IMG/VR virus record: IMGVR_UViG_3300042879_006196
Location: 283,393 to 347,392 of that record
DNA: 64,000 bases
Reading direction: 5' to 3' (one strand)
The notes beneath the pieces are model-generated. The model was given only the letters and a program-made list of their open reading frames with translations. It did not search any database and had not been told where the DNA came from. A program made the position numbers and the translations under genes. Shown one piece after another: positions 1 to 64,000 of this stretch; the stretch's first letter is position 1, and the number at the start of each line of letters is the position of its first letter.

Positions 1-606
1 ATTTTGTATTTCACTTGAAACCCTTAATGGGTGTATGCCTTTGTAATAGTGAGTTAATTTATTTACTTGATCAAAAAAATCATATGGATTTTCTTTTGAG
101 TAATTTAGAGATTCAAAATTCGCACCCCACATGTTTTCAATTTTAATTTGTTCAAAAAGCATTCTAAAGTAACTTCTAGTGTCCACGTCACAGAAATAAT
201 CTAAAAACGTTTCTATGCTAGGAATTCCTGTGTTAATCAATGGCGCATAGCAAGCAGTTTTGTTCCAATCAATTTTATCTGCATCAGACAAAAAATTATT
301 CCAAGCTTCAGTGGTTAGAAAAATGTCTTCGTCATACTTGATTATATAATCAGTTTTAGATTCAGACATTATTCTACATTTATCAATGTAACAAGGTTGC
401 AACTGTATGTAGTTATTGAAAACTATTCCAGATTGTCGAAATTTATTTTCTAATTCGTCAATGACATTTTTTTTACAAAATATATCATTCAACACATTGA
501 TTTGTATTTGAGATTTCAAATCATCATCAATTTTATAAATTTCCTCACAAATTCTTGTTAAATTTTCTTGTCTTGTATGTGCAATAAAATTAATCTGAAA
601 TTTCAT
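1..606 (-). CDS. Glycosyltransferase-like protein, runs off the window start
   Basis: Read manually: MKFQINFIAHTRQENL...YIIKYDEDIFL (DxD-like). ATG overlaps the stop of the 606..1421 gene. Confidence 0.6.
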   Translation of the reverse strand, partial: MKFQINFIAHTRQENLTRICEEIYKIDDDLKSQIQINVLNDIFCKKNVIDELENKFRQSGIVFNNYIQLQPCYIDKCRIMSESKTDYIIKYDEDIFLTTEAWNNFLSDADKIDWNKTACYAPLINTGIPSIETFLDYFCDVDTRSYFRMLFEQIKIENMWGANFESLNYSKENPYDFFDQVNKLTHYYKGIHPLRVSSEIQN

Positions 607-1421
607 TAATAATTCTTATACGTTTTTTCTTTGATATATTGCTTTAAATGACAGTCTTTCTTATAACCAACTCGCTTCACTGAACAATAATTTTCAATTA
701 ACTTTTGATCAATTTGTGATTCTGTAATGACTGAATTGTGATTATTTATTCTATTTGAAGGATCAAATGTGCCGAAAAATGGCGGAAACATCCAAGGTTG
801 ACCTGTTTTTAATGCCATGTAGCCTGGAAACAATTGTATTAAGTCTCTATTAGGGTATATATCGAATGCATTATCTAAATACATCTGGCACAATCTTACA
901 GCTTCATCAGTGAGAAATGCATACTCCCAGTTACTCACCATTGCATTTTCAACCTCTAAAAATAAGTTCATTCCTTTTTCATCCCAATTATGTGTTTCAT
1001 ATTGTATTAAAGGATTACCAATTGTAATGTTTGTAAAATCTTTTCCTGTATATGTAAAGTCCCAATTTGGGCAATTATAAAATTGCAAATAATTGACATT
1101 TCTTTCAGGATTAAAAGAATTGATCAAATATTGATTGGCTGAAAATAAACAAAGATGATCAAAATCTATAGGATTAGATCGTAAAAAATAAAGTAAATCA
1201 ACAAAAACTCCAAAAATAAATCTTGATTGATTTACAGGTTGCACCACATGTTTTAATTTTACATTTGGATGATCAACATATGGATGATTGATTATAATTT
1301 CGCAATTCTTGTCAAAATAATTAATATTTTCACACATGTCTTGCAAATCATCATAATCTTGATTTCTTGCATCTCCAAAAATCAAATACAGTGTTTTTGT
1401 TTTTTTTACACAATCTGACAT
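606..1421 (-). CDS. Hypothetical protein in glycosylation island (possible glycosyltransferase-like)
   Basis: 271-aa ORF tightly packed in the sugar cluster. Confidence 0.5.
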   Translation of the reverse strand: MSDCVKKTKTLYLIFGDARNQDYDDLQDMCENINYFDKNCEIIINHPYVDHPNVKLKHVVQPVNQSRFIFGVFVDLLYFLRSNPIDFDHLCLFSANQYLINSFNPERNVNYLQFYNCPNWDFTYTGKDFTNITIGNPLIQYETHNWDEKGMNLFLEVENAMVSNWEYAFLTDEAVRLCQMYLDNAFDIYPNRDLIQLFPGYMALKTGQPWMFPPFFGTFDPSNRINNHNSVITESQIDQKLIENYCSVKRVGYKKDCHLKQYIKEKTYKNY

Positions 1422-2296
1422 ATTTGTTCTAATCTTTCTCCCACAAGTGAAATTATGTCTTGCTCATATTTTACTACATATTCTTTCATTTTGTCATCTG
1501 AATCTAAATAATGCAAACAGCTTTTGATTGTTTTTTCTTCATTTTCTAGATTGTGTAACCATCTTCGCCAAGGAGCATTTTTTTCAATTTGTTCTAAGAA
1601 ATATGTTTTATCTTCAAGCTTTAAATTGTCAAAAATCACACTATTACTTATGTAAGTAAATTCAGGGGCGTAATTGTAAGCTGATATACCTAGATCGCAC
1701 AAGATTTTCAATTCTTCATCAGAATGAAAATCACAATTGTGTCTTTTCACTTTCACTTTATACTTTTCAGCTTTAGCCACGTAACATTTTGTTTTTTCAA
1801 TATCAATTGGCGAAATATTTTTACAATCAAAAACCACTGATCCTCCTTGGCACACAATATATTCAACTTTATCCAAAAAAGGTGTAATGTCGTTCAAAGC
1901 AATGTCAAACAACAATGTTGAAAATTTAGCAATAAAATCTTCTGTTCCAAATTCAAATTTTATATTTTTGTTAGCTTCAGTGAATTCATGCATCCATTTT
2001 ATACATTCTGAACTATAACGTCCAGAAAAGTACCAGGGATCTATATGAATCATATCAAATTTTTCAGCATCGAAGGCAATAATTTTTTTATCAAATTTTT
2101 CCATACAAAAATGATCTCTTTCAACTATTAGCTCAGATTTTAAGACTTGATCAATAATTGTTTTGCTTACATAACCATTTTCATGATTGAATTGCCGTTG
2201 TGAAAGAATAAAACCAATTGGTAATCCACTTTTTAAAATAGATTTAAGAATTGGTTCATTTACTGGAGATATAAATAGTTTAGGAAGTTTTTTCAT
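1406..2296 (-). CDS. Tagatose-bisphosphate aldolase/GatZ-KbaZ-like TIM-barrel protein
   Basis: ERDH, HIDPW, FEFGTE, HNCDF, NYAPEF motifs. Confidence 0.55.
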   Translation of the reverse strand: MKKLPKLFISPVNEPILKSILKSGLPIGFILSQRQFNHENGYVSKTIIDQVLKSELIVERDHFCMEKFDKKIIAFDAEKFDMIHIDPWYFSGRYSSECIKWMHEFTEANKNIKFEFGTEDFIAKFSTLLFDIALNDITPFLDKVEYIVCQGGSVVFDCKNISPIDIEKTKCYVAKAEKYKVKVKRHNCDFHSDEELKILCDLGISAYNYAPEFTYISNSVIFDNLKLEDKTYFLEQIEKNAPWRRWLHNLENEEKTIKSCLHYLDSDDKMKEYVVKYEQDIISLVGERLEQICQIV

Positions 2297-2303
2297 TTGA
2301 TTT

Positions 2304-3842
2304 CTACTCGTTCATTGTCATAAGTTTATTTAAGTTGTACCAACCCATACAATAAAGCAATGTAGCTTCTTCACCTGTGTGTACTCCAGATGAAGATAAT
2401 TGTATTAGCGCCACTATAGTGTCAATAACATTCATGTTTATGTTTCTTTGTAAACAAAACGCCTCTAACGTTTTCATTAGTTCAAGATTTTTTTCTGGAG
2501 TTCCAGCATCAAAAAAACATTGATTGTTTTCAAGCTTCACATAAAATTTATTGTTTTTAATCGCTTCATGATCAAATATCAGATTGTGTTTCATTTTAGC
2601 AATATCATAATACCAATCACCTTTACTATTGCCAAAACCTTCTCTCCAATCAATTAAAATAAACCCTTCATTTGTTTTAATAACATTTTCAAAAACCAAA
2701 TCTCCATGAGCAATGCACTGTTGTGTTGGAAACTTTTCAAATAGTTCGCTTGCGATGTTTATAAGTTCCGATAAAGGTTTTACTTTTCTAAAGTTTATGT
2801 TTTGAATTTCAGAAAAATTGTTTTTTTTGTTTTTATGAAAGTTTTCTATTCTTTTGGAAGCTTTGTCAATGTAAAAATTTTTGAAAAAATTCAAACTAGT
2901 GTGTTTATATTTTTGCCATAAATTGTTTTCACACCAAATTAAAAAATTTTCAAGCAAATCTTGTGTTAATATTTTTGATAAAGTAATTCCCTTTACAAAA
3001 TTGTAGTAAATGAAATTATTTTTTGAATAACATTCAGGAGCACATGAAGATAACACCTTGCTTCTTTCATAAAGTTTTTTTACTTTTTCTTTATCACTGA
3101 AAAATTTAACAATTTTTTCATTAACATAATATGTTTCTTCATTCATTTTTGGCAACACGCAAATCTCTTGTTTGAATTGTTTTTGCGCACTTCTTAAAGC
3201 AATAAAATTACCAATATCTATCCAGTTTTTTGTTTCAACAAAGTCAATGTTCATTTGTTGAAGAATGTGTGCGTCAGATAAATTTTGTGTTTTATTTTTA
3301 TTCAATTCTTTTATTGTTAATTCTTTAAATAAATCTATATTTTCAATATAAGCCACACCTGTATAGCAAAATTCTCCCTCTTTGGCAGGCGTATCTTCGA
3401 TTTTTTTTGATTCATCATTCAATTCGCTTATTTTTCTATATTGGTTGCTTACAAATGTTTTTGAAAAAACGGCAAAATCATTACTTTTATGAGGCACATT
3501 TGAAATATAAGTATCACAAGCATTGTAATAAAAAGGTTTATCAATCACGTCGAATGTGCATGATAAAGAGTAAAGCAATGAAGATTGTGTGCTTTCATAG
3601 TCATCTACTTCAACAAATTCTATATTTAAATCAGAGTGGTTAATCTCAATATAATCTTTAACTTGCTCTTTTAAATACCCTAAAGTTATAATAAATTTTG
3701 AAGCTCCTGGATAACTATCAAATATGTGCGAAATTATAGCTTTATCGCCAAGTTTGATCAAAGCTTTGTTTAGGAAATCAGTAATTGGCTTCAATCTTGA
3801 ACCAGTTCCTGAGCAAGTAATTACCACGTCAAAATTTTTCAT
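2304..3842 (-). CDS. NTP-transferase fused to APH/choline-kinase-like phosphotransferase (LicC-LicA-like)
   Basis: N-terminal GTGSRLKPIT..NKAL; C-terminal HGDLVFEN and LIDW kinase motifs. Confidence 0.75.
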   Translation of the reverse strand: MKNFDVVITCSGTGSRLKPITDFLNKALIKLGDKAIISHIFDSYPGASKFIITLGYLKEQVKDYIEINHSDLNIEFVEVDDYESTQSSLLYSLSCTFDVIDKPFYYNACDTYISNVPHKSNDFAVFSKTFVSNQYRKISELNDESKKIEDTPAKEGEFCYTGVAYIENIDLFKELTIKELNKNKTQNLSDAHILQQMNIDFVETKNWIDIGNFIALRSAQKQFKQEICVLPKMNEETYYVNEKIVKFFSDKEKVKKLYERSKVLSSCAPECYSKNNFIYYNFVKGITLSKILTQDLLENFLIWCENNLWQKYKHTSLNFFKNFYIDKASKRIENFHKNKKNNFSEIQNINFRKVKPLSELINIASELFEKFPTQQCIAHGDLVFENVIKTNEGFILIDWREGFGNSKGDWYYDIAKMKHNLIFDHEAIKNNKFYVKLENNQCFFDAGTPEKNLELMKTLEAFCLQRNINMNVIDTIVALIQLSSSGVHTGEEATLLYCMGWYNLNKLMTMNE

Positions 3843-3882
3843 TCATGCATATTATACATAAACTTCGATGTACAATAAAATA

Positions 3883-4557
3883 ATGATTGTAATTTGCACT
3901 CATAAAAGTCCAGATATTTTAGAAAGATTTTTATCTTCAATCAAAAACCATCAAACTGAAAATCATAAAATTTTGATTGTAGAAACATCTGATAGCCAAG
4001 ATTCTAAAGTTTTATCTGAAAAGTATCAATGCTTATTTTCAAATACAAATTTGAAATATGAAATTGGCGCTTATGTGCATGCAATTAATTTATATCCTGA
4101 TGAAGATGAATATTTTTTATTTCAAGACTCATTAGAAATAGTCAATGATAATTGGGAAGATAATTTCAGGAAATTGTCTCAAGGAGAAAAGCTTGTCACA
4201 TTGTGTGGATATTTTTTAAAAGATGATCCATGCCCTGGGTGCGGAGTTGAAGAATTTGAGTCGTTATTTAATTGTAAGTTTCCAACCGAAGAAGGCTATG
4301 CAGTGATGACGAATAGCTTTTATATTACACAATCTGCAAAACAAAAACTTAAAAATTTTGGTATTGATAGGTTATTTGCTCATGAAAAAAACGACACTTA
4401 TAAAACAGAAAGAATTTTAGGAGCAATGGCACACTATACTTGTGGTATAGCAGATTTATCAGAACTTTTAGGAAATTATATTTGGCAAGTAGATCAGTTT
4501 TTGCCTGGTTTTGGTTTTACAAAATTTATTTTAAAACATATCAGAAAAAGACAATGA
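3883..4557 (+). CDS. Glycosyltransferase-like protein
   Basis: GT2-like N-terminus, YEIGA and FLFQDS motifs. Start moved to the ATG 11 nt after TGTACA. Confidence 0.55.
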   Translation: MIVICTHKSPDILERFLSSIKNHQTENHKILIVETSDSQDSKVLSEKYQCLFSNTNLKYEIGAYVHAINLYPDEDEYFLFQDSLEIVNDNWEDNFRKLSQGEKLVTLCGYFLKDDPCPGCGVEEFESLFNCKFPTEEGYAVMTNSFYITQSAKQKLKNFGIDRLFAHEKNDTYKTERILGAMAHYTCGIADLSELLGNYIWQVDQFLPGFGFTKFILKHIRKRQ

Positions 4558-5693
4558 AAAATATAATCACAAGAAAAAATTGTTTAATTGATCAAAATGA
4601 AAATTTAGAAAATCTTCATGTATTTAAGAATGTTCCTGTCTTCATGGGTTGCGTAGACACTTGTCCAGAAGATGACCTTAAACATGACATGATTTGGCAA
4701 ATTGACAAAACTACAGGCTTTATACAATTGAAAGAATTAATTCCACTTGACATTCTGTATCCAGAAGCTCACAATGCAGGAGCTATAGGCAAAATATGGT
4801 CTGAACATCATCGCGCTTTTGCTAATTTTATCAGAAAAACAAATCCAAACCAAGTTTTGGAAATTGGTGGATCTCATGGAATTTTATATGAGAAATATTG
4901 TTCTGAAAAAACAATACCTTGGACAATTATAGATTTGAACCCTATTCCGATAGATAATTGTAAAGCTGTTTTCAAAAAAGATATTTTTGATGAAAATTTC
5001 GAATATGATGAAGATTTTGATTGTTTAATTCATAGTCATTTTTATGAACACATTTATGAACCAATGGCAATCATGAAAAAAATGGCATCTTTGATTAAAA
5101 AAGATAAAAAAATGATTTTTTCAGTACCAAACATGCAAAAAATGCTAGAAAAAAAATATAGTAATTGTTTAAATTTTGAACACACTTTCTTTTTGTCAGA
5201 ACCTTACACCGAATATTTATTATCATTATTTAATTTGAAAATATTAGAAAAAGAATATTTTTTAGAAGATCATAGCATTTTTTATTGCGTACAGCATGAT
5301 GAAAACTATGATATAATAGAATTGCCTAATGATTTGTATACTCACAATAAGAATGTTTTTGAAAGTTATGTTAACTATTACCAATCACTCATAATTGATA
5401 TAAATGAAAAAATTAAAAATTGTGGTCCAGAAAGCATATTTTTATTCGGTGCACATATTTTTTCACAAAACTTAATAATGTTTGGTCTCGATGTTTCAAA
5501 GATTCGCTGTATTATAGATAACGATGTAGCAAAGCAAGGCAAGAGGTTATATGGCACTCCTTTTGAAGTTTGCTCTCCAAATATTTTAAAAGATATTGAG
5601 AAACCTATAATAGTTTTGAAGGCTGGAGTATATAACGAAGAAATTAAAAACCAAATAAATGATCTTAACTCTGAAACACTTTTTTATGAATGA
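4554..5693 (+). CDS. Class I SAM-dependent (sugar C-) methyltransferase
   Basis: VLEIGGSHG motif I, HFYEHI, FEHTFF, C-terminal FGAH...KQGKRLYGT domain; ATGA overlap with upstream gene. Confidence 0.8.
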   Translation: MKNIITRKNCLIDQNENLENLHVFKNVPVFMGCVDTCPEDDLKHDMIWQIDKTTGFIQLKELIPLDILYPEAHNAGAIGKIWSEHHRAFANFIRKTNPNQVLEIGGSHGILYEKYCSEKTIPWTIIDLNPIPIDNCKAVFKKDIFDENFEYDEDFDCLIHSHFYEHIYEPMAIMKKMASLIKKDKKMIFSVPNMQKMLEKKYSNCLNFEHTFFLSEPYTEYLLSLFNLKILEKEYFLEDHSIFYCVQHDENYDIIELPNDLYTHNKNVFESYVNYYQSLIIDINEKIKNCGPESIFLFGAHIFSQNLIMFGLDVSKIRCIIDNDVAKQGKRLYGTPFEVCSPNILKDIEKPIIVLKAGVYNEEIKNQINDLNSETLFYE

Positions 5694-6395
5694 TTAGACT
5701 CTACCAAATTGATCTTCATATCTTGTTATGTCATCTTCAGAGAATTTCTCTCCAGTTTGAATTTCAATAAAAATCAAATCTGTGTCTCCAGTGTTAACTA
5801 CTCTATGTTTTTCATTTTTTTTGACCTGACACACAGATCCTTTTTCAATTGGATGTTGATTATCTTCAAGAACAAAGATGCCATTCCCCTCAATAATTAA
5901 CCATAACTCATCACGATGCTGATGAGATTGTAAACTTGATGCTTTTCCTGGCAACACTTTTATTTCTTTCACGTGATATTTTTTATTATAAGCTAGAGTG
6001 GAAAAATTACCCCAAGGTCTTTCTTCACAAGGCTTGATTATTTTTTCAATTTCATCTTCAGTGATTCCATTTCTATTGGGAGTAAAACTGAAGGCTGTTT
6101 TCATGTTTGAGTTGGGCTTAAGATCATTAACAACAATTCTTTCACCTCTTCCGCAACCCATTACTAATTCATCATAAAATATATTTAACTTTCTTAATTG
6201 ATCTTCGGTTTGTTTTCTTGTTGAATTTCTTCTACCTGTCGTTAATACAATTTTAGCCCCGTTTTTTTCAATAGTATCTAAAAACTGCCTTGTCATCGTA
6301 ATCATTGATAAATTCTGGTCTGAAAGCTGTGCTCTAAGAGAACCATAATGCACCAATAGCACCCCATCTATGTCAAGAAAGTAAGTTTGTGTCAT
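5694..6395 (-). CDS. HAD-like domain fused to mannose-6-phosphate isomerase type II cupin
   Basis: FLDIDGVL, TTGR; ERPWG, SLQSHQHRDELW, EDDITRYEDQFGR. Confidence 0.8.
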   Translation of the reverse strand: MTQTYFLDIDGVLLVHYGSLRAQLSDQNLSMITMTRQFLDTIEKNGAKIVLTTGRRNSTRKQTEDQLRKLNIFYDELVMGCGRGERIVVNDLKPNSNMKTAFSFTPNRNGITEDEIEKIIKPCEERPWGNFSTLAYNKKYHVKEIKVLPGKASSLQSHQHRDELWLIIEGNGIFVLEDNQHPIEKGSVCQVKKNEKHRVVNTGDTDLIFIEIQTGEKFSEDDITRYEDQFGRV

Positions 6396-6417
6396 ATAAT
6401 TGTTGTACAACTAATAG

Positions 6418-6960
6418 ATGCTTTGGGATTTAGCAATTAAAAACATTTGTAAAGAATCAAATTTAGTTTTAGAATTTGGCGTACACACAGGGAGCACAAT
6501 CACGTATTTTAGAAATAGACTACCTGCTTTTTATAATTTTTATGGATTTGATAGTTTTGAGGGTTTACCAGAAGATTGGACTGGAACAGATTTAGAAAAG
6601 GGATTTTTCAGTTTGAACGGAGAAGTGCCTGATATTGAAGGAGTTAATTTAGTAAAAGGTTGGTTCTCTGAAAGTTTACCTAAATGGCTTGAAGGACGTG
6701 AGCCTGAAAAAATTGCATTGCTACATATTGATTGTGATTTATATTCTAGCACAAAAACAGTTTTAGATAACCTCACTCATATGATTCAACCTGGCACTCT
6801 TATTTTATTTGACGAGTGGTTTTACCCAGCACCAGAAAAGTTGAATCAACATGAGCAAAAAGCATTTTTTGAATGGGTTTTAGCCAATCAAATCGATTTT
6901 ACTTTTATTGAAAGTAATTATCATGGCGATCAACCCAGAAAGCTAGTGAAGATTAAATAA
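6418..6960 (+). CDS. TylF/MycF-like O-methyltransferase
   Basis: LEFGVHTG, GFDSFEGLPE, KGWF, LHIDCDLYSS, FDE. Confidence 0.85.
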   Translation: MLWDLAIKNICKESNLVLEFGVHTGSTITYFRNRLPAFYNFYGFDSFEGLPEDWTGTDLEKGFFSLNGEVPDIEGVNLVKGWFSESLPKWLEGREPEKIALLHIDCDLYSSTKTVLDNLTHMIQPGTLILFDEWFYPAPEKLNQHEQKAFFEWVLANQIDFTFIESNYHGDQPRKLVKIK

Positions 6961-7825
6961 TCTTGCCGAATAATTCAACAAGATAATCTATATCAAAATA
7001 TTTATTATATGTGACATAAGGTTGCATCAAATAATAAATATATAGGTCTTTGTCGTTGTTAATTTCAATTACTTTATCTGCAAGTTCATCAAAATCTTTG
7101 AATGCTTTAACGTTAAGAAAACTTTCGCTATTAAAGTCATCATTAATCAAATCACTGCCCCAATAAATAGGAATACAATTTGCTATCATTGGTTCAAAAA
7201 TCTTTTCTGTAGTGTACCCTTTGTAGCCATTGAATTCATCATTGTTTTCAATAGCAAAGCAAAACTTGTATTGTCTAAGAAAATCAATTTTAGCTTGTGA
7301 TCCTGTAATGGCACCAGGCTCTCCTGGTATGACTGGGTGGTTGTTCATGTGTCTACCTGCACAGTCAACATGCATCCTGGTCAAAAAATGATTAACAATT
7401 GCTTCTCTGGGACATTTGCCACCCGCACCTTGTGAAATGTATGTAATCAGTTTAGATTTTTCATTTAAAATTTCTTTTGTGTAATCTCTTGTTAAAATTG
7501 ATTTATAAGATTTTGTTATTCCGAATTTCCATAAATCATAGGCATATAGCGGATACAAAGGTAGCCTTAAATGTGTCTCACTGTCCACATAAAATGAAGT
7601 AAGTGCATAATCACATGCGCCTGAGTTGAAAAAAGGCTCTCCGCTAAAATAGACAGCCTTAGCATTGCCATTTTTTTGGAAATTAGGTGAATCAGTGAAA
7701 ATAATATCAGGATTTTCACTTGTCACTTCTACGTCATGTGTTTGGCTTAAAACCCAAACAAAAAAGTTATCCTTCTTATCGAAGGTGCCCCAGAAACTAT
7801 CGAACCATACTTTTAATTTTTTCAT
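6953..7825 (-). CDS. Alpha-1,3-fucosyltransferase-like (GT10)
   Basis: KIDFLRQYKFCFAIEN...YTTEKIFEPMIANCIPIYWG. Confidence 0.85.
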   Translation of the reverse strand: MKKLKVWFDSFWGTFDKKDNFFVWVLSQTHDVEVTSENPDIIFTDSPNFQKNGNAKAVYFSGEPFFNSGACDYALTSFYVDSETHLRLPLYPLYAYDLWKFGITKSYKSILTRDYTKEILNEKSKLITYISQGAGGKCPREAIVNHFLTRMHVDCAGRHMNNHPVIPGEPGAITGSQAKIDFLRQYKFCFAIENNDEFNGYKGYTTEKIFEPMIANCIPIYWGSDLINDDFNSESFLNVKAFKDFDELADKVIEINNDKDLYIYYLMQPYVTYNKYFDIDYLVELFGKII

Positions 7826-7827
7826 AT

Positions 7828-8457
7828 TTAATAAAACCCATTAACTATAATTGAAGGTGAGTCATCACAAGAACACACTGGAGGATAAACAGCATAAATC
7901 TTTTTATCACTCCTCATGATTACACCATCCGCTGTATTCATTTTTTTAACTTGCGATTCATAAAGATCACAAGCTATATTAGACGTTCTGATAACATAAG
8001 CTGAAGTTCCAGCTCTTGTATATTTATCAGTGTACGGACTTGCTAAATGCGGAGTAGTGTACAAATCACAATCAGCTGTGAACAATGCCAAAATATCATA
8101 ATCAGAATTTAAAGCAATTTCTAAATTTGATAATGTATTAAAAACAGAGTCGTCCTCTAAAATCAAACAATTACTTAAATTTTCATTAGCAATTATTTGA
8201 TAAATCAACATGTGTGCCAAAGCACAAGCAACTTGACCATCACTTAATGGATCAAGCAAAGGAATATCATTAGGTATACTTGGTAGATTATGTACGGCTA
8301 AGCCATCTTTAGAAACACAATTCAAACCTTGCATTACAAATTGACACAATCTATAATTTAAACCTTCCCATCTTTCATTAAATGCTTGAAATCTTTGAGA
8401 CTCAGGGTGAGCAATTACAAATACGTTTTCAAAATAATTATTGATTATATGATTCAT
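7828..8457 (-). CDS. Glycosyltransferase family 25-like
   Basis: GQVACALAH, LILEDD, TSAY. Confidence 0.75.
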   Translation of the reverse strand: MNHIINNYFENVFVIAHPESQRFQAFNERWEGLNYRLCQFVMQGLNCVSKDGLAVHNLPSIPNDIPLLDPLSDGQVACALAHMLIYQIIANENLSNCLILEDDSVFNTLSNLEIALNSDYDILALFTADCDLYTTPHLASPYTDKYTRAGTSAYVIRTSNIACDLYESQVKKMNTADGVIMRSDKKIYAVYPPVCSCDDSPSIIVNGFY

Positions 8458-9164
8458 TGTTCACCGAAGTAATTATTATAAAAGTTTTTTACCAAATTTA
8501 ACGATTCTTTGCTCATTTCATTTAAAACATATTCTTTTTGTTTAAGAAATTTAACAGCAGAATGGGAATTCATAGTAAATTTATATTTACTCCTCACTCT
8601 TTTTGACCATTCAACATCTTCTGCCTCACCCCATATCAAATTTTCATTAAGCGGAAATTCTTGCATTACATTTTTTTTTGCCACCCAATAAAACCCAGGA
8701 ATGTACATAATTTTTGAAAACTCTTGATCATAAGGTAAGAGTTGTTCGGCATTTGGCAACTGATAATCTTGATAATAAACCAACCAATCTATATTTCTTT
8801 TTCCATCGAGATTGTGTACACGGTTCATGCACACTTGAAAGTCATTACCAAACTTTAAAAATCCTTCATACCAGCCATTTTCTAAAACAATATAATCATG
8901 CATTAAAACTATATTTTCATATTTTGCGTTTTCTACAATCAAATTTTTTTTCTTTGTGATCCATCCAGTTTTTTGTGTTTCGTCAAAATGAATATAATCA
9001 TCATAGAGGTTTTCACATAACCAATCTTTGTTCAAATTATCATAGATATCTCCAATGAATATTATTTGTTTATTTGGTATTTTCTGATTTTTAATTTGAT
9101 TATAAATAATTGGATGTAAGTGTTTATTTTCTTTAGTCACACAAATTCCAAAAGTAAAATCCAT
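8454..9164 (-). CDS. Glycosyltransferase (GT2-like)
   Basis: WITKKKN, VLMHDY, GEAEDVEWS. Confidence 0.7.
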   Translation of the reverse strand: MDFTFGICVTKENKHLHPIIYNQIKNQKIPNKQIIFIGDIYDNLNKDWLCENLYDDYIHFDETQKTGWITKKKNLIVENAKYENIVLMHDYIVLENGWYEGFLKFGNDFQVCMNRVHNLDGKRNIDWLVYYQDYQLPNAEQLLPYDQEFSKIMYIPGFYWVAKKNVMQEFPLNENLIWGEAEDVEWSKRVRSKYKFTMNSHSAVKFLKQKEYVLNEMSKESLNLVKNFYNNYFGEQ

Positions 9165-9184
9165 TTACATATTGTACAATTTAC

Positions 9185-9814
9185 ATGATGAGCGAATTCT
9201 ACAGTCAATACGGTCAAGACCAATATATTTACGAAACTTTCTTCAAAAACAAAACGGACGGAGTATTTGTAGATATAGGAGCTTATGATGGAATAAAACT
9301 TTCTAATAGTTACTTTTTTGAAAAACTAGGTTGGACAGGTTTTTGTTTTGAGCCAGTAGATGACGCTTTTCAAAAATTAATATCGAATAGATCTCACTCT
9401 AAATGCTTTAACTGTGCAATTGGACATGAAAATAAAAAAGTACAATTCTTGAAAGTAGTTGGAAACGCAGATATGCTCAGTGGCGTATTAGATTATTATG
9501 ATGCAAATCATATGTTTAGAATAAACAAAGAAACTTATGAATCAAATGGAGAACAAATTGGAATTGAAGTTGAAATGTTCACGCTTGATCATTTCCTTCC
9601 TATAAATTCTCCAATTGATTATTTGTCAATTGATACTGAAGGTGGTGAATCTAAAATATTAAAAAATATTTTAGAAAATTTCAATCCAAAAATCATTTCT
9701 GTAGAAGTGAATTATGAAGCAGATTCAAAGAAACTTTTTGAAGTTCTTGACAAACAATATGAGGTAGTTAAAAATTTAGGATGCGATCTTATTTTAAAGG
9801 ATAAAAAATGGTAG
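9185..9814 (+). CDS. FkbM family methyltransferase
   Basis: SQYGQD, FVDIGAYDG..SNS, IDYLSIDTEGGE. Confidence 0.9.
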   Translation: MMSEFYSQYGQDQYIYETFFKNKTDGVFVDIGAYDGIKLSNSYFFEKLGWTGFCFEPVDDAFQKLISNRSHSKCFNCAIGHENKKVQFLKVVGNADMLSGVLDYYDANHMFRINKETYESNGEQIGIEVEMFTLDHFLPINSPIDYLSIDTEGGESKILKNILENFNPKIISVEVNYEADSKKLFEVLDKQYEVVKNLGCDLILKDKKW

Positions 9815-10614
9815 TTACATATATAGAAGGCGGATTAGGCAACATGTTATTTCAACTTTGCTTCAGCTATGCTAAGGCAAAAGAAAATAACACGACATTT
9901 CATACATTGAATTATAGAGAAAATCTTGATATTATCAAGGATAAACATAAAGCTGATATTGAATCTTATGAAAAAACGATTCTCAGAAATTTCAGTATTT
10001 CTCCTCCTCCACTGCTGTATCAAGCACAAATTCAACATTTTTGCCCTTTTAATTTTGAAGAAATTCCTTATGAGCCAGATTGTTACAATTTGTATAAAGG
10101 GTATTTTCAATCAGAAAAGTATTTTGAAAAAAGCCAAGAAGATTTAGCACAAATTTTTCAACCAACCGAAGAAATCATTGACCACATGAAAGAAAAATAC
10201 CCTTTTCTTTTTACTTTAGATTGTGTGGCTTTGCACATTAGACGAGGAGATTATTTGCAATTACCAAATCATCATCCAATTGTTCCCACCGATCATTATC
10301 ATAAAGCATTAAAGAAACTTGGTGATTTTGAAAAAATCTTAGTGTTTACAAATGATATGGATTGGTGCTACAAGAATTTTGTAGAATCGCGAGCTATTTT
10401 CATTGAAGAGTCAGATTGGATGAGTTTATATCTTATGAGCTTTTGCACTAAGCATGTTATTGCTAATTCATCTTTTTCTTGGTGGGGTGCAAAATTAGCT
10501 GAGATGTTTTTCCCAGAAAAAAACATCGAAGTAGTTGCTCCTCCAGTGTGGTTTGGACCTGCTGTTGATGGCGATGAAAAAGATTTAGTTCCATCAAGAT
10601 GGATGAAAGTGTAA
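9808..10614 (+). CDS. Alpha-1,2-fucosyltransferase (GT11)
   Basis: GGLGNMLFQ, GYFQSEKYF, HIRRGDY, IANSSFSWWGA. Confidence 0.9.
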   Translation: MVVTYIEGGLGNMLFQLCFSYAKAKENNTTFHTLNYRENLDIIKDKHKADIESYEKTILRNFSISPPPLLYQAQIQHFCPFNFEEIPYEPDCYNLYKGYFQSEKYFEKSQEDLAQIFQPTEEIIDHMKEKYPFLFTLDCVALHIRRGDYLQLPNHHPIVPTDHYHKALKKLGDFEKILVFTNDMDWCYKNFVESRAIFIEESDWMSLYLMSFCTKHVIANSSFSWWGAKLAEMFFPEKNIEVVAPPVWFGPAVDGDEKDLVPSRWMKV

Positions 10615-11258
10615 TGACTAAATTAGATTTGTTTAATAACACACATGTAATATCTTTAGCACATAGATTGGATAGAAGAAGTGTCATAGCTAAGCAATTT
10701 GAGTTATATCAAATTCCTTATTCTTTTTTTGATGCTATCAATGGACATGAATTAGATTATAATGGTCCGTTGTTAAAAGGCGAGGAGGGTGTAAGATTAT
10801 CACATATTGAGTTATTAAACAAATCAATCAAAAACAATGAAAAATCACTTTTTATTTTTGAAGATGATGTTGAGTTTTCAGAAAGCTTTAACGAAGATTT
10901 ACACAGAGCTTTAAATGTAGTTCCTGATAATTTTGATATGTTATATTTGGGGGCTTCACATCATCTAAAGCCAGAATTAGTAAAAGATAACTTATATAAA
11001 ATTTCACATTCTTACACCGCACATGCACTTTGTATAAAAAACAACCTTTTTGCACCACTCAGAGACACAATCTCAAACAATAAAAATTTACCAGTGGATG
11101 TAATTTATGCATTAGTTCAACCGCAAGTAAATGCATTTGCTATTTATCCACATCTTGCATGGCAATTCAACAGTTATTCAGACATACAAAACAAATTTGT
11201 TGATTATGAATTCCTTAAAAAAGAATTTGTTAGATTTGAAAATCAAACTATTCTTTGA
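10614..11258 (+). CDS. Glycosyltransferase family 25
   Basis: ISL..RLDRR, FDAING, SH, IFEDD, YLG. Confidence 0.8.
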   Translation: MTKLDLFNNTHVISLAHRLDRRSVIAKQFELYQIPYSFFDAINGHELDYNGPLLKGEEGVRLSHIELLNKSIKNNEKSLFIFEDDVEFSESFNEDLHRALNVVPDNFDMLYLGASHHLKPELVKDNLYKISHSYTAHALCIKNNLFAPLRDTISNNKNLPVDVIYALVQPQVNAFAIYPHLAWQFNSYSDIQNKFVDYEFLKKEFVRFENQTIL

Positions 11259-11878
11259 GCTTCCCAATTATGTTCTCTTGGCGCTAAATTCACAATATAT
11301 GTTGGAGAGTTCTGCATGAATTGGTATTGACACCCAGCATTTACGGCGTTCACAATAAATTCCCAATCATGACCATAATTTCTTGTGTGAGCTGGTAATT
11401 TTTTAACCATATCATTACTCACACATAATTCTGAATGCCCTATTTTGCTTGGGGCAAGCTCTGGAACTCTTAACTCAAGAATTCCATTACCTCTATCTAT
11501 ACTCGTGTTAAAAAGCCCAAAATCTTTTCCGCTTTTAGCAGACATCTCATAGTAAAGCTCAAAATGATTGTTGAAAATATTATCATCATTACTCAGAAAC
11601 ATAAAAAAATCACCAGTGCAATTTTTCATAGCGTAGTTAATTGCTTGACAAGAAGTGCCATCATGTGTGTCAAAGTTTTTAACAATCATTCTATCACCAA
11701 TAATTTTTTTAAAAAACGCAAAATCTTCACTTGCCACAATTTTATCAAAAACAGGGCATTTATCTCCTAAGAAAAAAAATTCATAGTCGTCTAAAGTTTG
11801 CAAACTTATAGAATTCAATAATCTAAGAGTAAGCATTTCTCTACCCCAACTTGGAAGAACTACACTTAATTTTGCCAT
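11243..11878 (-). CDS. Glycosyltransferase family 2
   Basis: LSVVLPSWGR, FLSNDD, YGHDW. Confidence 0.75.
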   Translation of the reverse strand: MAKLSVVLPSWGREMLTLRLLNSISLQTLDDYEFFFLGDKCPVFDKIVASEDFAFFKKIIGDRMIVKNFDTHDGTSCQAINYAMKNCTGDFFMFLSNDDNIFNNHFELYYEMSAKSGKDFGLFNTSIDRGNGILELRVPELAPSKIGHSELCVSNDMVKKLPAHTRNYGHDWEFIVNAVNAGCQYQFMQNSPTYIVNLAPREHNWEAQRIV

Positions 11879-11905
11879 TAAATTATTATACTGTAAAATA
11901 CATTC

Positions 11906-12841
11906 ATGATAAAACGAGAGTTCAAAAAAATTTTAGTTACAGGAGGGGCAGGATTTATTGGAAGTTATTTTGTTGATTTGTGCTTAGAAAAAAATATTTT
12001 TGTAATTAATTATGACGCATTAAAAACAGGAAGCATGCTTGAACATGGACCTCTTAAAAAACATCAAAATTATCATTTCATGCCATTTGATGTTTCAAAC
12101 CCACAATTAATTATTCCAGAAGACATTGAGGCAATTGTTCATTTTGCGGCTGAAACACATGTAGATAGAAGTGTAACAAACCCATTTTCATTTGTTCAAT
12201 CAAATGTTGTGGGGACATATAATCTTTTGGAAAAATGCAAAGACAAAAACATTTGGTTTCATTTAGTTTCTACTGATGAAGTGTATGGAGATATATGGGG
12301 AACAAAAAGGTCTACAGAAACTGATCCTATTAATTGCTCTTCTCCTTATTCTGCTACTAAGTCGGCCTCTGAGCAATTAGTTATTGCATATGGGCGCACC
12401 TATGGCTTAAAGTACACAATCACAAGAGGTTGCAACACTGTGGGTGGAAGACAGAACAACGAGAAATTAATTCCTAAATTTGTGTACAATGCTAAAAACA
12501 ATTTACCTTTGCCAGTTTATGGCAACGGAGAAGCAATTAGGCAGTACATTCATGTCACTGATCATGCAGAAGCAATTTACGCTGTTCTTACTAAAGGAAT
12601 GCTTAATAACATTTTTAATGTGGGCACAGATGCTAAGTTTTCAATTAATGAAATTGTTAATATCATAAAAGAATTTTATCCTAATTTAACTATCACAGAT
12701 AAAGAAAACAGACCTGGGCATGATCTGCGATATTGTATGAATTGTGGGCTCATTCAAGCCTGGGTAACATGGCAACCAAAAATAAAAGGCAAAGATATTA
12801 TTCTTAAATCTATTTCAGAATTGTGTAATTCTTACGTATAA
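11906..12841 (+). CDS. rmlB: dTDP-glucose 4,6-dehydratase
   Basis: TGGAGFIG, FAAETHVDRS, VSTDEVYG, YSATK, RPGHDLRY. Confidence 0.92.
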   Translation: MIKREFKKILVTGGAGFIGSYFVDLCLEKNIFVINYDALKTGSMLEHGPLKKHQNYHFMPFDVSNPQLIIPEDIEAIVHFAAETHVDRSVTNPFSFVQSNVVGTYNLLEKCKDKNIWFHLVSTDEVYGDIWGTKRSTETDPINCSSPYSATKSASEQLVIAYGRTYGLKYTITRGCNTVGGRQNNEKLIPKFVYNAKNNLPLPVYGNGEAIRQYIHVTDHAEAIYAVLTKGMLNNIFNVGTDAKFSINEIVNIIKEFYPNLTITDKENRPGHDLRYCMNCGLIQAWVTWQPKIKGKDIILKSISELCNSYV

Positions 12842-12871
12842 TAAATATATCAATGAAAAAGGAGAAAAAAG

Positions 12872-13078
12872 ATGCAGACACAATTTTCAGGCTTAAGAGT
12901 TGGCTTAATGGTCAAAAACAAAAAAACATCCAAGAATTGGATGATAACAGATCTAATTACATCTTTTTCCTCTGTGAAAAAACAAATTCCTGACGAATTT
13001 AAGGTGCGTTTATCTAATGGTTCTGGAAAAACTTTAATCGTAACTGTTGATAATTTAAATAAAAACTACACCTGGTAA
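12872..13078 (+). CDS. Hypothetical protein
   Basis: AGGAG RBS upstream, 68 aa. Confidence 0.55.
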   Translation: MQTQFSGLRVGLMVKNKKTSKNWMITDLITSFSSVKKQIPDEFKVRLSNGSGKTLIVTVDNLNKNYTW

Positions 13079-13084
13079 CCGCTT

Positions 13085-13483
13085 ATGCATTTAATAGACA
13101 AATCACATACAGAACATTTTAATTATTATGGTCCTTATCCCGCAAAACAAAAAACAAAAGATGGATATATATGGTATATGAATCGTGGGAATACTTATTT
13201 TTTAACTCATGATGGTTTAACTCGCAACATAGCTGATTTTTACTACAGAGAAGGTGGCTGGATACGTGAACCTATATCTGTCCAAGATTTAAGTGAAGCA
13301 AAATTTCCAGAAGGGTTTATATGCAAAGGCATTCCACCAGATTGTGCTAAAGGCACTCATACACAAGAATGGAATATTTTAGATTATCTTAACCATGAAT
13401 CAAGTACAGAGCTAATTGTTGATTTAATTATTACAGCACAAAAGATGATTAAAAATCAAGACAAAGAAACATCAAACATTTAA
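13085..13483 (+). CDS. Hypothetical protein
   Basis: Packed ORF. Confidence 0.55.
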   Translation: MHLIDKSHTEHFNYYGPYPAKQKTKDGYIWYMNRGNTYFLTHDGLTRNIADFYYREGGWIREPISVQDLSEAKFPEGFICKGIPPDCAKGTHTQEWNILDYLNHESSTELIVDLIITAQKMIKNQDKETSNI

Positions 13484-13557
13484 GTTTTCTCGTATAATAA
13501 TTATGTCAAAAAATTTTTCTTGTATTTGTTAAAATTTATTGATAATCGGTAAACATC

Positions 13558-14790
13558 ATGTCATTAATTGAAAAAGGAAAACTTAGAATTGAATGGGCAG
13601 CAAGAGAAATGCCTGTTCTTGAATCAATCTATCAAAAATTTCTCCAAGAACAACCTTTCACTGGGAAAAGTGTTGCTGCTTGTATGCATATCACCACTGA
13701 AACAGCAAATCTAATTAAAACTTTAGCTGCGGGAGGGGCTACAATTTATCTTTGTGCTTCCAATCCACTTTCTACACAAGATGACGTAGTTGAGGCTCTC
13801 AATTCTGAAGATAATATTCATGTATTTGCCAAACATGGTGATGACACTGAATCCTACTATTCTCATATCAAAAAAGTTTTGAGTTACAAGCCACATCTTG
13901 TTATGGATGATGGCTGCGATTTGGTCAATTATTTGTATACTCAAGAGCCACTTCTTTTAGAAAACGTAATTGGTGGAACCGAAGAAACTACTACAGGAGT
14001 TCAAAGACTCACTGCTATGGAAAAAGATGGCATTTTGAAATATCCAATTATTTGTGTTAATGATGCCCTCACAAAACATATGTTCGATAATCAGTATGGC
14101 ACAGGACAATCAACAATAGATGGTATTATACGTGCGACAAATATTCTTCTTGCTGGAAAAGTAGTGGTAGTGGCTGGGTATGGTTGGTGTGGAAAAGGTT
14201 TAGCTGCTAAAGCCAAAGGTATGGGCGCTAGAGTGGTTATTACTGAAGTGGATCCAATTAAAGCATTGCAAGCTCACATGGATGGATTTGATGTTTTAAC
14301 AATGGATGTAGCTTCTGCTTGTGGTGAAATATTCATTACTGTGACTGGTAACAAAAATGTTATTGACGTTAAACATTTCAAACAAATGAAAGATGGAGCA
14401 ATTTTATGCAATTCTGGTCATTTTGATTCTGAAATAAACATTAAAGGTTTAGAAGAATTTTCATTAAGCTTTAGACCTGTAAAAGATAATATAGAAGAAT
14501 ATACCTTAGAAGAAGGTAGAAAAATTTATGTACTTGGTGAAGGAAGGCTTGTAAATCTTGCGTGTGCAGAAGGACATCCGTCGTGCGTTATGGATATGTC
14601 TTTCGCTAACCAAGCTTTATGTGCACAATTTTTATGTGCAGATTCAAATTTGCAACCAGGCTTGTATACAGTGCCAGCGGATATTGATCAACTTGTTGCT
14701 GAACTTAAACTGCAATCCTTAGATTTGCAAATTGATGAACTTACTGAAGAGCAATTCAACTACATTAATAGCTGGCAAGAAGGCACTTAA
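13558..14790 (+). CDS. ahcY: S-adenosyl-L-homocysteine hydrolase
   Basis: HITTETANL, SNPLSTQD, EETTTG, KHMFDNQYGTGQS, GYGWCGKG, GHP..VMDMSFANQ. Confidence 0.97.
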   Translation: MSLIEKGKLRIEWAAREMPVLESIYQKFLQEQPFTGKSVAACMHITTETANLIKTLAAGGATIYLCASNPLSTQDDVVEALNSEDNIHVFAKHGDDTESYYSHIKKVLSYKPHLVMDDGCDLVNYLYTQEPLLLENVIGGTEETTTGVQRLTAMEKDGILKYPIICVNDALTKHMFDNQYGTGQSTIDGIIRATNILLAGKVVVVAGYGWCGKGLAAKAKGMGARVVITEVDPIKALQAHMDGFDVLTMDVASACGEIFITVTGNKNVIDVKHFKQMKDGAILCNSGHFDSEINIKGLEEFSLSFRPVKDNIEEYTLEEGRKIYVLGEGRLVNLACAEGHPSCVMDMSFANQALCAQFLCADSNLQPGLYTVPADIDQLVAELKLQSLDLQIDELTEEQFNYINSWQEGT

Positions 14791-14814
14791 TACAATACTA
14801 AAGAATAAAATATT

Positions 14815-15078
14815 ATGTCAGAATATCCGATTGTCACCTTACAAAATGAAGTAGAAGTACAAGCTGCTATTACCACAAACACTTTCAAGATTTTACAAGT
14901 CTTAGAAAATCCTGATGAAATGTGGGTAAATGCCTTTGTTTCTGGAGCTCCACAAAATTCATGGGTGTCTGTTTTAAATCCAGAAAATTACACTCATGAA
15001 TGGACAGATCAAACGGTAGTAGATGCTGTTACCTTATGGGCTGAAACTAATTTCCCTCCTGCTATAAAAAGATCATGA
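14815..15078 (+). CDS. Hypothetical protein
   Basis: AGG-N31-ATG upstream. Confidence 0.6.
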   Translation: MSEYPIVTLQNEVEVQAAITTNTFKILQVLENPDEMWVNAFVSGAPQNSWVSVLNPENYTHEWTDQTVVDAVTLWAETNFPPAIKRS

Positions 15079-15413
15079 CAAACCTTTACCATTTAAATAC
15101 AAAAAATTTTAGTACTCATTGTTTTGCTCATACTCCTGAGGAAGCTTTAGAGCACATTAAAGAAAATTGTAATTTTAGACCATGTTATTCATATGTAATC
15201 AAATTGGTAGAAGACGATACACTAAATGAAGATGGTGTTAGTTTTTTGAGAGAAAAGAATTTTATTGGTATACCAAAAGTAAAATTCTTTCTACTTAATG
15301 GCTCGGAAGCACATTGGTATGATCATTTTCACAATCAGAAAAAAACTCACTCTTTGTGGTGGTCTGAAAAAGTTCCTGGTTCAGAAAATCTTTGGAAGAA
15401 AGAAACCGTATAA
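15075..15413 (+). CDS. Hypothetical protein
   Basis: ATGA overlap. Confidence 0.55.
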   Translation: MTNLYHLNTKNFSTHCFAHTPEEALEHIKENCNFRPCYSYVIKLVEDDTLNEDGVSFLREKNFIGIPKVKFFLLNGSEAHWYDHFHNQKKTHSLWWSEKVPGSENLWKKETV

Positions 15414-15419
15414 TTATTC

Positions 15420-15803
15420 ATGAATGTTAAAAAAGTGAAGTGGTTTACTGAAGAATTAGTAAAATCTAATCCAGATTGTGTATTTATTTTTGGTGACAAT
15501 CTTTTAAAAGTGGGTAAAGGTGGTCAAGCTATAATACGTGACCATTTCAACGCTTATGGAATTCCAACAAAAAAGCACCCTTCAATGTCACAAAATTCAT
15601 TTTTTTATGATAGTGAGTATGATGATAATTGCCAAATTATTTTATCTGCAATAGATAATATCCCAAAGAATTTTTCACAGATTGTGTTCCCTATAGATGG
15701 ACTGGGGACTGGACTTGCAAAACTTAATGTTACAGCTCCAAAAACATATAAATTTCTGATTGATACAATAAATAATAGATTCGGAGATATATATGAATAC
15801 TGA
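15420..15803 (+). CDS. Conserved phage protein (FGDN...GGQA..R...GIPTK family)
   Basis: Motifs VFIFGDNL, GKGGQAIIR, AYGIPTKK, GLGTGLA. Confidence 0.65.
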   Translation: MNVKKVKWFTEELVKSNPDCVFIFGDNLLKVGKGGQAIIRDHFNAYGIPTKKHPSMSQNSFFYDSEYDDNCQIILSAIDNIPKNFSQIVFPIDGLGTGLAKLNVTAPKTYKFLIDTINNRFGDIYEY

Positions 15804-16245
15804 TATGCGAGATAAACTGTGGGAATCATTCCCTGATTTAATTTTTTTTGATGGTCCAGTAAACGACACATCAATTGTTGGCTTAGCAATGATAGAAGAT
15901 GATGGGTACCACATTGTCACTGTTTATGACAAAGAAATGGTTTTAAGAGACCTAGTTAATTCTAGTGCTGCCGAATCAATAGAAGAAGCAGAGTTAGATG
16001 CAATTGAATGGTTTGATTTCAATATTATTGGCGCATATGTTGGGACATTCACTCCTCTTTTCATTTGTGAAGATTTAGATGAAGATTGTGCAGCTATGAG
16101 GTTTTCTGAAAGCTATAGTGATTATTTTAGCCTTAAAGATGTAAATACTTTACTTGAATGCTATGATTTAATTAATTCAACAAATAAATTTTTATTTGTT
16201 CCTTTGAATGATGCAAATAATTTAGCTGAATTTATAAAAATATGA
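15793..16245 (+). CDS. Conserved phage hypothetical protein
   Basis: DAIEWFDFNIIGAYVGTFTP motif typical of phage ORFs. Confidence 0.6.
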   Translation: MNTDMRDKLWESFPDLIFFDGPVNDTSIVGLAMIEDDGYHIVTVYDKEMVLRDLVNSSAAESIEEAELDAIEWFDFNIIGAYVGTFTPLFICEDLDEDCAAMRFSESYSDYFSLKDVNTLLECYDLINSTNKFLFVPLNDANNLAEFIKI

Positions 16246-16592
16246 AAGAAAGGTGGATTTTATATTTTGATGGTGCATGCCCTCTGTGTATCAAATCCCA
16301 AAATTCTTTGAAAAAGTATTTACCTGAACACATCAAACTCACTGCTGTAGATTTGAATAGTCAAATAGCTAAAAATAAAGGATATGATTTAAAACAGGTT
16401 GTGCTTGAGACTACAGAAGGTGTTTTCTTTGGGTACAATGCTTGGTTAAAGATTTTAGCCCAAACAAAATTTGCGTGGGCTACTTCTTTATTTTTCAGAC
16501 CGTGTTTTATTGTGTGTTATTTTTTAATATCAAAAAACAGAAAAATAATTTCAAAGTTTTTCATTAACTTTATCAAAAATTATACTTTTTAA
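16242..16592 (+). CDS. DCC1/DUF393 thiol-disulfide oxidoreductase-like
   Basis: LYFDGACPLC (DxxCxxC). Confidence 0.8.
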   Translation: MKERWILYFDGACPLCIKSQNSLKKYLPEHIKLTAVDLNSQIAKNKGYDLKQVVLETTEGVFFGYNAWLKILAQTKFAWATSLFFRPCFIVCYFLISKNRKIISKFFINFIKNYTF

Positions 16593-19055
16593 CTCGTCAT
16601 ATTTTTTACCTTGTTCAAGTTCTGGCAAAATATCTGAAAATTCACTTGAATTAATTACATCATACATCGCTTGTTCTTCTATTCCTCTAAGTTCTTGAGG
16701 CATATCACCTTGTGTTTTTAAATTATCATCTGTAGTTGGAGTGGGCACTCTTGGAAACAAATTTTCCGTATCTTCTGAATCAATAATTGTATCTGAAACT
16801 GGCATGTCATTTGCTAAGTTTCCTATTTCATCATCAATTAATTTTGTTGCTTCTGCTGATTCACTATCAGTATTTTCATCAAGTATATCTGCAATTCTTG
16901 AAAGTCGCACGATGTTTTTTAGAATATTTGCTTTTGTGATGTTGTACATTAATGTTTTATTCTCCAATAAATCAAAAGAACCTGTTTTTAAATTTTTACT
17001 CAAGTTAAAAGAAACCACTGTGTTTTCACAAAAAGTGAGTAGTTCTAATTCTTTATCATCTTTATTTTTGATATCATTGCACCACTGAATTATTTTTTCT
17101 AAATCATTATCTGATAATCTTAGTTGCTTGATACAATTTTTTAATTCGTTAATCTTTTGAAATTTAACTTTGAATGAAGGAGTACTTTGTCTCATTTTGT
17201 TTATTTCTTCTTTGAGAGAGCTTAGTTCTTGTTCATTTTCATTCAATGAATTGAGTTTAAATCTTATGTTTTTTTCTTGTTCAATTATAATTCTTTGCAG
17301 TTCTTGATTATAAATTGCATAATTTGATTCTCCAAGTACTGTTCTAATCAAATTAAGATATTTTGATTTCATTTCCTTTGGAGATAAATCAAAATAAAAA
17401 TTTCTCAACATAGATTTTATTTGATTTTTTTGATCTTTTATTGCTGGAAATGTTTTAGAAATTTTATCAATTACACTATCGTCAATCATCCAAGGTTTAG
17501 TTATTTTAATTGATTCTTCTAATATTTTTCTAGAAATTGCTGCATCCAGTTCTTTTTCTGTCGCAAGTATGAATGAAAGTGCACTAGATTTTATTTTTAT
17601 TTCAGCATTGTTAGGATTATTGATGTTTAAAAAATTGGATAAAAATTGTTTTTGTTCATCAGTTTGATTACATGATTTATACCAAGTGATTAATCTTCCC
17701 AAAGGGGTATCACGTTGTGGCGCTCTGTTTACCGTAAAAAGGATATTCTTTTTTGTTAATTCCTTTTGAATCATTTTTATAATTTCTTCTGGATTGTCGG
17801 TTTTTGGCTCAGTAAAATGTATTATGTTACAATTAATTGTTTTTGCGAAATTATCTTCTGCATTTACTTTGACTTTGTGTTTAAAATCATATTGAGCAAC
17901 TTTAAATTCATTTTTACTTAATGATTTATATTCATCAATGTTTGGGTTTTCAGATCTTTGTTGCAAAAAAGAATCAAATTTTCTTCGATCACTTTCACTT
18001 AAGGTGTATCCGAAATATTCACCAACAAGCATTATTTCCGTTTCAATTTCAGGAATTTCATTTTGTTTTATTTCATTCAAATCGCTTTTTAACACATCGC
18101 AAACCACAATGAAGTCAATTAAAAAGTATTCATAAATTGATTCTTCTGGTGATGGAATTTTCATTTTTGAGGGAATATATCTTATATTAAAAACTTCTTT
18201 TAAAGTAGATAAAACTTTTTTTTCTTTGAGTGATGAATATGTAAATTTAAATTTTTCTGGAAATTCTTCTACAAATAATTTATTTTCTTTTAATGGTTGA
18301 ATTCTTTCTTTCAAAAGTTTCAAATCTTCACCATATAAATCACACAAATATGCATAAAATTTTTCTTCATTTCTATCTGATTTATTATAGGCTGTATTTA
18401 GTTTTTGGAGTATTTTTGTATTATCATCTACCATAGAGCGATAGATTTGTTCAGGTGCTTCTTCAGACCAAAAATCAAAACCCAAGTCATTTAATTGTCT
18501 TTTAAAAGTTTCTTTTCCAAATTCAGTGTCAATTGTTTTTATTCGAGACATGTTTGTTTCTGAACTTCTTCCCAGCATCTCATTTAATTTATTTAGAACT
18601 TCAGATTTTTCCACTGACTTCATGTCTAATTTTTTTTCAAGATCTTCTCTGTTATATTTCACTGATAATTTTGCTAAAATTTCTTCAGGTAATTGACCAT
18701 TAATCAAAAATTTGTTCCACCATTGATCAGATTTATATTTAAAAACATTTTTTGACATTGTGCCAGCTAAATCTTTAATCTCGTCATCAGTGTAATTTTC
18801 TATGCCAGGTGTTTTATTTATTTTTTCTTTGACTTTTTCTTCTATTATTTTATTTCTTTCGAATCTTAAAAAATTTTGAATTATACTTAAATCAATATTG
18901 TTAATCAAATCATAAATAAAATTTTGTGTTATTGTAACTTTGTGTTCAATTATTTCTTTAAAAATTTCTTCTGTGATTACAGTAGCCCAATATTGTTTTT
19001 GAGCTTCGGTTAATTTTGTAGCTGCAAACAAAAGTTTATTTTTTATATCTAACAC
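16551..19055 (-). CDS. Large hypothetical protein, probably a fusion with a nested C-terminal gene starting at 16949
   Basis: 834-aa ORF; AGG-N31-GTG at the start and AGG-N31-ATG internally. Confidence 0.7.
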   Translation of the reverse strand: MLDIKNKLLFAATKLTEAQKQYWATVITEEIFKEIIEHKVTITQNFIYDLINNIDLSIIQNFLRFERNKIIEEKVKEKINKTPGIENYTDDEIKDLAGTMSKNVFKYKSDQWWNKFLINGQLPEEILAKLSVKYNREDLEKKLDMKSVEKSEVLNKLNEMLGRSSETNMSRIKTIDTEFGKETFKRQLNDLGFDFWSEEAPEQIYRSMVDDNTKILQKLNTAYNKSDRNEEKFYAYLCDLYGEDLKLLKERIQPLKENKLFVEEFPEKFKFTYSSLKEKKVLSTLKEVFNIRYIPSKMKIPSPEESIYEYFLIDFIVVCDVLKSDLNEIKQNEIPEIETEIMLVGEYFGYTLSESDRRKFDSFLQQRSENPNIDEYKSLSKNEFKVAQYDFKHKVKVNAEDNFAKTINCNIIHFTEPKTDNPEEIIKMIQKELTKKNILFTVNRAPQRDTPLGRLITWYKSCNQTDEQKQFLSNFLNINNPNNAEIKIKSSALSFILATEKELDAAISRKILEESIKITKPWMIDDSVIDKISKTFPAIKDQKNQIKSMLRNFYFDLSPKEMKSKYLNLIRTVLGESNYAIYNQELQRIIIEQEKNIRFKLNSLNENEQELSSLKEEINKMRQSTPSFKVKFQKINELKNCIKQLRLSDNDLEKIIQWCNDIKNKDDKELELLTFCENTVVSFNLSKNLKTGSFDLLENKTLMYNITKANILKNIVRLSRIADILDENTDSESAEATKLIDDEIGNLANDMPVSDTIIDSEDTENLFPRVPTPTTDDNLKTQGDMPQELRGIEEQAMYDVINSSEFSDILPELEQGKKYDELKSIIFDKVNEKL

Positions 19056-19104
19056 AATCTTATTTTAAAAGAAATTTAATCAAAAACCTACCGTATATAT
19101 AATA

Positions 19105-19779
19105 ATGATTATAAGCTGTTCGTACAAAAAAAGAGTGGGCAAAGATACATTTTGCCGAATTGTTAAAGAACTTTATCCTGATAAGAAGGTGGAAAGAGTA
19201 GCTTTCGCTGATGAGCTCAAAAAAGAATTAGACACAATCTTACTTATACCTAATGGCTTATCAAGAAATATGTTTGAGGATGACAATGTAAAAGAAATTG
19301 CCAGACCTTTACTACAAGGATGGGGCACAATTCGTAGAGAGTTTTGTGATAAGAATTATTGGGTAAAACTGGCTTTTTGGAGAATGCAAGACCCAGACAC
19401 AATCTACATTATCACTGACGCAAGATATTTAAATGAAATCGAATTTATCAACTCTCAAGGTGGGCACACTGTTCATATTAAAAGGGATTTACACGGATAT
19501 AAGGCGTGGCTCAAAAGTCTTTCACATACTAAGTATTCTTGGGCTTCACACATTCTGCTCAGACCGTTTTTGATTGTGTTTTATCAGATTGTGTCTAGAA
19601 ATAAAAAGTTTTTGAGCAAATCTGCAGACCCATCATCTTCTCATTCTTCAGAAACTGAATTAGACAATTATCATCATTTGTTTAAATACACAATCGAGAA
19701 TAATGGAACAGAAGCTGAGTTCAAAGAAAAAATTAAAATAGTTGTAGAAGATATATTTAAGCAGGAAAAAAAAATTTAA
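19105..19779 (+). CDS. Deoxynucleoside monophosphate kinase with a 42-aa DCC1-derived insertion
   Basis: KKRVGKDT P-loop, FADELK, RPLLQGWGT..R, YWV, ITDARYLNE, HSSE, IENNGT. Confidence 0.8.
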   Translation: MIISCSYKKRVGKDTFCRIVKELYPDKKVERVAFADELKKELDTILLIPNGLSRNMFEDDNVKEIARPLLQGWGTIRREFCDKNYWVKLAFWRMQDPDTIYIITDARYLNEIEFINSQGGHTVHIKRDLHGYKAWLKSLSHTKYSWASHILLRPFLIVFYQIVSRNKKFLSKSADPSSSHSSETELDNYHHLFKYTIENNGTEAEFKEKIKIVVEDIFKQEKKI

Positions 19780-19796
19780 ATACCTAAAAACAGATT

Positions 19797-22622
19797 GTGT
19801 GGTATCGGTATTGCAGATTAATTATAGCGAAAAAAGAACATATAATTGCCAAAATTTACAATCATTTTAGGGAAGAATATGAAAATTCTCCAAATGATTT
19901 ATATATTCTTGATGATATAAAAGAAAAATTATTAAAATTAGATGAAATAAATTTTTTTGATCAAAACATAATTGAATTAAACACTGATAAAAACACTAAT
20001 AAAAAAACTGTTAATTTTTTAGGAAAAGTTTGTGAAAGTTTAACTGATTTAGCAGAAGCTGTTGATCCCGTGTACGATGAAGTAATGTACAAAAAAGAAT
20101 ATAAACAAGAAAAGAAAAAACAACAAAGTTTACAAGCTTTAGAGTTTATTGCTGGAGAAGTTCAAGTATATCCCTGCAATGATGTCAATGATACAATAAG
20201 ATTTGGAAGGGGTACCACTTGGTGCATTTCTCAACCTGGTACAGGTATTAAAGCTTATAACTCATACAGACTTAATCACCAATCTACTTTTTACTATGTG
20301 CAAGATGGAACAAGAACAGACAATTTGAAAAGAGTGATGGTAGATATGCAAGCAAACGGTGTTGTCAAACTCACTGATTTTGGTAACACCACTGGTACAA
20401 TAGCTGAATTTGGTACAGATTGGCAAGCATATTTTGACTATTTGAAAGAAGAAAAAGAAGTAGATATTTCTCAATTTGTTAATAAACCATTAACAGAAGA
20501 AGAAAAAAAAGAAATCAATACACTTAGTGAAAGAAACACCGATTACGAATGGTTTAAAAAATTATCATCAGATTATAAATCTAAATATATTGGCATGGGT
20601 CATCTTTTGTCTGATGATCAACTAAGATATATTTTGAAAAGTTCTTTGAAAGACATTTTAATTCGGGAGTACTTGAATACAGGTACCTGTATTACAGAAA
20701 GCCAAAAAAATATGTTATTTACAAATAATCAATACAAAAATACTTATGAGTTTAGAAGAACAAATTATATTAATGAAATAAAAGCACAAGTTACTGAAGA
20801 TTACAAACTTAAAAATTTAGCACTGGGTTCAAATGATTTCGATTTAATCACAGAACTTATAAATGAAGGAAAAATTACAAAAGACCAATTCATGAAAGTT
20901 CAGTCTCCTGAAATGTTCTTTTTTTTGATGGATCAAGATTTTGATAAAAAGCGTTTAGTTGAATCTAATGCAGAACATAATTTTACAATTGACTATTTAA
21001 GTTCATTGCCTGCAAACGAGAGCAAAAATCTTTTATCTGGGGTTCTTTTAAGTAATCTGGCTGCAATTAGAAAACTTTATGCTAATGGTATGATAACTAG
21101 CAATAATATAAATTGGTATGCCGTATTTATATGGAATTATGGATTTGAATTTTCAGATATCGAATTGTTTAGTAACTTGTATAAACAAAGTGTTTTTCAG
21201 GAAGATATCGATCAAAAATTGAAACAAACTGAAGTTAAAACTCAATATAAAGCAGCTTTTTACCTTTCCAATAATATTAAAACAGATAAACCAATTGATT
21301 TCGCAACTATATTATCTATAGGTATTGATGAAAAGCTTAAAGCTTTTTATTATCAATATTTTGATACCTTAACGCCAGATCAAAAAAAATATATTCTTGA
21401 TAGAGTATCTTTTGGTTATGGAAATAATAATTTCTTAATATCATTGGGTAAAAAAATAGATTCTCTTGATGAAAAAGATCTATTTAGAGTCATAAACTCA
21501 GCTGACGCACAAGCAATGTTTGCTTTATCAAAACAACTTGCAAAAAATGATTTGCAAATTTTGATCAACGATGATAAAGCAAGATTCAGTAATCAACTTA
21601 CCATACAATGGCTTTTAAGTAATAATTTTGATGTGCAAGCCAAGAATATGGATTTTGCAGCACTTTTTTCTTCTGATCATGAAATAGCAGATTTTGTTTT
21701 TGAAAAATTTGAAAACTTAAGTAGTGAGGAACAAAAAAAACTGTTTGGTAGCTTTTACGTCCAACCAAAATCTATTAAAGTAGCAAAATATTTATTTGAA
21801 AAAGGCGCATCTTATTTCTTAAGGTTTGTTACATTCGACATCATTGATGCAATAATTAGTTCTATGACTAATCTGCCTTATGAAGCATGGGATAATATTT
21901 CAGGTAATGAAAAAATTTATAACAACAACGAATTTATTATGAAGTATATACCAAATTTAATTGGTAAATTTAGTTTTGCATATAGTGCTCCGTTAAGATT
22001 TTTTGACCTTATCTTTGAGAAATTTAACAATTTTGAACGTAATCAAGATTGGATAGTAAGACAATTTTGTTCTCATAATAAATCTTGCAATGAACAAGTG
22101 GCAGAAAAATATATAAAAAAATATCCTAGCTTAAAAGAAGTTATTATTCAAGCTTTTGTGGATAATTATAGCGGTAAAATTCCTTCAGAAGATTTTATAA
22201 ATAAATATTACGATGAAATTTCAGAATTTATTGGTTATCTTTATCGCTATAAAAATTTTACTGAAGATTACATAAGAAAATTTGCTGACAAAATAAAATT
22301 TGATAGAGTTCTTATGTCAACAAAAAATTTATCAAATGAATTTTTTGTTGATTTTGAAGAAAAAATTGCTGAGATTCCTGATCGTGAAATGAATGATATA
22401 CTAGAAAATACAACGTTACCTGAATATTTTTTGAGTAAATTTGCACATAAATTTAATGATTATAATTGGCGCCAAATATCAAGAAAATTTCAATTATCTG
22501 AAAATTTTATTATAAAATTTGCAGATAAATTAGATTTTCAATATATTAAATATAATGAAAATATTCCAGACGTAGTGAAACAAAATTTAAAAGTAAAAGG
22601 ATATGCAGTTGATATATTATGA
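19797..22622 (+). CDS. Large MWY-initiated protein with a WCI domain and C-terminal ~22-aa helical repeats
   Basis: GTTWCISQPG..YNSYR..TFYYV; repeated LSExFIxKFxDK units. Confidence 0.65.
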   Translation: MWYRYCRLIIAKKEHIIAKIYNHFREEYENSPNDLYILDDIKEKLLKLDEINFFDQNIIELNTDKNTNKKTVNFLGKVCESLTDLAEAVDPVYDEVMYKKEYKQEKKKQQSLQALEFIAGEVQVYPCNDVNDTIRFGRGTTWCISQPGTGIKAYNSYRLNHQSTFYYVQDGTRTDNLKRVMVDMQANGVVKLTDFGNTTGTIAEFGTDWQAYFDYLKEEKEVDISQFVNKPLTEEEKKEINTLSERNTDYEWFKKLSSDYKSKYIGMGHLLSDDQLRYILKSSLKDILIREYLNTGTCITESQKNMLFTNNQYKNTYEFRRTNYINEIKAQVTEDYKLKNLALGSNDFDLITELINEGKITKDQFMKVQSPEMFFFLMDQDFDKKRLVESNAEHNFTIDYLSSLPANESKNLLSGVLLSNLAAIRKLYANGMITSNNINWYAVFIWNYGFEFSDIELFSNLYKQSVFQEDIDQKLKQTEVKTQYKAAFYLSNNIKTDKPIDFATILSIGIDEKLKAFYYQYFDTLTPDQKKYILDRVSFGYGNNNFLISLGKKIDSLDEKDLFRVINSADAQAMFALSKQLAKNDLQILINDDKARFSNQLTIQWLLSNNFDVQAKNMDFAALFSSDHEIADFVFEKFENLSSEEQKKLFGSFYVQPKSIKVAKYLFEKGASYFLRFVTFDIIDAIISSMTNLPYEAWDNISGNEKIYNNNEFIMKYIPNLIGKFSFAYSAPLRFFDLIFEKFNNFERNQDWIVRQFCSHNKSCNEQVAEKYIKKYPSLKEVIIQAFVDNYSGKIPSEDFINKYYDEISEFIGYLYRYKNFTEDYIRKFADKIKFDRVLMSTKNLSNEFFVDFEEKIAEIPDREMNDILENTTLPEYFLSKFAHKFNDYNWRQISRKFQLSENFIIKFADKLDFQYIKYNENIPDVVKQNLKVKGYAVDIL

Positions 22623-23132
22623 GCTCAAAATATGCTTTTTAAATTTATCTAAATCATCTTTGAAATATAAATTAAATATGGGGATTTTTTTATTCTTAGC
22701 TATTCTTAAAGCTTGCCCTGTTCCCCCTTGCCAATTTTCTTCATCATCTACTTCACAATAGCAGATAATAAAATCAGATTTTGTTCGGCAATTTTTACCA
22801 AGCACTTGATATGTGTTTCTCGCCATTAGTTTTTGTACGCCTTCACTTGTGCCAAATAAGTTTGGATGAAATTGAAAAGCAATTTCATAAGCTTTTTCAC
22901 ATTGTGCGTAGAGGTCAGAATTATTTCCATTGAAACCTTTCCAGGGGAGATAAATTTCTTTGAGCCCACAGGCTTTATCACAGCCTTTTTCAAATGCTTT
23001 ATCAGCTCCATCAGCCCCTCCTGATCTTAAAACATAACCTTTTTTAGCTAAAACAGCGCCAAGTTTTTCCATTATAACAAGAACGTTTTCTGGTGTTGAT
23101 CTTGACCCTATTCCTGCATAATATTTTTCCAT
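22617..23132 (-). CDS. SLOG/DprA-like nucleotide-binding protein
   Basis: YAGIGSR, LRSGGADGAD.AFE, ARN, GGTGQA. Confidence 0.8.
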   Translation of the reverse strand: MEKYYAGIGSRSTPENVLVIMEKLGAVLAKKGYVLRSGGADGADKAFEKGCDKACGLKEIYLPWKGFNGNNSDLYAQCEKAYEIAFQFHPNLFGTSEGVQKLMARNTYQVLGKNCRTKSDFIICYCEVDDEENWQGGTGQALRIAKNKKIPIFNLYFKDDLDKFKKHILSS

Positions 23133-23219
23133 TAATTTATATACGAAAAAAGAATTGTCATTTTTTATTAGAAATAGAAACTATACGATAAATTTATCGT
23201 CTAAAAAATAAGGTCAAAA

Positions 23220-23789
23220 ATGAAAAAAAAAATTTTTAAAATAATCTTTACTGTTGTAACCGTTTTTATGCTGGCATCAATTTCTTTTGCACAATTCGAT
23301 GGAGCTGATAAAAAACTCACTGTGGAATACAAAAATTCAGATGTGAGAGAAGTGGTGATTTCAATTCTGAAATCCGTAAATTTGAGCTACACTCTTTTTC
23401 CAGAAGTACAAGGACAAGTGACTGTATCAGTAAAGGACGTGCCTCTTTTAACAGTATTAGAGAACATTCTTCAGCAAGTGGACTGTACATGGTCTTATGC
23501 AGGTGGAGTTGTTGTTATCAAAAAAAGAGAATTACCTCCTACCGAACCACAATCTCAAGAAATTACTTCAACACAATCTGGAAAACCTGCAAAAGTAATC
23601 AGAAAACTTATCATTCGCAGTAGTGACCCTTTGCTTATTGCTATGCTGTTAAGTGGAAGCCAAAATTATTTTGGTTCACCTGAGCCAACACAATCTTCAT
23701 ATTCTTTTGGTGGCTTTGGAAACAATATGATGGGTGGTTTTGGTGGATTTAGTGGGCAGGGCGGTTTTGGAGGAAATAACCTTAGATAA
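23220..23789 (+). CDS. Exported secretin N-terminal (STN/N0-like) domain protein lacking a secretin barrel
   Basis: Signal peptide; DVREVV..I...VQGQVTVSVKDVPL..LENIL; Gly-rich tail. Confidence 0.65.
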   Translation: MKKKIFKIIFTVVTVFMLASISFAQFDGADKKLTVEYKNSDVREVVISILKSVNLSYTLFPEVQGQVTVSVKDVPLLTVLENILQQVDCTWSYAGGVVVIKKRELPPTEPQSQEITSTQSGKPAKVIRKLIIRSSDPLLIAMLLSGSQNYFGSPEPTQSSYSFGGFGNNMMGGFGGFSGQGGFGGNNLR

Positions 23790-23790
23790 A

Positions 23791-23815
23791 AAAGGCTTCC
23801 ATTATGGAAGCCTTT
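23791..23815. terminator. Bidirectional intrinsic terminator
   Basis: AAAGGCTTCCA-tta-TGGAAGCCTTT between convergent genes. Confidence 0.8.
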
Positions 23816-23819
23816 CAAA

Positions 23820-24143
23820 TTAGTTGTTTAGATTAGCTATCTCTTCAGCTTGCTCTAATGTATAAGAATCAACTAAGCCAAGTGCTGGTTGTTCCAGAGC
23901 TTCTGTCGCAGCTTTAACTTTTTCAAGTTCTGACAATATATTACTTAAGTGTTTTTCCACTTCTGTAAGTTTTGTCTCAGACCATGTGCCAGCTCTTCCC
24001 ATTAAAAAGTTCAAATTCATGAATTGTACTTTGTTGTGGAATTTGTTGACAATAATATCTATCTTGTAAACGTGCAAAAGCACTTCTTTTAATTTTTCGA
24101 CTTTTAATTTTTCGTCCATGTTTATTTTATACATTTTTTTCAA
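23820..24143 (-). CDS. Hypothetical protein
   Basis: 107-aa ORF ending at the terminator. Confidence 0.55.
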   Translation of the reverse strand: MKKMYKINMDEKLKVEKLKEVLLHVYKIDIIVNKFHNKVQFMNLNFLMGRAGTWSETKLTEVEKHLSNILSELEKVKAATEALEQPALGLVDSYTLEQAEEIANLNN

Positions 24144-24210
24144 AAGCTTAATTGTTTCTTAACATAATTAAGAAGATTATAGTAACCAAAAAATGTAAAT
24201 AAATAATGTT

Positions 24211-25242
24211 ATGCTAAAATCTAAAGCTTTCACTTTAATAGAGCTTTTGGTGGTAATTGCCATCATAGCCATTCTCGCCGCAATTCTGTTCCCTGTTTTC
24301 GCTCAAGCAAAATTAGCCGCTAAAAAAGCGTCTGATTTAAGCAATGTTAAACAAATGGGTCTTGGTATTACTTTATATACAGGTGACAATGATGATATGT
24401 ATCCTTCTGCTTACTATCACAGAGCTTTTAATCCTGCTCTTGGTGGAACCAACGCTGGATATATTCACTGGTCAGGCATGGTGATGCCTTATGTTAAAAA
24501 CGTACAAATGTTTGTATCACCTGGTGATACCATTCGTGGTCATGCTCCAACATGTTTCTCTTCAGCTGATAACAATAGTGGCGCAGGTGCTCCAGGCGGA
24601 CAGGCAGCAAACGTATGTACAGCTAACCCTGCAATTGTTCCACCTCAATTTGTACGAGGTGGTGCGATTGTGGATGAGCAAGTTCCCCGCATTTCTTACA
24701 CTGTTAATTCTTTGGTAATTCCTAGATACCGAAATATTGGTGATGTCAATAGAGGCATTTCTTTGGTGAGCCAAACTCAGTTGGATAATGTTTCAAACAT
24801 CATCTTGCTTGCTGGATTTACAAGAAATCTTCCCTGTCTTTCATCAGCTTCTATCACTTCAACGACTAGAAGTGCATCGCACCGATCAACCAATGCAGTC
24901 ACAAGAGACTCAGCAAATACTCAGGTTTATTTTGGTAGTCAAGAAGACGGGGCTTCACGACCTTCTAGTTTGTTTGCTCTGAATTGGAACAATCTTGCTT
25001 CTAGTAATATTTTCAATTTATGTGCAACAAATCCACGAACAGATTACCCTCTCATTGTGTATCATGGTTATAACAATTGGAATAACTCTGGTGATAATTA
25101 TGGCATGGCAGATGGTTCTGCTAAATATCGACCATTCAGACAAACAATTGCTCCAACAAACTATCTTTGGGGGACAAGAGCGTATACTGATGGCAATCTT
25201 CCTATCTTAGATCCAGTGTCTGGCTTGCCAGTGCAAGGTTAA
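24211..25242 (+). CDS. Prepilin-type N-terminal cleavage/methylation protein (DUF1559-like)
   Basis: AFTLIELLVVIAIIAILAAILFPVFAQAK...SNVKQMGL; C-terminal H...NYGMADGSAK. Confidence 0.9.
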   Translation: MLKSKAFTLIELLVVIAIIAILAAILFPVFAQAKLAAKKASDLSNVKQMGLGITLYTGDNDDMYPSAYYHRAFNPALGGTNAGYIHWSGMVMPYVKNVQMFVSPGDTIRGHAPTCFSSADNNSGAGAPGGQAANVCTANPAIVPPQFVRGGAIVDEQVPRISYTVNSLVIPRYRNIGDVNRGISLVSQTQLDNVSNIILLAGFTRNLPCLSSASITSTTRSASHRSTNAVTRDSANTQVYFGSQEDGASRPSSLFALNWNNLASSNIFNLCATNPRTDYPLIVYHGYNNWNNSGDNYGMADGSAKYRPFRQTIAPTNYLWGTRAYTDGNLPILDPVSGLPVQG

Positions 25243-25245
25243 TAA

Positions 25246-25267
25246 AAAGCCCTCAATTGAGGGCTTT
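25246..25267. terminator. Bidirectional terminator/palindrome
   Basis: AAAGCCCTCAATTGAGGGCTTT between convergent genes. Confidence 0.75.
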
Positions 25268-25721
25268 AAGCATCTTGAAAAACTAATTTTTGAATTCCAT
25301 CTTCCTTAACTGTTCCAACCTGAACAGCACCTGCAGAATTTATAAGTTGGTCTGCTCCTCCAGAAGATCGATTAATTTTTGAGCCATTACATGAAATATA
25401 TGGCAAATCTGGATAACCATTTGATCTCAGCCAATCTTTGAAAGCATTTGCATCTCCTGCGATAAGGTTTCCTCTTTCTCCAAAAACTAATTTTCCATCT
25501 TCAGTGCCGTGTAGCAACCAAATACTCCTTTGTGTTCCATCGCTTGTTTTGATTTGCACTTGTTTAGGTGGGTCATCAGGTCCCATAAAAAACTGACCTC
25601 CTACCAATTCTACTTCAAGCCTTCCTTCACTTCCTGAGGGAATCATTTGCCTATAAGAATTGGGATCTAATTCTTGAACATTAGGATTTTGTGAACTGAG
25701 TTTGCTGAATTTGTACCACAC
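25266..25721 (-). CDS. MWY-initiated hypothetical protein
   Basis: MWYKFSK; AGG-N31-GTG. Confidence 0.65.
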   Translation of the reverse strand: MWYKFSKLSSQNPNVQELDPNSYRQMIPSGSEGRLEVELVGGQFFMGPDDPPKQVQIKTSDGTQRSIWLLHGTEDGKLVFGERGNLIAGDANAFKDWLRSNGYPDLPYISCNGSKINRSSGGADQLINSAGAVQVGTVKEDGIQKLVFQDA

Positions 25722-25732
25722 AATTTATATTT

Positions 25733-26269
25733 TCAGCTAAAAAAAGTAAAATCCTTGTCGGTAAATTTTTCACATTCTTCAAAAGGTTTACCAAGTTTGT
25801 CTTTATCTGACACAATCTGAGGAAAATCTTTCCAAGGAATGTCAAGACTGTTGTAAAGTAAAGATCTGTCATTTTCTTGACAATAATAATTAGAGCATTT
25901 GTAATAAACCACGCTATTATCTTCTAGCGATTGAAATCCATGTGCAAAGCCTTCTGGAATAAATATAGCCAAATGATTTTCGCTTGATAATTCGATGTCA
26001 AACCATTTACCAAAATAGGGCGATTGCTCTCTTAAATCTACAGCAACATCATATATTTTTCCTGCCAAACAATACACTAATTTTGCTTGTGGAATTTGAA
26101 CTTGATAATGCATGCCTCTAATCACTCCTTGTTTAGAAATTGAACAATTATCTTGAACAAATTTAACAGGAAAAATTTTATCTTTATGCAAAAAAGTTTC
26201 AGTGAATTGTCCTCTATAATCTTGGAAACATTTTAAATTAACTATTTTAATTCCACCAAAAGGCTCCAT
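25733..26269 (-). CDS. rmlB-pathway rmlC: dTDP-4-dehydrorhamnose 3,5-epimerase
   Basis: DYRG.F, RGMHYQ, QAKLV, DVAVDLR, FAHGF, SDKD. Confidence 0.92.
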   Translation of the reverse strand: MEPFGGIKIVNLKCFQDYRGQFTETFLHKDKIFPVKFVQDNCSISKQGVIRGMHYQVQIPQAKLVYCLAGKIYDVAVDLREQSPYFGKWFDIELSSENHLAIFIPEGFAHGFQSLEDNSVVYYKCSNYYCQENDRSLLYNSLDIPWKDFPQIVSDKDKLGKPFEECEKFTDKDFTFFS

Positions 26270-26319
26270 ACACTATTTATACACCAGGAAAATATTGATG
26301 ATAAGTTTAAATTAATAAA

Positions 26320-27114
26320 ATGGATAGAATTTCAATGATCAAATGCTGCAATGATCTTGATAAAAATGGTTTTTTTAAAGAATCTGAGTTGATAGAAAAT
26401 TTCATAAAACTATCCGCTATGCCTTTAGGAAATGATTTAAAAGATACAATCAGGAATTTATTACCTCCCTCTGCAAAAGCAATCTTTGATAAATACTTAC
26501 CTCCTAAAAAAACACAAGCCCCTGCACCAAAACAAAACCAAAAATCACTAAGAGAGAAAATATTACAACAAAGAAACAATCCTCAAATACCTTGGGGTAA
26601 TTATGGCAAATTTAAAACAAAGCTTGAAAAGTATGAGGGCGGTTTATCTAATAGACCACTTAAAGATGACCCTGGTGGATTAACTAACAAAGGCGTGACA
26701 GATGTAACATATAACAGATGGAGAAAAAGTAAAGGGCTAGGATATAAATCTGTTAGATATATCACTGACGAAGAAGTTAATCTTATCACTAAAAACTTAT
26801 ATTGGGATCAAATTAAAGGCGATTTTATTCCTCATCCAATTGCAATAGTTTTAGCAGATTGGAAATTCCTTGGTGGTAGTCCTGTACAAGAATTACAAAA
26901 ATTGATTGGAGTAAGCCCTGATGGTTTAATGGGCACAGCAACTGTGAAAGCTTTGTGGAGATACACTGGTCGTGATAATGAAAAAGCTAAACAGCTTGCT
27001 TTGAAATTATTAGATTCAAGAGAAAAATATATGAGAAAACTTCCAAATGCAGCCACTAATGGAGGTTGGTGGATAAGATTGGATGACATGAGAAAAACAA
27101 TTAGGGCTTTGTAG
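26320..27114 (+). CDS. GH108-type lysozyme with an N-terminal phage helical motif
   Basis: EGG...DDPGGLTNKGVT, YWD, DG.MG..T, GW..R. Confidence 0.8.
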   Translation: MDRISMIKCCNDLDKNGFFKESELIENFIKLSAMPLGNDLKDTIRNLLPPSAKAIFDKYLPPKKTQAPAPKQNQKSLREKILQQRNNPQIPWGNYGKFKTKLEKYEGGLSNRPLKDDPGGLTNKGVTDVTYNRWRKSKGLGYKSVRYITDEEVNLITKNLYWDQIKGDFIPHPIAIVLADWKFLGGSPVQELQKLIGVSPDGLMGTATVKALWRYTGRDNEKAKQLALKLLDSREKYMRKLPNAATNGGWWIRLDDMRKTIRAL

Positions 27115-27262
27115 AAGTTTTTTTGAGTGCTTCGCTAATTTGTTTAAAAATCTCATCTATATCTTCTGGCTCAACATCCTCAAAAGTGTTGTCATTTAAG
27201 GTTATTGAAATTTTAACATTCTTGTCTTTTTTTCTAAATATATTTTTAATTTTTTCCCACAT
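27101..27262 (-). CDS. Small hypothetical protein, 53 aa (not in ORF track)
   Basis: MWEKIKNIFRKK...STKP*; starts 12 nt from the palindromic promoter at 27269. Confidence 0.6.
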   Translation of the reverse strand: MWEKIKNIFRKKDKNVKISITLNDNTFEDVEPEDIDEIFKQISEALKKTSTKP

Positions 27263-27284
27263 GATGTAATTGTACAATCATAAC

Positions 27285-27578
27285 ATGGAAAGTTTTCAGA
27301 AAGATAGAAATATTACTGAAATTCCCATTCACCCCACTTATGAAAAAAAAACTGATGGTCATCTTGAGTGGTATAATCATTTAGATTCTATTTACTTTTT
27401 TAAAAACCAAAATGAACTTTTTGATTGTTTTTTTATTATCTTGAACAAAAAAATTTATATATCCTATAATGTTAGAAATAATCTTTCAATAGATTTCATG
27501 AAATTTGTGAAAATCACCGCCCCCACTAATATCAAAGATAAAAAAAGAAGAATATATAAACCCACAAAATTAATGTAA
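27285..27578 (+). CDS. Hypothetical protein
   Basis: Start 12 nt after the G of TGTACAAT. Confidence 0.55.
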   Translation: MESFQKDRNITEIPIHPTYEKKTDGHLEWYNHLDSIYFFKNQNELFDCFFIILNKKIYISYNVRNNLSIDFMKFVKITAPTNIKDKKRRIYKPTKLM

Positions 27579-27597
27579 AAAAATTGTATAAAAGATA

Positions 27598-28101
27598 GTG
27601 ATGAATCAAATCTGTATCGCTAAAAAACTTTCATATAACAACGTCGAGTTTTTAGATTTTGCAATCAATTCGCAAGATCAAGACAAGCTAATGACTTTTG
27701 CCACTTACAAAGAGGCTCATGAATACTTAAAAAGTGAGGTTGAAAAACCTGAGGAATTGCTTGATTTCATAATTACAACTATTGACGCTCAAAAAGACAA
27801 TCCTCGAATGAAAGAGCTGTTGGCATTGGGTACTTCAAACCAAGCTCCAACTACTGCCACTCCTCCATCAGCACCAGTAGCTGATGTATCAAGCACCACT
27901 GAGGAAGTGGAATGTTATTTTCTTTTAGATTGTTCAAATTTTGAAATTCTTAATAATGATTCAATTATCGAAAGAGCGACCAATCGTCAGCTTATTCCTG
28001 TATTAGCTTTTGTTGACGCCACTAATCCAGAATCTTTAGTACAAGCTCCAAATTTCAAGCTCAAACAAGCATACATTGGTGTTGCTAAAGACCCTCAATA
28101 A
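27598..28101 (+). CDS. Hypothetical protein
   Basis: 167-aa ORF with Pro/Thr linker. Confidence 0.6.
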   Translation: MMNQICIAKKLSYNNVEFLDFAINSQDQDKLMTFATYKEAHEYLKSEVEKPEELLDFIITTIDAQKDNPRMKELLALGTSNQAPTTATPPSAPVADVSSTTEEVECYFLLDCSNFEILNNDSIIERATNRQLIPVLAFVDATNPESLVQAPNFKLKQAYIGVAKDPQ

Positions 28102-28104
28102 TAA

Positions 28105-29064
28105 ATGATTGAAGCCGTTGATGTAATTTTTGGTGCTTCTTGGGGAGACGAAGGTAAAGGGAAAATCTCCTCAAGAATTGCCAAAAACTATGATTATGTT
28201 TGTAGGTTTAATGGTGGCTCAAATGCTGGTCATACATTTTATGTCAATGACAAAAAAGTAATCACTCATGTCATCCCATCAGGAATTGCATTTAATATAC
28301 CATCAATCATTGGACCAAATTGTGTAGTTTGCATTGAAGAATTCTTTGCAGAGCTATCATATTTAGAGCATTTAGGCTTTAATCCTAAGCTAGTGAAGAT
28401 AAGTCCAAAAGCACATATTGTCACGCCTCATCATAAAGAACAAGATGCTAATTATTATTCAAAATTAATAGGTACCACTTCTAAAGGCATTGGTTTGTGT
28501 TATGCTGACAAGGCGCTTAGAACAGGTGTAAGAGCAGATACTGTTATGCCAAAGGAGTATCTCTGGGATGAAAAACTTGATGGTCATGTTCTTTGTGAGG
28601 GCGCACAATCGTTCTGGTTAGATATTAATCAGGGTTCATATCCTTATGTTACATCTTCAGAGTGTTTGCCATATGCTTCTTGTTCGTTGGGATTTTCTCC
28701 CAAAAAAATTCGTGACATTATAGCAGTAGCAAAAATGTATGATACACGATCTGGAGTGGATCCTTATTTTGATTTAGACGATGAAGAGACACAGTTGGTG
28801 GCTAAATTAGGAAATGAGTACGGAACCACCACAGGAAGAGCAAGACAGGTAAAATGGTTAAATCTTGATAAGTTGTCTTATGCTATTGAGAAAGCTGGCG
28901 CAAATATATTATATATGAACAAAGGCGATATTTTAGAAGAAGCAAAAATCTTTAAATTATATCATAATTCAGAATTATTGTCTTTCAGCGATATAGAAGA
29001 AATGAAAGCTTTTATACTTGAAAAAGTCAAAGAAGTTCAGATTGTGTGGGATTTTCAAGCTTAA
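28105..29064 (+). CDS. purA: Adenylosuccinate synthetase (short form)
   Basis: WGDEGKGK, GGSNAGHT, GTTSKGIG, EGAQ, YPYVTSS, EYGTTTGR. Confidence 0.92.
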   Translation: MIEAVDVIFGASWGDEGKGKISSRIAKNYDYVCRFNGGSNAGHTFYVNDKKVITHVIPSGIAFNIPSIIGPNCVVCIEEFFAELSYLEHLGFNPKLVKISPKAHIVTPHHKEQDANYYSKLIGTTSKGIGLCYADKALRTGVRADTVMPKEYLWDEKLDGHVLCEGAQSFWLDINQGSYPYVTSSECLPYASCSLGFSPKKIRDIIAVAKMYDTRSGVDPYFDLDDEETQLVAKLGNEYGTTTGRARQVKWLNLDKLSYAIEKAGANILYMNKGDILEEAKIFKLYHNSELLSFSDIEEMKAFILEKVKEVQIVWDFQA

Positions 29065-29082
29065 AATCCGTATATTAAATGT

Positions 29083-29919
29083 ATGGACATTAACGAACAA
29101 CTTTTTGAAATTAAAAAGCCCTATCTTAAAACTATCAATTGTCTCGACAAAGGTTTTGTCAGATTGGTGGATTGGATGGGTTCTGATCAAAGAATTGTTC
29201 AATCAGCTCGCGTGTCCTATGGCGATGGAACAAAAACTGTTCGTGAAGATAAAGGGTTAATTGATTATCTTATGCGACACGCACACACTTCGCCTTTTGA
29301 GCAAGTGAATTTCACTTTCCATGCTAAGATGCCAATCTTTGTGGCAAGGCAGATTGTCAGACACAGGACTGCCAAGTTAAATGAGATTTCAGGAAGATAT
29401 TCAATACTCAAGGACGAGTTTTATGAGCCCGATGTTTCTAGAATGGTAAAACAATCTAAAGACAACAAACAGGGCTCTTCTCAAGAATTACTTGAAGATG
29501 CTGAAAGCTTTCTGCAATCATTTAAGGATGAGCAATTTGAAATGTATGATAATTATGAAGAATACATTCAAGGTGGAATGGCAAAAGAAATGGCTCGTAT
29601 AAATCTTCCTTTGTCAATTTATACAGAGTGGTATTGGACTATTGATTTACACAATCTGTTTCATTTCTTAAAACTTAGAATGGATTCTCACGCTCAATAT
29701 GAAGTGAGAGTGTATGCAGACGCTAAATACAACCTGATAAAAGATATTGTGCCATTTGCTTGCGAATCATTTGAGCAACATGTGATCAATGGCAAAAAGT
29801 TTTCAAAAGATGAATTAGACATAATGAAAGAATTGATTCAGCACGAAGACATTAAAAGGTTAGCTGATCAAAGAAATTGGAAAGAATCTAAGGTAAATGA
29901 ATTCCTTAAAAAGATATAA
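29083..29919 (+). CDS. thyX: FAD-dependent thymidylate synthase
   Basis: HTSPFE, RHRTAKLNEISGRY, HAQYEVR. Confidence 0.95.
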   Translation: MDINEQLFEIKKPYLKTINCLDKGFVRLVDWMGSDQRIVQSARVSYGDGTKTVREDKGLIDYLMRHAHTSPFEQVNFTFHAKMPIFVARQIVRHRTAKLNEISGRYSILKDEFYEPDVSRMVKQSKDNKQGSSQELLEDAESFLQSFKDEQFEMYDNYEEYIQGGMAKEMARINLPLSIYTEWYWTIDLHNLFHFLKLRMDSHAQYEVRVYADAKYNLIKDIVPFACESFEQHVINGKKFSKDELDIMKELIQHEDIKRLADQRNWKESKVNEFLKKI

Positions 29920-30757
29920 AATAATTTTTTTAGTTCCTATATTTGAAAGAGAAGATTGTGTGGAAGATCTTATTCAAAATATACACACAATCTGCCCTAA
30001 TTCTGCAATTCTTTTTCACATAAATAGCAATTGCTCGCAAACATTTGTAGACAATATAAACAAGCTTAAAAACCATTATGATTTTTGTTACATTTTGCCC
30101 GAAAAATATCCATCTGAATGGGCTTCTGGTTTTTTAACAAACATTTACATACAAATGATGAATTGGTGTATTGAAAATGACATTTCAGATTATATTTACA
30201 TTACTCATTCTAATTCATTATTAATAAACCCAAAATTAGAATCATTCATTTATTCACATGAAATATTTTTTCCCTTACCTGGAACTAAACATTCTGGAGA
30301 TTGGTGGGAGAAAATATTATTAGATCAAAATATATTAGATTATGTGAAACCTTTAGGCGACATAATATATGTAACATCTATTGAAGGTGCTGCTATGAAT
30401 TTGAAAGTGGCTCAACATTTTGTTGATGATTTAATTAAAGTTATTCCTAATATTAATGTAGAGTATCCTTCGGAGGAATATTATATACCCACGTCATTTA
30501 TGAAAATCAAAGATAGATACAGATACATGAATTGTGCTTTGGAAAGGTGGGGGCATACAGTTGACCATGTTGTAAATGGATATAAGCTTGGAGTGAGTAA
30601 AAATGAGGAATACATTTTAAATATAGTTTTAAACAATCAATTTGATGTTTTATCTAAATTAAATCTTTATTCAATTAAAAAAATAGAAAGAAAATATAAT
30701 TACCCTTTTAGAGAGCTTTTAAGGAATCATTTTGGTTATAACAACGTAATATTTTAA
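29897..30757 (+). CDS. Hypothetical protein, glycosyltransferase-like
   Basis: Resembles 606..1421 (SN..I, YSIK/SVKR-type C-terminus). Confidence 0.45.
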   Translation: MNSLKRYKIIFLVPIFEREDCVEDLIQNIHTICPNSAILFHINSNCSQTFVDNINKLKNHYDFCYILPEKYPSEWASGFLTNIYIQMMNWCIENDISDYIYITHSNSLLINPKLESFIYSHEIFFPLPGTKHSGDWWEKILLDQNILDYVKPLGDIIYVTSIEGAAMNLKVAQHFVDDLIKVIPNINVEYPSEEYYIPTSFMKIKDRYRYMNCALERWGHTVDHVVNGYKLGVSKNEEYILNIVLNNQFDVLSKLNLYSIKKIERKYNYPFRELLRNHFGYNNVIF

Positions 30758-30762
30758 GGCGC

Positions 30763-31695
30763 ATGATATATCATCAAATTACATCACAAAACCCACTTGA
30801 AATTTATTTAAATTTAGAAGAGCTATTATGCTTAAAAAACATCACAAACACTGAATGTTTCATACAACCAAATGATGTGGCTAAAAAATATTTTGATTTT
30901 TCACATTTCCAAGTAGTCACTGAATTAAAAAAAGATGCTCTTACAATGGACATTGCAGATTATGTCTGTATGTACAATTTTGATTTTATTGACATTGAAG
31001 GCTCTGAGTTTTTAGAATACAAAAGAAACCAAGAAAAAAAATATCTGCGATTAGATAAATTTGAATTGAATGATTTTCATGTAAGGTTTTCAAAACCTAA
31101 TTATTACGAAACAAAATATTTTCATTCGAATAAGAATATATATAGGAATGCGATTAAACAATCTTCTATTTTTTTGTTCAATAAAAAATTTCAAGAAGAG
31201 TATGATTTTTTGAAACAAATTACTCCAAAGCTTCCATTGTTATGCCTCAAAGAATCAGAAGTGAATAGTATACCAAAATTACCAATCACAGATTGTGTTC
31301 ATGTAGCTGATAAATACAACTATGATTTTGGAAAAATTCTTAAAGAGTCTCAAGGAATTAATTCTCTCAATTTACATGATTACATTCGTGATTATCATTC
31401 TTCATTAAAAAACGTGGACATCAATATGTTACTTTTAATCATCAGTGAGAATTTTAAGGACATTTATGGTTACACTCAAGATTATGTTTTTGGCGCATTA
31501 TGTAAGCAAATGTTTTTAAAAGATAAAGATTTTAAAGTTAATTTGCTTAATGTTCCAGATTGTGGTTTATTGGAAAACTTTAACTTTAGAATTGTAGATT
31601 CCAGCGCATGTTTTTCTTTTTCAAAAATGAAATTGAATTGTCACAGATCTGATTTAATGTCACTTATCCGATTCAATGAGTGTGTTATTGATTAA
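30763..31695 (+). CDS. Hypothetical protein
   Basis: 310-aa ORF. Confidence 0.5.
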   Translation: MIYHQITSQNPLEIYLNLEELLCLKNITNTECFIQPNDVAKKYFDFSHFQVVTELKKDALTMDIADYVCMYNFDFIDIEGSEFLEYKRNQEKKYLRLDKFELNDFHVRFSKPNYYETKYFHSNKNIYRNAIKQSSIFLFNKKFQEEYDFLKQITPKLPLLCLKESEVNSIPKLPITDCVHVADKYNYDFGKILKESQGINSLNLHDYIRDYHSSLKNVDINMLLLIISENFKDIYGYTQDYVFGALCKQMFLKDKDFKVNLLNVPDCGLLENFNFRIVDSSACFSFSKMKLNCHRSDLMSLIRFNECVID

Positions 31696-31896
31696 TTTTT
31701 CAATTCTTTCAATAATTGGCGCCAAACCAGTATAGTTGCAATTAAACTCTCCTTTGAATTTTTTTGTAGAATCCACAAAGTTCGTTAAATCATACATGCA
31801 TCTAGCATTTTCTCCAGCCAAATCAATAGTTAGTTCTCCTGTGTATTCTGCCTCTTCATCAAACTTAATTACACTGATGTTTGTTTTACTAGCCAT
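31660..31896 (-). CDS. Hypothetical protein
   Basis: TGTACAAT promoter motif upstream. Confidence 0.55.
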   Translation of the reverse strand: MASKTNISVIKFDEEAEYTGELTIDLAGENARCMYDLTNFVDSTKKFKGEFNCNYTGLAPIIERIEKLINNTLIESDK

Positions 31897-31951
31897 AGGT
31901 TATATTGTACATAAATAAGAAATATAAAACAGTCTGGAGAAAATTCTTAAA

Positions 31952-32458
31952 ATGAAAAATCAAAAAACATCACTAAAAGATACAATTTTAAAACTTGCAA
32001 AAATTGCAGATGATTTTGATTCAATTAAGCTACACAAAGAAGCGAACATTATAACAAATACAATGTTAAAATTAGCACAAACAGAATCATTGTTGATGCA
32101 AACCATTCCAAATTACATCAAAACATCCTTTGGCACTGTTGATGCATTTATTCAAAAATTCCCAGCTTTGGCAGGGTTAAAACAAGTGTTGACAAAGTTA
32201 GTAAGCGGACAACCACTTAATGAATTAGAAAAAGATCAACTAAGGAAATCAATTTTACAATCAGGATTAGGAAATTTGGAAGTATTACCAGCTGTGGAAG
32301 AAGCGAAAAAAATGAAAGCCGCCAATCCAACAATGAAATTAATTGATATCAGAAATTCTTTAGCTCAAAAATACACATGGCTTAATAATGGTCAAGATCC
32401 AAGATTTCAATCATTTAATCAGCAATTGTTAGCTATGTCGAGAAATAATATTGCTTAA
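31952..32458 (+). CDS. Hypothetical protein with N-terminal helical motif
   Basis: LAKIADDFD...EANII...KLAQ, shared with 26320 and 16949. Confidence 0.6.
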   Translation: MKNQKTSLKDTILKLAKIADDFDSIKLHKEANIITNTMLKLAQTESLLMQTIPNYIKTSFGTVDAFIQKFPALAGLKQVLTKLVSGQPLNELEKDQLRKSILQSGLGNLEVLPAVEEAKKMKAANPTMKLIDIRNSLAQKYTWLNNGQDPRFQSFNQQLLAMSRNNIA

Positions 32459-32478
32459 ATCCTGTATAATAATAGTGT

Positions 32479-33702
32479 ATGACACCAGGTGTCCGAATAC
32501 TTTTTATTGACATGAATTCCTTCTACGCCTCTGTAGAAGAGCAAGATAACCCAGGATTTCGTGGGAAACCCACTATTGTAGTGCCAGTTATGGCAGACAC
32601 ATCATGTGCAATCGCCGCTTCTTATCAAGCTAAAAAATTGGGCATCAAAACTGGCACACCTGTAGCTGAAGCTAAACGTATCGCACCCAATCTTAATGTA
32701 GTGCTTGCCAGACCTTCAAGATATGTTGACATTCACAATAAAATCCTCACAATTCTTAACACAATCTTCACGAAAGTAAAACCCTTATCTATTGACGAGT
32801 TTGCATGTTACCTTCCTGTAGATAATGCATCAGAGGAGTTTTGCTTACAATTGAGAGATAAAATTAATAAGCAAATCCAAAACACAATCGGGCATGAAGT
32901 AAAAGCTTCTTTTGGAGCTTCGTCTAATATTTTTCTAGCCAAAATTGCTTCAGAAATTATTAAGCCTGATGGCTTTGTTTATTTTGAAGCAAAAGATGCT
33001 CAAGAGAAAATGAAACATCTTAAATTAACAGATTTGCCAGGAATTGCCAGCAAAATGAATGCAAGACTTGGTTCAAGATTTGTTTATACTATAGATGATT
33101 TGTTTTCCAAATCCGCAAGTGAGCTTAAAGCTATATTTGGATCAATAATTGGCGAACAATGGTGGAGCATGCTTAGGGGAACTTTGAATCCAGATTATGG
33201 CATGTGGTATGGAAAAAAATTAAAATCCATTGGTCACTCACATGTTATTCCTCCACAAATGCGAAATGTGCCTCACACTTATGAAATTTACAAATCACTG
33301 GTGGAAAAATCATTCAATCGAATGAACACACACAATCTATATCCAAGTAAATTACATGTTGGCATATCATGTTATAAGCCAAAGCACAAATCTATTTATA
33401 TTGAAGCTGAAACCAAACATTTTAAACACACCGATAATTCAGATTCTCTTCGCGTGTATGCCGAAAGTGAATGGAATTGCATAGCACAAGGAATACCTGA
33501 TGATTATTATCCAAGAAAAGTGAGCGTAAGATGGACTAATCTATGTAATAAACAGGACATAATTCAACCATTGTTTGATTCAGATTGTGTTGAAAAATAC
33601 AAAAGTATCTACGACATTCCAGATAGAATTACATTTGGTGATCCACAAAGGATTTTTAAAGAAACCTGCAAGAATTCCCCATCCGCTTGTCGGTGGGGAT
33701 GA
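32479..33702 (+). CDS. dinB: Y-family DNA polymerase IV; last ~11 codons supplied by the IS left end
   Basis: IDMNSFYASVE, AASYQAK, SIDE, AKIAS..KPDG, LPGI. Confidence 0.9.
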   Translation: MTPGVRILFIDMNSFYASVEEQDNPGFRGKPTIVVPVMADTSCAIAASYQAKKLGIKTGTPVAEAKRIAPNLNVVLARPSRYVDIHNKILTILNTIFTKVKPLSIDEFACYLPVDNASEEFCLQLRDKINKQIQNTIGHEVKASFGASSNIFLAKIASEIIKPDGFVYFEAKDAQEKMKHLKLTDLPGIASKMNARLGSRFVYTIDDLFSKSASELKAIFGSIIGEQWWSMLRGTLNPDYGMWYGKKLKSIGHSHVIPPQMRNVPHTYEIYKSLVEKSFNRMNTHNLYPSKLHVGISCYKPKHKSIYIEAETKHFKHTDNSDSLRVYAESEWNCIAQGIPDDYYPRKVSVRWTNLCNKQDIIQPLFDSDCVEKYKSIYDIPDRITFGDPQRIFKETCKNSPSACRWG

Positions 33703-35009
33703 ATTGCAGTAATTAGAAAATATTCTACTATTTTTCTAAAACATGTAGGTGATAGCAAATATTAAACTGTAAAAGAACTATATGTTGAAAGCATATAAGT
33801 TTTTGATAAAACCTGCGAAAGAGCAAAGTGAGATGTTTGAAAAACATTTTGGCGCTGCTAGGTTTGTCTATAACTGGGGCTTAGAACAAAAAACAAAATC
33901 TTATCAAGAAGGAAAGAAAACATTGACTTTTCTTGGATTAGGACCAGAACTTGTTAAACTTAAAAAAGAAAACATCTGGATGAAAGAAGTTAATAGCCAA
34001 TCACTATTGGCTTCTCTAAAGAATTTAGACAATGCCTACACTAGATTCTTTCGAGAAAAGAAAGGATTTCCTAAATTTAAATCAAAATACAATCCAAAAC
34101 AATCCTTCCAATGCCCTCAACATTGTACTGTAGATTTTGAAAAAGGATTGCTAAATATCCCTAAAGTTAAAAATATCAAAACTGTATTCCACAGACAATT
34201 TGAAGGAGATATCAAAACTGTAACGATTTCTAAAGTGCCTTCTGGAAAATATTATGTTTCTATCCTTGTGGAAGATGGAAAGTCTTTACAAATTAAACCC
34301 AAACTTGACAGAAACGATGCAATAGGTATTGACATGGGATTGAAAGATTTTGTAGTTACTTCAGATGGAGATAAGATTGCTAATCCGAAATATCTCAGAA
34401 AATCCGAAGAACGACTTGCAAGAAGACAAAGAAAATTAAGTGTAAAAAAGAAAGGGAGCAATAATAGAAATAAACAACGTAAAAAAGTAGCAAAGCTACA
34501 TAAAAAAATAGCTAATCAAAGAAAAGACTTTCTGCATAAAGTATCTCATCAAATAGTTCACAAGAATCACGGAACGATTTGTGTTGAAGACTTGTGTGTT
34601 AAAGGGATGGTCAAAAATAGAAAATTAGCTAAATCAATATCTGATGCAGGATGGGGAATGTTCTATAATTTTCTGAAATACAAATCAGAATGGCATGGAA
34701 AGAATTTCCTTGATATTGGAAGATTTGAACCATCGAGCAAGATGTGTTCAGTCTGCGGGAATATCAAATCAGATTTGACATTATCTGATAGAGAATGGAT
34801 ATGTTCTAAATGTGAAACAAAACACGATAGAGATATCAATGCTTCAATTAATATTCGGAACATGGCATTCACTAATCAGAATTTGGTAAGATGTATAGGA
34901 CTGGAACAGCCCGAATCAACGCCTGTGGAGAAGAAAGCTCTGGTTAGAAATAATGAAACTATCTTCTGCGAAGCAGGAAGCCTCACCCCTTGTGGGTGAG
35001 GTAGTTCAC
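33668..35009 (+). mobile_element. TnpB-only IS200/IS605 (IS1341-type) element 1
   Basis: Left-end hairpin CCCCA..TGGGG; right-end hairpin CCTCACCC..GGGTGAGG followed by TAGTTCAC; ends shared with element 2. Confidence 0.85.
33782..34999 (+). CDS. tnpB: RNA-guided endonuclease TnpB
   Basis: GIDMG, VEDL, CSVC..CSKC, DRDINAS; RuvC triad intact. Confidence 0.95.
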   Translation: MLKAYKFLIKPAKEQSEMFEKHFGAARFVYNWGLEQKTKSYQEGKKTLTFLGLGPELVKLKKENIWMKEVNSQSLLASLKNLDNAYTRFFREKKGFPKFKSKYNPKQSFQCPQHCTVDFEKGLLNIPKVKNIKTVFHRQFEGDIKTVTISKVPSGKYYVSILVEDGKSLQIKPKLDRNDAIGIDMGLKDFVVTSDGDKIANPKYLRKSEERLARRQRKLSVKKKGSNNRNKQRKKVAKLHKKIANQRKDFLHKVSHQIVHKNHGTICVEDLCVKGMVKNRKLAKSISDAGWGMFYNFLKYKSEWHGKNFLDIGRFEPSSKMCSVCGNIKSDLTLSDREWICSKCETKHDRDINASINIRNMAFTNQNLVRCIGLEQPESTPVEKKALVRNNETIFCEAGSLTPCG

Positions 35010-35033
35010 TAATTAATTTTCGTATACATTATT

Positions 35034-35642
35034 ATGCCACAATTTAATCTTCTAGGGGAAACACCATCCACTTATGTAAATGGACCTGGAAATAGATATA
35101 TGATTCATCTTCAAGGTTGCAATCTTGGGTGCAAAAATTGTTTCAATCCTGAATCTTGGTCATTTAAGACTAAAAATCTTGTGTCAGTGGAATCACTTGC
35201 AAATAAAATCTTAGAAAACAATGTTGATGGATTAACTATTTCTGGCGGTGAACCCTTTCTTCAATCAGAATCTCTGCTTCATTTCTTGCAGTATTTGCAT
35301 AGCAGTGAAATGCCATTTCCAAAAGGCATTTTAATATATTCAGGTTACACCGAAGAAGAACTTCAAAAAATCCCCGAATATTCTCAGATAATTAAATTAG
35401 TGGATGTAATTGTTTCAGGAAGATACAAAGAAGAATTAAGAGTGTACGAATCTTTGCTGAGCAGTAGTAATCAAAAATTTATTTGGGGTGAACAAAAAAA
35501 TATCAAAGAAGAAGAATTGATAAATCAAAATTGCGAAATTATTATTGAAGAAAACGGTTTAAAACTTACAGGATTTCCAAATTTAACAGCTGAGATGAAA
35601 CAAACTATGAAAGATTTAGGCGTGGAAATCAAGGTAATTTGA
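35034..35642 (+). CDS. Radical SAM activase, NrdG-like
   Basis: NGPG.R, GCNLGCKNCFNP, SGGEPF, SSNQ. Confidence 0.8.
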   Translation: MPQFNLLGETPSTYVNGPGNRYMIHLQGCNLGCKNCFNPESWSFKTKNLVSVESLANKILENNVDGLTISGGEPFLQSESLLHFLQYLHSSEMPFPKGILIYSGYTEEELQKIPEYSQIIKLVDVIVSGRYKEELRVYESLLSSSNQKFIWGEQKNIKEEELINQNCEIIIEENGLKLTGFPNLTAEMKQTMKDLGVEIKVI

Positions 35643-35709
35643 TCATAAAACTAGAAATAACAAATAGGCTCCGCAGAATCATTGATTCGTTTTTGAGTCG
35701 AGGAAAAAA

Positions 35710-36408
35710 ATGAAAAATATTCTATCTACATTATCAGATCATGAGTTGGTGGCTATTTACCAATCCAATTCAAATGAAACATACCTGGAAACACTTATTT
35801 CTAGATACGAAAAAATGCTTCGCAAGCTGTCTCATGCGCACACCTTGAAGCATCCAAATACAAATTTAGAAGATAACTTACAAAATGCCAAACATGGGGC
35901 GATTATTGCTTTCAACAGATTCAATACACAATCTTCAACAGCATTATCTACATTTTTACATACAACGGTGTATTATCATTTGCTAACATGTAGTGAAAAT
36001 GAATCATTTGTAAATTGCCCCAGCAATTTAAGAGAAGTGAAATCATATTGCGCTGGTAAATATGATTCAGATTTAAACAAAAAAAATAAATTCGAAGAAA
36101 AATATCGTTTATTCAATGAAAAAGATATTGAAGAATTTAAAAAAACTAATATTGTTTTGTCTAATCCAATTTGTGTCACTGAAAAACTACCAGACTTAAC
36201 TGTTTTCGATGAAAATTCTACAATTGATGAGATTCAAGTCAAATTATTTATTGAAACACTACCCGAAGATGATAAACAGATTGTGTGTATGTTAATGGAA
36301 GGCTATTCTATTTCAAAAATTTCAAAAATTCTTTCATCATCGCATCAAAAAATCTCAGATAAACAAATTAAAAAGAAATTGCAATCAATCCAAACATTAT
36401 TCGTATAA
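35710..36408 (+). CDS. Sigma-70 family phage sigma factor
   Basis: Region 2-like (LISRYEKML...EDNLQ...AFNRFN...STF) and region 4-like HTH. Confidence 0.7.
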   Translation: MKNILSTLSDHELVAIYQSNSNETYLETLISRYEKMLRKLSHAHTLKHPNTNLEDNLQNAKHGAIIAFNRFNTQSSTALSTFLHTTVYYHLLTCSENESFVNCPSNLREVKSYCAGKYDSDLNKKNKFEEKYRLFNEKDIEEFKKTNIVLSNPICVTEKLPDLTVFDENSTIDEIQVKLFIETLPEDDKQIVCMLMEGYSISKISKILSSSHQKISDKQIKKKLQSIQTLFV

Positions 36409-36415
36409 TACTATT

Positions 36416-36946
36416 ATGGTTAATTATTATGCTATTCACGTTATGTCTGGTCGTGAAAATAAAACCAGAGATTTGTTGTTAAGTAGAGCTGTGGCTCAAA
36501 AACAATGGCAAGATACAATACTAGACATTATTATTCCTACTGAAAAAGAATATATAACTAGAAGAGGCAAAAGAGTGATTGCAGACAAAAAAGTTTTTCC
36601 AGGCTATATTTTTGTTAAAATGCACTTAGATGAAAATTCTGAAAAACTTGTGCAAGGAACAGATGGTGTCACTGGTTTTGTTAGGTCAGGTAGCAAACCT
36701 GTACCTGTCGCAGAAAGAGAAATAGAACAAATCTTAAAAAATCTTGAAAATTCACAAGAAGATTCTCCGAAATCTAATTTTAAAGCCAATGATATTATTT
36801 CGATTATTTCTGGCGCATTTGCAGATTTTTCTGGAAAAGTTGAATCTATTGATGAATCAAAAGGAAAAGTGAAGGCTTATGTTAATATCTTTGGACGAGA
36901 TACTCTTGTTGAACTTGCAATACAAGATGTTGAGCCTATGAAATAA
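36416..36946 (+). CDS. nusG: Transcription elongation/antitermination factor NusG
   Basis: SGRE, FPGYIF, GVTGFV, KOW GAFADFSG, IFGRDT. Confidence 0.93.
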   Translation: MVNYYAIHVMSGRENKTRDLLLSRAVAQKQWQDTILDIIIPTEKEYITRRGKRVIADKKVFPGYIFVKMHLDENSEKLVQGTDGVTGFVRSGSKPVPVAEREIEQILKNLENSQEDSPKSNFKANDIISIISGAFADFSGKVESIDESKGKVKAYVNIFGRDTLVELAIQDVEPMK

Positions 36947-37007
36947 TTTTCCAGGTTTAACAATTCTTAAATATAATCTTTTGTGTATTTACACATAAAA
37001 GATAATT

Positions 37008-37595
37008 ATGAAAAAAAATAACGATAATATAAGTGGAATGAATGATACCACAAATAGAGAAAAATTCGAAAAACTTTACAAGCAATCCCGTAGCAAACTT
37101 TACGGGATTGCTTTGTCTGTTGCAAGGGATGCAGATTTAGCAAATGATGTGTTGCAATTAGCCTATCTTAAAGCTTGGCGTAATTTTGATGAATATGATC
37201 AAAACAAAAAGTTTTTAAATTGGATGACAACAATTGTTAGAAATGCTGGCATTGATCAAACAAGACAAAAGAAAAAACACAATCTTGCATTTTCAATTGA
37301 TAGTTTGACTAATCCCACTGATGATAACAAATATCAAGAAATGTATATCGAAGATAAATCTTCTGATATAATGCAAAATTATGAAAGAAAAGAATTAATG
37401 CAAGCAATACAAAAAGAAATCTCTAAAATGCCTGAAGAGCTCAAGCTGGTTTTTATACCATTTGTCAAAGGTTTAACTTATGAAGAAATTTCTCAAGAAA
37501 CAAATGTAACCCTTGCTACAGTAAGAGCTAGAGTTCACCGAGCAAAACAAATTTTAAGAAACAATGAAAATCTTGAAAACTTAGCAAGTTTTTAA
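37008..37595 (+). CDS. ECF sigma factor
   Basis: DVLQ.AYLKAW, WMTTIVRN..ID, YEEIS...TVRARVHRAK. Confidence 0.88.
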   Translation: MKKNNDNISGMNDTTNREKFEKLYKQSRSKLYGIALSVARDADLANDVLQLAYLKAWRNFDEYDQNKKFLNWMTTIVRNAGIDQTRQKKKHNLAFSIDSLTNPTDDNKYQEMYIEDKSSDIMQNYERKELMQAIQKEISKMPEELKLVFIPFVKGLTYEEISQETNVTLATVRARVHRAKQILRNNENLENLASF

Positions 37596-37619
37596 CGTAT
37601 AATAAAGTAGGTAATAGAA

Positions 37620-38063
37620 ATGAAGAAAATTCTAACAATTATTCCAGCTCTCGCCGTTTTAGCTTCAGTCGCTCCTGCACAGGAAAAGATTGGGCTTCGA
37701 CCAATTAAGCCACAAGTAAAGTCGCAATCAATGGCTACTTCCGTTTCAGATGGTAGTTTGTCTTTCTTGTATCTTAGGGATGGCTTGGATACAAGCTACA
37801 CAGCTGTCTCCTACCCATTGTTCAACGTAAGTGGTCTTGGAAACAGGGTTCAAATCGTTGCACTTGGTGCATTTGACAGCAATTTCACAAAGACTAACAT
37901 GTATCTCGGTACAGGTGTGTCTGTGAGCGTTCTTCGTAATTCTGGTTGGGAAGTTAAAGCATACGCTGGTTATAAAGGCTTCAACCTTGGACAAAACTTT
38001 AATGCCGCTCAAGGCTCAGAAGGAGTAGTTCTTGGTCTTGGTCTGACCATTCCTGTGCGATAA
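37620..38063 (+). CDS. Exported beta-rich protein, possible outer-membrane barrel
   Basis: Signal peptide APA|Q; alternating beta-strands. Confidence 0.55.
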   Translation: MKKILTIIPALAVLASVAPAQEKIGLRPIKPQVKSQSMATSVSDGSLSFLYLRDGLDTSYTAVSYPLFNVSGLGNRVQIVALGAFDSNFTKTNMYLGTGVSVSVLRNSGWEVKAYAGYKGFNLGQNFNAAQGSEGVVLGLGLTIPVR

Positions 38064-38087
38064 TCCATTCGGCATTTCGTTTCTCCT

Positions 38088-38115
38088 AGTCCTCATAGCA
38101 ATGTGAGGACTTTTT
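38088..38115 (+). terminator. Intrinsic terminator
   Basis: AGTCCTCA..TGAGGACT followed by T run. Confidence 0.75.
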
Positions 38116-38141
38116 CTTTCAAACTTTGTATATATTAATAT

Positions 38142-38525
38142 GGGGCGCCCAGGCATTCGACAGAAGAGTATGGGTGTGCGTTGCATGTAGTGGGTGATTC
38201 TCCGGCCACTTCAAAAGAGAATCAAAAAATAAATGGCAAAAATGCTAAAAAGAATCGCAGAAATGGCTTTGGCTCTGCCCAAGCTGGCTTTGCAATGGTA
38301 GCCTAAGTGCTTCCTGGGGATACGTACAACCAAGCTAGTAGGGTGTCTATCTCTTAGAATAAAGTCTAGCTAAAAAACATCTATGATCGAATGATGTAAA
38401 AGCGATATGCAGATTGTGTGGATTTGTTATTTGTTCCTAACAATTTAAGAAAAAACAATAAACTAAACATGTAGTAACGTATATGACAGCTATTTTGGAA
38501 AGGGGTTCGACTCCCCTGCGCTCCA
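38142..38525 (+). ncRNA. ssrA: tmRNA (CCA not encoded)
   Basis: GGGGCGC/GCGCTCCA acceptor stem with G3:U70, TTCGAC near the 5' end, T-arm AGGGGTTCGACTCCCCT; tag ORF 38235-38306 GKNAKKNRRNGFGSAQAGFAMVA*. Confidence 0.92.
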
Positions 38526-38599
38526 AACTTTATTAAGGTATTTTCAGAAATACTTAGATTCAAATAGGTTCAAATTGTGAATTTCCTTAATATAGGTTT

Positions 38600-39154
38600 G
38601 TGAACCACAAAAATTTAACACCTATATTCAAATTAAATAATCAGCTTTCACAAATAGAGAAAGTTAGTTTGGCTAATTTAATTGCTTTTCCAAATGATGT
38701 GGCACAAGATTTGTATGATGATATATTTAATACAAATGAAAACACTGCCATTGGCATGATTGTATTAAGCACTGGTTTTATTATTGGTGGATTTGTTATA
38801 AAAATAATCCCAGGCTACCAATCAATAGCGTTAAAAGAAATTATAATAAATCCAAAACTTAAATCACCGAAGCACACATCAAGAATGATTGACTATATAG
38901 GTGATTATGGTCTAGAAATTTTTGGGGAAAATTTCAAAGGCATATTTACAACCACGCTTTGTAATAAAAACAAAAAAGATCTGAATAACAAAAATTTTGT
39001 AAAAAGAAAAAGTATGTTAAATTCAGGAGCTATCACAGTTAAAGAATGTGCAAGAGTAAAAAATAATTTCATGCATTTCATTTACATTCCTTTCAATGGA
39101 GGACATGAATCGGATGAAGTTAAAGAAATTTTCTGGCAAATTGCGAAGAGCTAA
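38600..39154 (+). CDS. Hypothetical protein, possibly a degenerate GNAT fold
   Basis: AGG-N31-GTG start; weak GNAT-like pattern. Confidence 0.45.
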   Translation: MNHKNLTPIFKLNNQLSQIEKVSLANLIAFPNDVAQDLYDDIFNTNENTAIGMIVLSTGFIIGGFVIKIIPGYQSIALKEIIINPKLKSPKHTSRMIDYIGDYGLEIFGENFKGIFTTTLCNKNKKDLNNKNFVKRKSMLNSGAITVKECARVKNNFMHFIYIPFNGGHESDEVKEIFWQIAKS

Positions 39155-39590
39155 CGTTCTCAAAGGAATAGCAATAATTTTGCTAGTTTGTTTATATAAC
39201 AGGCAACAACACCAATTTTTTATTATTGTCAATGGCACATCTATGGAACCCACCCTCAAAAACCACTCTTTAGTTTATGTTAATCACGATTTTAAATCTA
39301 TTGAAAAAGAAGACATAATTGTTGCTAATTGGAATAACGAGACTATAGTTAAAAGGGTTGTGGGTGTTGCTGGAGATAAATATGTTGCCAGTCTGTTTGG
39401 AGATTCTTTCACTCTTATTACCCAAGAATCACAATCTTCATTAAATTTCAAGCCATCAACAAATTTAATTCTTTCAACAATTCCTACAGGATATTATTTT
39501 GTCGAAGGCGATAATATTGATACCTCCTATGATTCGCAAGATTTCGGGTTGATTCCTAGATCAAATATCATTGCAAAAGTAATTTTATAA
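39096..39590 (+). CDS. lepB: Signal peptidase I (S26)
   Basis: GTSMEPTL, IVKRVVG, GDN..SYDS..FG; exact start uncertain. Confidence 0.85.
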   Translation: MEDMNRMKLKKFSGKLRRANVLKGIAIILLVCLYNRQQHQFFIIVNGTSMEPTLKNHSLVYVNHDFKSIEKEDIIVANWNNETIVKRVVGVAGDKYVASLFGDSFTLITQESQSSLNFKPSTNLILSTIPTGYYFVEGDNIDTSYDSQDFGLIPRSNIIAKVIL

Positions 39591-39901
39591 TGTACAAAGT
39601 AATTATGTGGATAGAATTAGATTCAGAAGAATTAGATGTAATAACTGAAGCTTTGAAGCATTGTAATTTACATGGTATGAATTTTTTACTAAAATCGCAA
39701 TTAAATTCGCTTTCACCGCGTAATATAAAACATAGCAAAAAAAATGCTGTTAAAGCTGCTCAGATATATTTTTCTGCTGATGATTTGATGGTTGAAGATG
39801 ATTATGTTAAATGGACTGAAGAAGGTGATGCTCTTGTTATGTGCTGGCAAAAAGTTCCTAAAGAATTTATCGTGGAAGAAGATTGTGGTTGCGGTAAGTA
39901 A
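39590..39901 (+). CDS. Hypothetical protein
   Basis: TAATG overlap. Confidence 0.5.
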   Translation: MYKVIMWIELDSEELDVITEALKHCNLHGMNFLLKSQLNSLSPRNIKHSKKNAVKAAQIYFSADDLMVEDDYVKWTEEGDALVMCWQKVPKEFIVEEDCGCGK

Positions 39902-40052
39902 ACACAAATTTACAATCTTAGGGTTGTTGGCATTGAGTCTTTTATTCATTGAAGATAAAGATTTATTTGTTGTCCTTTTAATTGGCTCAATGATTGCTAT
40001 TATTTACTCTTTTGTCAGGAATAAGCTTCATTGAATTAGAAATAAGTAAGAT

Positions 40053-40823
40053 ATGTCAATATTCATTAAGCCTTATACTCGTGAATATAGTGTTATTGAC
40101 CCAATTAAATCTGAATTTGATTCAAGTATAATCGTAAATAATAAAATTAAACCAGAATTAAGAGAAAAAATTTTAAAAGCTACAGAAAAAATTTCAGATT
40201 ATGTTGGACATGAGATAGATAAAATTTGGATTTTAGGTTCTTTACTTACTCATCAATATTCTGAAGATTCAGATTTAGATGTAACTTTTTTTTTGAAGGA
40301 TTCTCTAAACCCAGAAGATTACAAAGAGCTAAATAAAACGTGTGCTGATAAATTTAATGATAAGCTTTTTGTTGAAAAACATCCTATAAATTTCTTTTTT
40401 GCAAAACCAAAATTCTTGAAGTACAAATCAGATGCAATTTATGACTTGATTAATGAAAATTGGATTAAAAAGCCAGAAATTTTGTCAGAAGATGACGTTG
40501 AGGAAATAATTCGCAATTGCTCTTCGCTAGATGAATTTAATACAATATTAGAAGAATACACTAATTTAAAAAATCTATTAGAAAACTTTGAAGGTGACTC
40601 CTCACAAATGACTGAGATTTTGAAGCAAACAGTAAAAGTCTCTAAAATGTTCAATGAATTAAAAGACATCAGAAGAAAAGATTTTGAAAAAAAACCTGAT
40701 CCTAATTTGCCTTCAGCAAATTTCAGATGCAGTAATATAATTTTTAAATTATTAGAGCAATATGGTTTAGGGGATATCGTTAATGATGTCAGTGAGTTTA
40801 TTTCTTTTAGACTCAAAAATTAA
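40053..40823 (+). CDS. Pol-beta superfamily nucleotidyltransferase
   Basis: LGS.....YSEDSDLDV; AIYDL...WIKKP. Confidence 0.75.
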   Translation: MSIFIKPYTREYSVIDPIKSEFDSSIIVNNKIKPELREKILKATEKISDYVGHEIDKIWILGSLLTHQYSEDSDLDVTFFLKDSLNPEDYKELNKTCADKFNDKLFVEKHPINFFFAKPKFLKYKSDAIYDLINENWIKKPEILSEDDVEEIIRNCSSLDEFNTILEEYTNLKNLLENFEGDSSQMTEILKQTVKVSKMFNELKDIRRKDFEKKPDPNLPSANFRCSNIIFKLLEQYGLGDIVNDVSEFISFRLKN

Positions 40824-41363
40824 AACCACTGGAGCTGGAAATACACCTTGTTGAATTGTTTTGTTTTTTGTTCTAATAAAAAAACAGCATGATGCTAAAC
40901 CTGGCAATTTTATTGCATCATCAACCTTAAAATCTAAATATTCAGATATCATTTGATTGAAAGTGTGTTTGCTTGTAAATCCTAAAATGTAATTGCCATT
41001 TTTTTTTCTGCCAATATGAGAATGTGGTCCAGATAATATGTAATGGCTTGAAAACCCTTCTTCTTTGAAATTTTTTGTAGCCTGAAAATCTCTCACCAAT
41101 GTTGGACCTGCTTGAATCATTGTTTCGGTTTCTTCAATTTGAAAAATTGCTCTTTTTTTGTTGCCACTTATTTGACTTTTTATCTTTCCATTGTCTTTAA
41201 GGAAACCCAACGGATGTCCTTTGAAATTGTAGTTACAAGCTACAGCTAAACCTATAAAATTTTCATCTGGTGTCCAGTCGTATTCAATTCTATTTCTAAA
41301 AGTGTTTTTTGTAATTTCAATAAAACATTCTTCATCAGAATTTGTAATAATCTTGCACTCCAT
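40767..41363 (-). CDS. Phosphodiester glycosidase (NAGPA/DUF2233)-like, divergent
   Basis: [23 protein letters not shown] in place of LDGGGS. Confidence 0.5.
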
Positions 41364-41381
41364 GCGTATAATTATACAGAA

Positions 41382-41957
41382 ATGCTAATACCTTACGTTA
41401 TTGAAAAAACTGGCGAGAACGAACGCTCGTATGATTTATTTTCCAGATTGCTGAAAGATAGAATTATTATGCTTGGAAGTGGAGTGAATGAGCAAACTGC
41501 TAATGTTATCATTGCTCAAATGCTCTTTCTTGAAAAGGAAGATCCAAAAGCTGACATTCATTTTTACATAAACTCACCAGGTGGCTCAGTGTATGATGGA
41601 CTTGCAATTTATGATGTCATGCAGTTTGTATCTTGCCCTGTTGCTACCACTTGTTTTGGAGTTGCGGCGTCTATGGGAGCTGTACTCTTAGCTGGTGGAG
41701 AAAAAGGCAAAAGAAGAATTTTACCTAATTCTCGTGTGATGATTCATCAAGTTTCATCAGGATTTAGAGGCACTACCGCAGATATCAATGTCCAAGCGAA
41801 AGAAACTAATTTTCTCATGGATAAACTTATGCAAATACTTTCTGGTCATACTGGAAAAACTACCGAGCAAGTAAGAATAGATTGCGACCGTGATTATTGG
41901 ATGAGTGCTGAAGAAGCTCTTGAGTATGGTATTATAGACGAGATTATAAAGAAATGA
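41382..41957 (+). CDS. clpP: ATP-dependent Clp protease proteolytic subunit
   Basis: [23 protein letters not shown]. Confidence 0.97.
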
Positions 41958-42031
41958 AAAAAGCAATAATTTTTGATTTAAATCTTTGATAAAATAAAGG
42001 ATTATTGCTATAATGTCAGAAAATATGAAGA

Positions 42032-43153
42032 ATGAAAGAAATTTTTTCAAAAATATCTGAACAAATAATGCATTCGCCAAATTTAAAACATTTAATTTTA
42101 GCCATTGGATTGAAATATAATACTTCAAATTACATTAAAGTTTCAAATTATATTAAAAACAATAATATTAATGATAGTCATTTCCCTCACCCAAAAGATA
42201 AATTAAAATATATTTCGAATGAAGTGTTTATAGAAGCATATCACAAATCAAAATCTCTTGGTGAACTTTTGTCTCAACTTGGATTAAATCACTCTTACTA
42301 TAAAAAATTGCATAAAAAAATTTTTGATTTGAAATTAGATGTTTCAAAATTTCAATTTGTTAAATGGTCTGAAGCTGAAATTGAGTGTCTCAAAGAAAAT
42401 TATCCTACTAAAACAGAAGATGAATTAAAAATTTTATTTCCTAACAGAACAATTGAAGGACTACAAAGATATGCTTGTTATTATAAAATTAAAAAAACAA
42501 AAAATAATGTTTCTTCTAATTTACGTATTCTTTTAAATAATAATTTAGAATCTTTATATTGGATAGGTTTTATTATGGCTGATGGTACAATTGATTTAAA
42601 ACGTGGCAGGTTGAAAATTTCTGTTGACAAAAAAGATGCAGAACATTTATTCAAGTTTAAATCCTATATTGAATGCGAAAATTCTGTGAAAAATTATTGT
42701 CAATCAAAAAACGCTTTTGGCATTAGTGATTTAAGTGAAATTTCTTTATACAATAAAAATGTTATTGAGAAAATCTCTGACAAATTTAATCTTAAACCAA
42801 AAAAAACATATAATCCTCCTGATTGTAAAATTTTTGAACAATTCGAAATTAATCAAATTTTGTCTTTGATTATAGGCTACATAGATGGAGATGGATGTAT
42901 TTATAAAAATAAAAATGGAAACATTGACATTAAAATAGTTAGTCACGAAAGTTGGATTTTTGTTTTTGAGTTTTGGCAAAAATGTATTGAAAAAAAATTC
43001 AAAACAAAAATTCCTTTTGCGAAAATAAATAGTTCAAAATTGTCACAAATAAATTTTAGCAAAAAACAAATTATTTTTGAATTAAAAAAGTTTGTTGAAG
43101 AAAATAATTTACCTGTACTCGAAAGAAAATGGAATAAAATTTCGTATAGTTAA
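42032..43153 (+). CDS. Free-standing double-motif LAGLIDADG homing endonuclease
   Basis: WIGFIMADG and IIGYIDGDG; C-terminal LERKW. Confidence 0.85.
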   Translation: MKEIFSKISEQIMHSPNLKHLILAIGLKYNTSNYIKVSNYIKNNNINDSHFPHPKDKLKYISNEVFIEAYHKSKSLGELLSQLGLNHSYYKKLHKKIFDLKLDVSKFQFVKWSEAEIECLKENYPTKTEDELKILFPNRTIEGLQRYACYYKIKKTKNNVSSNLRILLNNNLESLYWIGFIMADGTIDLKRGRLKISVDKKDAEHLFKFKSYIECENSVKNYCQSKNAFGISDLSEISLYNKNVIEKISDKFNLKPKKTYNPPDCKIFEQFEINQILSLIIGYIDGDGCIYKNKNGNIDIKIVSHESWIFVFEFWQKCIEKKFKTKIPFAKINSSKLSQINFSKKQIIFELKKFVEENNLPVLERKWNKISYS

Positions 43154-43155
43154 AT

Positions 43156-43677
43156 ATGAAAAATAATTTAAAAGCAATAGTTATGGACCTGGATGGAGTG
43201 GTTGTAAATAGCTCATCAAGGTTTAAAAGATTGAATCTTGATGCCTTTATTCGCAGAGATGCAAAAGCTTGGATAAAATCAGTGGAATGGTACAATGCTG
43301 ATTGCAGAGGCGATGAAGTGATTGATTTGGGTGTTGATTTACTTGAAATGCTATGCACATTTTACAAACCAGATTGTGTGTTTTTTATCACAGCTAGAGG
43401 GCATGGCGGATATAAACCCACTTTGCAATGGCTTAAAGATGAAGGGATTTGGAAAGAAGATTGTGTTTTGATTATGCAACCAGAAGATTTTGATAATTAC
43501 CACTTCTACACACAATCTGACCATGCTTCATATAAGAAAAAAGAAGCTCTGAAAATTATGGAAAATTATGAGATTGTGTATGCTGTGGACGATAGCGAAG
43601 ACAATGTTCAGGCATACAGAGATTTAAAAATTCCCACGCTGAAGTTTTGTGTGCCTATCGGAAGAGTGCTGGTTTAA
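43156..43677 (+). CDS. HAD phosphatase (PNKP 3'-phosphatase-like)
   Basis: DLDG, TAR, K, VDD. Confidence 0.75.
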   Translation: MKNNLKAIVMDLDGVVVNSSSRFKRLNLDAFIRRDAKAWIKSVEWYNADCRGDEVIDLGVDLLEMLCTFYKPDCVFFITARGHGGYKPTLQWLKDEGIWKEDCVLIMQPEDFDNYHFYTQSDHASYKKKEALKIMENYEIVYAVDDSEDNVQAYRDLKIPTLKFCVPIGRVLV

Positions 43678-43697
43678 TTTTTAATTTGGGTGAATGG

Positions 43698-44042
43698 ATG
43701 AGAAGAAAGATTAAAGATAGTGTGATTGAAAATTTAGAATGCGTTTGCCATTGTTTTTTAGCGCTATCTATGCTGATTAGTTTCTTCATTTCAATATTTT
43801 CTCTCCCTTCTTTTTTGCTAAGAGATATAGGACCTTTTACAAGAGACGTAGGAATAATTGCATTTATATGGTTCTTGATATCGCTTATATGTTTTAAAGT
43901 TAATGATACAAAAGGCTTCTTAAAATTTTTGCATAAAAGAAATGACAAAATAGATGAAGAAGAAAAAGCTAGACAGCAGGCTCTGCTTCTAGAAGCCGAA
44001 GAAAGAAACAGGGCTGAACTTCAGATTTGGGTGAATGGATGA
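43698..44042 (+). CDS. QIWV-array membrane protein 1
   Basis: Two TM segments, charged tail, QIWVNG. Confidence 0.75.
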   Translation: MRRKIKDSVIENLECVCHCFLALSMLISFFISIFSLPSFLLRDIGPFTRDVGIIAFIWFLISLICFKVNDTKGFLKFLHKRNDKIDEEEKARQQALLLEAEERNRAELQIWVNG

Positions 44043-44362
44043 GAAGAAAGATTAAAGATAGTGTGATTGATACTTTAGCAACCGTTTTGTTTTGCTTTCT
44101 TTTTCTATCTTGTCCGATTAGCTTTGTCATCTTTCTATGGTATGCCTCTGGGGACGTTTCTCCGTACATAACAGGAATTGCATTTATATATTTCTTGATA
44201 TCGCTTATAGGTAGTGCATTTTATAATATAGATGGCTCACTAAACTTTTTGCGTAAACGAAATGGCAAAATTGATGAAGAAGAAAAAGCTCAACTTCAAG
44301 CTAAAGCTCAAGCTGAAGCAGAAAGAACTAGAATTGAATCTCAGATTTGGGTGAGCGAATGA
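44039..44362 (+). CDS. QIWV-array membrane protein 2
   Basis: Paralog, ATGA overlap. Confidence 0.75.
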   Translation: MRRKIKDSVIDTLATVLFCFLFLSCPISFVIFLWYASGDVSPYITGIAFIYFLISLIGSAFYNIDGSLNFLRKRNGKIDEEEKAQLQAKAQAEAERTRIESQIWVSE

Positions 44363-44685
44363 AAAGAAAGTTAACTGAAAAGACAGAAGCTGCTTTAATT
44401 CTCTTTCTTTTTATTTTCCTTTTGCTATCTATTTTGATTAGCTTTTGCATCTCTGTACGTTGGTTCTTTTGGTGCAATAACTGGAACGTAGCACTAATTG
44501 CATTTATATGGTTCTTGATATCGTACAAATGTTTTGTAGGTTTTATATGGAACGATGGCATCTCAGACTTTTTGCATTCAAGAAATGACAAAATAGATGA
44601 AGAAGAAAAAGCTAGACAGCAGGCTCTGCTTCTGGAAGCTGAAGAAAGAAACAGGGCTGAACTTCAGATTTGGGTGAATGAATGA
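44359..44685 (+). CDS. QIWV-array membrane protein 3
   Basis: Paralog; 3' ~100 bp near-identical to gene 1. Confidence 0.75.
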   Translation: MKRKLTEKTEAALILFLFIFLLLSILISFCISVRWFFWCNNWNVALIAFIWFLISYKCFVGFIWNDGISDFLHSRNDKIDEEEKARQQALLLEAEERNRAELQIWVNE

Positions 44686-44993
44686 AAGACGGAAAGTATA
44701 CAAAAGAAGATAAAAGATATATGGAAAGTATGTGGATTGACTTTGGTGTTATACTTGTGTTTGCTATTCCATGCTGTTCTAATATACCTGGATTAGAAAA
44801 TTATGGGATTATTACAGGAATAATTCCTATCGTACTTTTTTTTGGTGTGATATTTTTAATTCGAAAGTATGTGCGCACACACAATCAAAAGATAGATAAA
44901 GAATTTCAAGCTGAACAGGAGAAAAAGGAAGCTGAACTTCAAGCTAAAGCAGACAAAGAAAAAGCTAATTCTCAGATTTGGGTGATCGAATGA
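44682..44993 (+). CDS. QIWV-array membrane protein 4
   Basis: Paralog. Confidence 0.75.
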   Translation: MKDGKYTKEDKRYMESMWIDFGVILVFAIPCCSNIPGLENYGIITGIIPIVLFFGVIFLIRKYVRTHNQKIDKEFQAEQEKKEAELQAKADKEKANSQIWVIE

Positions 44994-45382
44994 ATGAAAC
45001 TATTTGCTATATTTTTGTACCTATTTCTTTTTCTTTATTTTTTATTATTTTAGTAGGTTTTCTAAATCACTTTTCATTAATGGAAAACATTGAAGAAGAA
45101 GAAAAGAAAAAAACAATTAAAATGAGAGCAGAGGAAGAGAGAAAAAGACTTGAAATAGAAGCCGAAAAACTAAACTTGCACAACAAGCAATTAAAGCTTC
45201 ACCTAAAGATTTTGTTGAGCCAGTTCATGGAAAAAAGAATTAAAATAGAAGGAGAGAAAGCTCAACAGAAAGCTCGCCAGATTGCTCAACTTCAAGAAGA
45301 ACAACAAAGTCTTAGAATAAAGGCAGAAGAAGCTGAAGCAGAAAGAACTAGAACACAATCTCAGATTTGGGTGAATGAATGA
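44990..45382 (+). CDS. QIWV-array membrane protein 5
   Basis: One TM plus long coiled coil. Confidence 0.75.
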   Translation: MNETICYIFVPISFSLFFIILVGFLNHFSLMENIEEEEKKKTIKMRAEEERKRLEIEAEKLNLHNKQLKLHLKILLSQFMEKRIKIEGEKAQQKARQIAQLQEEQQSLRIKAEEAEAERTRTQSQIWVNE

Positions 45383-45615
45383 TTTCGGAATTGTATTCTG
45401 TATTTTCGGAGATGGACTTCTTTTCTAAGTTTTGCTTTTGTTTTGCTCTCTTTATGCTTGCATTACTCGTGTGGTGTTTCTTTATAACATTTATTCGAGA
45501 AGAAGCAGAAGAAGCAGAAGAGAGAAAAAGACTTGAAAAACAGGCAGAAGAAGAAAAACTTAAAATTGAAGCCGAAGAAAGAATAAGAGCTAATTCTCAA
45601 ATATGGGTGATTTGA
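45379..45615 (+). CDS. QIWV-array membrane protein 6
   Basis: One TM, QIWVI. Confidence 0.75.
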   Translation: MISELYSVFSEMDFFSKFCFCFALFMLALLVWCFFITFIREEAEEAEERKRLEKQAEEEKLKIEAEERIRANSQIWVI

Positions 45616-45657
45616 TTATGCAATTTTTCAATTTCAAGCGTATAAATAGGTGAGCAT

Positions 45658-46632
45658 ATGTTGAACAAAAATTTTTCAAACGAAGAGCTTCTTGAGCTTA
45701 GACGAAAGCACAAAGAAAAACTTGCACTTCAGGAGCAAGAAACCCAGGAATTGCAAAGAAGAAAAATAGAAGCAGAAAAAAAAGAAGAAGCTGACCGATT
45801 GACATTAACAATTAACAAACTCGTTAATTCATTATTTATTGAGTTTAACAAATCCTTTCAAAGATTTATCCTTACTGAGGATAAAAAATTTGCAATTCAA
45901 GTGGATAGTTCACATGCTGTTTCAACTCTGCTTCCTGGTAGTGAAAAATATAGCAATGTACCTTTTTTGATGCATGAAGCACTAGTTCGAAAAATCAACG
46001 ATACTTACCCAAAGCTCAAATTTTTGAGCTACGTACAACAAAACGCAAATAATACCTACTTTTCAATAGTTTTCGAGCCAATATTGCATAACATTATTCC
46101 CTGTGACATAATCTCAGAAACTCTGCCGAGATGGAAATCTATAAAGACTCTGCCACAATCTGGAAGTGTGTATGTATGTTACACTAATGTAACTGGCGAA
46201 ATAAGTATTCATAAATTTGAAGGAATTGATTTAAGTTCTTTAATCAAAAAGCCAGATTTGCTTCCCACTTTTTGGTTAGAAAAATTACCCAGTTTTAAGG
46301 CAAACATTTTAAGTGCTATAAACATAGTTGGTATGTTGTCATTATTATCAAATATTCCTTTGGTTGTAATTTCAAAGAATTTATTCATCGGGCTTGCTCT
46401 TGGCGCTATTGAAAGTATTGCAATGTTTGTTGCCAATCAAGTGCTCAAAAGCGACAGTATTGAGTCACAATATTCAGAAGATTTATCAAACTACCTTAAA
46501 AGTAATGAATATCTGGCTAATAAAGAGATTGTGTCTTGGTATGATGAATTACCAAAAGATTTTGTAGTAGATGAAAAAACAACCAAACAAAAAGCCTTAG
46601 CTGAGTTTGATAACATCGCAAACACAATCTAA
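45658..46632 (+). CDS. Hypothetical membrane protein
   Basis: N-terminal coiled coil, C-terminal TM pair. Confidence 0.55.
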   Translation: MLNKNFSNEELLELRRKHKEKLALQEQETQELQRRKIEAEKKEEADRLTLTINKLVNSLFIEFNKSFQRFILTEDKKFAIQVDSSHAVSTLLPGSEKYSNVPFLMHEALVRKINDTYPKLKFLSYVQQNANNTYFSIVFEPILHNIIPCDIISETLPRWKSIKTLPQSGSVYVCYTNVTGEISIHKFEGIDLSSLIKKPDLLPTFWLEKLPSFKANILSAINIVGMLSLLSNIPLVVISKNLFIGLALGAIESIAMFVANQVLKSDSIESQYSEDLSNYLKSNEYLANKEIVSWYDELPKDFVVDEKTTKQKALAEFDNIANTI

Positions 46633-46697
46633 TCTTGCTTTGTTTTCCAGGTTTAACATTTTTCTAGTATAATTAACCAGGAAGTCAGAATTAAATA

Positions 46698-48110
46698 ATG
46701 TTGAAGCCCATTTACACAATCTCATTAATATCTATTACAGCTATGTCAAATGCTCAATCTGCAGATTTGTCGTTGCCTGTTGGTAAATCTTCCTTTACCA
46801 TAGATTCAAATAAAAAAATAAATTGGGCTGGATCAAATATGAAATATGATTTTGGCAATTTGAAATATGCTGGGACATTTGCAAATAATTCTCAAGTGCA
46901 CAATTTCAATGCAAAGCTAAGTGATGTCACAATGAGCTATACAAGTTCTGCTCCAAAAAACACAGTGGGTATCACTTATCGCGGACTTACATTCACTTCC
47001 GAGGATTTCAATCGAAATGAAGTGCAGAATGTATTTGCCTCAAAAGTATTGGTAGATAACAAAAATACATTATCTTATCAACAAAAACAATTGTCTATTT
47101 CAATGTCAAAGACTATAGGTAGAAATTTTAATTATGATAGCTATTCTTTTGCTTCCAAGGGGACAAAGATTGATTATGTGGCGTCTGAGAAGCCTTTAAT
47201 GATGACAGACGCTTGGAATCGCCCCTATGCCTCAGAAACGTCTATTATGTTTCAATCTCCTACATTCTCAGCACGAATAATGGACAATTATGATGATGTT
47301 CTTTATTCAACAAAAGGTTTCTCCATTAGGACTATTCATCATCCTAAAAGATTTGAGAATACATTAAACTATTCTAATAAAAACTATAATCTATCTTACG
47401 TTCAATTTAATGATGGATACTCTAAAAATTTCTTGAATATAAATGGCAAAGATTTCAAGTTTAAAATGGCAAACGATGGTGAAACTAATATTAGTCAATT
47501 AGAAACAAAAGACACCACAATAGCACATGGTAACAATCAAAACTTTGTTCAATCAAAAATTGATAAAATTGAATATAGATTGTCTGAAAGTACAGGCAAA
47601 ATTAACTATGATGTTAAAGTGGGAAATATTGGCGTAAGAGATGGCGACACATATGGAATTGTCCAACCGATTAAAAATGTTTCTGTAAAAGCATCATCTG
47701 AAAACGGTGTGGAACAAGTAAGTTATAATACATCTGTAAATAAAACAAATATATCTTTAAAATACAATAATCAATTTGATGTTTATGATTTTTATTTCAA
47801 ACAAAATGCATTTAGTGTTTATGAAAACTCATTCTCTTTGATAGGTCAGAATAGATCACAATTTAAAGATTCGTTTTCTTTCAGTTTGGTTAATCCAAAA
47901 TTTAATTTTGCGTCGGATGTTATTAATGACATTTACGCTTTGACATTCAAAAACAGCAATAATTTTGTGCTATCAATGATTAAAGATCAAAAACAAAATT
48001 TTCTTGGATTGACAAATACAGGTAAATTTGGAAATCTTGGCGTTCAGTATAATATGAACACGCAAATGTTCGACAGATTGTCATTTAACTATGTTATCAA
48101 ATTTCATTGA
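46698..48110 (+). CDS. Exported beta-strand-rich protein, possible outer-membrane protein
   Basis: Signal peptide SNA|Q; C-terminus FNYVIKFH. Confidence 0.55.
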   Translation: MLKPIYTISLISITAMSNAQSADLSLPVGKSSFTIDSNKKINWAGSNMKYDFGNLKYAGTFANNSQVHNFNAKLSDVTMSYTSSAPKNTVGITYRGLTFTSEDFNRNEVQNVFASKVLVDNKNTLSYQQKQLSISMSKTIGRNFNYDSYSFASKGTKIDYVASEKPLMMTDAWNRPYASETSIMFQSPTFSARIMDNYDDVLYSTKGFSIRTIHHPKRFENTLNYSNKNYNLSYVQFNDGYSKNFLNINGKDFKFKMANDGETNISQLETKDTTIAHGNNQNFVQSKIDKIEYRLSESTGKINYDVKVGNIGVRDGDTYGIVQPIKNVSVKASSENGVEQVSYNTSVNKTNISLKYNNQFDVYDFYFKQNAFSVYENSFSLIGQNRSQFKDSFSFSLVNPKFNFASDVINDIYALTFKNSNNFVLSMIKDQKQNFLGLTNTGKFGNLGVQYNMNTQMFDRLSFNYVIKFH

Positions 48111-48190
48111 TACCAACGTTTGAGCAAAAATACTCTTCTTCTTAAATCTGGTGCTGGTTGTATTTTTGGTGAAAGTAAAGTTAAAAACAT
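48104..48190 (-). CDS. Small peptide MFLTLLSPK... (28 aa, not in track)
   Basis: TAATG coupling to the upstream small ORF. Confidence 0.4.
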   Translation of the reverse strand: MFLTLLSPKIQPAPDLRRRVFLLKRWYQ

Positions 48191-48351
48191 TAGATTTCCT
48201 TAAGTTTGGTAATTGTCTCATTCACTGAATTGATTTCTGTAAGAAGGTGATTCAGTTGATCAAAATCACCAATATTTTCAGCTTGTGTATATAGGCTTGT
48301 CAAATTTGCCAGTTTTTTTTCAGATAAAGAAATTAGATCTTGTATGCTCAT
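48190..48351 (-). CDS. Small helical protein MSIQDLIS... (53 aa, not in track)
   Basis: Directly follows the 478-aa gene. Confidence 0.55.
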   Translation of the reverse strand: MSIQDLISLSEKKLANLTSLYTQAENIGDFDQLNHLLTEINSVNETITKLKEI

Positions 48352-48352
48352 A

Positions 48353-49789
48353 TTATATCACCATTTGTCTTAACGTAATTGTCGAAGTGTTCAATAAAAT
48401 ATATACATAATTTATCATTGTGCCACCATCTTTGTAAACAATATTAAACGCAGTGTCTCCAAGTAAAGCTGCGCCGTTCGGATAAAACATTGTGGTCCAA
48501 CCTGTCATGTTTGATCTAGGAATATTGAAATCGAACCATCGTCCAGTAGCATCTTTCTGAATATATAGGCTATTATCAACATAAGAATATTTTGTTCCAG
48601 TAGTAAATGTTTCTACAGCAGGAGAATATGTTACAGCACTCCATATTCCTAAAGGAATATCATATCTGTCAAGGAGAGCTCCAGCCGCTCCTCTAAACGA
48701 ATAGATATATTTTCCATTAAGAATAGCAGATTGATTCGTCCAATCAGAATCTGTGCAATCATCAATGAAATGAGCTGACATACCTGTACCTGGAGCACCA
48801 CCTCTTGCCACGCCTGGATTAAGTTGTATCCATGTATTTATACCTATAGAATATCTGTAAAGCTGAACTGAGTTGTTTCCTAAAAAGTAAAGAAAATCAT
48901 CATTGGCTTCAATAGAGTAAATTGATGTTGTATCAGGTGTTGTTATCCATGTGGCAACACCTAAAGATGTTGCAGTATTTGAAATAATTGTTCTGATTTG
49001 CCCTGCTCCTGCTCCACCCTTTAATCTTACTTGATAATTTACCCATTGGTTGGTTGTCCATGTTTTTGTATTATCAGAAATCGTAGTTGTAGTTGCGGCT
49101 GAAGCTAAACCTACTGAAAAAGAATTATAGTCTGTAGCATGACCATGCCAAGCTGCTGTAGGAACTAATTTTGCATCAGTACCCACTGTTGCTGGAAAAT
49201 TAACAATGCTTAAAGAAATGTAAGTGTTTGTAGCGTAGTCATAAACCCTATATGAACCTGCGGCAAGAGTACCAGCACTTAAAAGGTAAAAGCGAGGCGT
49301 TATGAGTCTGTATCGAGTTTCTGTACTGAAACCACTCGCTTGTGGAGCAACAAAAATTGTTGCATTGGCTCCAACTGTGTTTGATACAATACCCAAGGTC
49401 AAACCAGAATTTGGTCCTGATAAAATATTAACATGGTATCCTCTTAGATCTCTAGCCAAGCTTTGGTTTGTAATTATTGTTTGATTGCTTCCACCAAGAG
49501 CAGACAATGACGTAATACCTACAGATGATCCAAAAGATATGGGGTGACCAGCTCCACACGCTCCAGCGCCAAATGCACCTGTAAGTGCAGGTGAGGGCAC
49601 TTGTACCCAGCCATCTTCATAAGGGTTATATAAATATGCCACAGTAGCTGAGACCACATATAATTGTTGTTGATTGACTCCATTACTACTTACAATATGT
49701 GCTCCAGCGACTGTAGCCGTTGGAGCAGGTGTTACCATTTCCCATCTTTTCAAATCAAGTATTTTTCGATTTCCATTTGTGGTAGCCAT
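48353..49789 (-). CDS. Beta-propeller/kelch-like putative virion protein
   Basis: Thr/Gly-rich; YRYSI..NTW and DRYDI...W blade-like units; duplicated G.G.GQ.R.I.SNT unit. Confidence 0.55.
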   Translation of the reverse strand: MATTNGNRKILDLKRWEMVTPAPTATVAGAHIVSSNGVNQQQLYVVSATVAYLYNPYEDGWVQVPSPALTGAFGAGACGAGHPISFGSSVGITSLSALGGSNQTIITNQSLARDLRGYHVNILSGPNSGLTLGIVSNTVGANATIFVAPQASGFSTETRYRLITPRFYLLSAGTLAAGSYRVYDYATNTYISLSIVNFPATVGTDAKLVPTAAWHGHATDYNSFSVGLASAATTTTISDNTKTWTTNQWVNYQVRLKGGAGAGQIRTIISNTATSLGVATWITTPDTTSIYSIEANDDFLYFLGNNSVQLYRYSIGINTWIQLNPGVARGGAPGTGMSAHFIDDCTDSDWTNQSAILNGKYIYSFRGAAGALLDRYDIPLGIWSAVTYSPAVETFTTGTKYSYVDNSLYIQKDATGRWFDFNIPRSNMTGWTTMFYPNGAALLGDTAFNIVYKDGGTMINYVYILLNTSTITLRQMVI

Positions 49790-49790
49790 A

Positions 49791-50231
49791 TTAATTCACT
49801 GTTATATTCCTTCTTAAATTGTCTGCCGCAAATTGCATTATAGCTGGGATCTGAGGGACAGCTGATAAACCTCCCATTTGCGATTGGTTAGTCAAAGTAG
49901 TTACAGTAGTTACAGTAGTTACAGTAGTTACAGTAGCAAGCGTAAGGTTTGCTGTTATTGAATCTAAAAGTATCCTCAAACGTCCTGATGTATCAGGATA
50001 AGCTAAACCAATTGTTCGGTTCAAGGATTGCACACTCATCCTAATTGCCTCTAAACATTCAACAATTTCTCCTTGTGTAATTGTAGCAGGTAATGGATTT
50101 GTCAAAGAGACATCTGTGGCAGTGCCATCCTCACCAAATGATTGTTTTACTCTTTGGTATTGAATACCTCCAACATCATCTGAGGCTATGAGTGTAGAAC
50201 CGCTAGGTGCATAGTTTACATTATCTGGCAT
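49791..50231 (-). CDS. Putative virion protein with VTT repeats
   Basis: YQRVK..GEDG..DVS..NPLP motif; (VTT)n. Confidence 0.55.
   Translation of the reverse strand: MPDNVNYAPSGSTLIASDDVGGIQYQRVKQSFGEDGTATDVSLTNPLPATITQGEIVECLEAIRMSVQSLNRTIGLAYPDTSGRLRILLDSITANLTLATVTTVTTVTTVTTLTNQSQMGGLSAVPQIPAIMQFAADNLRRNITVN
49896..49936. repeat. Tandem 9-bp repeat (AGTAGTTAC) x4.5
   Basis: Seen directly; encodes VTT on the minus strand. Confidence 0.9.
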
Positions 50232-50280
50232 TATTTATATTTTACATCTAAAACACAATCTCACCTTTTTTAAATAAAAA

Positions 50281-50302
50281 AGGGAGGCGTTGTAGCCTCC
50301 CT
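50281..50302 (-). terminator. dnaK terminator
   Basis: AGGGAGGC..GCCTCCCT with an A run (U tract on minus strand). Confidence 0.8.
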
Positions 50303-50324
50303 TCTATTTTAGTTCAATTGATGA

Positions 50325-52190
50325 TTAATCAACTACTTCAGCGTCCACAACATTAGGATCTATCACTTCTTCATTAGACCCTTGAACATTTTGGTACAAT
50401 ACTTCTGAAAGTTTATGTGAAACTTGCAGTAGGTTGTCTTTAGCTGTTTGAATTTGATTTTTGTCATTTGTTTTTAAAGCTTCTTTAGTTTTTTCTAAAG
50501 CTTCTTGAACATCATCAATCAAGTTTTGCTCTGCTTTATCTTTCGACATTTCAATCGTGGTTTCTATACTAGAGCACAAAGTTTCAGTCTCATTCTTCAA
50601 GAGAATAAACTCTTTTGCTTCTTTATCTGCTTCAGCATATTCTTCAGCCTCTTTGATCATTCGATCAATTTCATCTTTTTCCAAGTTCGAAGATTGTGTG
50701 ATTGTGATACTTTGCTCTTTGCCAGTTCCAAGATCTTTTGCTTTCACACTTAAAATACCATTGGCATCTAAAGAAAACTCCACTTCGATTTGTGGGATTC
50801 TTGCTGGCGCAGGAGCAATCCCCGAAAGATTGAACATACCCAAGCTTTTGTTGTCTTTGGCAATAGGTCTTTCGCCTTGTAAGATATGAATAGTAACCTC
50901 AGTCTGATTATTAACAGCAGTGGTATATACACTCTTTTTCTGTGTCGGAATAGTCGTGTTTTTTTCAATAAGCACATCAACCATTCCTCCATTTACTTCA
51001 ACACCCAAACTCAAAGGAGTGACATCTAAAAGAATAATGTCCTTGACATCTCCTGCCAAAATGCCTCCTTGAACTGCCGCTCCAAGAGCCACTGCCTCAT
51101 CAGGATTCACACCTTTAGATGGCTCTAAGCCTGTAATTTCCTTAATCAAACTTTGAACACAAGGGATTCGTGAACTACCACCAACAAGAATTACTTCATT
51201 AATCTTAGATTTGTCCACACCTTCCTTGAGAGCATTTAGCAATGGTTTTTTGATTCGATCCAAGAGGGGTTTCACCATAGATTCAAAATTAGCCTTAGTC
51301 AATTCTAAATCAACATGCAATGGATTTCCATCCACTGCTGTAATGTAAGGAAGATTTATTGATGTGGTTGCCTGTGAAGAAAGTTCAATTTTAGCTTTTT
51401 CTGAAGCTTCTTTCACTCTTTGCATTGCCGCTGAATCTTTGCTGATATCTACACCAGTAGATTTTTTTGTTTCAGAAACAATCCATTCCGATACTTTATT
51501 ATCAAAATCATCTCCACCTAAATGACTATCTCCTGAAGTGCTCAAAACCTCAAATGTTCCATCACCAATATCGAGAATAGAAACATCAAAAGTTCCTCCA
51601 CCAAGGTCGAAAACCAAAATATAACCTTCTTTATCCTTGCTTACACCATAAGCCAAAGCCGCAGCTGTTGGCTCATTGATGATTCTCACTACTTCAAGCC
51701 CAGCAATTTCTCCTGCATTTTTTGTAGCTTGTCTTTGTGAGTCATCAAAGTAAGCAGGGACAGTAATCACTGCTTTACTAACAGTGGTTCCTAAGTAACT
51801 TTCAGCATCCACTTTAATTTTTTGAAGAACTGCCGCTGAAATTTCTTCTGGTGTAAAATCTTTACCCACCGCAGGAATTTCAATTACAGCTAAGCCCTTT
51901 TTGTTTTTCTTAACCTTATAACTAACTTTACCCACTTCATTAGAAATCTCATCATACTTGTGTCCCATAAAACGCTTGACAGATGAGATTGTGTTTTTGT
52001 GATTAGTGACAGCACTCCGTTTTGCAGAAATGCCAACAATCCGCTCACCATCTTTTTTCCACGATACTACGGAAGGAATAGTTCTATTTCCTTCAGATGA
52101 CGAAATCACTTTAGCTTCACCAGCTTCCATGATAGCAACGCACGAATTAGTCGTGCCAAGGTCGATTCCTAATATGTATTCTTTTGCCAT
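50325..52190 (-). CDS. dnaK: Chaperone DnaK (Hsp70)
   Basis: GIDLGTTNS, TVPAYF, DLGGGTFD, LVGGSSRIP, DAEVVD; start set 12 nt after TGTATA. Confidence 0.97.
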   Translation of the reverse strand: MAKEYILGIDLGTTNSCVAIMEAGEAKVISSSEGNRTIPSVVSWKKDGERIVGISAKRSAVTNHKNTISSVKRFMGHKYDEISNEVGKVSYKVKKNKKGLAVIEIPAVGKDFTPEEISAAVLQKIKVDAESYLGTTVSKAVITVPAYFDDSQRQATKNAGEIAGLEVVRIINEPTAAALAYGVSKDKEGYILVFDLGGGTFDVSILDIGDGTFEVLSTSGDSHLGGDDFDNKVSEWIVSETKKSTGVDISKDSAAMQRVKEASEKAKIELSSQATTSINLPYITAVDGNPLHVDLELTKANFESMVKPLLDRIKKPLLNALKEGVDKSKINEVILVGGSSRIPCVQSLIKEITGLEPSKGVNPDEAVALGAAVQGGILAGDVKDIILLDVTPLSLGVEVNGGMVDVLIEKNTTIPTQKKSVYTTAVNNQTEVTIHILQGERPIAKDNKSLGMFNLSGIAPAPARIPQIEVEFSLDANGILSVKAKDLGTGKEQSITITQSSNLEKDEIDRMIKEAEEYAEADKEAKEFILLKNETETLCSSIETTIEMSKDKAEQNLIDDVQEALEKTKEALKTNDKNQIQTAKDNLLQVSHKLSEVLYQNVQGSNEEVIDPNVVDAEVVD

Positions 52191-52247
52191 ATAAATAATA
52201 TACAAAAAAATAATAAAAAAAGTTGCTTTTTTTTCATACTTAAATCA

Positions 52248-52274
52248 ATTGCACTTAAATGACTTGAGTGTTAT
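52248..52274. promoter_or_regulatory. Degenerate CIRCE (HrcA operator)
   Basis: ATTGCACTT-N9-GAGTGTTAT versus TTAGCACTC-N9-GAGTGCTAA, 58 bp upstream of dnaK. Confidence 0.55.
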
Positions 52275-52333
52275 ATTATCAATAGTCTTATGTTATTTTT
52301 TTCCAGGTTTAACATTTTTGATTTATAATAGTC

Positions 52334-52573
52334 ATGAATAATTCGTATAATTCTTATAAAGAGTACTCAGATGATTTTATCACAAATCATCCTGAGCTTT
52401 TCGACAGAGTGATGCTTAAAGTAAATGCTACAATTAAGCTAAGTTTTGAAGCACACAGTGATTCCACTGAAGAAGATTTGTTAAAAATGGCGCGACAATT
52501 CATCGCAGATGGTGGCGAGATTGTGTGTGAGATGGATTTTACAAATCCTAATGATGAGGTTTGGGAGAAATAA
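52334..52573 (+). CDS. Hypothetical protein
   Basis: Follows the CCAGGTTTAACA-N9-TATAAT motif. Confidence 0.55.
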   Translation: MNNSYNSYKEYSDDFITNHPELFDRVMLKVNATIKLSFEAHSDSTEEDLLKMARQFIADGGEIVCEMDFTNPNDEVWEK

Positions 52574-52577
52574 AACT

Positions 52578-52976
52578 ATGAAAGAAACAGAAAAAATTGC
52601 AAAAGATATGGCACAGACAAATGAAAATACATTAACTGCCGAAGAAGAACTAGAACTTAGGTTCCTTACCGCTTATTCAGAAGGTATGGATTCTTTCATC
52701 AAGTTTATTTTAAGCTATATTGGCATCTCGGCAATAATCATAACTTCTATCAATCTTTATAATTTGTATACTGGCAAGCTTATAAGTAGCGTAGCTGGTC
52801 AACAACTTTTTGTTTTTTCTGAAGAATTTTTTGAAGTAAATACTTTTGAAATACTTAATTGGTGTATTATTACTGGATTTCCTCTTGGCTTGTTAAGTCC
52901 ATTTTTATTTAACTTTTGGGATGAATTGAAAAACTTTTGGGATAAATTGAAAAAAAGTAAGGAGAAAAACTCATGA
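52578..52976 (+). CDS. Hypothetical membrane protein
   Basis: GGAG RBS, two TM segments. Confidence 0.55.
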   Translation: MKETEKIAKDMAQTNENTLTAEEELELRFLTAYSEGMDSFIKFILSYIGISAIIITSINLYNLYTGKLISSVAGQQLFVFSEEFFEVNTFEILNWCIITGFPLGLLSPFLFNFWDELKNFWDKLKKSKEKNS

Positions 52977-53317
52977 AAAATACATTTTTAATTGTAACAA
53001 TATTAGCTTTTAATCTAGTTGGATGTGGCAATTTGAAGCAATCAAGTTCAAAGACCACTGTCTTACCAAGTGGAATTAAACTTAAAATTGAAAATAAACC
53101 TAACAATTCAATAACTGAACCATATCTTACATTCGCTACCTATTACATACCCGCAGACCAAAAATTTGTTCACTTCAGAAAATATGAGTTTTCTTATGAG
53201 GGTCAAATGACAACCAGAATGCGGAGACAGGATGATGCTTATGATGTCTATACAATTGCTTCATGTGGTCCTAAAATAACTATTGTAGAGGAAAAGCCCA
53301 TTGGAGAAATAAAATGA
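52973..53317 (+). CDS. Lipoprotein, paralog A
   Basis: LVGC lipobox; paralog of 54070. Confidence 0.7.
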   Translation: MKNTFLIVTILAFNLVGCGNLKQSSSKTTVLPSGIKLKIENKPNNSITEPYLTFATYYIPADQKFVHFRKYEFSYEGQMTTRMRRQDDAYDVYTIASCGPKITIVEEKPIGEIK

Positions 53318-53622
53318 CACAATCTGAATTTTTAGAAGAAAAACAAAAAAAGAAAAAAAAATTTGAGAAACTTTTTTTGGAGGAATTTAATTCTGAATTG
53401 GCAAAATACTTCAGAACAGCATGCCCTAGAATTTATGTTGACACAAGTTATTATTTCAGTAAAAAAGAAGCGCTTGCAATTATTGCGTCTGAGCATCCTG
53501 ATTTAAAATTAAGATTGCGATTTTATCGTCAAGTTGATAACATGTACACACGACATAGTTTACAGTATAAATTTACTCCAAAAAGAAAATTCACAATCTT
53601 TGGGCGTGAGGTTTGGATTTAA
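53314..53622 (+). CDS. Hypothetical protein
   Basis: ATGA overlap. Confidence 0.55.
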   Translation: MTQSEFLEEKQKKKKKFEKLFLEEFNSELAKYFRTACPRIYVDTSYYFSKKEALAIIASEHPDLKLRLRFYRQVDNMYTRHSLQYKFTPKRKFTIFGREVWI

Positions 53623-53639
53623 TTTTGTATAAATAGTTT

Positions 53640-53936
53640 ATGACAGAAAAAACTTCAATTTCAGATACATCAGAAACTCTATCCACAGCCCGAAACTTTG
53701 AGGGTACATTAGCTTTTGGCTCTTGGGCATATAATGATATGCAAAAACTTTTCTTAGGAAATGCTGAAGGGTGTGTTGGCTATTGGGTTTTGCATGATAA
53801 ATTGGGATTTTATACTAAAAGAAGACCAAATTGGATACAAAAACTTGCTGGAAAATTCTTCTTCGGTTTGAAGTGGGTTGATGATGCAGAAACACCAAAA
53901 AAACTTATGGATAAATTCAAAGCACAAAACGCATGA
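53640..53936 (+). CDS. Hypothetical protein (VGxWV...PNW...GxKWxD), paralog of 57140
   Basis: Shared motif. Confidence 0.6.
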   Translation: MTEKTSISDTSETLSTARNFEGTLAFGSWAYNDMQKLFLGNAEGCVGYWVLHDKLGFYTKRRPNWIQKLAGKFFFGLKWVDDAETPKKLMDKFKAQNA

Positions 53937-54069
53937 TTGTTTTTACCTATTTTGTTTTAGCTGTATTTTTTTTAACCATTTTTTTTCTTATAATTGAGTT
54001 TGAGCCAGAAATAATACAACAAATGGATTAGTGGTTTCGTATATTCTTTTTGTGAAAACAGAAAAACTC

Positions 54070-54462
54070 ATGAAAAATACCTTTTTAATTATAGCAACAC
54101 TGGCTTTTACTTTGGTTGGGTGTGAAAATACAAGGCAATCAAGTTCAAAAACCATTGACTTACCCACGGGAATCAAACTTAAACTTGAAAAGATACCCAA
54201 CAAGTGTAATTCATATGATCCATATGTTATAGTTGCTACGTATTACATTCCTTCAGACCAAAAATTTGTTAATTTCAAACAATTTGAGCTTTCTTGGAGA
54301 GGCGAAAAATATTATGAGGATTATGAGGGTCAAATCACAACCAGAAAACGAACAAAGGATGATGGCTATGATACCTATACAATTGCTACAGGAGCTCAAT
54401 TTGAAGCTGCATGCAGTCCTGCGATAACGATAATAGAAGAAAAGCCTTTTGGAGAAAAATGA
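54070..54462 (+). CDS. Lipoprotein, paralog B
   Basis: LVGC lipobox; followed by an MTQSE remnant of the 53314 gene. Confidence 0.7.
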   Translation: MKNTFLIIATLAFTLVGCENTRQSSSKTIDLPTGIKLKLEKIPNKCNSYDPYVIVATYYIPSDQKFVNFKQFELSWRGEKYYEDYEGQITTRKRTKDDGYDTYTIATGAQFEAACSPAITIIEEKPFGEK

Positions 54463-54522
54463 CACAATCTGAATTATTTATTACTTAAAGACCGTATATG
54501 GAAAGAGGAATGAGAACAAATC

Positions 54523-55131
54523 ATGAAAAAATTTATCGGATTGTATTGGAAAATTGAAAAAAGCAAAGATGGACTTTGGGCTAACTATGACAAAAGTGGG
54601 CATAAAATAAATCATGTCGTAGCTTGTCAAGTAGCCAAAGAAAGTGACATTAAAGCTTTCGTATTCATTTTAGGAAAGTATATGCTCATAGTGGCTAAGT
54701 TAATTGATGTCACAACTGGTAAACAAAAGGCATTTGGTGCCAAAGATAGACCAGTTACAGAAGCAATCAAAAGAAAGCCTGAAAGAGTCAGGGAAGTAGG
54801 AGTGATGCATCTTAATATTCCAGAGGTTAAGCCTCCTATGCCGACAGCACCTGCACAACCTCCCCAGAAAAAAGACAAATTAGAAGAAGAATTGAAACGA
54901 ATTGAGTCTTTAGACGCTGAAATCAAGCGACTTAGATTGCAAGAAGCCAATAACATTTTGCTTGCTTGGGGTGGGGTATGCCCTTCTGATTGGGCAATTT
55001 CTGGTGACCCAACACAAATGGCTGAAATTATTAGGCAAAGAGGTGACGAATTGCAAACAGAGAATTTACGACTCAAATCCGAGTTGATTGAGGTCACCAA
55101 AATTCTTAAGATTTTGGAGGATGAGGAATGA
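54523..55131 (+). CDS. Hypothetical protein
   Basis: Packed ORF. Confidence 0.55.
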   Translation: MKKFIGLYWKIEKSKDGLWANYDKSGHKINHVVACQVAKESDIKAFVFILGKYMLIVAKLIDVTTGKQKAFGAKDRPVTEAIKRKPERVREVGVMHLNIPEVKPPMPTAPAQPPQKKDKLEEELKRIESLDAEIKRLRLQEANNILLAWGGVCPSDWAISGDPTQMAEIIRQRGDELQTENLRLKSELIEVTKILKILEDEE

Positions 55132-55415
55132 GCGAACAAAAAGCCCAGCGAGAAGCCTATATTCGAGCTTCTGACCAACGAATTGCAAATTGGACAGAAG
55201 CTAAACGTGAAGCGTTTCAAAAGGCTGTCGAAAAAATTAAGCCATTGGAAGAAGTCAAACCGTTGGAAGAAGTCAAACCAGAACCGATTGAGTTTGAGTT
55301 CATTCCGTCCCTAGAGATGGTAAAAGATTCGTGGTTAGGAGAGCATATTCCGATGGAAGCTATTGGCAAAAAATTCAAGTGCATCCAGATTTTGGAGGAG
55401 GAGGAAGAAAAATGA
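55128..55415 (+). CDS. Hypothetical protein
   Basis: Strong RBS, ATGA overlap. Confidence 0.55.
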   Translation: MSEQKAQREAYIRASDQRIANWTEAKREAFQKAVEKIKPLEEVKPLEEVKPEPIEFEFIPSLEMVKDSWLGEHIPMEAIGKKFKCIQILEEEEEK

Positions 55416-55729
55416 AAAAAGCAAGTCGTGCACCAATATATACGGCGTGTGTATATCCAGATTTGGCTGAAATTTGTCGCGAGGCTGGCTATGCATTAGC
55501 AGTGCATGGTTCACTTGCCAGAGATTTTGACCTTGTTGCTATACCTTGGGTAGAAAATGTTATTATCCCAGAAATAGTTGTGCAGGAAATAACAAAAAAA
55601 TTCTCTGTCAAACAAATAGGCGAGCCAGAGTGTAAATTACATGGGAGATTGTGTTATACCTTAGCATGGATGGGTGAAGCGTTTATAGATTTTTCGTTCA
55701 TGCCTGTGCAAACACAAGAATTAAAATGA
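55412..55729 (+). CDS. Conserved phage protein, minimal NTase-like
   Basis: GYALAVHGSLARDFDLVAIPW. Confidence 0.65.
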   Translation: MKKASRAPIYTACVYPDLAEICREAGYALAVHGSLARDFDLVAIPWVENVIIPEIVVQEITKKFSVKQIGEPECKLHGRLCYTLAWMGEAFIDFSFMPVQTQELK

Positions 55730-56008
55730 ATACAAGCATGACAGTTCGTTGCGTTCAGATTTTGGAGGAAGAGAAGAAATGACCTTCTTTCAAGGTTTAC
55801 TAATGTTTCTATATGTCGTTTGTATTTTGGAAAGTGCGAGCCTCATAGTGACCGTTTTATATCATGAATTGTGTCCTCGTAGCACAGAGGAGTTTCGATG
55901 AGCAAAATGACATTCTTCCAAAGTTCGATGGACGCTTTAGTATTCCTATTAGCCATAATCTGTGTCTTAATCTGCATTGTTGGGCATTTGCTAACGCGGA
56001 GGAGATGA

Positions 56009-56278
56009 ATGAGTATGAGTAGGATTATTATTGACAACAAAAGCAGTTTGCCAGATTATGATGCAGTAACAATGGTGCGAAGAGTAATGTCTGATGGATT
56101 TCAAAGCACAGAAACAATTCAAGGAGAAAAAAATGTTCCTAAGTATTGCCATGCAACTGCTTTCAAACGTGAATTCAACGGTAAGAAAACTATCGTTTGG
56201 GCAAGACCACGAAAGACAAAACAAAGTGCATATTCTTTCTTGGTTTACGATGAACAGGAGAAGAAAGAGCATGAGTGA
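56009..56278 (+). CDS. Hypothetical protein, paralog of 57686
   Basis: MSRIII.N.SSLPD..AV..V.RVMSDGF.S.ETIQGEKN.PKYCH. Confidence 0.7.
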   Translation: MSMSRIIIDNKSSLPDYDAVTMVRRVMSDGFQSTETIQGEKNVPKYCHATAFKREFNGKKTIVWARPRKTKQSAYSFLVYDEQEKKEHE

Positions 56279-56591
56279 CGCTGAAATTAAAAGACTTACT
56301 TATGATGAAATCATTGATTTAAGAAACAAACGGCAACAAGAAGAAATCAACAAAGAGCTTGAAAAAATTGCAGAAAAAGTAGCAAAAAAAATTGAATATT
56401 TTATATGCGGTCTTAATTGGGACCCTAAAATTGAAAGTGGACTAAAAGAACGGTTACCTTTAACTATGATTGAGGAATATTTGAGTGCACAATTTACAGT
56501 TCAGTTTAAGGTTCAAGTGCTCCACGGATTACCTGGGGGTAAAGATACATTATATGTTGATCTATGTGGTGGGGTGAATGAGCATGAGTAA
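56271..56591 (+). CDS. Hypothetical protein
   Basis: Packed ORF. Confidence 0.5.
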   Translation: MSDAEIKRLTYDEIIDLRNKRQQEEINKELEKIAEKVAKKIEYFICGLNWDPKIESGLKERLPLTMIEEYLSAQFTVQFKVQVLHGLPGGKDTLYVDLCGGVNEHE

Positions 56592-57147
56592 CTACGAGAA
56601 AGCAGTAGCAGTTGATTCCAATGAAGATCTTTCACGATACAACTTCAAAGTGGGTACCGAGCAAGTGGAATTATTGTTTGTTAATGAGGTGATGGATACT
56701 CCATCGCTAAGTTTTACAAGAGTTTTAGAATTTGAACTAGGAGAAGAAATGACAAAAAAATTAACTTATTTAAAAGAAAAAACACCAGAACAAAAGATGT
56801 TCAAAGAAGTGACTGAGCTTCTTAAATTAGACGGATGGGTAGAAGTTGACGAAGACTTTGCTGGCAAGGTGGCGCTCATTTTTACTGTTTATGGAGACAT
56901 CGTGCATCGGTATGTAGAGTGGGATTCAGATTATTCTGAGTGGCATCAATGTAGCTTTTATTATCCAACATTTTATATGAGTGATAGGGCAAGTTGGGAT
57001 GATATTGATGATTACAGCGTGGCACTTATGGGGGCTTTGACGATTCCAAAGTTAACCGAAAAAACTAAAGAAGCATTGCAAATTATGAATGATTTTTATC
57101 AGGCAGAACAAATGGAGATGAAAAATGAAAGAACAAAAGATGAATGA
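56578..57147 (+). CDS. Hypothetical protein
   Basis: Packed ORF. Confidence 0.55.
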   Translation: MSMSNYEKAVAVDSNEDLSRYNFKVGTEQVELLFVNEVMDTPSLSFTRVLEFELGEEMTKKLTYLKEKTPEQKMFKEVTELLKLDGWVEVDEDFAGKVALIFTVYGDIVHRYVEWDSDYSEWHQCSFYYPTFYMSDRASWDDIDDYSVALMGALTIPKLTEKTKEALQIMNDFYQAEQMEMKNERTKDE

Positions 57148-57328
57148 AACTAATCTAATAAACCATTCCTACAAACACATCAAAGGATTTGATGACGAGA
57201 CAGATTATCCTGTTGGTCACTGGGTAATCAACTCGTCATACTTTGTCGGGGTTAAAACAAAACCAAACTGGTTAAACCGTCAGATGACTCGTATTTTGCT
57301 TGGTTGGAAGTGGGAGGACAGAAAATGA
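57140..57328 (+). CDS. Hypothetical protein, paralog of 53640
   Basis: VGHWV...KPNWL...GWKWED. Confidence 0.6.
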   Translation: MNETNLINHSYKHIKGFDDETDYPVGHWVINSSYFVGVKTKPNWLNRQMTRILLGWKWEDRK

Positions 57329-57693
57329 GTGAATGGCAACCAATAGAAACAGCACCCGAAAATGAGTATATTTTGATAAGATATTATAAAGGTGGAAAAA
57401 GCTATAGAACAAAAGTAACCAAAGAATATATTATTACCCAAGCTAAAGCCAATCCAATTTATGAACATGCTGAGCCACTTAACATCAATAATATTTTTAA
57501 TCAATGTCGCTATTTTACTACATCACCTGAGCCTTGGAATGCTGAACACATTACTGTAAAAACTGATTTTGTTGAGTGGGTGGATGGGCTTCAGCGTTTA
57601 ATCAGTAATACATCCAGTAAGGTGCAGAAAAACCATGTTACGCACTGGATGCCACTGCCAGAACCCCCTAAAGAGACGAATAAAGATGAGTAG
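57325..57693 (+). CDS. DUF551-like phage protein
   Basis: WQPIETAP...VTHWMPLPEPP. Confidence 0.75.
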   Translation: MSEWQPIETAPENEYILIRYYKGGKSYRTKVTKEYIITQAKANPIYEHAEPLNINNIFNQCRYFTTSPEPWNAEHITVKTDFVEWVDGLQRLISNTSSKVQKNHVTHWMPLPEPPKETNKDE

Positions 57694-57955
57694 AATCATT
57701 ATTGAAAATATAAGTTCGTTGCCTGATGACGAGGCAGTAAGATTAGTACAACGAGTAATGTCTGACGGTTTTCTTAGCAAAGAAACAATACAGGGAGAAA
57801 AAAATATCCCAAAGTATTGCCACGTCACTTCTTTCAAGGAAATGTCATCTTGTGTCAGACATATTGTGGAAGCAAGATCACGCAAAACAAAAACTTCTGC
57901 CTATTCATTCAGAGTTTACACTTCTTATATAGATTGTGTGGAGGAGGAATCATAA
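57686..57955 (+). CDS. Hypothetical protein, paralog of 56009
   Basis: Direct similarity. Confidence 0.7.
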   Translation: MSRIIIENISSLPDDEAVRLVQRVMSDGFLSKETIQGEKNIPKYCHVTSFKEMSSCVRHIVEARSRKTKTSAYSFRVYTSYIDCVEEES

Positions 57956-57989
57956 TATGAAATTGCCAATAGGTTTTGATGAGCCAATT

Positions 57990-59315
57990 GTGAACTACCT
58001 CACCCATAAAGGGAGAGGCTTCCTGTTTCATAGTCGTTAGCAACCTAACAATTCCACAGGCGTTGATTCGGCTTGTTCCAAGCCTATAAATCTCATTAAA
58101 TTTTGACGATTGAATGCCATTTCTTTAATGTTGATAGCAGCATTAATATCACGATCATGTGTAACTCCACAAGGACATTGCCATACACGATCTTTTAATG
58201 TTAATTCTCGATTGACATAGCCACAGATAGAACAAGTTTTTGAACTAGGTTCAAATCTTCCAATATCTAATAACCATTTCCCATTCCATTCACATTTATA
58301 TTCTAAAAATGAACGAAACATTCCCCATCCTACATCGGATATGGATTTTGCTAATCTATGATTTCTGATCATTCCTTGTGTGTTTAAATCTTCTATACAT
58401 AACACATCAATTTGGTTCTCATTAACGAGTTCATGTGAGATTTTATGAAGGAAATCTTTTCTTTGATTAGAAACTTTTTCATGTAACTTAGCGAGTTTTA
58501 CTCGCTGTTTGTTTTGATTATTACTACCTTTATTCATTCTTGAAAATCGACGTTGCATTCGTTTTAATTTTTCTTCTGACTTTTTAAGGAAACGTGGATT
58601 ATTAATTTTGTCACCTTCCGACGTAATAACAAAATGTGTCAATCCAAGATCAACACCTATAGCTCTGTCTTTGTTGAGTTCTGGTTTAGCAGGAATATTT
58701 TCATCAATTTCAACTAATATAGAAGCATAATATTTTCCAGTAGATGATTTACTAATTGTAATTGATTTAACTTTTCCTTCAAAATGACGATGCAAAACAG
58801 CTTTAATATTTTTAGCTTTAGGAATTGAAATTGTATTTAATTCAAAATCCACAACACACGATTGAGGATTCATAAATGAAGACTTACTGAATTTCTTGCT
58901 TTTAAATTTTGGAAATCCTTTCTTTTCTTTAAAGAATCTACTAAATGCAGAATCCAAATTAGCAGTTACAGCTTGTAACGCTTGTGAATTAACATTTGTC
59001 AGCCAATGGTGTTCTTCTTTAAGTTCTTTAAGTTTTGCATCCATTTCAAATTTAGTTAATTTCTGTTTTCCATTCACATACATTTCTGTTTTCAGTTCAA
59101 GAAAATAATTATATACAAATCTCGCACAACCAAAAGAACTTTCAATTAATTGAATTTGCTCTTGATTAGGTTTGATTCTATACTTATATGCCTTAAACAT
59201 ATAAATAATTTCTGCTTATTTTCTAGTCACACCTATTTTTCGACTAGAAATTTTATAATATTTTTTAATAATTCAGCAATTCATCCCCACTGACGAGCAG
59301 ATGGGGCTTTCTTGC
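57990..59315 (-). mobile_element. TnpB-only IS200/IS605 element 2
   Basis: Same left- and right-end hairpins and GTAGTTCAC end as element 1. Confidence 0.85.
58037..59200 (-). CDS. tnpB: RNA-guided endonuclease TnpB
   Basis: GVDLG, IEDL, CSIC..CPC, DRDINAA. Confidence 0.95.
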   Translation of the reverse strand: MFKAYKYRIKPNQEQIQLIESSFGCARFVYNYFLELKTEMYVNGKQKLTKFEMDAKLKELKEEHHWLTNVNSQALQAVTANLDSAFSRFFKEKKGFPKFKSKKFSKSSFMNPQSCVVDFELNTISIPKAKNIKAVLHRHFEGKVKSITISKSSTGKYYASILVEIDENIPAKPELNKDRAIGVDLGLTHFVITSEGDKINNPRFLKKSEEKLKRMQRRFSRMNKGSNNQNKQRVKLAKLHEKVSNQRKDFLHKISHELVNENQIDVLCIEDLNTQGMIRNHRLAKSISDVGWGMFRSFLEYKCEWNGKWLLDIGRFEPSSKTCSICGYVNRELTLKDRVWQCPCGVTHDRDINAAINIKEMAFNRQNLMRFIGLEQAESTPVELLGC

Positions 59316-59535
59316 AGGTATATTGTAAATGATGATGGCTCTGTTGAGTACGATTGGATGTTTGACAAAAATGCATTTTCGTTGACCATATATCCAGATG
59401 GCAAAGTAGGATATGCTTACTTGATTGGAAATATTTCTGATTGCGGTGTTTCTTATTTGGAAGATGGCAATTTGCCTGATTTTATTACAAACAAGATTCA
59501 AGAACTTTCCACACAATCTGAGCGTATAAAAATTA

Positions 59536-59706
59536 ATGAAAAAAAATCTTGTTAGTATTTTGTTGGTTTTTCTTTTTGCGCCCGCATTCATTCTCGCCTA
59601 CATGATTTTATTTGGCTTTGAACCATCAAATCCACAGTGTTTCGCCGCGTTTTTATTGTGTTTTTCTGGCGCAGTGGTTTTGTTTTGGCGGGATCAGAGT
59701 GATTAG
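59536..59706 (+). CDS. Small two-TM membrane protein (56 aa, not in track)
   Basis: MKKNLVSILLVFLFAPAF...; follows the promoter module. Confidence 0.55.
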   Translation: MKKNLVSILLVFLFAPAFILAYMILFGFEPSNPQCFAAFLLCFSGAVVLFWRDQSD

Positions 59707-60160
59707 TAAACTCGAAACCAAAACAATACTTTGTGCCGCGTTTCCTGGCACTGGCAAAACATTTATCTGTAATAATTCAAAACTAAAAGCAATTGAAGTG
59801 GAATTTTGGCAGTATGAAAGCCAAAAACAATACATTCAAGATATTAAAGCATTGATAGGTGAAGTAGATTTTGTATTCCTATCCACTGAAATAGATGGTT
59901 TACAGCTTTTGCATAATGAAGGTCTTGAAATTTTCCTTGTTTATCCTCAAAAGAATTTGAGGAATGAATATTTAGACAGATATATTGAAAGAGATAACCC
60001 ATATGATTTCATAGGCACGATGATGAAATTTTGGGACACTACTATTGAAAAACTTCAAGAGCAAAAGTATTGTAAACACTTCGTTTTAGGAAAAAATCAA
60101 TATTTGAGCGATATTCTTCATTTACTCAGTAAACCCTCCACACAATCTGAGCGTATATAA
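59699..60160 (+). CDS. P-loop-like conserved phage protein
   Basis: AAFPGTGKT; LVYP...EYLDRY..R; start uncertain. Confidence 0.6.
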   Translation: MISKLETKTILCAAFPGTGKTFICNNSKLKAIEVEFWQYESQKQYIQDIKALIGEVDFVFLSTEIDGLQLLHNEGLEIFLVYPQKNLRNEYLDRYIERDNPYDFIGTMMKFWDTTIEKLQEQKYCKHFVLGKNQYLSDILHLLSKPSTQSERI

Positions 60161-60164
60161 GACT

Positions 60165-60500
60165 ATGGGTATGTTCACAAGGATAAAAGTAAATAACAAC
60201 AAGTTTATTCAAATATATTGTGGTGGTGATATGTTGAAAACTTACGAAATTGGAGATTCCGTTCCCTATTGTTTATATGTTGAAAAAACTCGTTTTGAAT
60301 GTTTTGCTGATGGTGCTTATAAGGGTTTTTGCGAAGATAAAAATGATGACAATCATTATTGGGTGATAATTAAAAATTCAAAAGTTGAAACGGTGCTTTG
60401 CCAAAACAATATAGTTTTCGAGCGTGACGAGTATAAAAGTTTATATGAAGATACTTTGGATTTTTTGATTAAAAAATATAATTTACCACAAGTTCTGTAG
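60165..60500 (+). CDS. Hypothetical protein
   Basis: MGMF start after the promoter module. Confidence 0.6.
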   Translation: MGMFTRIKVNNNKFIQIYCGGDMLKTYEIGDSVPYCLYVEKTRFECFADGAYKGFCEDKNDDNHYWVIIKNSKVETVLCQNNIVFERDEYKSLYEDTLDFLIKKYNLPQVL

Positions 60501-60539
60501 TTTTCGAACCTTCCACACAATCTGAGCGTATAAAATAAT

Positions 60540-60794
60540 ATGCATTTGTGGTTCACTGCTTATAATCCAAAAACAAAAGAAGCATGCAATGTGTTTGTGG
60601 TTGGAAGTGCAATAGATGGTGTGTACGAGGAAGATTTGTTGAGAGCTTTTTTGACAAAAAACGTTGAGCAAGATTTAGTGCTTAGCAATAGTGACGAGCT
60701 TTTAGACCGTGTGTACGATGAAGGCGGGGTTCATCTAAACAGACTATCAATAACTGAAAAAGAAAAATATATTAAATCTGTATACAGTAATTAA
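60540..60794 (+). CDS. Hypothetical protein
   Basis: Follows the promoter module. Confidence 0.6.
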   Translation: MHLWFTAYNPKTKEACNVFVVGSAIDGVYEEDLLRAFLTKNVEQDLVLSNSDELLDRVYDEGGVHLNRLSITEKEKYIKSVYSN

Positions 60795-60887
60795 TGTTAA
60801 CAATTTCGTGGCTAGGAGGTGAAAATATAATTTACCACAAGCTCTGTAGTTTGCAACTTTCCACACAATCTGAGCGTATAAAATAAT

Positions 60888-61388
60888 ATGTCAACAAGTG
60901 CTAAAACAAATATATTCGTTGCAGTTTCCCAAAAATATTTTGAGCATTCTAAATCCGAAAAAGGTTCAGAAGTCACTAGATATGACACTATAACTGGTAA
61001 ACCTTTTCAAGTAGAAATCAAAAATGTTTCCTATAACATAGGACAATTGAACTTTCCAGATGCTGAAAATTTACTTCAAATTGAAGAAGCTTTGAATAAT
61101 GAAGAAACACCTGAGGGAAATGACTTATCCGATGGATATTTATGTTTTCTTCAAGATGATAGTCCAACATTTATAAAAATGAGTGACTATAATTATTGGG
61201 GTGATTATGATGGAGAATTTGGTATTGGTTATGAATTGTTCGGTCAATATGCCAATAGTCACTTAGAGATTGATGAATTAGATTATAATTTAATTCCAAA
61301 CTCTATTTTAAAGTTAAAGCAATGGTTCAAAGAAAATTTGAATCTAGATGTCAGTCCCACTTGCTATGTTGTTACATCTCTTGGTTAA
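60888..61388 (+). CDS. Hypothetical protein
   Basis: Follows the promoter module. Confidence 0.6.
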   Translation: MSTSAKTNIFVAVSQKYFEHSKSEKGSEVTRYDTITGKPFQVEIKNVSYNIGQLNFPDAENLLQIEEALNNEETPEGNDLSDGYLCFLQDDSPTFIKMSDYNYWGDYDGEFGIGYELFGQYANSHLEIDELDYNLIPNSILKLKQWFKENLNLDVSPTCYVVTSLG

Positions 61389-61399
61389 TTGATTTCAAA

Positions 61400-61474
61400 A
61401 ATTTCGTGGCGAGGAGGTGATTGTGCCACGTTTATGCCAGGGTGAAAAATCCCTGGCTTTTTTTTTGCAACTTT
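61400..61474 (+). terminator. SD-in-loop hairpin plus intrinsic terminator, copy 1
   Basis: CGTGGC-gAGGAGGTGATtgt-GCCACG, then GCCAGGG..CCCTGGC-T9. Confidence 0.8.
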
Positions 61475-61499
61475 TTAAACAATCTAATCGTATAGAATC

Positions 61500-61817
61500 T
61501 TGATGAAGAAATTAATCACTTTAACAGTTCTTGCCATTTCTGGCATTTCGTTGATGGCTTGTGGGATTGAAAATTCGGAAAATCCAAACGCGCAAGCGTA
61601 TTCAAATTCCACTTCTACCGTGAACCACATAGTTACACCAGGCGTCTCCTCAGCGAGTATTCCACTTCCAACCAGAAGAACTAGTACTTCAACTAGCACT
61701 CCAGCTATGAGATCAAGCGTGTCATCGTCAATGCGATCAAGTGCTCCATCTGTGAGAATGAGCACTCCAGCTCCATCTTTCAGGTCTTCTTTTAGTCCAT
61801 CTGTGAGGAGTAGATAA
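61500..61817 (+). CDS. Ser/Thr-rich lipoprotein
   Basis: LMAC lipobox, low-complexity tail. Confidence 0.6.
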   Translation: MMKKLITLTVLAISGISLMACGIENSENPNAQAYSNSTSTVNHIVTPGVSSASIPLPTRRTSTSTSTPAMRSSVSSSMRSSAPSVRMSTPAPSFRSSFSPSVRSR

Positions 61818-61818
61818 G

Positions 61819-62709
61819 ATGTTTTCAGTCATTCTTTTTCTCGCAATTATCGCTCTTGTGGTGGGTTTTGTTATGCCTTCTAAAGACGACGATGATCTTT
61901 CTGCGATTGCAAAGTGGCTCAAATCAATCTCTCTTGTCTTAATCATCTTGAGCGTATTTGGTAGTGCTTATTTCTCAGTACCTGCGGGGTACAGAGGTGT
62001 GCTGTTGAATTTCGGAGCAGTTAAGGGCGTTATGGGCGAGGGTGTGCAATTTGTCATTCCTTTTGTTCAGAAAGTAGAACTCATGGAAGTGAGAACGCAA
62101 AAAGAAGAAGCTAAAGCCGCCGCCGCGTCTAAGGACTTGCAAAATGTTAGCACCACCGTTGCTATTAACTATCACCTTAATCCTTTGCAAGTGGGTAATC
62201 TCTACAAAAACGTGGGTCTTGACTTTGCAAGTAGAATTATTGACCCTGCTACACAGGAAACCGTTAAAGCTGTAGTTGCCAATTACACTGCCGAAGAATT
62301 AATTAGGTTGAGAAGCAAAATTAAAAATGAAATTGATACTATGCTTACTGAGCGATTAAAAGCTTATGACATTGTTGTTGAAAATAACGGTGTGTCTTTG
62401 ACAAATTTCGAGTTTTCTCAAGATTTCAACAGAGCAATTGAACAAAAGCAGGTGGCACAACAATCGGCTGAAAAATCGAAGTATGAACTTCAAAAGGCTG
62501 AAATTGATGCCAAAACAGCTATTGCCAGAGCAGAGGGTGAAGCTAGATCAAACAAAATCAAGGCTGAAGCTCTCAACCAAAATGGTGGATCTAAAGTTCT
62601 TGCCAGAGAATGGATTGAGAAGTGGGATGGACATTTGCCACAAGTCTCTGCGAATGGTAACATGATGTTCAACATTGATAGTTTAATGAAGGAAGCTAAT
62701 TCCAAGTAA
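61819..62709 (+). CDS. SPFH/prohibitin (band 7) protein
   Basis: VPAGYRGV..FG, ASKDLQ, AIEQKQ, IEKWDG.LP. Confidence 0.9.
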   Translation: MFSVILFLAIIALVVGFVMPSKDDDDLSAIAKWLKSISLVLIILSVFGSAYFSVPAGYRGVLLNFGAVKGVMGEGVQFVIPFVQKVELMEVRTQKEEAKAAAASKDLQNVSTTVAINYHLNPLQVGNLYKNVGLDFASRIIDPATQETVKAVVANYTAEELIRLRSKIKNEIDTMLTERLKAYDIVVENNGVSLTNFEFSQDFNRAIEQKQVAQQSAEKSKYELQKAEIDAKTAIARAEGEARSNKIKAEALNQNGGSKVLAREWIEKWDGHLPQVSANGNMMFNIDSLMKEANSK

Positions 62710-62717
62710 GCTATAAC

Positions 62718-62794
62718 AATTTCGTGGCTAGGAGGTGATTGTGCCACGTTTGTGCCAGGGTGAAAAATCCCTGGCTTTTTTTTTTGCAACTTTT
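62718..62794 (+). terminator. SD-in-loop hairpin plus intrinsic terminator, copy 2
   Basis: Near-identical to the 61400 copy. Confidence 0.8.
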
Positions 62795-62820
62795 CCTCTC
62801 TTTGATTCGTATATATACGT

Positions 62821-63243
62821 ATGTTCACTGCAATAATGGCGAGCATACTGTTATGTAGCCAAAAATCGGTAGGACAAGGCAAGCCGCCTGTTCAAAAAGC
62901 CAAAACAAGCAATGTTTCAAAACTTGCTAATTCAAACAAACAATACAAAGCAAACTTTTTAGTTACTGCTTACTCTACTCATCCTAGCGAAAATGGTGGT
63001 TATACTATCACTTCTACAGGAAAAAAATTAGGTGAAGGTATTGTTGCTGTAGACCCAAAAGTTATCCCGATGGGAAGTAAAATTCACATACCAGGTTACG
63101 GATGGGGTGTTGCCGCTGATGTAGGTGGTGCTATTAAAGGTAGACATATTGATGTGTGTTTATCCTCGCGTGGTAGTGTAGGAAGATGGGGGCGTAAAAA
63201 GCTTAATATCACGGTTATACCGAAAACCAAAACTACCAAATAA
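62821..63243 (+). CDS. 3D-domain (MltA-like) protein
   Basis: VTAY, VAVDP.VIP.GS, ADVGGAIKG.HID. Confidence 0.9.
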   Translation: MFTAIMASILLCSQKSVGQGKPPVQKAKTSNVSKLANSNKQYKANFLVTAYSTHPSENGGYTITSTGKKLGEGIVAVDPKVIPMGSKIHIPGYGWGVAADVGGAIKGRHIDVCLSSRGSVGRWGRKKLNITVIPKTKTTK

Positions 63244-63247
63244 TAAT

Positions 63248-63275
63248 TGGGCGGTTTACCGCCCATTTTTCTTTT
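63248..63275 (+). terminator. Intrinsic terminator
   Basis: TGGGCGGT-tt-ACCGCCCA followed by T run. Confidence 0.8.
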
Positions 63276-63286
63276 ATAATTACTTT

Positions 63287-64000
63287 ATGTTTGTCGAATT
63301 ACCCAGAAATCAAACCTGTGACATCATTTTTTTAACAAATACCGCTGATGATGATGTTTTTCAAATGACAAATACAGCTATACAAAGTCTGTATGCATCG
63401 GAAGAAAATAATAATTTTCGAACTATTTTAGTAGAATCTGGTAATCAATCTTACAAATATAATGTTAATGTTACTGTGCCATACGAAGGTGATTTTAGTT
63501 ATAACAAAGCTTTAAATATGGCATTTGAACACATTGAATCAGATTGTGTTGGTGTGTTTAATAATGATGTAATTTTTACAGAGAATTGGTTTAGTTATAT
63601 GCGATATTACATGGATATTTTCAATTTGGATTCTGCCTCTCCTTGGTGTCCAATTCCCCAAGTTGGACCAAACCAAATAGCTCAACAAAAAATCCTAAGT
63701 TACCCCGATCATTCTGCAATTGTTGGGCATGAAGTATTAACAATCTTCGCTGGTTGGGGCTGGTTAATGAAGAAAGATACTTTACAAAAATTAATTCCTC
63801 AACCTGAGGATCTGACATTTTGGTTTGTAGATAATCACATGTCTCTTCAATTACAAACAATGGGGCTAAAACATGCTACTGTAACAGCAAGTAAAGTATA
63901 TCATTTGGGGCAAAAATCTTATGCTCATATATCTCCTGAAAAATTATATGCAATGACTCATGGGCTTCAGGATAAATTTGTATCGAAATGGTCAAATTGA
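63287..64000 (+). CDS. Glycosyltransferase family 2
   Basis: FSYNKALN, FNNDVIF, FWFVDN, VYHLG. Confidence 0.75.
   Translation: MFVELPRNQTCDIIFLTNTADDDVFQMTNTAIQSLYASEENNNFRTILVESGNQSYKYNVNVTVPYEGDFSYNKALNMAFEHIESDCVGVFNNDVIFTENWFSYMRYYMDIFNLDSASPWCPIPQVGPNQIAQQKILSYPDHSAIVGHEVLTIFAGWGWLMKKDTLQKLIPQPEDLTFWFVDNHMSLQLQTMGLKHATVTASKVYHLGQKSYAHISPEKLYAMTHGLQDKFVSKWSN

What the first reader, a model, noticed from the sequence alone, without database searches (positions are those of the whole stretch)
1408..63549. Genome-wide 9-mer tag ACACAATCT, about 60-fold over-represented and embedded in genes in every frame
Seen: exact ACACAATCT at 1408, 4327, 8344, 11065, 19052, 19232, 19397, 23571, 23688, 25810, 29649, 29985, 32759, 33330, 35926, 37277, 43510, 45353, 46622, 46714, 50253, 53317, 54462, 59511, 60140, 60515, 60863. 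The reverse complement AGATTGTGT occurs at 1548, 2581, 3582, 8809, 10218, 15473, 15679, 19586, 19792, 29039, 29953, 31290, 33582, 36278, 38411, 43371, 43458, 43571, 46526, 50691, 51986, 52518, 55646, 57931, 63541. Many 1-mismatch copies also occur. That is about one per 1.2 kb, while a zero-order model at ~30% GC predicts about 0.8 copies in total. It is non-palindromic and strand-balanced. It is read in different frames (TQS, HNL, xTI, DCV, xIV, RLC recur in unrelated proteins) and it sits inside conserved genes (dnaK, thyX, purA, dinB) and the tmRNA. None was found in either TnpB element. Known: this pattern is the signature of DNA-level selected motifs such as Neisseria DUS, Pasteurellaceae USS, Chi and HIP1. 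Inference: a phage self-recognition or DNA-handling system, such as sites for a genome-coating, packaging or compartment protein, a Chi-like anti-nuclease or recombination signal, or an uptake signal. I do not recognise this motif from described systems.
Basis: partly seen in the sequence, partly recalled or inferred. Interest (0 to 1): 0.9.

Follow-up and report, generated by a model that had tools for sequence, protein, structure and literature searches.

The report
Clade-specific 9-base phage genome tag
A lake-water jumbo phage and its close relatives carry the exact 9-base word ACACAATCT about once per kilobase on both strands and in every reading frame; selection keeps it there at the DNA level, no sampled candidate host genome has it, and no described system explains it.

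Summary
All 52 window copies are exact (about 1 expected). The whole 347-kb phage genome has 336 copies, making this its commonest 9-mer. Outside one repeat array there are 261 copies against 4-7 expected. Inside genes there are 179, against 28 after synonymous shuffling and 5 after codon shuffling.

The word is very sharp: almost all one-mismatch variants are at most 5x enriched. All six frame and orientation classes are enriched 20-80x. Orientation is neutral to transcription and shows no positional polarity, and spacing is Poisson.

Related phages with portal identity of about 68% or more have the same top word. Relatives at 66% or less have none and no substitute word. Orthologous sites are retained 4-6 times more often than arbitrary 9-mers, yet most sites are lineage-specific. 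Some are made by silent changes and some by amino-acid changes.

About 777 sampled bacterial genomes, including candidate host lineages, are at background.

In this phage the word is also built into early-promoter cassettes, the header of about 65 tandem tiny genes, and the starts of a paralog family.

The orientation tests argue against promoter, ops/RfaH-like, stoperator-like and RNA readings. My best reading is a phage-autonomous, copy-number-dependent self tag. Its reader is unidentified.

The parts
1408..1416 (+). site; antisense in ORF 606-1421(-), read as SDCV
1548..1556 (-). site; sense in ORF 1406-2296(-), LHNL
2581..2589 (-). site; sense in ORF 2304-3842(-), KHNL
3582..3590 (-). site; sense in ORF 2304-3842(-), TQS
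4327..4335 (+). site; sense, TQS, ORF 3868-4557(+)
8344..8352 (+). site; antisense, RLC, ORF 7828-8457(-)
8809..8817 (-). site; sense, VHNL, ORF 8454-9164(-)
10218..10226 (-). site; antisense, LDCV, in glycosyltransferase-11 gene 9808-10614(+)
11065..11073 (+). site; sense, DTIS, ORF 10599-11258(+)
15473..15481 (-). site; antisense, PDCV, ORF 15420-15803(+)
15679..15687 (-). site; antisense, QIVF, ORF 15420-15803(+)
19052..19060 (+). site; at the start edge of the 834-aa gene (16551-19055, -)
19232..19240 (+). site; sense, DTIL, in dNMP-kinase-like gene 19105-19779(+)
19397..19405 (+). site; sense, DTIY, same gene; the ortholog reads DPDAIYII (GCA ATT)
19586..19594 (-). site; antisense, QIVS, same gene
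19792..19800 (-). site overlapping the GTG start of the 941-aa phrog_3532-family gene; the conserved block of four paralogs begins exactly here
23571..23579 (+). site; sense, TQS, ORF 23220-23789(+)
23688..23696 (+). site; sense, TQS, same ORF
25810..25818 (+). site; antisense, QIVS, ORF 25733-26269(-)
29039..29047 (-). site; antisense, QIVW, in purA 28105-29064(+)
29649..29657 (+). site; sense, LHNL, in thyX 29083-29919(+); made largely by synonymous codon choice relative to orthologs
29953..29961 (-). site; antisense, EDCV, ORF 29897-30757(+)
29985..29993 (+). site; sense, HTIC, same ORF
31290..31298 (-). site; antisense, TDCV, ORF 30763-31695(+)
32759..32767 (+). site; sense, NTIF, in dinB 32479-33702(+)
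33330..33338 (+). site; sense, THNL, in dinB
33582..33590 (-). site; antisense, SDCV, in dinB
35926..35934 (+). site; sense, TQS, in sigma-like gene 35710-36408(+)
36278..36286 (-). site; antisense, QIVC, same gene
37277..37285 (+). site; sense, KHNL, in ECF-type sigma gene 37008-37595(+)
38411..38419 (-). site inside the tmRNA gene (38142-38526, +), read as AGAUUGUGU in the RNA
43371..43379 (-). site; antisense, PDCV, in HAD/PNKP-like gene 43156-43677(+), which carries 4 sites
43458..43466 (-). site; antisense, EDCV, same gene
43510..43518 (+). site; sense, TQS, same gene
43571..43579 (-). site; antisense, EIVY, same gene
45353..45361 (+). site; sense, TQS, ORF 44990-45382(+)
46526..46534 (-). 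site; antisense, EIVS, ORF 45658-46632(+)
46622..46630 (+). site; sense, NTI*, at the stop of ORF 45658-46632(+), just upstream of an early-type promoter box
46714..46722 (+). site; sense, YTIS, at the start of ORF 46698-48110(+)
50253..50261 (+). site; non-coding, downstream of dnaK
50691..50699 (-). site; sense, TQS, in dnaK (50325-52205, -); created by Gly->Gln in the conserved T(I/V)TGSSN motif and shared with motif-bearing relative L391
51986..51994 (-). site; sense, NTIS, in dnaK; shared with L391
52518..52526 (-). site; antisense, RLC, ORF 52509-52976(+)
53317..53325 (+). site; sense, TQS, ORF 53314-53622(+)
54462..54470 (+). site; non-coding or gene edge
55646..55654 (-). site; antisense, RLC, ORF 55412-55729(+)
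57931..57939 (-). site; non-coding, just outside the second TnpB gene (58037-59200, -)
59511..59519 (+). site; antisense, RLC, ORF 59265-59591(-)
60140..60148 (+). site in a repeated non-coding cassette, CC-ACACAATCT-GAGCG-TATA(T/A)AA, upstream of a small gene
60515..60523 (+). site in the same cassette, second copy
60863..60871 (+). site in the same cassette, third copy
63541..63549 (-). site; antisense, SDCV, ORF 63287-64000(+)

Best explanation
ACACAATCT, with weaker G and A at positions 10-11, is a genome-wide self tag of one subclade of freshwater jumbo phages. Shown: selection at the DNA level installs the word wherever the sequence tolerates it and then maintains it. Density is about 2 per kb in non-coding DNA, 0.77 per kb in poorly conserved genes and 0.39 per kb in family-core genes. 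Selection acts on copy number, not on position, strand or reading frame. Inferred: a factor encoded by this phage clade reads the word either as double-stranded DNA or symmetrically on both strands, and so tells phage DNA (about 1 site per kb) from host DNA (about 1 per 100-400 kb). The specific mechanism I consider most likely, at about 0.3 on its own, is Chi-like logic: the word attenuates or blocks a processive DNA-degrading or DNA-tracking machine that can enter from either direction, sparing phage DNA while host DNA is consumed for nucleotides. A sequence-specific protective or organising DNA-binding protein is nearly as likely. The copies inside early-promoter spacers, tiny-gene headers and paralog starts in this phage are secondary. 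They are tolerant, duplicating sequence that was recruited to carry the tag, and they may add a regulatory side effect.
For: Enrichment survives every null model. The word is sharp, 35x for the exact 9-mer against at most 5x for almost all one-mismatch variants. All six frame/orientation classes are enriched 20-80x; the expected sense fraction from coding constraints is 0.68 and the observed is 0.58. There is no positional polarity and spacing is Poisson, CV 1.1. The same word is the top 9-mer in independently assembled relatives G001-G003, L018/L019, L391 and L392. It is absent from relatives at 66% portal identity or less, which have no substitute word. Orthologous sites are retained at 19%, 41% and 50% against 4-10% for any 9-mer, while most sites are lineage-specific. 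Gains come by silent change (ThyX, KLVNTILAAR) and by amino-acid change (DnaK Gly->Gln). Density follows constraint. Mobile genes (two TnpB, one LAGLIDADG) have 0 sites against 2.9 expected. About 777 bacterial genomes are at background. In relative G002 the early promoters keep their architecture but mostly lack the exact word, so the dispersed copies are the conserved trait. The phage is rich in nucleotide-salvage genes.
Against: No reader protein was identified. The phage has no UvrD/RecB-type helicase-nuclease, only a small Cas4-like PD-(D/E)XK protein. The contrast of clade-specific genes gave mostly metabolic genes and unknowns. The stereotyped positions are equally compatible with a real operator role: 25 promoter spacers plus about 13 upstream copies, including inverted pairs exactly 21 bp apart. 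Sites are not evenly spaced, which weakens a model requiring every segment to be protected. The host is unknown, and host sampling was sparse relative to bacterial diversity.
Confidence: 0.4

Rival explanations
1. The word is the operator of a global transcription regulator: an early-gene shut-off or silencing protein that binds in promoter spacers and at dispersed sites, like stoperators.
For: The word fills the -35/-10 spacer of 25 of about 60 early promoters. About 13 further copies sit just upstream of the -35 box, in several promoters forming inverted pairs exactly 21 bp apart with the spacer copy. It also sits next to -10-like elements in other cassettes. Non-coding clusters hold several sites in both orientations. 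The analogy is to stoperators, which are asymmetric, monomer-bound and occur about once per 2 kb.
Against: About 180 sites lie inside genes in any frame and orientation, some at the cost of amino-acid changes. There is no orientation rule relative to transcription. Outside the cassette, sites have no positional preference near gene starts. Promoter spacers in G002 mostly lack the word although that genome is rich in it. No integrase or ParB was found, so there is no sign of lysogeny.
Confidence: 0.2
2. The word is an ops-like element read in the non-template strand by the phage's NusG/RfaH-like paralog (window 36416-36943), marking phage transcription units for antitermination.
For: A NusG-family gene (NGN + KOW) sits next to an ECF-type sigma gene in a conserved cassette. 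It is absent from the distant relatives G008 and G010. From general knowledge, NusG paralogs are known readers of short asymmetric DNA words (ops; TTNTTT in Bacillus subtilis). The G/T-rich strand CAGATTGTGTGG lies at the 5' ends of the array genes and the phrog_3532 paralogs.
Against: The word is neutral to orientation relative to transcription, with both orientations enriched 20-80x. The NusG-like gene is also present in motif-free relatives at 63% and 56% identity.
Confidence: 0.07
3. The word mimics a host signal: the host's Chi sequence or a DNA-uptake sequence.
For: Its statistics resemble USS/DUS and Chi: about one per kb, sharp, in all frames, with turnover. From memory, phage P1 is enriched in host Chi.
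Against: There is no enrichment in 401 Bacteroidota, 251 Actinomycetota, 121 genomes of the class holding the closest cellular NusG, or 7 other genomes. Sister phages presumably infecting related hosts lack the word. There is no replichore-type polarity.
Confidence: 0.1
4. The word is a by-product of a biased repair or gene-conversion drive, with no function of its own.
For: Clade-specific onset. Excess conservation together with gains is also what a drive would produce. A Vsr-like DUF559 endonuclease domain is fused to the portal.
Against: The portal fusion is also present in motif-free relatives. Known repair biases give far weaker enrichment (general knowledge). No mechanism is known that would drive a 9-bp word symmetrically on both strands. 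Amino-acid changes in conserved proteins imply a strong force.
Confidence: 0.1
5. The word is an initiator box, like a DnaA box: clustered copies form origins and dispersed copies titrate a phage replication initiator.
For: It is a 9-bp asymmetric box. Non-coding clusters contain sites in both orientations, tandem repeats and hairpins at genome 33.2-34.4 kb. Copies occur in promoters.
Against: From general knowledge, DnaA boxes are not 35x enriched inside genes. No initiator was identified, and the replication module itself is poor in sites.
Confidence: 0.08

Closest known systems
Stoperators and operators of Cluster A mycobacteriophages (L5 gp71-type repressor)
   Same: An asymmetric, sharply defined, clade-specific word. 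It occurs at an early promoter and is dispersed through the phage genome at about one per 1-2 kb (PMC9283540).
   Different: Stoperators are 13-mers, number 20-35 per genome, lie in short intergenic gaps, and are strictly oriented with transcription in temperate phages. Here the word is a 9-mer with 336 copies, mostly intragenic, neutral in orientation, and there are no lysogeny genes.
Chi sites (RecBCD/AddAB)
   Same: A short, sharp, asymmetric word whose benefit depends on number. It is tolerated in any frame, and one strand is G/T-rich.
   Different: Chi is a host-encoded system, and its sites are skewed with replication direction (general knowledge). Here there is no polarity, no host counterpart was found, and the phage has no RecB/UvrD enzyme.
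DNA uptake sequences (Pasteurellaceae USS, Neisseriaceae DUS)
   Same: Nearly identical statistics: a 9-12-mer at about one per kb, on both strands, in all frames, with turnover plus conservation.
   Different: Those belong to competent bacteria and accumulate through transformation (general knowledge). This is a virulent-looking phage, the word was not found enriched in any sampled bacterium, and sites do not form inverted-pair terminators.
ops element / RfaH and other NusG paralogs
   Same: A short asymmetric DNA word read by an NGN domain, and the phage encodes a NusG-family protein.
   Different: ops is strand-specific and occurs once per operon leader (general knowledge). Here both orientations are equally enriched within genes.
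KOPS/SRS/TRS words of FtsK/SpoIIIE/TraB translocases
   Same: Over-represented 8-bp asymmetric words read on double-stranded DNA.
   Different: Those are strongly polar along the replicon (general knowledge). This word has no polarity.

Membership tests
Chi (RecBCD/AddAB) | The word is over-represented in the host genome | tested here: not met
   About 777 bacterial genomes are at background. The host itself is unidentified, so this applies only to those sampled.
Chi (RecBCD/AddAB) | Orientation is skewed with replication direction or toward DNA ends | tested here: not met
   Strands are balanced in every 10-kb bin.
Chi (RecBCD/AddAB) | A cognate helicase-nuclease is present | tested here: not met
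   The phage has no UvrD-helicase family match and only a 234-aa PD-(D/E)XK protein. The host enzyme is not testable.
USS/DUS uptake sequences | Resides in, and is enriched in, a naturally competent bacterial genome | tested here: not met
   This is a virus record, and no sampled bacterium is enriched.
USS/DUS uptake sequences | Frequent inverted pairs acting as terminators | tested here: not met
   Convergent pairs are 45-200 bp apart. The terminators are separate CCCCTCC...GGAGGGG hairpins.
Stoperator/operator system | Site orientation correlates with the direction of transcription | tested here: not met
   Genic sense:antisense is 108:73, no more sense-biased than the codon-shuffle null (0.58 observed, 0.68 expected). 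Intergenic sites are 9:22.
Stoperator/operator system | Sites lie in promoters and short intergenic gaps | tested here: not met
   About 180 of 261 non-array sites are intragenic, although 39 are in promoter cassettes.
Stoperator/operator system | An L5 gp71-like two-domain repressor is encoded | not tested
   No profile for the Stoperator domain was available to search with.
ops / NusG-paralog recruitment site | Functions in one strand, the non-template strand, of transcribed DNA | tested here: not met
   Both orientations are enriched 20-80x.
ops / NusG-paralog recruitment site | A specialised NusG paralog is encoded | tested here: met
   Window 36416-36943 matches NGN at 1.8e-22 plus KOW. 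However, the gene is also present in motif-free relatives.
Promoter element | Fixed distance and orientation to gene starts, with partner -10/-35 elements | tested here: not met
   This holds only for the early cassette (peaks at -22 and -43). The 235 dispersed sites have no conserved flank and no excess of TATAAT.
KOPS/SRS-type translocase guide | Strong strand polarity along the replicon | tested here: not met
Repeat element (MITE/REP-like) | Conserved flanks beyond the core | tested here: not met
   Information content drops to zero beyond positions 10-11 for the dispersed class.

The most novel reading that the evidence does not exclude
A phage-autonomous system for telling self DNA from non-self DNA. 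One subclade of jumbo phages has written a private 9-bp password into its own genome about once per kb, even changing conserved protein residues to do so. A phage-encoded DNA-processing or DNA-protecting machine spares or marks password-bearing DNA, while host and competitor DNA is left unprotected. This would be a viral counterpart of Chi that is independent of any host signal.
Probability: 0.25. Interest if true: 0.9.

Novelty: new variant of a known kind. Interest (0 to 1): 0.8.

Why it matters
Dispersed, DNA-level selected words such as Chi, USS/DUS and KOPS have each revealed a major DNA-handling machine, and all belong to cells. Here the same statistical signature belongs to a virus lineage and has no detectable host counterpart. 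It arose within a datable branch, between about 66% and 68% portal identity, and it is strong enough to override protein conservation. That makes the question of what reads it directly testable: the word is known exactly, the phages on either side of the gain are available for gene contrast, and the phage is abundant in lake metagenomes. If it is a self-marking system, it would be a new principle of phage genome defence or host takeover. It would also give a simple sequence marker for assigning contigs to this clade.

Tried and rejected
- **Alternative genetic code:** no gain in coding density, so code 11 was kept.
- **Close relatives by DNA or single proteins:** none in INPHARED or IMG/VR. 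Relatives came from portal homologs and a two-copy pattern scan.
- **Promoter box or array header in IMG/VR:** not found.
- **Literature search for the word:** only primers and GFP sequence.
- **Read evidence:** only contigs are held. The runs labelled RNA contain a 92-95% identical strain and are probably DNA. No molecule ends or joints coincide with sites.
- **Gene-content contrast of motif-bearing versus motif-free genomes:** 51 ORFs, mostly metabolic. The two most conserved unknowns were uninformative, one LolA-like and one of unknown fold.
- **phrog_3532 repeat proteins:** helical repeats like those of giant-virus proteins, with no sign of DNA reading.
- **Rfam search of the RNA-like region at genome 33.65-33.95 kb:** no family, fold z-score -2.5.
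- **Host assignment:** ambiguous. AdoHcyase is closest to Actinomycetota and Cyanobacteriota, DnaK is equidistant, and NusG is closest to PVC-type bacteria.
- **Even-coverage, hairpin-pair and polarity models:** rejected.
- **Assembly or adapter artefact:** rejected, because the word is in frame in conserved genes and recurs in independent assemblies.

Full report
**Observation**

All 52 coordinates are exact copies of ACACAATCT, 27 on the + strand and 25 on the - strand. Dinucleotide-preserving shuffles give a mean of 1.06 and a maximum of 4. The window is the last 64 kb of a single 347,392-bp virus contig with 33.6% GC, 23 tRNAs and a tmRNA. It uses the standard genetic code. The gene content is that of a jumbo phage: RIIA, DNA polymerase, DnaB-like helicase, RecJ, RNR, portal, NAMPT, two DnaK, DinB, PurA, ThyX and two TnpB.

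Genome-wide the word occurs 336 times and is the most frequent 9-mer.

**Two kinds of copy**

About 75 copies lie at genome 14-33 kb, all in one orientation. There, about 65 tandem tiny ORFs of 50-65 aa each begin ATGATTAATACAGATTGTGTGGA, encoding MINTDCV.

A further 39 copies lie in a stereotyped early-promoter cassette, present about 60 times at genome 34-68 kb. The cassette reads: terminator hairpin, TTTTCCAGGTTTAAC, 8-9 nt, GATTATAAT, AGAT, ATG. That layout implies leaderless mRNAs. The word fills the spacer in 25 of these promoters, and an inverted copy precedes the -35 box in about 13.

The remaining 220 or so copies are dispersed. They share only the core plus G (54%) and A (55%) at positions 10-11, with no partner element.

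**Statistics**

- Outside the array there are 261 copies, against 4.2-7.4 expected under Markov orders 0-3.
- In CDS there are 179 copies, against 28.2 +/- 4.6 after synonymous shuffling and 5.1 +/- 2.5 after codon-order shuffling.
- The exact word is 35x enriched. Nearly all one-mismatch variants are at most 5x; the exception is ACACGATCT at 22x.
- All six frame and orientation classes are enriched 20-80x. Coding constraints predict a sense fraction of 0.68 and the observed fraction is 0.58, so orientation is neutral to transcription.
- There is no positional polarity.
- Spacing is Poisson, CV 1.1.
- Apart from the promoter cassette, sites show no preference relative to gene starts or ends.
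- Density falls as constraint rises: about 2 per kb in non-coding DNA, 0.77 per kb in poorly conserved ORFs and 0.39 per kb in family-core ORFs. Three mobile genes have 0 sites against 2.9 expected.

**Relatives**

Portal homologs define a large freshwater metagenomic family. Contigs with portal identity of about 68% or more have the same word as their top 9-mer, with the same extension and the same tolerated variant. These are L018/L019, G001, G002 and G003, and loci L391 and L392 found through the NusG-like protein.

Relatives at 66% or less have none: L020, L021/L393, L394, G006, G008, G009 and G010. G008 and G010 were scanned whole and have no comparable dispersed word. G007 (65%) has 9 copies, all on one strand, mostly in paralogous genes.

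Against orthologs of 65-71% amino-acid identity, G000 sites are retained at 9/48, 7/17 and 3/6. The baselines for any 9-mer are 4.1%, 10.5% and 8.0% (p = 1e-4 to 9e-3). Most sites are nonetheless lineage-specific.

Sites are gained in two ways:

- **By silent change.** ThyX reads HNL as CAC AAT CTG where an ortholog has CAT AAT TTG. KLVNTILAAR uses ATC TTA where the relative has ATT CTA.
- **By amino-acid change.** DnaK T(I/V)TGSSN has become TITQSSN, shared with L391. The dNMP kinase DPDAIYII has become DPDTIYII.

The relatives lack this phage's CCAGGTTTAA box and the MINTDCV header. G002's early promoters keep the same architecture but mostly lack the exact word. The motif-free relative has tiny-ORF arrays that start MIKL, without the word. 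So the dispersed tag is the conserved trait, and the embedded contexts are secondary.

**Host mimicry**

The word is at background level, at most about 60 copies per genome and similar to the reversed control, in:

- 5 assorted bacterial genomes;
- 401 evenly drawn Bacteroidota;
- 251 Actinomycetota. This sample includes one unpublished genome, G439, with a single copy. The claim does not depend on it, and nothing from it may be published without its depositors' permission;
- the two genomes with the closest cellular NusG, both PVC-like by gene context;
- 121 genomes of the class of one of them, G666.

The host remains unidentified.

**Candidate readers**

The phage has no UvrD/RecB-type enzyme, no tyrosine integrase and no ParB. 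It encodes three sigma-family proteins and a NusG-family protein. The cassette radical-SAM / sigma-like / NusG-like / ECF-sigma lies at window 35.0-37.6 kb. That cassette is also present in motif-free relatives. In addition, orientation neutrality argues against a non-template-strand reader.

**Interpretation**

The evidence excludes:

- chance, codon or protein artefacts, repeat elements and assembly artefacts;
- a promoter, an RNA motif, an ops-like element, or a stoperator-like element by the orientation rule confirmed in PMC9283540;
- a polar guide such as KOPS or Chi.

What remains is a strand-symmetric, number-dependent, DNA-level function specific to this phage clade. I commit to a self tag read by a clade-specific factor. 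The most likely mechanism is Chi-like protection from a DNA-degrading or DNA-tracking machine, and a protective or organising DNA-binding protein is nearly as likely. These mechanistic steps are inference. A global regulator, a drive, host mimicry and an initiator box remain as rivals.

Noticed in passing
genome 14.4-33.2 kb (L001:14400-20000, L002:1-15200), outside the window: A tandem array of about 65 tiny ORFs (50-65 aa). Each starts MINTDCV(E/K)V, is rich in QVWxQV-type 4-residue repeats, and ends KVFR* or KVWYD* with the stop overlapping the next ATG (ATGATTAA). GC skew reaches +0.45. The motif-free relative L393 has similar arrays starting MIKL. Function unknown.
   Followed up: partly
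genome 34-68 kb; in the window at 36951, 46647 and 52303: About 60 copies of a stereotyped cassette: terminator hairpin, TTTTCCAGGTTTAAC, 8-9 nt, GATTATAAT, AGAT, ATG. This implies leaderless early mRNAs. Shine-Dalgarno sequences are essentially absent genome-wide and leaders are A-rich.
   Followed up: partly
window 35034-37595: A conserved cassette of radical-SAM, sigma-like (232 aa), NusG-family (176 aa, NGN + KOW) and ECF-type sigma genes, driven in part by an early promoter. A phage-encoded NusG paralog is unusual. The closest cellular NusG proteins come from PVC-type bacteria (48-50%).
   Followed up: partly
L002:15180-15950 (genome 33.18-33.95 kb): A non-coding region with a 46-bp tandem repeat (x4) carrying AGATTGTGT-T-AGATTGTGG and more sites in both orientations. 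GC-rich hairpins follow, then a promoter-like AGATTGTGTATCGTATAAT. After that come about 300 nt of possibly structured RNA ending in a terminator. No Rfam family matches and the fold z-score is -2.5.
   Followed up: partly
L008:10544-12901 (portal gene) and homologs P0001-P0120: The portal protein carries a C-terminal DUF559 / Vsr-like endonuclease domain (PF04480, PF18741) throughout the family.
   Followed up: no
window 19797-22622; genome 68910, 72591 and 74901: Four clade-specific paralogs of a helical-repeat protein (phrog_3532). Their conserved 5' block of about 65 nt begins exactly at the word, and the ORF appears to start at the GTG inside it (VWYRYCRLIIAGKEHII).
   Followed up: partly
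window 42032-43153; 33782-34999; 58037-59200: A double-motif LAGLIDADG homing endonuclease gene and two TnpB (OrfB_IS605) genes. None contains the word.
   Followed up: partly
window 600-12850: A sugar-nucleotide and glycan gene cluster on both strands: nucleotidyltransferase, SAM methyltransferases, a GT11 fucosyltransferase-like gene and a GDP-mannose dehydratase-like gene. S-adenosylhomocysteine hydrolase follows at 13558-14790.
   Followed up: no
whole record G000: IMG/VR labels the record 'provirus' (99% complete), but no tyrosine integrase, ParB or terminal repeat was found. The label may reflect the many host-like genes.
   Followed up: partly
G010 (L372-L390): The complete 379-kb distant relative has its own moderately enriched word, ATATATCCGAT (about 40-56 copies, 12-16x). 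It is probably a promoter element. Its contexts were not examined.
   Followed up: no
window 24211-25242: A phage gene with a prepilin-type N-terminal methylation motif (N_methyl). A similar gene occurs in relative L020. This fits a host with type IV pilin-like systems, such as PVC bacteria.
   Followed up: no

What the first reader, a model, noticed from the sequence alone, without database searches (positions are those of the whole stretch)
3850..62823. Class 1 promoter motif (C/T)GTA(T/C)A directly upstream of ATG implies widespread leaderless mRNA
Seen: YGTAYA with mostly 11-12 nt between the G and the start codon and no SD, e.g. before 3883, 15420, 19105, 29083, 35034, 36416, 43156, 53640, 59536, 60165, 60540, 60888, 62821, and on the minus strand 23132, 26269, 52190. 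It also lies 13 nt before the tmRNA 5' end. A -10-like box about 6 nt before AUG places the transcription start on the start codon. The motif also corrects several starts in the ORF track.
Basis: partly seen in the sequence, partly recalled or inferred. Interest (0 to 1): 0.6.

Follow-up and report, generated by a model that had tools for sequence, protein, structure and literature searches.

The report
Leaderless-type promoters in a huge phage
In this 347-kb lake-water phage, roughly a quarter of the genes, plus its tmRNA and several tRNAs, sit directly behind a -10-type promoter box with no room for a ribosome-binding leader, so they are most likely expressed as leaderless mRNAs; this strategy is known from Deinococcus-Thermus, Actinobacteria and Thermus phage phiYS40.

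Summary
All 16 cited sites carry (C/T)GTA(T/C)A with the G 12 or 13 nt before an ATG. In the 347-kb genome this coupling occurs 52 times against 3.3 expected (window: 25 against 1.2). It recurs in two related phage contigs and is kept at 33 of 44 orthologous starts.

The window is the end of a huge phage from lake metagenomes. The phage has no RNA polymerase of its own. It encodes four sigma-like proteins, NusG, IF3, bS21, a tmRNA and 23 tRNAs.

- (G)AAC-N16/17-CGTATA is an ECF-type promoter. The phage ECF sigma is most similar to B. subtilis SigW.
- TGTA(T/C/A)AAT has its hexamer at -12..-7 from the ATG and is often palindromic and bidirectional.

A third, larger class was missed: TTTCCA-N18-TATAAT-N4-ATG, about 70 copies, three of them in the window.

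Genes behind these motifs lack Shine-Dalgarno sequences (0-4%, against 38% of other genes). Pfam profiles and DnaK confirm the start codons. The same boxes precede the tmRNA and tRNAs, and terminators lie about 35 nt upstream.

Transcription starts could not be mapped, because no usable RNA run exists. Leaderless expression is therefore strongly inferred but not shown.

The parts
3869..3874 (+). TGTACA box, G 13 nt before ATG 3883 (GT2-like gene 3883-4557)
   Evidence: Pfam GT2 profile position 2 aligns to residue 2
6404..6409 (.). Palindrome TTGTACAA serving ATG 6418 (+) and ATG 6395 (-). The two start codons are 23 bp apart.
   Evidence: 23 bp is a known symmetric bidirectional -10 configuration
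9173..9178 (.). Palindromic TGTACA between ATG 9185 (+) and ATG 9164 (-)
11892..11897 (+). TGTAAA variant, G 13 nt before ATG 11906
15407..15412 (+). CGTATA, G 12 nt before ATG 15420 (DUF7831 gene)
19092..19097 (+). CGTATA, G 12 nt before ATG 19105 (dNMP-kinase-like gene)
23140..23145 (-). CGTATA, G 12 nt before ATG 23132 (SLOG-like gene)
26278..26283 (-). TGTATA, G 13 nt before ATG 26269 (RmlC epimerase)
   Evidence: Pfam profile 5-167 aligns to residues 5-164
27271..27276 (.). Palindromic TGTACA between ATG 27285 (+) and ATG 27262 (-), 23 bp apart
29069..29074 (+). CGTATA, G 13 nt before ATG 29083 (ThyX)
33768..33773 (+). TGTAAA variant, G 13 nt before ATG 33782 (TnpB)
35021..35026 (+). CGTATA, G 12 nt before ATG 35034 (radical-SAM/4Fe-4S gene). 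A hairpin lies directly upstream.
35710..36408 (+). Divergent sigma-like gene
   Evidence: weak Sigma70_r2 and TIGR02937 hits, below the cut-off
36402..36407 (+). CGTATA, G 13 nt before ATG 36416 (NusG, 36416-36946)
   Evidence: TIGR00922 at 165 bits
36938..36977 (+). Class A promoter (TTTCCAGG TTTAACA-N9-TATAAT) with a 30-nt leader before the sigma gene
37008..37595 (+). Phage ECF-type sigma factor, the candidate reader of the GAAC-N16/17-CGTATA promoters
   Evidence: Pfam r2 + r4_2 + Sigma70_ECF; best PDB match is B. subtilis SigW 5wuq, E 1.5e-16; NCBIfam ECF superfamily at 80 bits
38127..38132 (+). TGTATA box, G 14 nt before the tmRNA 5' end. A hairpin and T-tract lie upstream.
38142..38525 (+). 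tmRNA gene
   Evidence: ARAGORN; Rfam RF00023 at 108 bits
41373..41378 (-). TGTATA, G 14 nt before ATG 41363
43143..43148 (+). CGTATA, G 12 nt before ATG 43156 (HAD phosphatase-like gene)
46644..46673 (+). Class A promoter TTTCCA-N18-TATAAT with a 24-nt AGGAAG-containing leader before ATG 46698
50241..50246 (-). TGTAAA variant, G 14 nt before ATG 50231
52199..52204 (-). TGTATA, G 13 nt before ATG 52190 (DnaK). The ORF-track TTG at 52205 lies inside the box.
52300..52329 (+). Class A promoter TTTCCA-N18-TATAAT, then 4 nt, then ATG 52334 (79-aa ORF)
53626..53631 (+). TGTATA, G 13 nt before ATG 53640
59523..59528 (+). gAAC-N18-CGTATA promoter, G 12 nt before ATG 59536 (56-aa ORF)
60152..60157 (+). 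aAAC-N18-CGTATA promoter before ATG 60165
60527..60532 (+). gAAC-N18-CGTATA promoter before ATG 60540. A related strain's contig diverges immediately after this box.
60875..60880 (+). cAAC-N18-CGTATA promoter before ATG 60888
61436..61466 (+). Intrinsic terminator (GCCAGGG..CCCTGGC + T9) directly upstream of the 61489 promoter
61489..61494 (+). GCAAC-N18-CGTATA promoter, G 13 nt before ATG 61503
62754..62785 (+). Intrinsic terminator plus T10. Only 35 nt separate its end from ATG 62821.
62808..62813 (+). GCAAC-N18-CGTATA promoter, G 12 nt before ATG 62821 (3D-domain gene 62821-63243, followed by the terminator at 63248-63265)

Best explanation
The motif is the -10 element of promoters of a huge lake-water phage. 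The phage has no RNA polymerase of its own and redirects the host enzyme. At least three promoter types are present.
(i) Early-type cassettes: hairpin, TTTCCA-N18-TATAAT, 4 nt, ATG. There are about 70, mostly at genome 1-70 kb. They are probably read by the host primary sigma.
(ii) (G)AAC-N16/17-CGTATA. These are probably read by the phage's SigW-like ECF sigma, whose own gene sits behind a type (i) promoter. That arrangement would form a cascade.
(iii) TGTA(T/C/A)AAT, with the hexamer at -12..-7 relative to the ATG. It is often a perfect palindrome that serves two divergent genes.

Because the -10 box ends 4-6 nt before the start codon, transcription must begin on the A of AUG or within about 4 nt of it. 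The mRNA then has no Shine-Dalgarno leader and would be translated by the leaderless route, in which a 70S ribosome or IF2 binds a 5'-terminal AUG. Operon-internal genes and most virion genes use ordinary GGAGG-type SD sites.

Shown here: the motif, its position, the absence of SD, the correctness of the start codons, its use before non-coding RNA genes, its conservation in relatives, and the presence of an ECF sigma.
Inferred: the exact transcription starts, which sigma reads which class, and leaderless translation.
For: - Positional coupling: p 6e-43 in the genome, and replicated in two related contigs.
- 33 of 44 orthologous starts keep the box while the flanking sequence diverges.
- SD is absent from motif genes (0-4%) and present in 38% of other genes.
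- Pfam profiles and DnaK fit the box-proximal ATG.
- In 19 of 34 window cases no upstream in-frame start exists.
- The same boxes lie 12-15 nt before the tmRNA, tRNA-Lys, tRNA-Met and the tRNA-Asp cluster.
- The CGTATA class has A at -20 in 21 of 29 sites and AAC 16-17 nt upstream in 10 of 29, plus a T-rich stretch. This matches the ECF 'AAC'/'CGT(A)' grammar (PMC5758882).
- Phage ECF sigma: best PDB hit is SigW.
- In the sigmaE open complex, the GTC element is G-11 T-10 C-9 (PMC6648896). That predicts a start 0-1 nt before the AUG for the CGTATA class.
- Terminators end 35 nt before ATG 62821 and ATG 61503.
- Class A: 46 of 48 N4 ATGs open at least 50 codons, against 16% of random ATGs. The few class A promoters with long leaders carry SD such as AAAGGAG.
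- No phage RNA polymerase was found.
- A Fimbriimonadaceae genome, the clade with the closest DnaK, shows the same G-TANNNT-N6-ATG/GTG peak. Two control genomes do not.
Against: - No transcription start data. The only 'RNA?' runs are DNA of relatives, and contigs cannot show 5' ends.
- In class A only 4 nt separate TATAAT from the ATG. That is 2 nt closer than the canonical geometry, so the A of AUG would be an unusually near start site.
- The -35-like element is present in only part of the CGTATA sites.
- Most YGTAYA copies (about 85%) are not at starts.
- The same boxes also precede SD-led leaders in some genes, for example genome 89349 and 257569.
- The host assignment rests on DnaK similarity (60-62%) and promoter grammar only. 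The phage GC content (34%) is far below that genome's (55%).
- The phage carries IF3. In E. coli, IF3 inhibits leaderless translation when in excess (PMC9031893).
Confidence: 0.75

Rival explanations
1. The boxes are promoters, but they are minor ones. Most expression of these genes comes from read-through or upstream promoters, so the dominant mRNAs are leadered and translated without SD by some other route.
For: Many motif sites lie inside or overlap the end of the upstream gene, with gaps of -56 to +8 nt. Polycistronic read-through is therefore possible. About 44-67% of non-motif genes per region also lack a clear SD.
Against: Terminators lie directly upstream of several sites. Divergent gene pairs are only 23 bp apart, which leaves no other promoter space. 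SD is more depleted than at random sites, which argues for a distinct initiation mode.
Confidence: 0.1
2. The motif is a translation signal, an AU-rich enhancer or alternative ribosome-binding site at -12, and not a transcription signal.
For: It has a fixed distance to the start codon and AU-rich content. It also occurs at gene junctions with no intergenic space.
Against: The same box at the same distance precedes the untranslated tmRNA and tRNA genes. It has bipartite -35/-10 architectures with 16-18 nt spacers and upstream terminators. It matches the ECF and sigma70 -10 consensus.
Confidence: 0.04
3. The palindromic TTGTACAA subset is an operator for a dimeric phage regulator between divergent genes, and the real promoters lie elsewhere.
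For: It is a perfect 8-10 bp palindrome centred between divergent ATGs.
Against: Non-palindromic TGTATAAT and TGTAAAAT occur at the same offset. TGTATA and TGTACA interchange between orthologues. Canonical -12..-7 geometry puts both starts exactly on the two ATGs, and 23-bp separation is a known bidirectional promoter configuration. A box can also be both promoter and operator.
Confidence: 0.05
4. It is a compositional artefact of AT-rich sequence upstream of genes.
For: The genome is 34% GC, and TA-rich hexamers are common. A generic sigma70 scan is not enriched over shuffles.
Against: There is a sharp one-to-two-nucleotide offset peak with p < 1e-40. The G/C-containing positions (CG, G, C) are invariant. 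The pattern is conserved in relatives.
Confidence: 0.01

Closest known systems
-10 box adjacent to ORFs / leaderless genes of Deinococcus-Thermus and Actinobacteria (Zheng 2011, PMC3160421; de Groot 2014, PMC4007540; PMC12340547)
   Same: A TANNNT-type -10 element about 12 nt upstream of the start codon. No SD. SD-led genes coexist in the same genome. AUG and some GUG starts are used.
   Different: Here it is in a phage. Several promoter grammars are used (ECF-like CGTATA, TGTAnAAT, TATAAT-N4). The box is 1-2 nt closer to the ATG in two of the classes. It is also used before tRNA and tmRNA genes.
Thermus phage phiYS40 (middle/late leaderless mRNAs; host IF2 up, IF3 down)
   Same: A large phage without its own RNA polymerase in which most transcripts of some temporal classes lack leaders (review PMC3594737).
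   Different: No sequence relationship was detected. Here the putative early cassettes are also leaderless-type, and the virion genes are mostly SD-led. This phage encodes its own IF3 and bS21. The primary phiYS40 paper was not available to me.
ECF (group 4) sigma promoters, especially B. subtilis SigW (TGAAAC-N16-CGTATA)
   Same: AAC in the -35 region followed by a T-tract, a 16-17 nt gap, and a CGTA(TA) -10 element. The cognate small sigma has only domains 2 and 4.
   Different: The sigma is phage-encoded, with no anti-sigma recognised. Only about a third of the CGTATA sites have an exact AAC. The promoters abut start codons. Recognition by this sigma is untested.
Symmetric bidirectional bacterial promoters (Warman et al., bioRxiv 10.1101/2020.01.31.928960)
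   Same: -10 elements overlap on opposite strands. The predicted divergent starts are 23 bp apart, one of the favoured symmetric spacings.
   Different: Here both predicted starts coincide with the start codons of divergent genes, giving two leaderless mRNAs from one 10-bp palindrome.
T4-type promoter-early stem-loop (PeSL) cassettes (from my own knowledge; not checked in the library)
   Same: Repeated terminator-hairpin plus early-promoter units flank small early ORFs. Gene content is exchanged at the promoter in a related strain.
   Different: The promoter sequence is different, and the ATG is fused 4 nt behind the -10 box.

Membership tests
Leaderless-gene promoter architecture (-10 box abutting ORF) | TANNNT-like -10 element starting about 12 nt upstream of the start codon, with a sharp positional peak | tested here: met
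   TGTAnAAT: hexamer at -12..-7. CGTATA: TATAnn at -11..-6. Class A: TATAAT at -10..-5. Offset peaks.
Leaderless-gene promoter architecture (-10 box abutting ORF) | No Shine-Dalgarno sequence before these genes, while other genes of the same genome have one | tested here: met
   0-4% against 38% (random sites 12%)
Leaderless-gene promoter architecture (-10 box abutting ORF) | The box-proximal ATG is the real start codon | tested here: met
   Pfam profile starts and the DnaK N-terminus. First possible start in 19 of 34 window cases. Orthologue alignments start at residue 1.
Leaderless-gene promoter architecture (-10 box abutting ORF) | Primary 5' end of the mRNA at or within a few nt of the start codon | not testable with these tools
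   No RNA run holds the phage, and contigs do not show 5' ends
ECF (group 4) sigma-dependent promoter | Conserved AAC in the -35 region | tested here: inconclusive
   Exact AAC 16-17 nt upstream in 10 of 29 sites. A at -20 in 21 of 29. (G/A)AA(A/C) in most sites.
ECF (group 4) sigma-dependent promoter | CGT-type -10 element and a 14-17 nt spacer | tested here: met
   CGTATA is invariant by selection; the gap is 16-17 nt. Grammar as described in PMC5758882.
ECF (group 4) sigma-dependent promoter | A cognate sigma with only domains sigma2 and sigma4 is available | tested here: met
   Window 37008-37595: r2 + r4_2 + ECF models; SigW is the best PDB hit
ECF (group 4) sigma-dependent promoter | Transcription depends on that sigma | not testable with these tools
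   Needs in vitro transcription or genetics
Sigma70-type bipartite promoter (class A) | -35-like and -10 hexamers separated by 17 +/- 1 nt | tested here: met
   TTTCCA (4 of 6) - N18 - TATAAT (6 of 6) in about 70 copies
Sigma70-type bipartite promoter (class A) | Start site 6-8 nt downstream of the -10 hexamer | tested here: inconclusive
   The ATG begins 5 nt after the hexamer. A canonical start would fall on the G of ATG or at +4, yet 46 of 48 of these ATGs open long ORFs. The geometry must be non-canonical or the leader 0-4 nt.
phiYS40-like phage leaderless programme | Leaderless transcripts confined to the middle/late classes, with the host IF2/IF3 balance shifted | not testable with these tools
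   No expression data. By genome region the abutting boxes are commonest in early-like and metabolic modules (28-29%) and rarest in the virion module (10%).

The most novel reading that the evidence does not exclude
The phage runs a translational as well as a transcriptional timetable. Early and middle genes are made as leaderless mRNAs from promoters fused to their start codons. The phage's own IF3 and bS21, both factors that favour canonical SD-dependent 30S initiation, then accumulate and shift host ribosomes toward the SD-led virion mRNAs while shutting off leaderless early messages. tRNA and tmRNA transcripts that start at or next to their mature 5' ends would be part of the same 'no leader' design.
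Probability: 0.15. Interest if true: 0.8.

Novelty: new member of a known kind. Interest (0 to 1): 0.55.

Why it matters
1. Gene calling. Standard callers that expect SD sites mis-place starts in such phages. Here the motif fixes at least six starts in one window and reveals short ORFs.
2. Host prediction. The phage's 'G-TANNNT-N6-ATG' grammar is shared with a Fimbriimonadaceae (Armatimonadota) genome, the clade with the closest DnaK. Promoter and initiation grammar may therefore be a usable host-prediction signal for uncultured huge phages.
3. Phage biology. It extends large-scale leaderless expression, so far best documented for one Thermus phage, to a 347-kb freshwater phage. It also links it to a phage ECF sigma, NusG, IF3 and bS21. 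That gives a concrete, testable system for how phages bias both transcription and translation initiation.

Tried and rejected
- Megablast and tblastn against the phage collection found nothing.
- The ECF sigma found no relatives in viral contigs. TerL did find relatives.
- No multisubunit or T7-type RNA polymerase was found. The T7-family control rang nowhere, so that negative is weak.
- Sequencing runs: 18 lake DNA runs hold the phage. The two 'RNA?' runs turned out to be DNA of 90-95% identical relatives. A small metatranscriptome had nothing.
- A generic sigma70 consensus scan is not enriched over shuffles, so it is useless here.
- phiKZ and AR9 giant phages were considered as analogues and rejected. 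They have their own RNA polymerases, different promoters and no leaderless transcripts.
- 'Moraphages' (freshwater jumbo phages with DnaK) were considered and rejected as the same lineage. They use PolB and a T4-like core and have predicted Bacteroidota hosts, whereas this phage has DnaE and a Mu-like portal.
- A Bacteroidota host is unlikely because many genes carry strong GGAGG-type SD sites.
- The phiYS40 primary paper was not held.
- Enrichment of 'box + SD leader' arrangements was not significant overall (11% against 8% at random). Only individual examples are convincing.
- No alternative genetic code was needed: code 11 gives 98% coverage by long ORFs.
- The large protein searches were not used.

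Full report
**What the window is.** The 64-kb window is the last part of a single 347,392-bp IMG/VR virus record. Its GC content is 33.6%. It reads well under the standard code: 98% is covered by ORFs of at least 100 aa. Most large ORFs have no Pfam family. Those that do are phage-like or auxiliary:
- a Mu-like portal, a TerL-like ATPase and DnaE-type Pol III alpha;
- DnaK, AdoHcy hydrolase and two TnpB genes;
- a PurZ-like PHROG hit.

The DNA occurs in 18 lake-water metagenome runs. No multisubunit or T7-type RNA polymerase was found. The genome does encode four sigma-like proteins, a bona fide NusG, a tmRNA, 23 tRNAs, an IF3 homologue and a bS21 homologue.

**Check of the observation.** All 16 cited sites have (c/t)GTA(T/C)A, then 7-8 nt, then ATG. 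The hexamer as a word is only modestly enriched: 123 copies against 85 expected. Its position is sharply non-random.
- CGTATA peaks with the G 12 nt before ATG. TGTATA and TGTACA peak at 13 nt.
- Counting only ATGs that open at least 40 codons, offsets 12+13 hold 52 sites in the genome against 3.3 expected (p 6e-43). In the window the count is 25 against 1.2.
- Allowing A at the fifth position (TGTAAA or CGTAAA) adds more sites.

**Independent replication.** TerL found four related viral contigs at 68-76% identity. In the two longest (G003, 166 kb; G002, 62 kb) the same offset peaks appear, with p values of 1e-14 and 1e-6. Of 44 orthologue pairs whose protein alignments begin at residue 1, 33 keep a box at the same distance, although the surrounding upstream sequence has diverged. 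TGTATA/TGTACA and C/T at the first position interchange between orthologues.

**The ATG behind the box is the start codon.**
- Pfam profiles begin within a few residues of it: DUF7831 (15420), NusG (36416), RmlC (26269-), GT2 (3883), dNMP kinase (19105), HAD (43156) and SLOG (23132-).
- DnaK from 52190 reads MAKEYILGIDLGTTNS.
- In 19 of 34 window cases there is no upstream in-frame start at all. Where there is one, it is usually the TTG inside TTGTAYA itself.

**It is a transcription signal, not a translation signal.**
- The same boxes lie 12-15 nt before the mature 5' ends of the tmRNA (38142), tRNA-Lys, tRNA-Met (with TTGAAC-N16-CGTATAAT) and the tRNA-Asp cluster.
- Intrinsic terminators end 35 nt before ATG 62821 and ATG 61503. 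That is just enough space for a promoter and leaves none for a leader. Gene 62821-63243 is followed by its own terminator.
- Divergent gene pairs have start codons only 23 bp apart, centred on ATTGTACAAT (6395/6418 and 27262/27285).

**There is more than one class.**
- *CGTATA class.* Aligned on the G, CGTATA sites carry an upstream (G/A)AA(C/A). There is an A at -20 in 21 of 29 sites, and an exact AAC with a 16-17 nt gap in 10 of 29, followed by T-rich positions. This is the ECF grammar: AAC in the -35 region, CGT in the -10 region, CGTA selective for SigW, and tGAAACnTTTt (PMC5758882).
- *The candidate sigma.* The sigma at window 37008-37595 has only regions 2 and 4 and matches ECF models. 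Its best solved relative is B. subtilis SigW (5wuq, E 1.5e-16). Its own gene sits behind a class A promoter with a 30-nt leader. That suggests a cascade from host sigma to phage ECF sigma to the CGTATA promoters.
- *Predicted start for the CGTATA class.* In the E. coli sigmaE open complex the GTC element is G-11, T-10, C-9 (PMC6648896). With the phage G 12 nt before the A of ATG, the predicted start is 0-1 nt before the AUG.
- *TGTA(T/C/A)AAT class.* These sites show no -35 signal. The hexamer lies at -12..-7 from the ATG, so canonical geometry puts the start on the A of AUG. In the palindromes this holds on both strands. A 23-bp separation is one of the symmetric bidirectional configurations described for bacteria.
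- *Class A, a larger class.* The genome holds about 70 near-identical cassettes: hairpin, TTTTTCCAGGTTTAACA-N9-TATAAT (= TTTCCA-N18-TATAAT), then AGAT and ATG. Of these, 48 have ATG exactly 4 nt after TATAAT, and 46 of those open at least 50 codons, against 16% for random ATGs. Three have GTG at that position, and others have a start 2-6 nt away. The few with long leaders include SD-bearing examples such as AAAGGAG. Three copies are in the window: 36938-36977, 46644-46673, and 52300-52329 before ATG 52334. In relative G002 these cassettes read ...CAGCGTATAATAGAT-ATG, so the classes grade into one another.

**Translation signals.** Duplex energy with the anti-SD is <= -4.5 kcal/mol for 0% of class A genes, 4% of YGTAYA genes, 38% of the other genes and 12% of random positions. 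Many virion and operon-internal genes have textbook sites, for example ataGGAGGTGaaacATG and aaaAGGAGaaaat..ATG. The host therefore uses SD, and the box-fused genes form a separate, SD-free group. About 109 of 469 crude gene calls (23%) have a box abutting their first ATG, and up to 149 candidate starts do so. By region the share is 28% (0-70 kb), 20% (70-125 kb), 10% (virion module) and 29% (265-347 kb). GTG is also somewhat enriched at the offset: 15 against about 4.

**Host clue.** The closest DnaK genes found are from Fimbriimonadaceae and other Armatimonadota MAGs, at 60-62% identity. In 400 kb of one such genome (GC 55%), TANNNT peaks exactly 12 nt before ATG/GTG. G precedes the hexamer in 53% of these sites against 19% of controls (p 2e-7). 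The pattern is therefore G-TANNNT-N6-start with the G at -13, as in the phage's TGTAnAAT class. SD sites are seen as well. Chloroflexota and Lancefieldella fragments show neither feature. This fits an Armatimonadota-like host with native leaderless expression. It is indirect evidence, and the 21-point GC difference argues for caution.

**What could not be done.** No RNA run holds the phage. The two runs labelled RNA-Seq are DNA of 90-95% identical relatives, kept only as contigs. Transcription starts are therefore inferred. The class A geometry needs a start closer to the -10 box than is usual for sigma70. Either the leader is 0-4 nt with non-canonical start selection, or something about this RNA polymerase/sigma pairing differs.

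**Comparison with what is known.**
- A -10 box next to the ORF as the signature of leaderless genes is established for Actinobacteria and Deinococcus-Thermus (PMC3160421; PMC4007540; PMC12340547).
- Thermus phage phiYS40 makes most middle/late mRNAs leaderless while host IF2 rises and IF3 falls (PMC3594737).
- phiKZ and AR9 giant phages have no leaderless transcripts.
- The present case is a new member of this kind. What stands out is a huge uncultured freshwater phage, several promoter grammars including an ECF-type one, bidirectional palindromes, and the same design before tRNA and tmRNA genes.
- The phage-encoded IF3 and bS21 are notable. Excess IF3 inhibits leaderless translation in E. coli (PMC9031893). 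They could serve a switch toward SD-led late mRNAs. This is speculation and is given as the novel case.

Noticed in passing
window, 52 sites (e.g. 19052, 43371-43579, 59511, 60140, 60515, 60863); genome-wide 336 sites: The word ACACAATCT(G) is hugely over-represented: 52 copies in the window against 1.06 expected, about 1 per kb genome-wide. It occurs in both orientations. 31% of copies lie in the 8% non-coding DNA, but 231 copies are inside ORFs. It often sits in promoter spacers. It is present in relatives G001-G003 and absent from G004. Function unknown; it could be a regulator or nucleoid-protein site, or a Chi/USS-like self marker.
   Followed up: partly
genome 1-70 kb (L001-L004); window 36938-36977, 46644-46673, 52300-52329: About 70 near-identical cassettes of hairpin (CCTCC-aaagg-GGAGG), TTTTTCCAGGTTTAACA-N9-TATAAT, AGAT and ATG, in front of small ORFs. 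This is an early-gene-like array resembling T4 promoter-early stem-loop cassettes.
   Followed up: yes
L001:2047-2559 (+) and genome 86284-86439 (-): The phage encodes an IF3 homologue (IF3_C, 86 bits). It is the second gene of a small operon whose first ORF is fused to a CGTATA box. The phage also encodes a ribosomal protein bS21 homologue (60 bits).
   Followed up: partly
window 35710-38525: Transcription/translation module: a divergent sigma-like gene, NusG, a SigW-like ECF sigma, a 147-aa ORF of unknown function, and the tmRNA. Two more sigma-like genes lie at genome 119943-120662 (SigH-like) and 122518-123072 (ECF superfamily, FliA-like region 4).
   Followed up: partly
genome 48946, 56829, 70505 (L003, L004): tRNA genes and clusters lie 12-15 nt behind CGTATAAT or TGTATAAT boxes. 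Primary transcripts would therefore start at, or 1-3 nt before, the mature tRNA 5' end. My crude ORF caller had called a spurious 51-aa ORF over tRNA-Met at 70504.
   Followed up: partly
window 60527-60532: A contig of a related strain (run X19) matches up to the CGTATA box and then continues with unrelated sequence, TAAGAC-ATG.... Gene cassettes seem to be exchanged at the promoter, and the new ATG is again box-proximal (G 11 nt before it).
   Followed up: no
window 62755-64000 and beyond: A DNA contig of run X1 (8,663 nt) runs about 7.4 kb past the window's and the record's end. The IMG/VR record (labelled 'provirus') is therefore trimmed or permuted, not the physical end of the genome.
   Followed up: no
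window 28105-29064 and 29083-29919: There is a PurZ-like gene (PHROG 2-aminooxy adenylosuccinate synthetase, 212 bits) next to ThyX. This raises the possibility of a modified-base (diaminopurine-type) genome.
   Followed up: no
L123-L142 (Fimbriimonadaceae MAG, G006:C1:1.0-1.4 Mb): This Armatimonadota genome shows a clear leaderless signature: G-TANNNT exactly 13/12 nt before ATG/GTG in about 10% of long ORFs, alongside SD-led genes. I did not find this described for the phylum in the papers read.
   Followed up: partly
window 33782-34999 (+) and 58037-59200 (-): Two full-length TnpB (OrfB_IS605 / Cas12f-like TNB) genes. The first is itself fused to a TGTAAA box.
   Followed up: no

What the first reader, a model, noticed from the sequence alone, without database searches (positions are those of the whole stretch)
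14781..50266. Class 2 promoter: AGG exactly 31 nt before the start codon, marking a likely late regulon
Seen: AGG-N31-start before 14815, 19797, 26320, 38600 (+) and 16949, 19055, 25721 (-); N32 at 50231 and N33 at 40053. An A-rich (G/A)AAATA-like box lies about 5-8 nt before the start, GTG starts are frequent and SD sequences are mostly absent. These genes lack the class 1 box and include the lysozyme, both MWY proteins and the putative virion operon. Inference: -35 AGG/-10 AAATA promoter for a phage sigma factor (candidates at 35710 and 37008), producing leaderless late mRNAs.
Basis: partly seen in the sequence, partly recalled or inferred. Interest (0 to 1): 0.7.

Follow-up and report, generated by a model that had tools for sequence, protein, structure and literature searches.

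The report
SigH-type leaderless promoters in a jumbo phage
The AGG-N31-start pattern is a real, conserved promoter class of a 347-kb freshwater jumbo phage. It looks like a SigH-type promoter placed so that transcription should begin on the start codon itself, giving mRNAs with no leader, but no transcript data exist to prove this.

Summary
All nine listed sites exist. In the whole 347-kb genome AGG starts at -34 in 29 of 336 called genes, against about 3 per position elsewhere (P about 1e-17). All 29 also have AA at -11/-10, 26 have T or G at -12, 25 have T at -1, and 12 start with GTG.

The motif is therefore AGG-N19-(T/G)AA-N9-(A/G)TG. The same peak, the same logo and the same orthologous genes recur in two related phage contigs whose spacer sequences have diverged.

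More distant relatives keep AGG-N18/19-GAAT upstream of genes but put an SD-bearing leader of 10-80 nt after it. That makes it a promoter, not a translation signal.

Sequence, spacing and box-to-start distance match published SigH promoters. The phage encodes a SigH-like sigma factor, but outside the window at genome 119943-120662, not at 35710 or 37008.

Class 2 genes include the endolysin, the prohead protease and the head of the major-capsid operon. A second fixed-distance class, YGTAnAAT at -14..-7, precedes replication, nucleotide and chaperone genes, so "late" is plausible.

Leaderless starts, timing and the sigma assignment are inferred. The only RNA-labelled runs that hold this phage appear to be DNA. 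Site 16949 is an in-frame ATG inside a continuous ORF.

The parts
14781..14817 (+). Class-2 promoter, geometry (19,9), ending on the ATG of the 87-aa ORF 14815-15078
   Evidence: AGG at -34, GAA at -12.
19053..19089 (-). Class-2 promoter (19,9) ending on the GTG of the 834-aa ORF 16551-19055. Divergent from 19135(+).
   Evidence: The start overlaps one copy of AGATTGTG.
19763..19799 (+). Class-2 promoter (19,9) ending on the GTG of the 941-aa MWY protein 19797-22622 (C-terminal phrog_3532 domain)
25719..25755 (-). Class-2 promoter (18,10) ending on the GTG of the 151-aa MWY protein 25266-25721
26286..26322 (+). Class-2 promoter (19,9) ending on the ATG of the endolysin gene 26320-27114. Divergent from 26269(-).
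   Evidence: (phrog_315 endolysin, 1.8e-20).
38566..38602 (+). Class-2 promoter (19,9) ending on the GTG of the 184-aa ORF 38600-39154, just after the tmRNA gene
40017..40055 (+). Class-2-like site with AGG-N33 (19,11). If functional it implies a leader of about 2 nt before the ATG of 40053-40823.
   Evidence: Outside the +-1 tolerance used for the counts.
41998..42034 (+). Class-2 promoter (18,10) ending on the ATG of the 373-aa endonuclease-like gene 42032-43153.
50229..50266 (-). Class-2 promoter (19,10; AGG-N32) ending on the ATG of 49791-50231, followed by 48353-49789. A hairpin plus T-run lies just upstream.
59198..59234 (-). Class-2 geometry (19,9) ending on the ATG of the TnpB-like transposase gene 58037-59200.
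33747..33784 (+). Weak class-2 match (20,9) that also carries a class-3 box, before the second TnpB-like gene 33782-34999
16947..16983 (-). Probably chance, at most an internal start.
   Evidence: (single 834-aa ORF). One search gives 99 such relaxed matches away from called gene starts in the 347-kb genome (both strands).
37008..37595 (+). ECF-like sigma factor (195 aa). Driven by a class-1 promoter 55 nt upstream, with a leader.
   Evidence: Only a weak 25% hit in one relative.
35710..36408 (+). Weak sigma-like protein (232 aa). SD-led, behind the class-3 gene 35034.
   Evidence: No orthologue in the relatives examined.

Best explanation
Class 2 is a sigma-70-family promoter of the SigH type. 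Its form is AGG(A/T) at -34..-31, an 18-nt spacer, then (T/G)AA(A/T) at -12..-9.

The most likely reader is host core RNA polymerase carrying the phage's own SigH-like sigma factor. That gene lies at genome 119943-120662, outside the window, and is itself behind a class-3-like -10 box.

The -10 box sits exactly 9 nt (8-10) before the start codon, and T(-1)/purine(+1) is conserved. Transcription is therefore predicted to begin on the A or G of the start codon. The first gene of each such unit would then be translated from a leaderless mRNA. Downstream genes of the same operon use ordinary SD sites.

About 43 genes head such units. They include the endolysin, the prohead protease, the head of the major-capsid operon, large proteins of the virion module and the MWY protein family. 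This is most simply a middle/late regulon switched on once the SigH-like factor has been made.

**Shown:** the motif, its geometry, its statistical excess, its conservation in relatives, its decoupling from the start codon in distant relatives, and the presence of a SigH-like sigma gene.

**Inferred:** the transcription start position, which sigma reads it, and the timing.
For: **The motif is real**
- AGG peak at -34: 29 genes against about 3 expected.
- Of those 29, all have AA at -11/-10, 26 have T/G at -12, and 25 have T at -1.
- The (19,9) spacing cell stands out from its neighbours.

**It is conserved**
- The same peak appears in G005 (17/127 genes) and G006 (12/75), with the same logo.
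- Orthologues keep the class: 13/15 in G005 and 8/8 in G006, against 4/80 for non-class-2 genes in G005. Spacer positions are only 19-50% identical.
- Metagenome loci L042 and L044 keep AGG and GAA before the same two genes while the spacers differ.

**It is a promoter, not a translation signal**
- In distant relatives AGG[AT]-N17-18-GAA[AT] is about 6 times enriched upstream of genes: 0.53 per kb against 0.09 per kb inside genes.
- There the GAA-to-ATG distance runs from -12 to about -84 (histogram bins to -90), and the longer leaders carry SD sequences.
- Prohead-protease orthologues are a clear example.

**It is of SigH type**
- Published SigH promoters have -35 AGGA and -10 GAAT with a 17-18 nt spacer (PMC12456013), written RNAGGAWWW / RNNGAATWW in PMC8510167.
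- *C. difficile* SigH promoter strings read AGG-N18/19-GAA(T/A). The strings, which appear to end at the mapped TSS, stop 8-11 nt after GAA in five of the six I counted; one stops 16 nt after (PMC7438776, Table 3).
- The sigma at 119943-120662 hits the SigH models best (116 bits, E 1e-33; next family 59 bits).
- Its metagenomic homologues are named "sporulation-specific sigma factor" by JGI.
- It is present in all relatives examined.

**Leaderless geometry**
- SD occurs in 3 of 149 promoter-adjacent genes against 56 of 187 others (P 6e-13).
- Start codons in these genes are only ATG or GTG.
- N-termini align from residue 1 with SD-led orthologues.

**Functional split**
- Class 2 heads the endolysin, the prohead protease and the capsid operon.
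- Class 3 heads DNA pol III alpha, the sliding clamp, ThyX, dNMP kinase and chaperones.

**Canonical promoters do not explain the region:** TTGACA/TATAAT-type promoters are not enriched there (74 found, 70.8 expected).
Against: - There are no transcript 5' ends. The RNA-labelled runs that hold this phage behave like DNA. Start position and timing are therefore untested.
- The SigH-like protein scores below NCBIfam's curated cut-off (116 bits against 212-295).
- At -12 the phage prefers T (18) over the canonical G (8). The next base is A or T, not strictly T.
- The genome has three other sigma-like genes, and none can be excluded.
- Class 2 also precedes genes that are not obviously late: a CCA-adding-enzyme fusion, an endonuclease-like gene and two TnpB-like genes.
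- TerL, the portal and the capsid gene have no class-2 box of their own.
- Two class-2 calls (129575, 145364) overlap an SD-like AAGGAG.
- Gene starts come from my own simple caller, though longest-ORF starts give the same peak.
- Efficient leaderless GUG initiation is unusual in well-studied bacteria.
Confidence: 0.62

Rival explanations
1. The promoter and the leaderless output are the same, but the cognate sigma is one of the other phage sigma-like proteins. Candidates are the ECF-like factor at window 37008-37595, the weak sigma-like 35710-36408, or the 184-aa region-4 protein at genome 122518-123072.
For: - All are sigma-70-family hits.
- 37008 is behind an early-type class-1 promoter, so it is made early enough to switch on later genes.
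- 122518 is conserved in all relatives, like the SigH-like gene.
Against: - ECF promoters typically use an AAC -35 and a CGT -10 (my own knowledge). Class 2 does not.
- 37008 has only a 25% hit in one relative and 35710 has none, although these contigs are partial. The class-2 motif is present throughout the clade.
- Only the 119943 gene matches the SigH family, whose published consensus fits the motif (PMC12456013).
Confidence: 0.17
2. Class 2 is read by a host-encoded alternative sigma factor, and the phage simply mimics a host regulon.
For: - The motif resembles a cellular (SigH) consensus.
- The host is unknown. Hints point to freshwater Bacteroidota: one binned contig and resemblance to the bS21 phages of PMC9723584.
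Against: - The phage carries its own SigH-like gene, conserved across the clade.
- SigH is a Bacillota factor, not known from Bacteroidota (my own knowledge).
- Replication of the motif in every relative that has the phage sigma fits a self-contained system.
Confidence: 0.1
3. AGG and the A-rich box act at the RNA level, as a translation enhancer, standby site or processing site, within longer transcripts that start elsewhere.
For: - The distance to the start codon is fixed.
- The A-rich context before starts is general in this genome.
Against: - In distant relatives the two boxes keep their mutual spacing but move 20-90 nt away from the ATG, with an SD in between.
- The motif occurs in divergent intergenic regions with no upstream co-directional gene.
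- It matches a known promoter consensus, including the box-to-TSS distance.
- Its SD-free status fits the absence of a 5' UTR.
Confidence: 0.06
4. It is a chance or compositional artefact in an AT-rich genome, or a by-product of upstream genes ending in AGG-TAA.
For: - In the window alone the excess is modest (6 against 2.07; 2 of 100 shuffles reach 6).
- Several sites do overlap an upstream AGG-TAA gene end.
Against: - Genome-wide P is about 1e-17.
- All 29 co-occur with AA at -11/-10.
- The peak is independently replicated in two other genomes.
- The motif persists at divergently arranged genes that have no upstream stop codon.
Confidence: 0.01

Closest known systems
SigH (sigma-H) dependent promoters of Bacillota (*B. 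subtilis*, *C. difficile*, *Sporomusa*)
   Same: - -35 AGG(A) and a -10 AA core within GAAT-like sequence.
- A 17-18 nt spacer between AGGA and GAAT.
- TSS about 8-11 nt after GAA (PMC12456013, PMC8510167, PMC7438776).
- The cognate factor is a short sigma with regions 2 and 4.
   Different: - The first -10 base is T more often than G, and the fourth is A or T.
- The sigma is phage-encoded and scores below the SigH equivalog cut-off.
- The promoters abut start codons, so there is no 5' UTR. Cellular SigH transcripts have leaders, and leaderless mRNAs are rare in those bacteria (7 and 15 cases in the two TSS maps cited).
Phage-encoded sigma cascades (SPO1 gp28 and gp33/34; T4 gp55; phage homologues of sporulation sigmas)
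   Same: A phage-made sigma redirects host core RNAP to a later gene class that has its own consensus. SPO1 middle promoters also have an AGG-containing -35 (from memory, not tested here).
   Different: - T4 late promoters have no -35 element, whereas class 2 has one.
- None of these systems is described as placing the start site on the start codon genome-wide.
- The jumbo phages with mapped start sites (AR9, phiKZ) have leaders of 26 nt or more and no leaderless transcripts (PMC5312081, PMC8244752).
Leaderless transcriptomes (Mycobacterium, Deinococcus; lambda cI from PRM)
   Same: - A -10 box at a fixed distance of about -12..-7 from the start codon.
- No SD.
- Start codons ATG or GTG (PMC3898074; Shell et al., as cited in PMC8244752).
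   Different: - Here the arrangement is in a low-GC phage and spans three promoter classes, including one for an alternative sigma.
- A sister clade of the same phage group uses SD-bearing leaders for the same genes.
Freshwater bS21-encoding huge phages (Chen et al. 2022, PMC9723584)
   Same: - Lake origin.
- About 300-350 kb and 31-34% GC.
- Many tRNAs, PhoH and a bS21 gene.
- Probably the same broad group, with predicted Bacteroidetes hosts.
   Different: - That paper contains no promoter, sigma-factor or leaderless analysis.
- Membership of this genome in their clades was not tested.

Membership tests
SigH-type promoter | -35 element AGGA (RNAGGAWWW) | tested here: met
   AGG defines the set. 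The next base is A in 15 and T in 11 of 29, followed by W-rich positions. The same holds in G005/G006.
SigH-type promoter | -10 element GAAT (RNNGAATWW) | tested here: inconclusive
   AA is invariant (29/29). The first base is T in 18 and G in 8. The fourth base is A in 18 and T in 10. This is a variant of GAAT, not identical to it.
SigH-type promoter | 17-18 nt between AGGA and GAAT | tested here: met
   AGG-N19-KAA is the dominant geometry, with 18 and 20 as minor forms. This equals an 18-nt spacer after AGGA, as in PMC12456013 and the Table 3 strings of PMC7438776.
SigH-type promoter | Transcription depends on SigH holoenzyme, with a TSS about 8-11 nt after GAA | not testable with these tools
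   The start codon lies 9 nt (8-10) after KAA, which is the expected TSS position. No RNA 5'-end data are available.
SigH sigma factor (NCBIfam TIGR02859 / PRK08295) | Score above the curated equivalog cut-off | tested here: not met
   The best hits are the SigH models at 110-116 bits against cut-offs of 208-295. It is SigH-like, not an equivalog.
SigH sigma factor (NCBIfam TIGR02859 / PRK08295) | Regions 2 and 4 present, with SigH as the clearly best family | tested here: met
   PF04542 and PF08281 both hit. SigH models score 116 bits against 59 for the generic ECF model. JGI names the homologues "sporulation-specific sigma factor".
Leaderless mRNA | mRNA 5' end at, or within a few nt of, the start codon | not testable with these tools
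   Inferred only from the -10 box at -12..-7 and from T(-1)/R(+1).
Leaderless mRNA | No SD, and a start codon of AUG or GUG | tested here: met
   SD occurs in 3/149 promoter-adjacent genes against 56/187 others. Class-2 starts are 29 ATG, 14 GTG and 0 TTG.
T4-type late promoter (gp55) | -10 TATAAATA only, with no -35 element | tested here: not met
   Class 2 has an invariant AGG at -34, and its -10 differs.
Canonical sigma-70 promoter (TTGACA-17-TATAAT) | Enrichment of the consensus upstream of genes | tested here: not met
   74 found against 70.8 expected in window 13.5-28 kb. Class-2 -35 regions do not resemble TTGACA.

The most novel reading that the evidence does not exclude
This phage lineage has converted nearly every operon-leading gene to a leaderless mRNA. 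About 150 of 337 genes are affected, across three promoter classes. It pairs this with its own bS21 and IF3 genes to re-tune the host ribosome. The result would be a virus-imposed two-mode translation regime, with leaderless first cistrons and SD-led internal cistrons. The host may be a Bacteroidota species that normally uses neither mode. The SigH-like sigma and its roughly 43-promoter regulon would be the late arm of that programme. The sister clade, which keeps SD-bearing leaders on the same genes, would record the evolutionary transition.
Probability: 0.25. Interest if true: 0.8.

Novelty: new variant of a known kind. Interest (0 to 1): 0.62.

Why it matters
If the predicted start sites are confirmed, this would be a large uncultivated phage whose temporal programme can be read directly from sequence.
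- Three promoter classes would each be fused to start codons.
- One of them would be driven by a phage-borne SigH-like factor.

It would also give a natural comparison of how a regulon moves from leadered, SD-dependent mRNAs to leaderless ones, using sister clades with the same genes and the same promoter.

The phage's own bS21, IF3 and tmRNA genes would become testable as tools for steering host ribosomes.

In practice the motif improves start-codon and operon annotation for a widespread group of freshwater jumbo phages.

Tried and rejected
**RNA evidence**
- Both searches for sequencing runs returned only "METAGENOMIC RNA-Seq" runs. When laid on the window these behave as DNA: even low depth and no 5' pile-ups.
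- The only true metatranscriptomes listed are tiny and have no coverage.
- The second read-laying run was therefore not spent.

**Searches that gave little**
- A megablast of 20 kb against GenBank phages found nothing.
- PHROGs and Pfam left most class-2 proteins unnamed, so "structural" rests on a few named genes and on position in the virion module.
- Single-protein scans of IMG/VR with the endolysin and with the sigma gave one hit and none. An alignment query was needed.
- Host identification failed. The GTDB genome scan gave only one 7-kb contig binned as Bacteroidetes.

**Readings rejected**
- Class 1 is not a SigH-type promoter. It shares AGG-N18-TAA, but the resulting TSS would fall inside the gene.
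- The GTGTGGTAT of MWY genes is not an extended -10 box. The M-W-Y-R/K N-terminus is conserved with synonymous codon changes, and with ATG in a relative.
- Site 16949 is not a gene start.
- An upstream AGG-TAA gene end does not explain the motif, because it persists at divergent genes.

**A circularity to note**
- The identity profile is partly circular at the motif positions, because the pairs were chosen as class 2 in both genomes.
- The unbiased measure is the concordance table.

Full report
**Context**

The window is the last 64 kb of a single 347,392-bp contig with 33.6% GC. It is a jumbo phage.
- Structural genes: large terminase, portal, major head protein and prohead protease.
- Cell-like genes: Hsp70, SAH hydrolase, a Y-family polymerase and several sigma-like genes.
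- Translation genes: 22 tRNAs, a tmRNA, bS21 and IF3.

DNA runs that hold it come from lake-water metagenomes. It resembles the freshwater bS21 huge phages of PMC9723584, which are 293-331 kb with 31-34% GC and have predicted Bacteroidetes hosts. That paper contains no promoter analysis.

**Checking the observation**

All nine sites exist as written. Eight are the first start codon of their ORF. Site 16949(-) is an in-frame ATG inside the uninterrupted 834-aa ORF 16551-19055.

I called 337 genes with a simple caller: a codon-usage log-odds score plus a start-context matrix limited to -20..-1, so that position -34 could not influence start choice. I then profiled AGG upstream of all starts.
- Background is about 3 genes per position.
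- Position -34 has 29 genes and -33 has 12.
- Excluding class 1, the -34 peak has Poisson P 1.3e-17.
- Purely mechanical longest-ORF starts give 27 against 2.7, P 3.5e-18.

**Anatomy**

Among the 29 genes with AGG at -34:
- A is at -11 and -10 in all 29.
- T or G is at -12 in 26.
- A/T-rich positions fill -9..-7.
- T is at -1 in 25.
- 17 start with ATG and 12 with GTG.

A two-dimensional scan of both spacers singles out AGG-N19-KAA-N9-RTG. It gives 40 genomic hits, 26 at called starts. Neighbouring cells give about 10 hits and none at starts. Allowing +-1 nt on each spacer gives 43 genes, 11 of them in the window. None carries the class-1 box.

**A wider pattern of promoters fused to start codons**

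A third class, not in the finding, has YGTAnAAT at -14..-7 and no -35 element. GTA sits at -13 in 49 genes, and about 69 genes qualify with +-1 nt. Palindromic TTGTACAA boxes serve divergent gene pairs whose starts are only 23 nt apart, for example window 6395(-)/6418(+).

Class 1 is a hairpin followed by TTTTCCAGGTTTAACA-N9-TTATAATAGAT-ATG. It heads about 42 small genes, mostly at genome 38-66 kb.

SD motifs are used in this genome, but by other genes. They occur in 56 of 187 genes without an adjacent promoter box and in 3 of 149 with one (P 6e-13). The simplest reading is that operon-leading genes are leaderless and internal genes use SD.

**Relatives**

Protein-guided searches recovered related phage contigs.

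*Two closer relatives:* G005 (166 kb) and G006 (62 kb), whose SigH-like sigma is 75-77% identical.
- AGG at -34 occurs in 17/127 and 12/75 genes, against means of 2.2 and 1.1.
- The logo is the same: 28/29 have AA at -11/-10, 25/29 have T at -1, and 12/29 start with GTG.
- Class membership follows orthology. 13 of 15 class-2 genes stay class 2 in G005 and 8 of 8 in G006. Only 4 of 80 non-class-2 orthologues gain the motif in G005.
- Spacer positions are only 19-50% identical.
- Loci L042 and L044 show the same footprint before the genes downstream of the terminase.

*Distant relatives:* G003 and G009, whose sigma is 44-45% identical.
- They have an SD peak at -12..-10 and no AGG peak at -34.
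- They still have the class-3 peak at -13.
- AGG[AT]-N17-18-GAA[AT] is about six times denser upstream of genes than inside them (0.53 against 0.09 per kb).
- The box lies anywhere from -12 to about -84 relative to the ATG (histogram bins reach -90), and longer leaders carry SD sequences.
- The prohead-protease orthologues are a clean example. They keep AAGGAA-N-GAATAAT, followed by a leader of about 25 nt containing GAGGTG.

The two boxes therefore belong together as a promoter. Their fusion to the start codon is a derived feature of this sub-clade.

**Which sigma**

The genome has four sigma-like genes.

| Gene | Size | Best description | How it is expressed | In relatives |
|---|---|---|---|---|
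| Window 37008-37595 | 195 aa | ECF-like | Class-1 promoter 55 nt upstream, with a leader | Weak 25% hit in one |
| Window 35710-36408 | 232 aa | Weak sigma-like | SD-led, behind the class-3 gene 35034 | None |
| Genome 122518-123072 | 184 aa | Region 4 only | No promoter box of its own | Found in three of four |
| Genome 119943-120662 | 239 aa | SigH-like | Class-3-like box | Found in all four |

The gene at 119943-120662 lies among replication genes.
- Its best NCBIfam matches are the sporulation SigH models at 110-116 bits (E 1e-32 to 1e-33).
- This is well above the next family (59 bits) but below the curated cut-offs.
- JGI names its homologues "sporulation-specific sigma factor".

Published SigH promoters match class 2.
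- They have -35 AGGA and -10 GAAT with a 17-18 nt spacer (PMC12456013), written RNAGGAWWW and RNNGAATWW in PMC8510167.
- *C. difficile* SigH promoter strings read AGG-N18/19-GAA(T/A).
- Those strings appear to end at the mapped start site. Five of the six I counted stop 8-11 nt after GAA, and one stops 16 nt after (PMC7438776 Table 3).
- Class 2 has the same boxes and the same spacer, and its start codon lies 9 nt after KAA.

I therefore assign class 2 to the SigH-like factor, by analogy only.

**Timing**

Class-2 genes with a recognisable function:
- the endolysin (window 26320)
- the prohead protease
- the gene immediately before the major head protein, which itself has only an SD
- large proteins of the virion module, one with NHL repeats
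- the MWY/phrog_3532 family
- also a CCA-adding-enzyme fusion, an endonuclease-like gene and two TnpB-like genes

Class-3 genes:
- DNA pol III alpha, the sliding clamp and the SigH-like gene itself
- ThyX, dNMP kinase, GMP reductase and a radical-SAM protein
- DnaJ, GroEL and Hsp70
- sugar-nucleotide and glycosyltransferase genes

This split fits a cascade in which class 1 and class 3 come first, the SigH-like sigma is made, and class 2 follows. It is gene-content evidence only.

**Comparison with known systems**

The promoter type is known from cellular SigH regulons, and phage-encoded sigma cascades are known. Two things are unusual.
- The SigH-type promoters are systematically fused to start codons, within a genome where two further promoter classes are arranged the same way.
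- Jumbo phages with mapped start sites show the opposite. AR9 has 5' UTRs of 26-491 nt (PMC5312081), and phiKZ has no leaderless transcript (PMC8244752).

**Limits**
- No transcript data could be obtained.
- The host is unknown. The only hints are one Bacteroidetes-binned contig and resemblance to PMC9723584.
- Many class-2 proteins have no recognisable family.
- Gene starts come from a home-made caller, cross-checked with longest-ORF starts and with N-terminal alignment to orthologues.

Noticed in passing
Window 3870-3882, 6396-6417, 9165-9187, 11879-11905, 29070-29082, 52191-52203 and many others; genome-wide: A third promoter class, YGTAnAAT at -14..-7 from the start codon with no -35 element, precedes about 50-70 genes. 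It is also conserved in the distant relatives G003 and G009. Palindromic TTGTACAA boxes sit between divergent genes whose starts are 23-28 nt apart, for example 6395(-)/6418(+), 9164(-)/9188(+) and 11878(-)/11906(+). The genes are replication, nucleotide, chaperone and sugar-metabolism genes.
   Followed up: partly
Whole genome; 61 copies in the window, e.g. 19792, 29039, 38411, 50254(rc), 60141(rc): The 10-mer CAGATTGTGT is by far the most frequent word in the genome. Its 8-mer core occurs 389 times, against roughly 13 by my rough estimate, on both strands and in all reading frames. It overlaps the start of MWY genes, lies reversed in the class-1 promoter spacer, and sits just 5' of some class-3 boxes. 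It is also enriched in the close relatives G005 (33 copies) and G006 (19) and is absent from distant ones. Its function is unknown.
   Followed up: partly
Genome 14.4-33 kb (loci L001:14400-20000 and L002), outside the window: An array of at least 58 (perhaps about 100) tandem small ORFs of 25-77 aa, many overlapping by 4-8 nt. Each has an SD (AAGGTG) and starts MINTDCV(E/K), followed by [DNEK]QV[WRY]-type four-residue repeats. The array takes up about 5% of the genome. My gene caller missed them.
   Followed up: partly
Window 19797, 25721(-); genome 68910, 72591, 74901, 80474(-), 81442(-), 172150(-), 168257(-); G003 144504, 159603, 166769, 167616: Otherwise unrelated proteins of 105-941 aa share the N-terminus M-W-Y-(R/K)-(Y/F/L). 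Codons vary synonymously, and the start is ATG in a relative where this phage uses GTG. This points to a protein-level N-terminal signal, possibly for targeting or processing.
   Followed up: partly
Window 38142-38526 (+): A phage-encoded tmRNA (Rfam RF00023, 108 bits; ARAGORN tag peptide AKKNRRNGFGSAQAGFAMVA) lies directly upstream of the class-2 site at 38566.
   Followed up: yes
Genome 86284-86439 (-), 2296-2550 (+), and tRNA clusters at about 171.4-173.3 kb: The phage encodes ribosomal protein bS21, an IF3-like protein and 22 tRNAs. bS21 and IF3 both act in translation initiation and could bear on the use of leaderless and SD-led mRNAs.
   Followed up: no
Window 36953-37010, 46646-46700 and 52302-52336; genome 38-66 kb: The class-1 cassette is a hairpin CCCCCTCCAAAGGGGAGG followed by TTTTCCAGGTTTAACA-N9-TTATAATAGAT-ATG. 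It heads about 42 small genes. Its TATAAT lies only 4 nt from the ATG, which is an awkwardly short distance for a start on the A. Two window copies (before 37008 and 46698) have leaders of about 25 nt instead, and one of these drives the ECF-like sigma gene.
   Followed up: partly
Window 33782-34999 (+) and 58037-59200 (-): There are two TnpB/OrfB-like transposase genes (phrog_506, E 1e-132 and 1e-135). Both have TAGGTG about 35 nt before the start and class-2-like geometry.
   Followed up: no
Genome 128026-128031, 129542-129547; L042 and L044 equivalents: In tightly packed operons the -35 AGG of the class-2 promoter is the last sense codon of the upstream gene, followed by its TAA stop (AGGTAA). 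This arrangement is conserved in relatives.
   Followed up: partly
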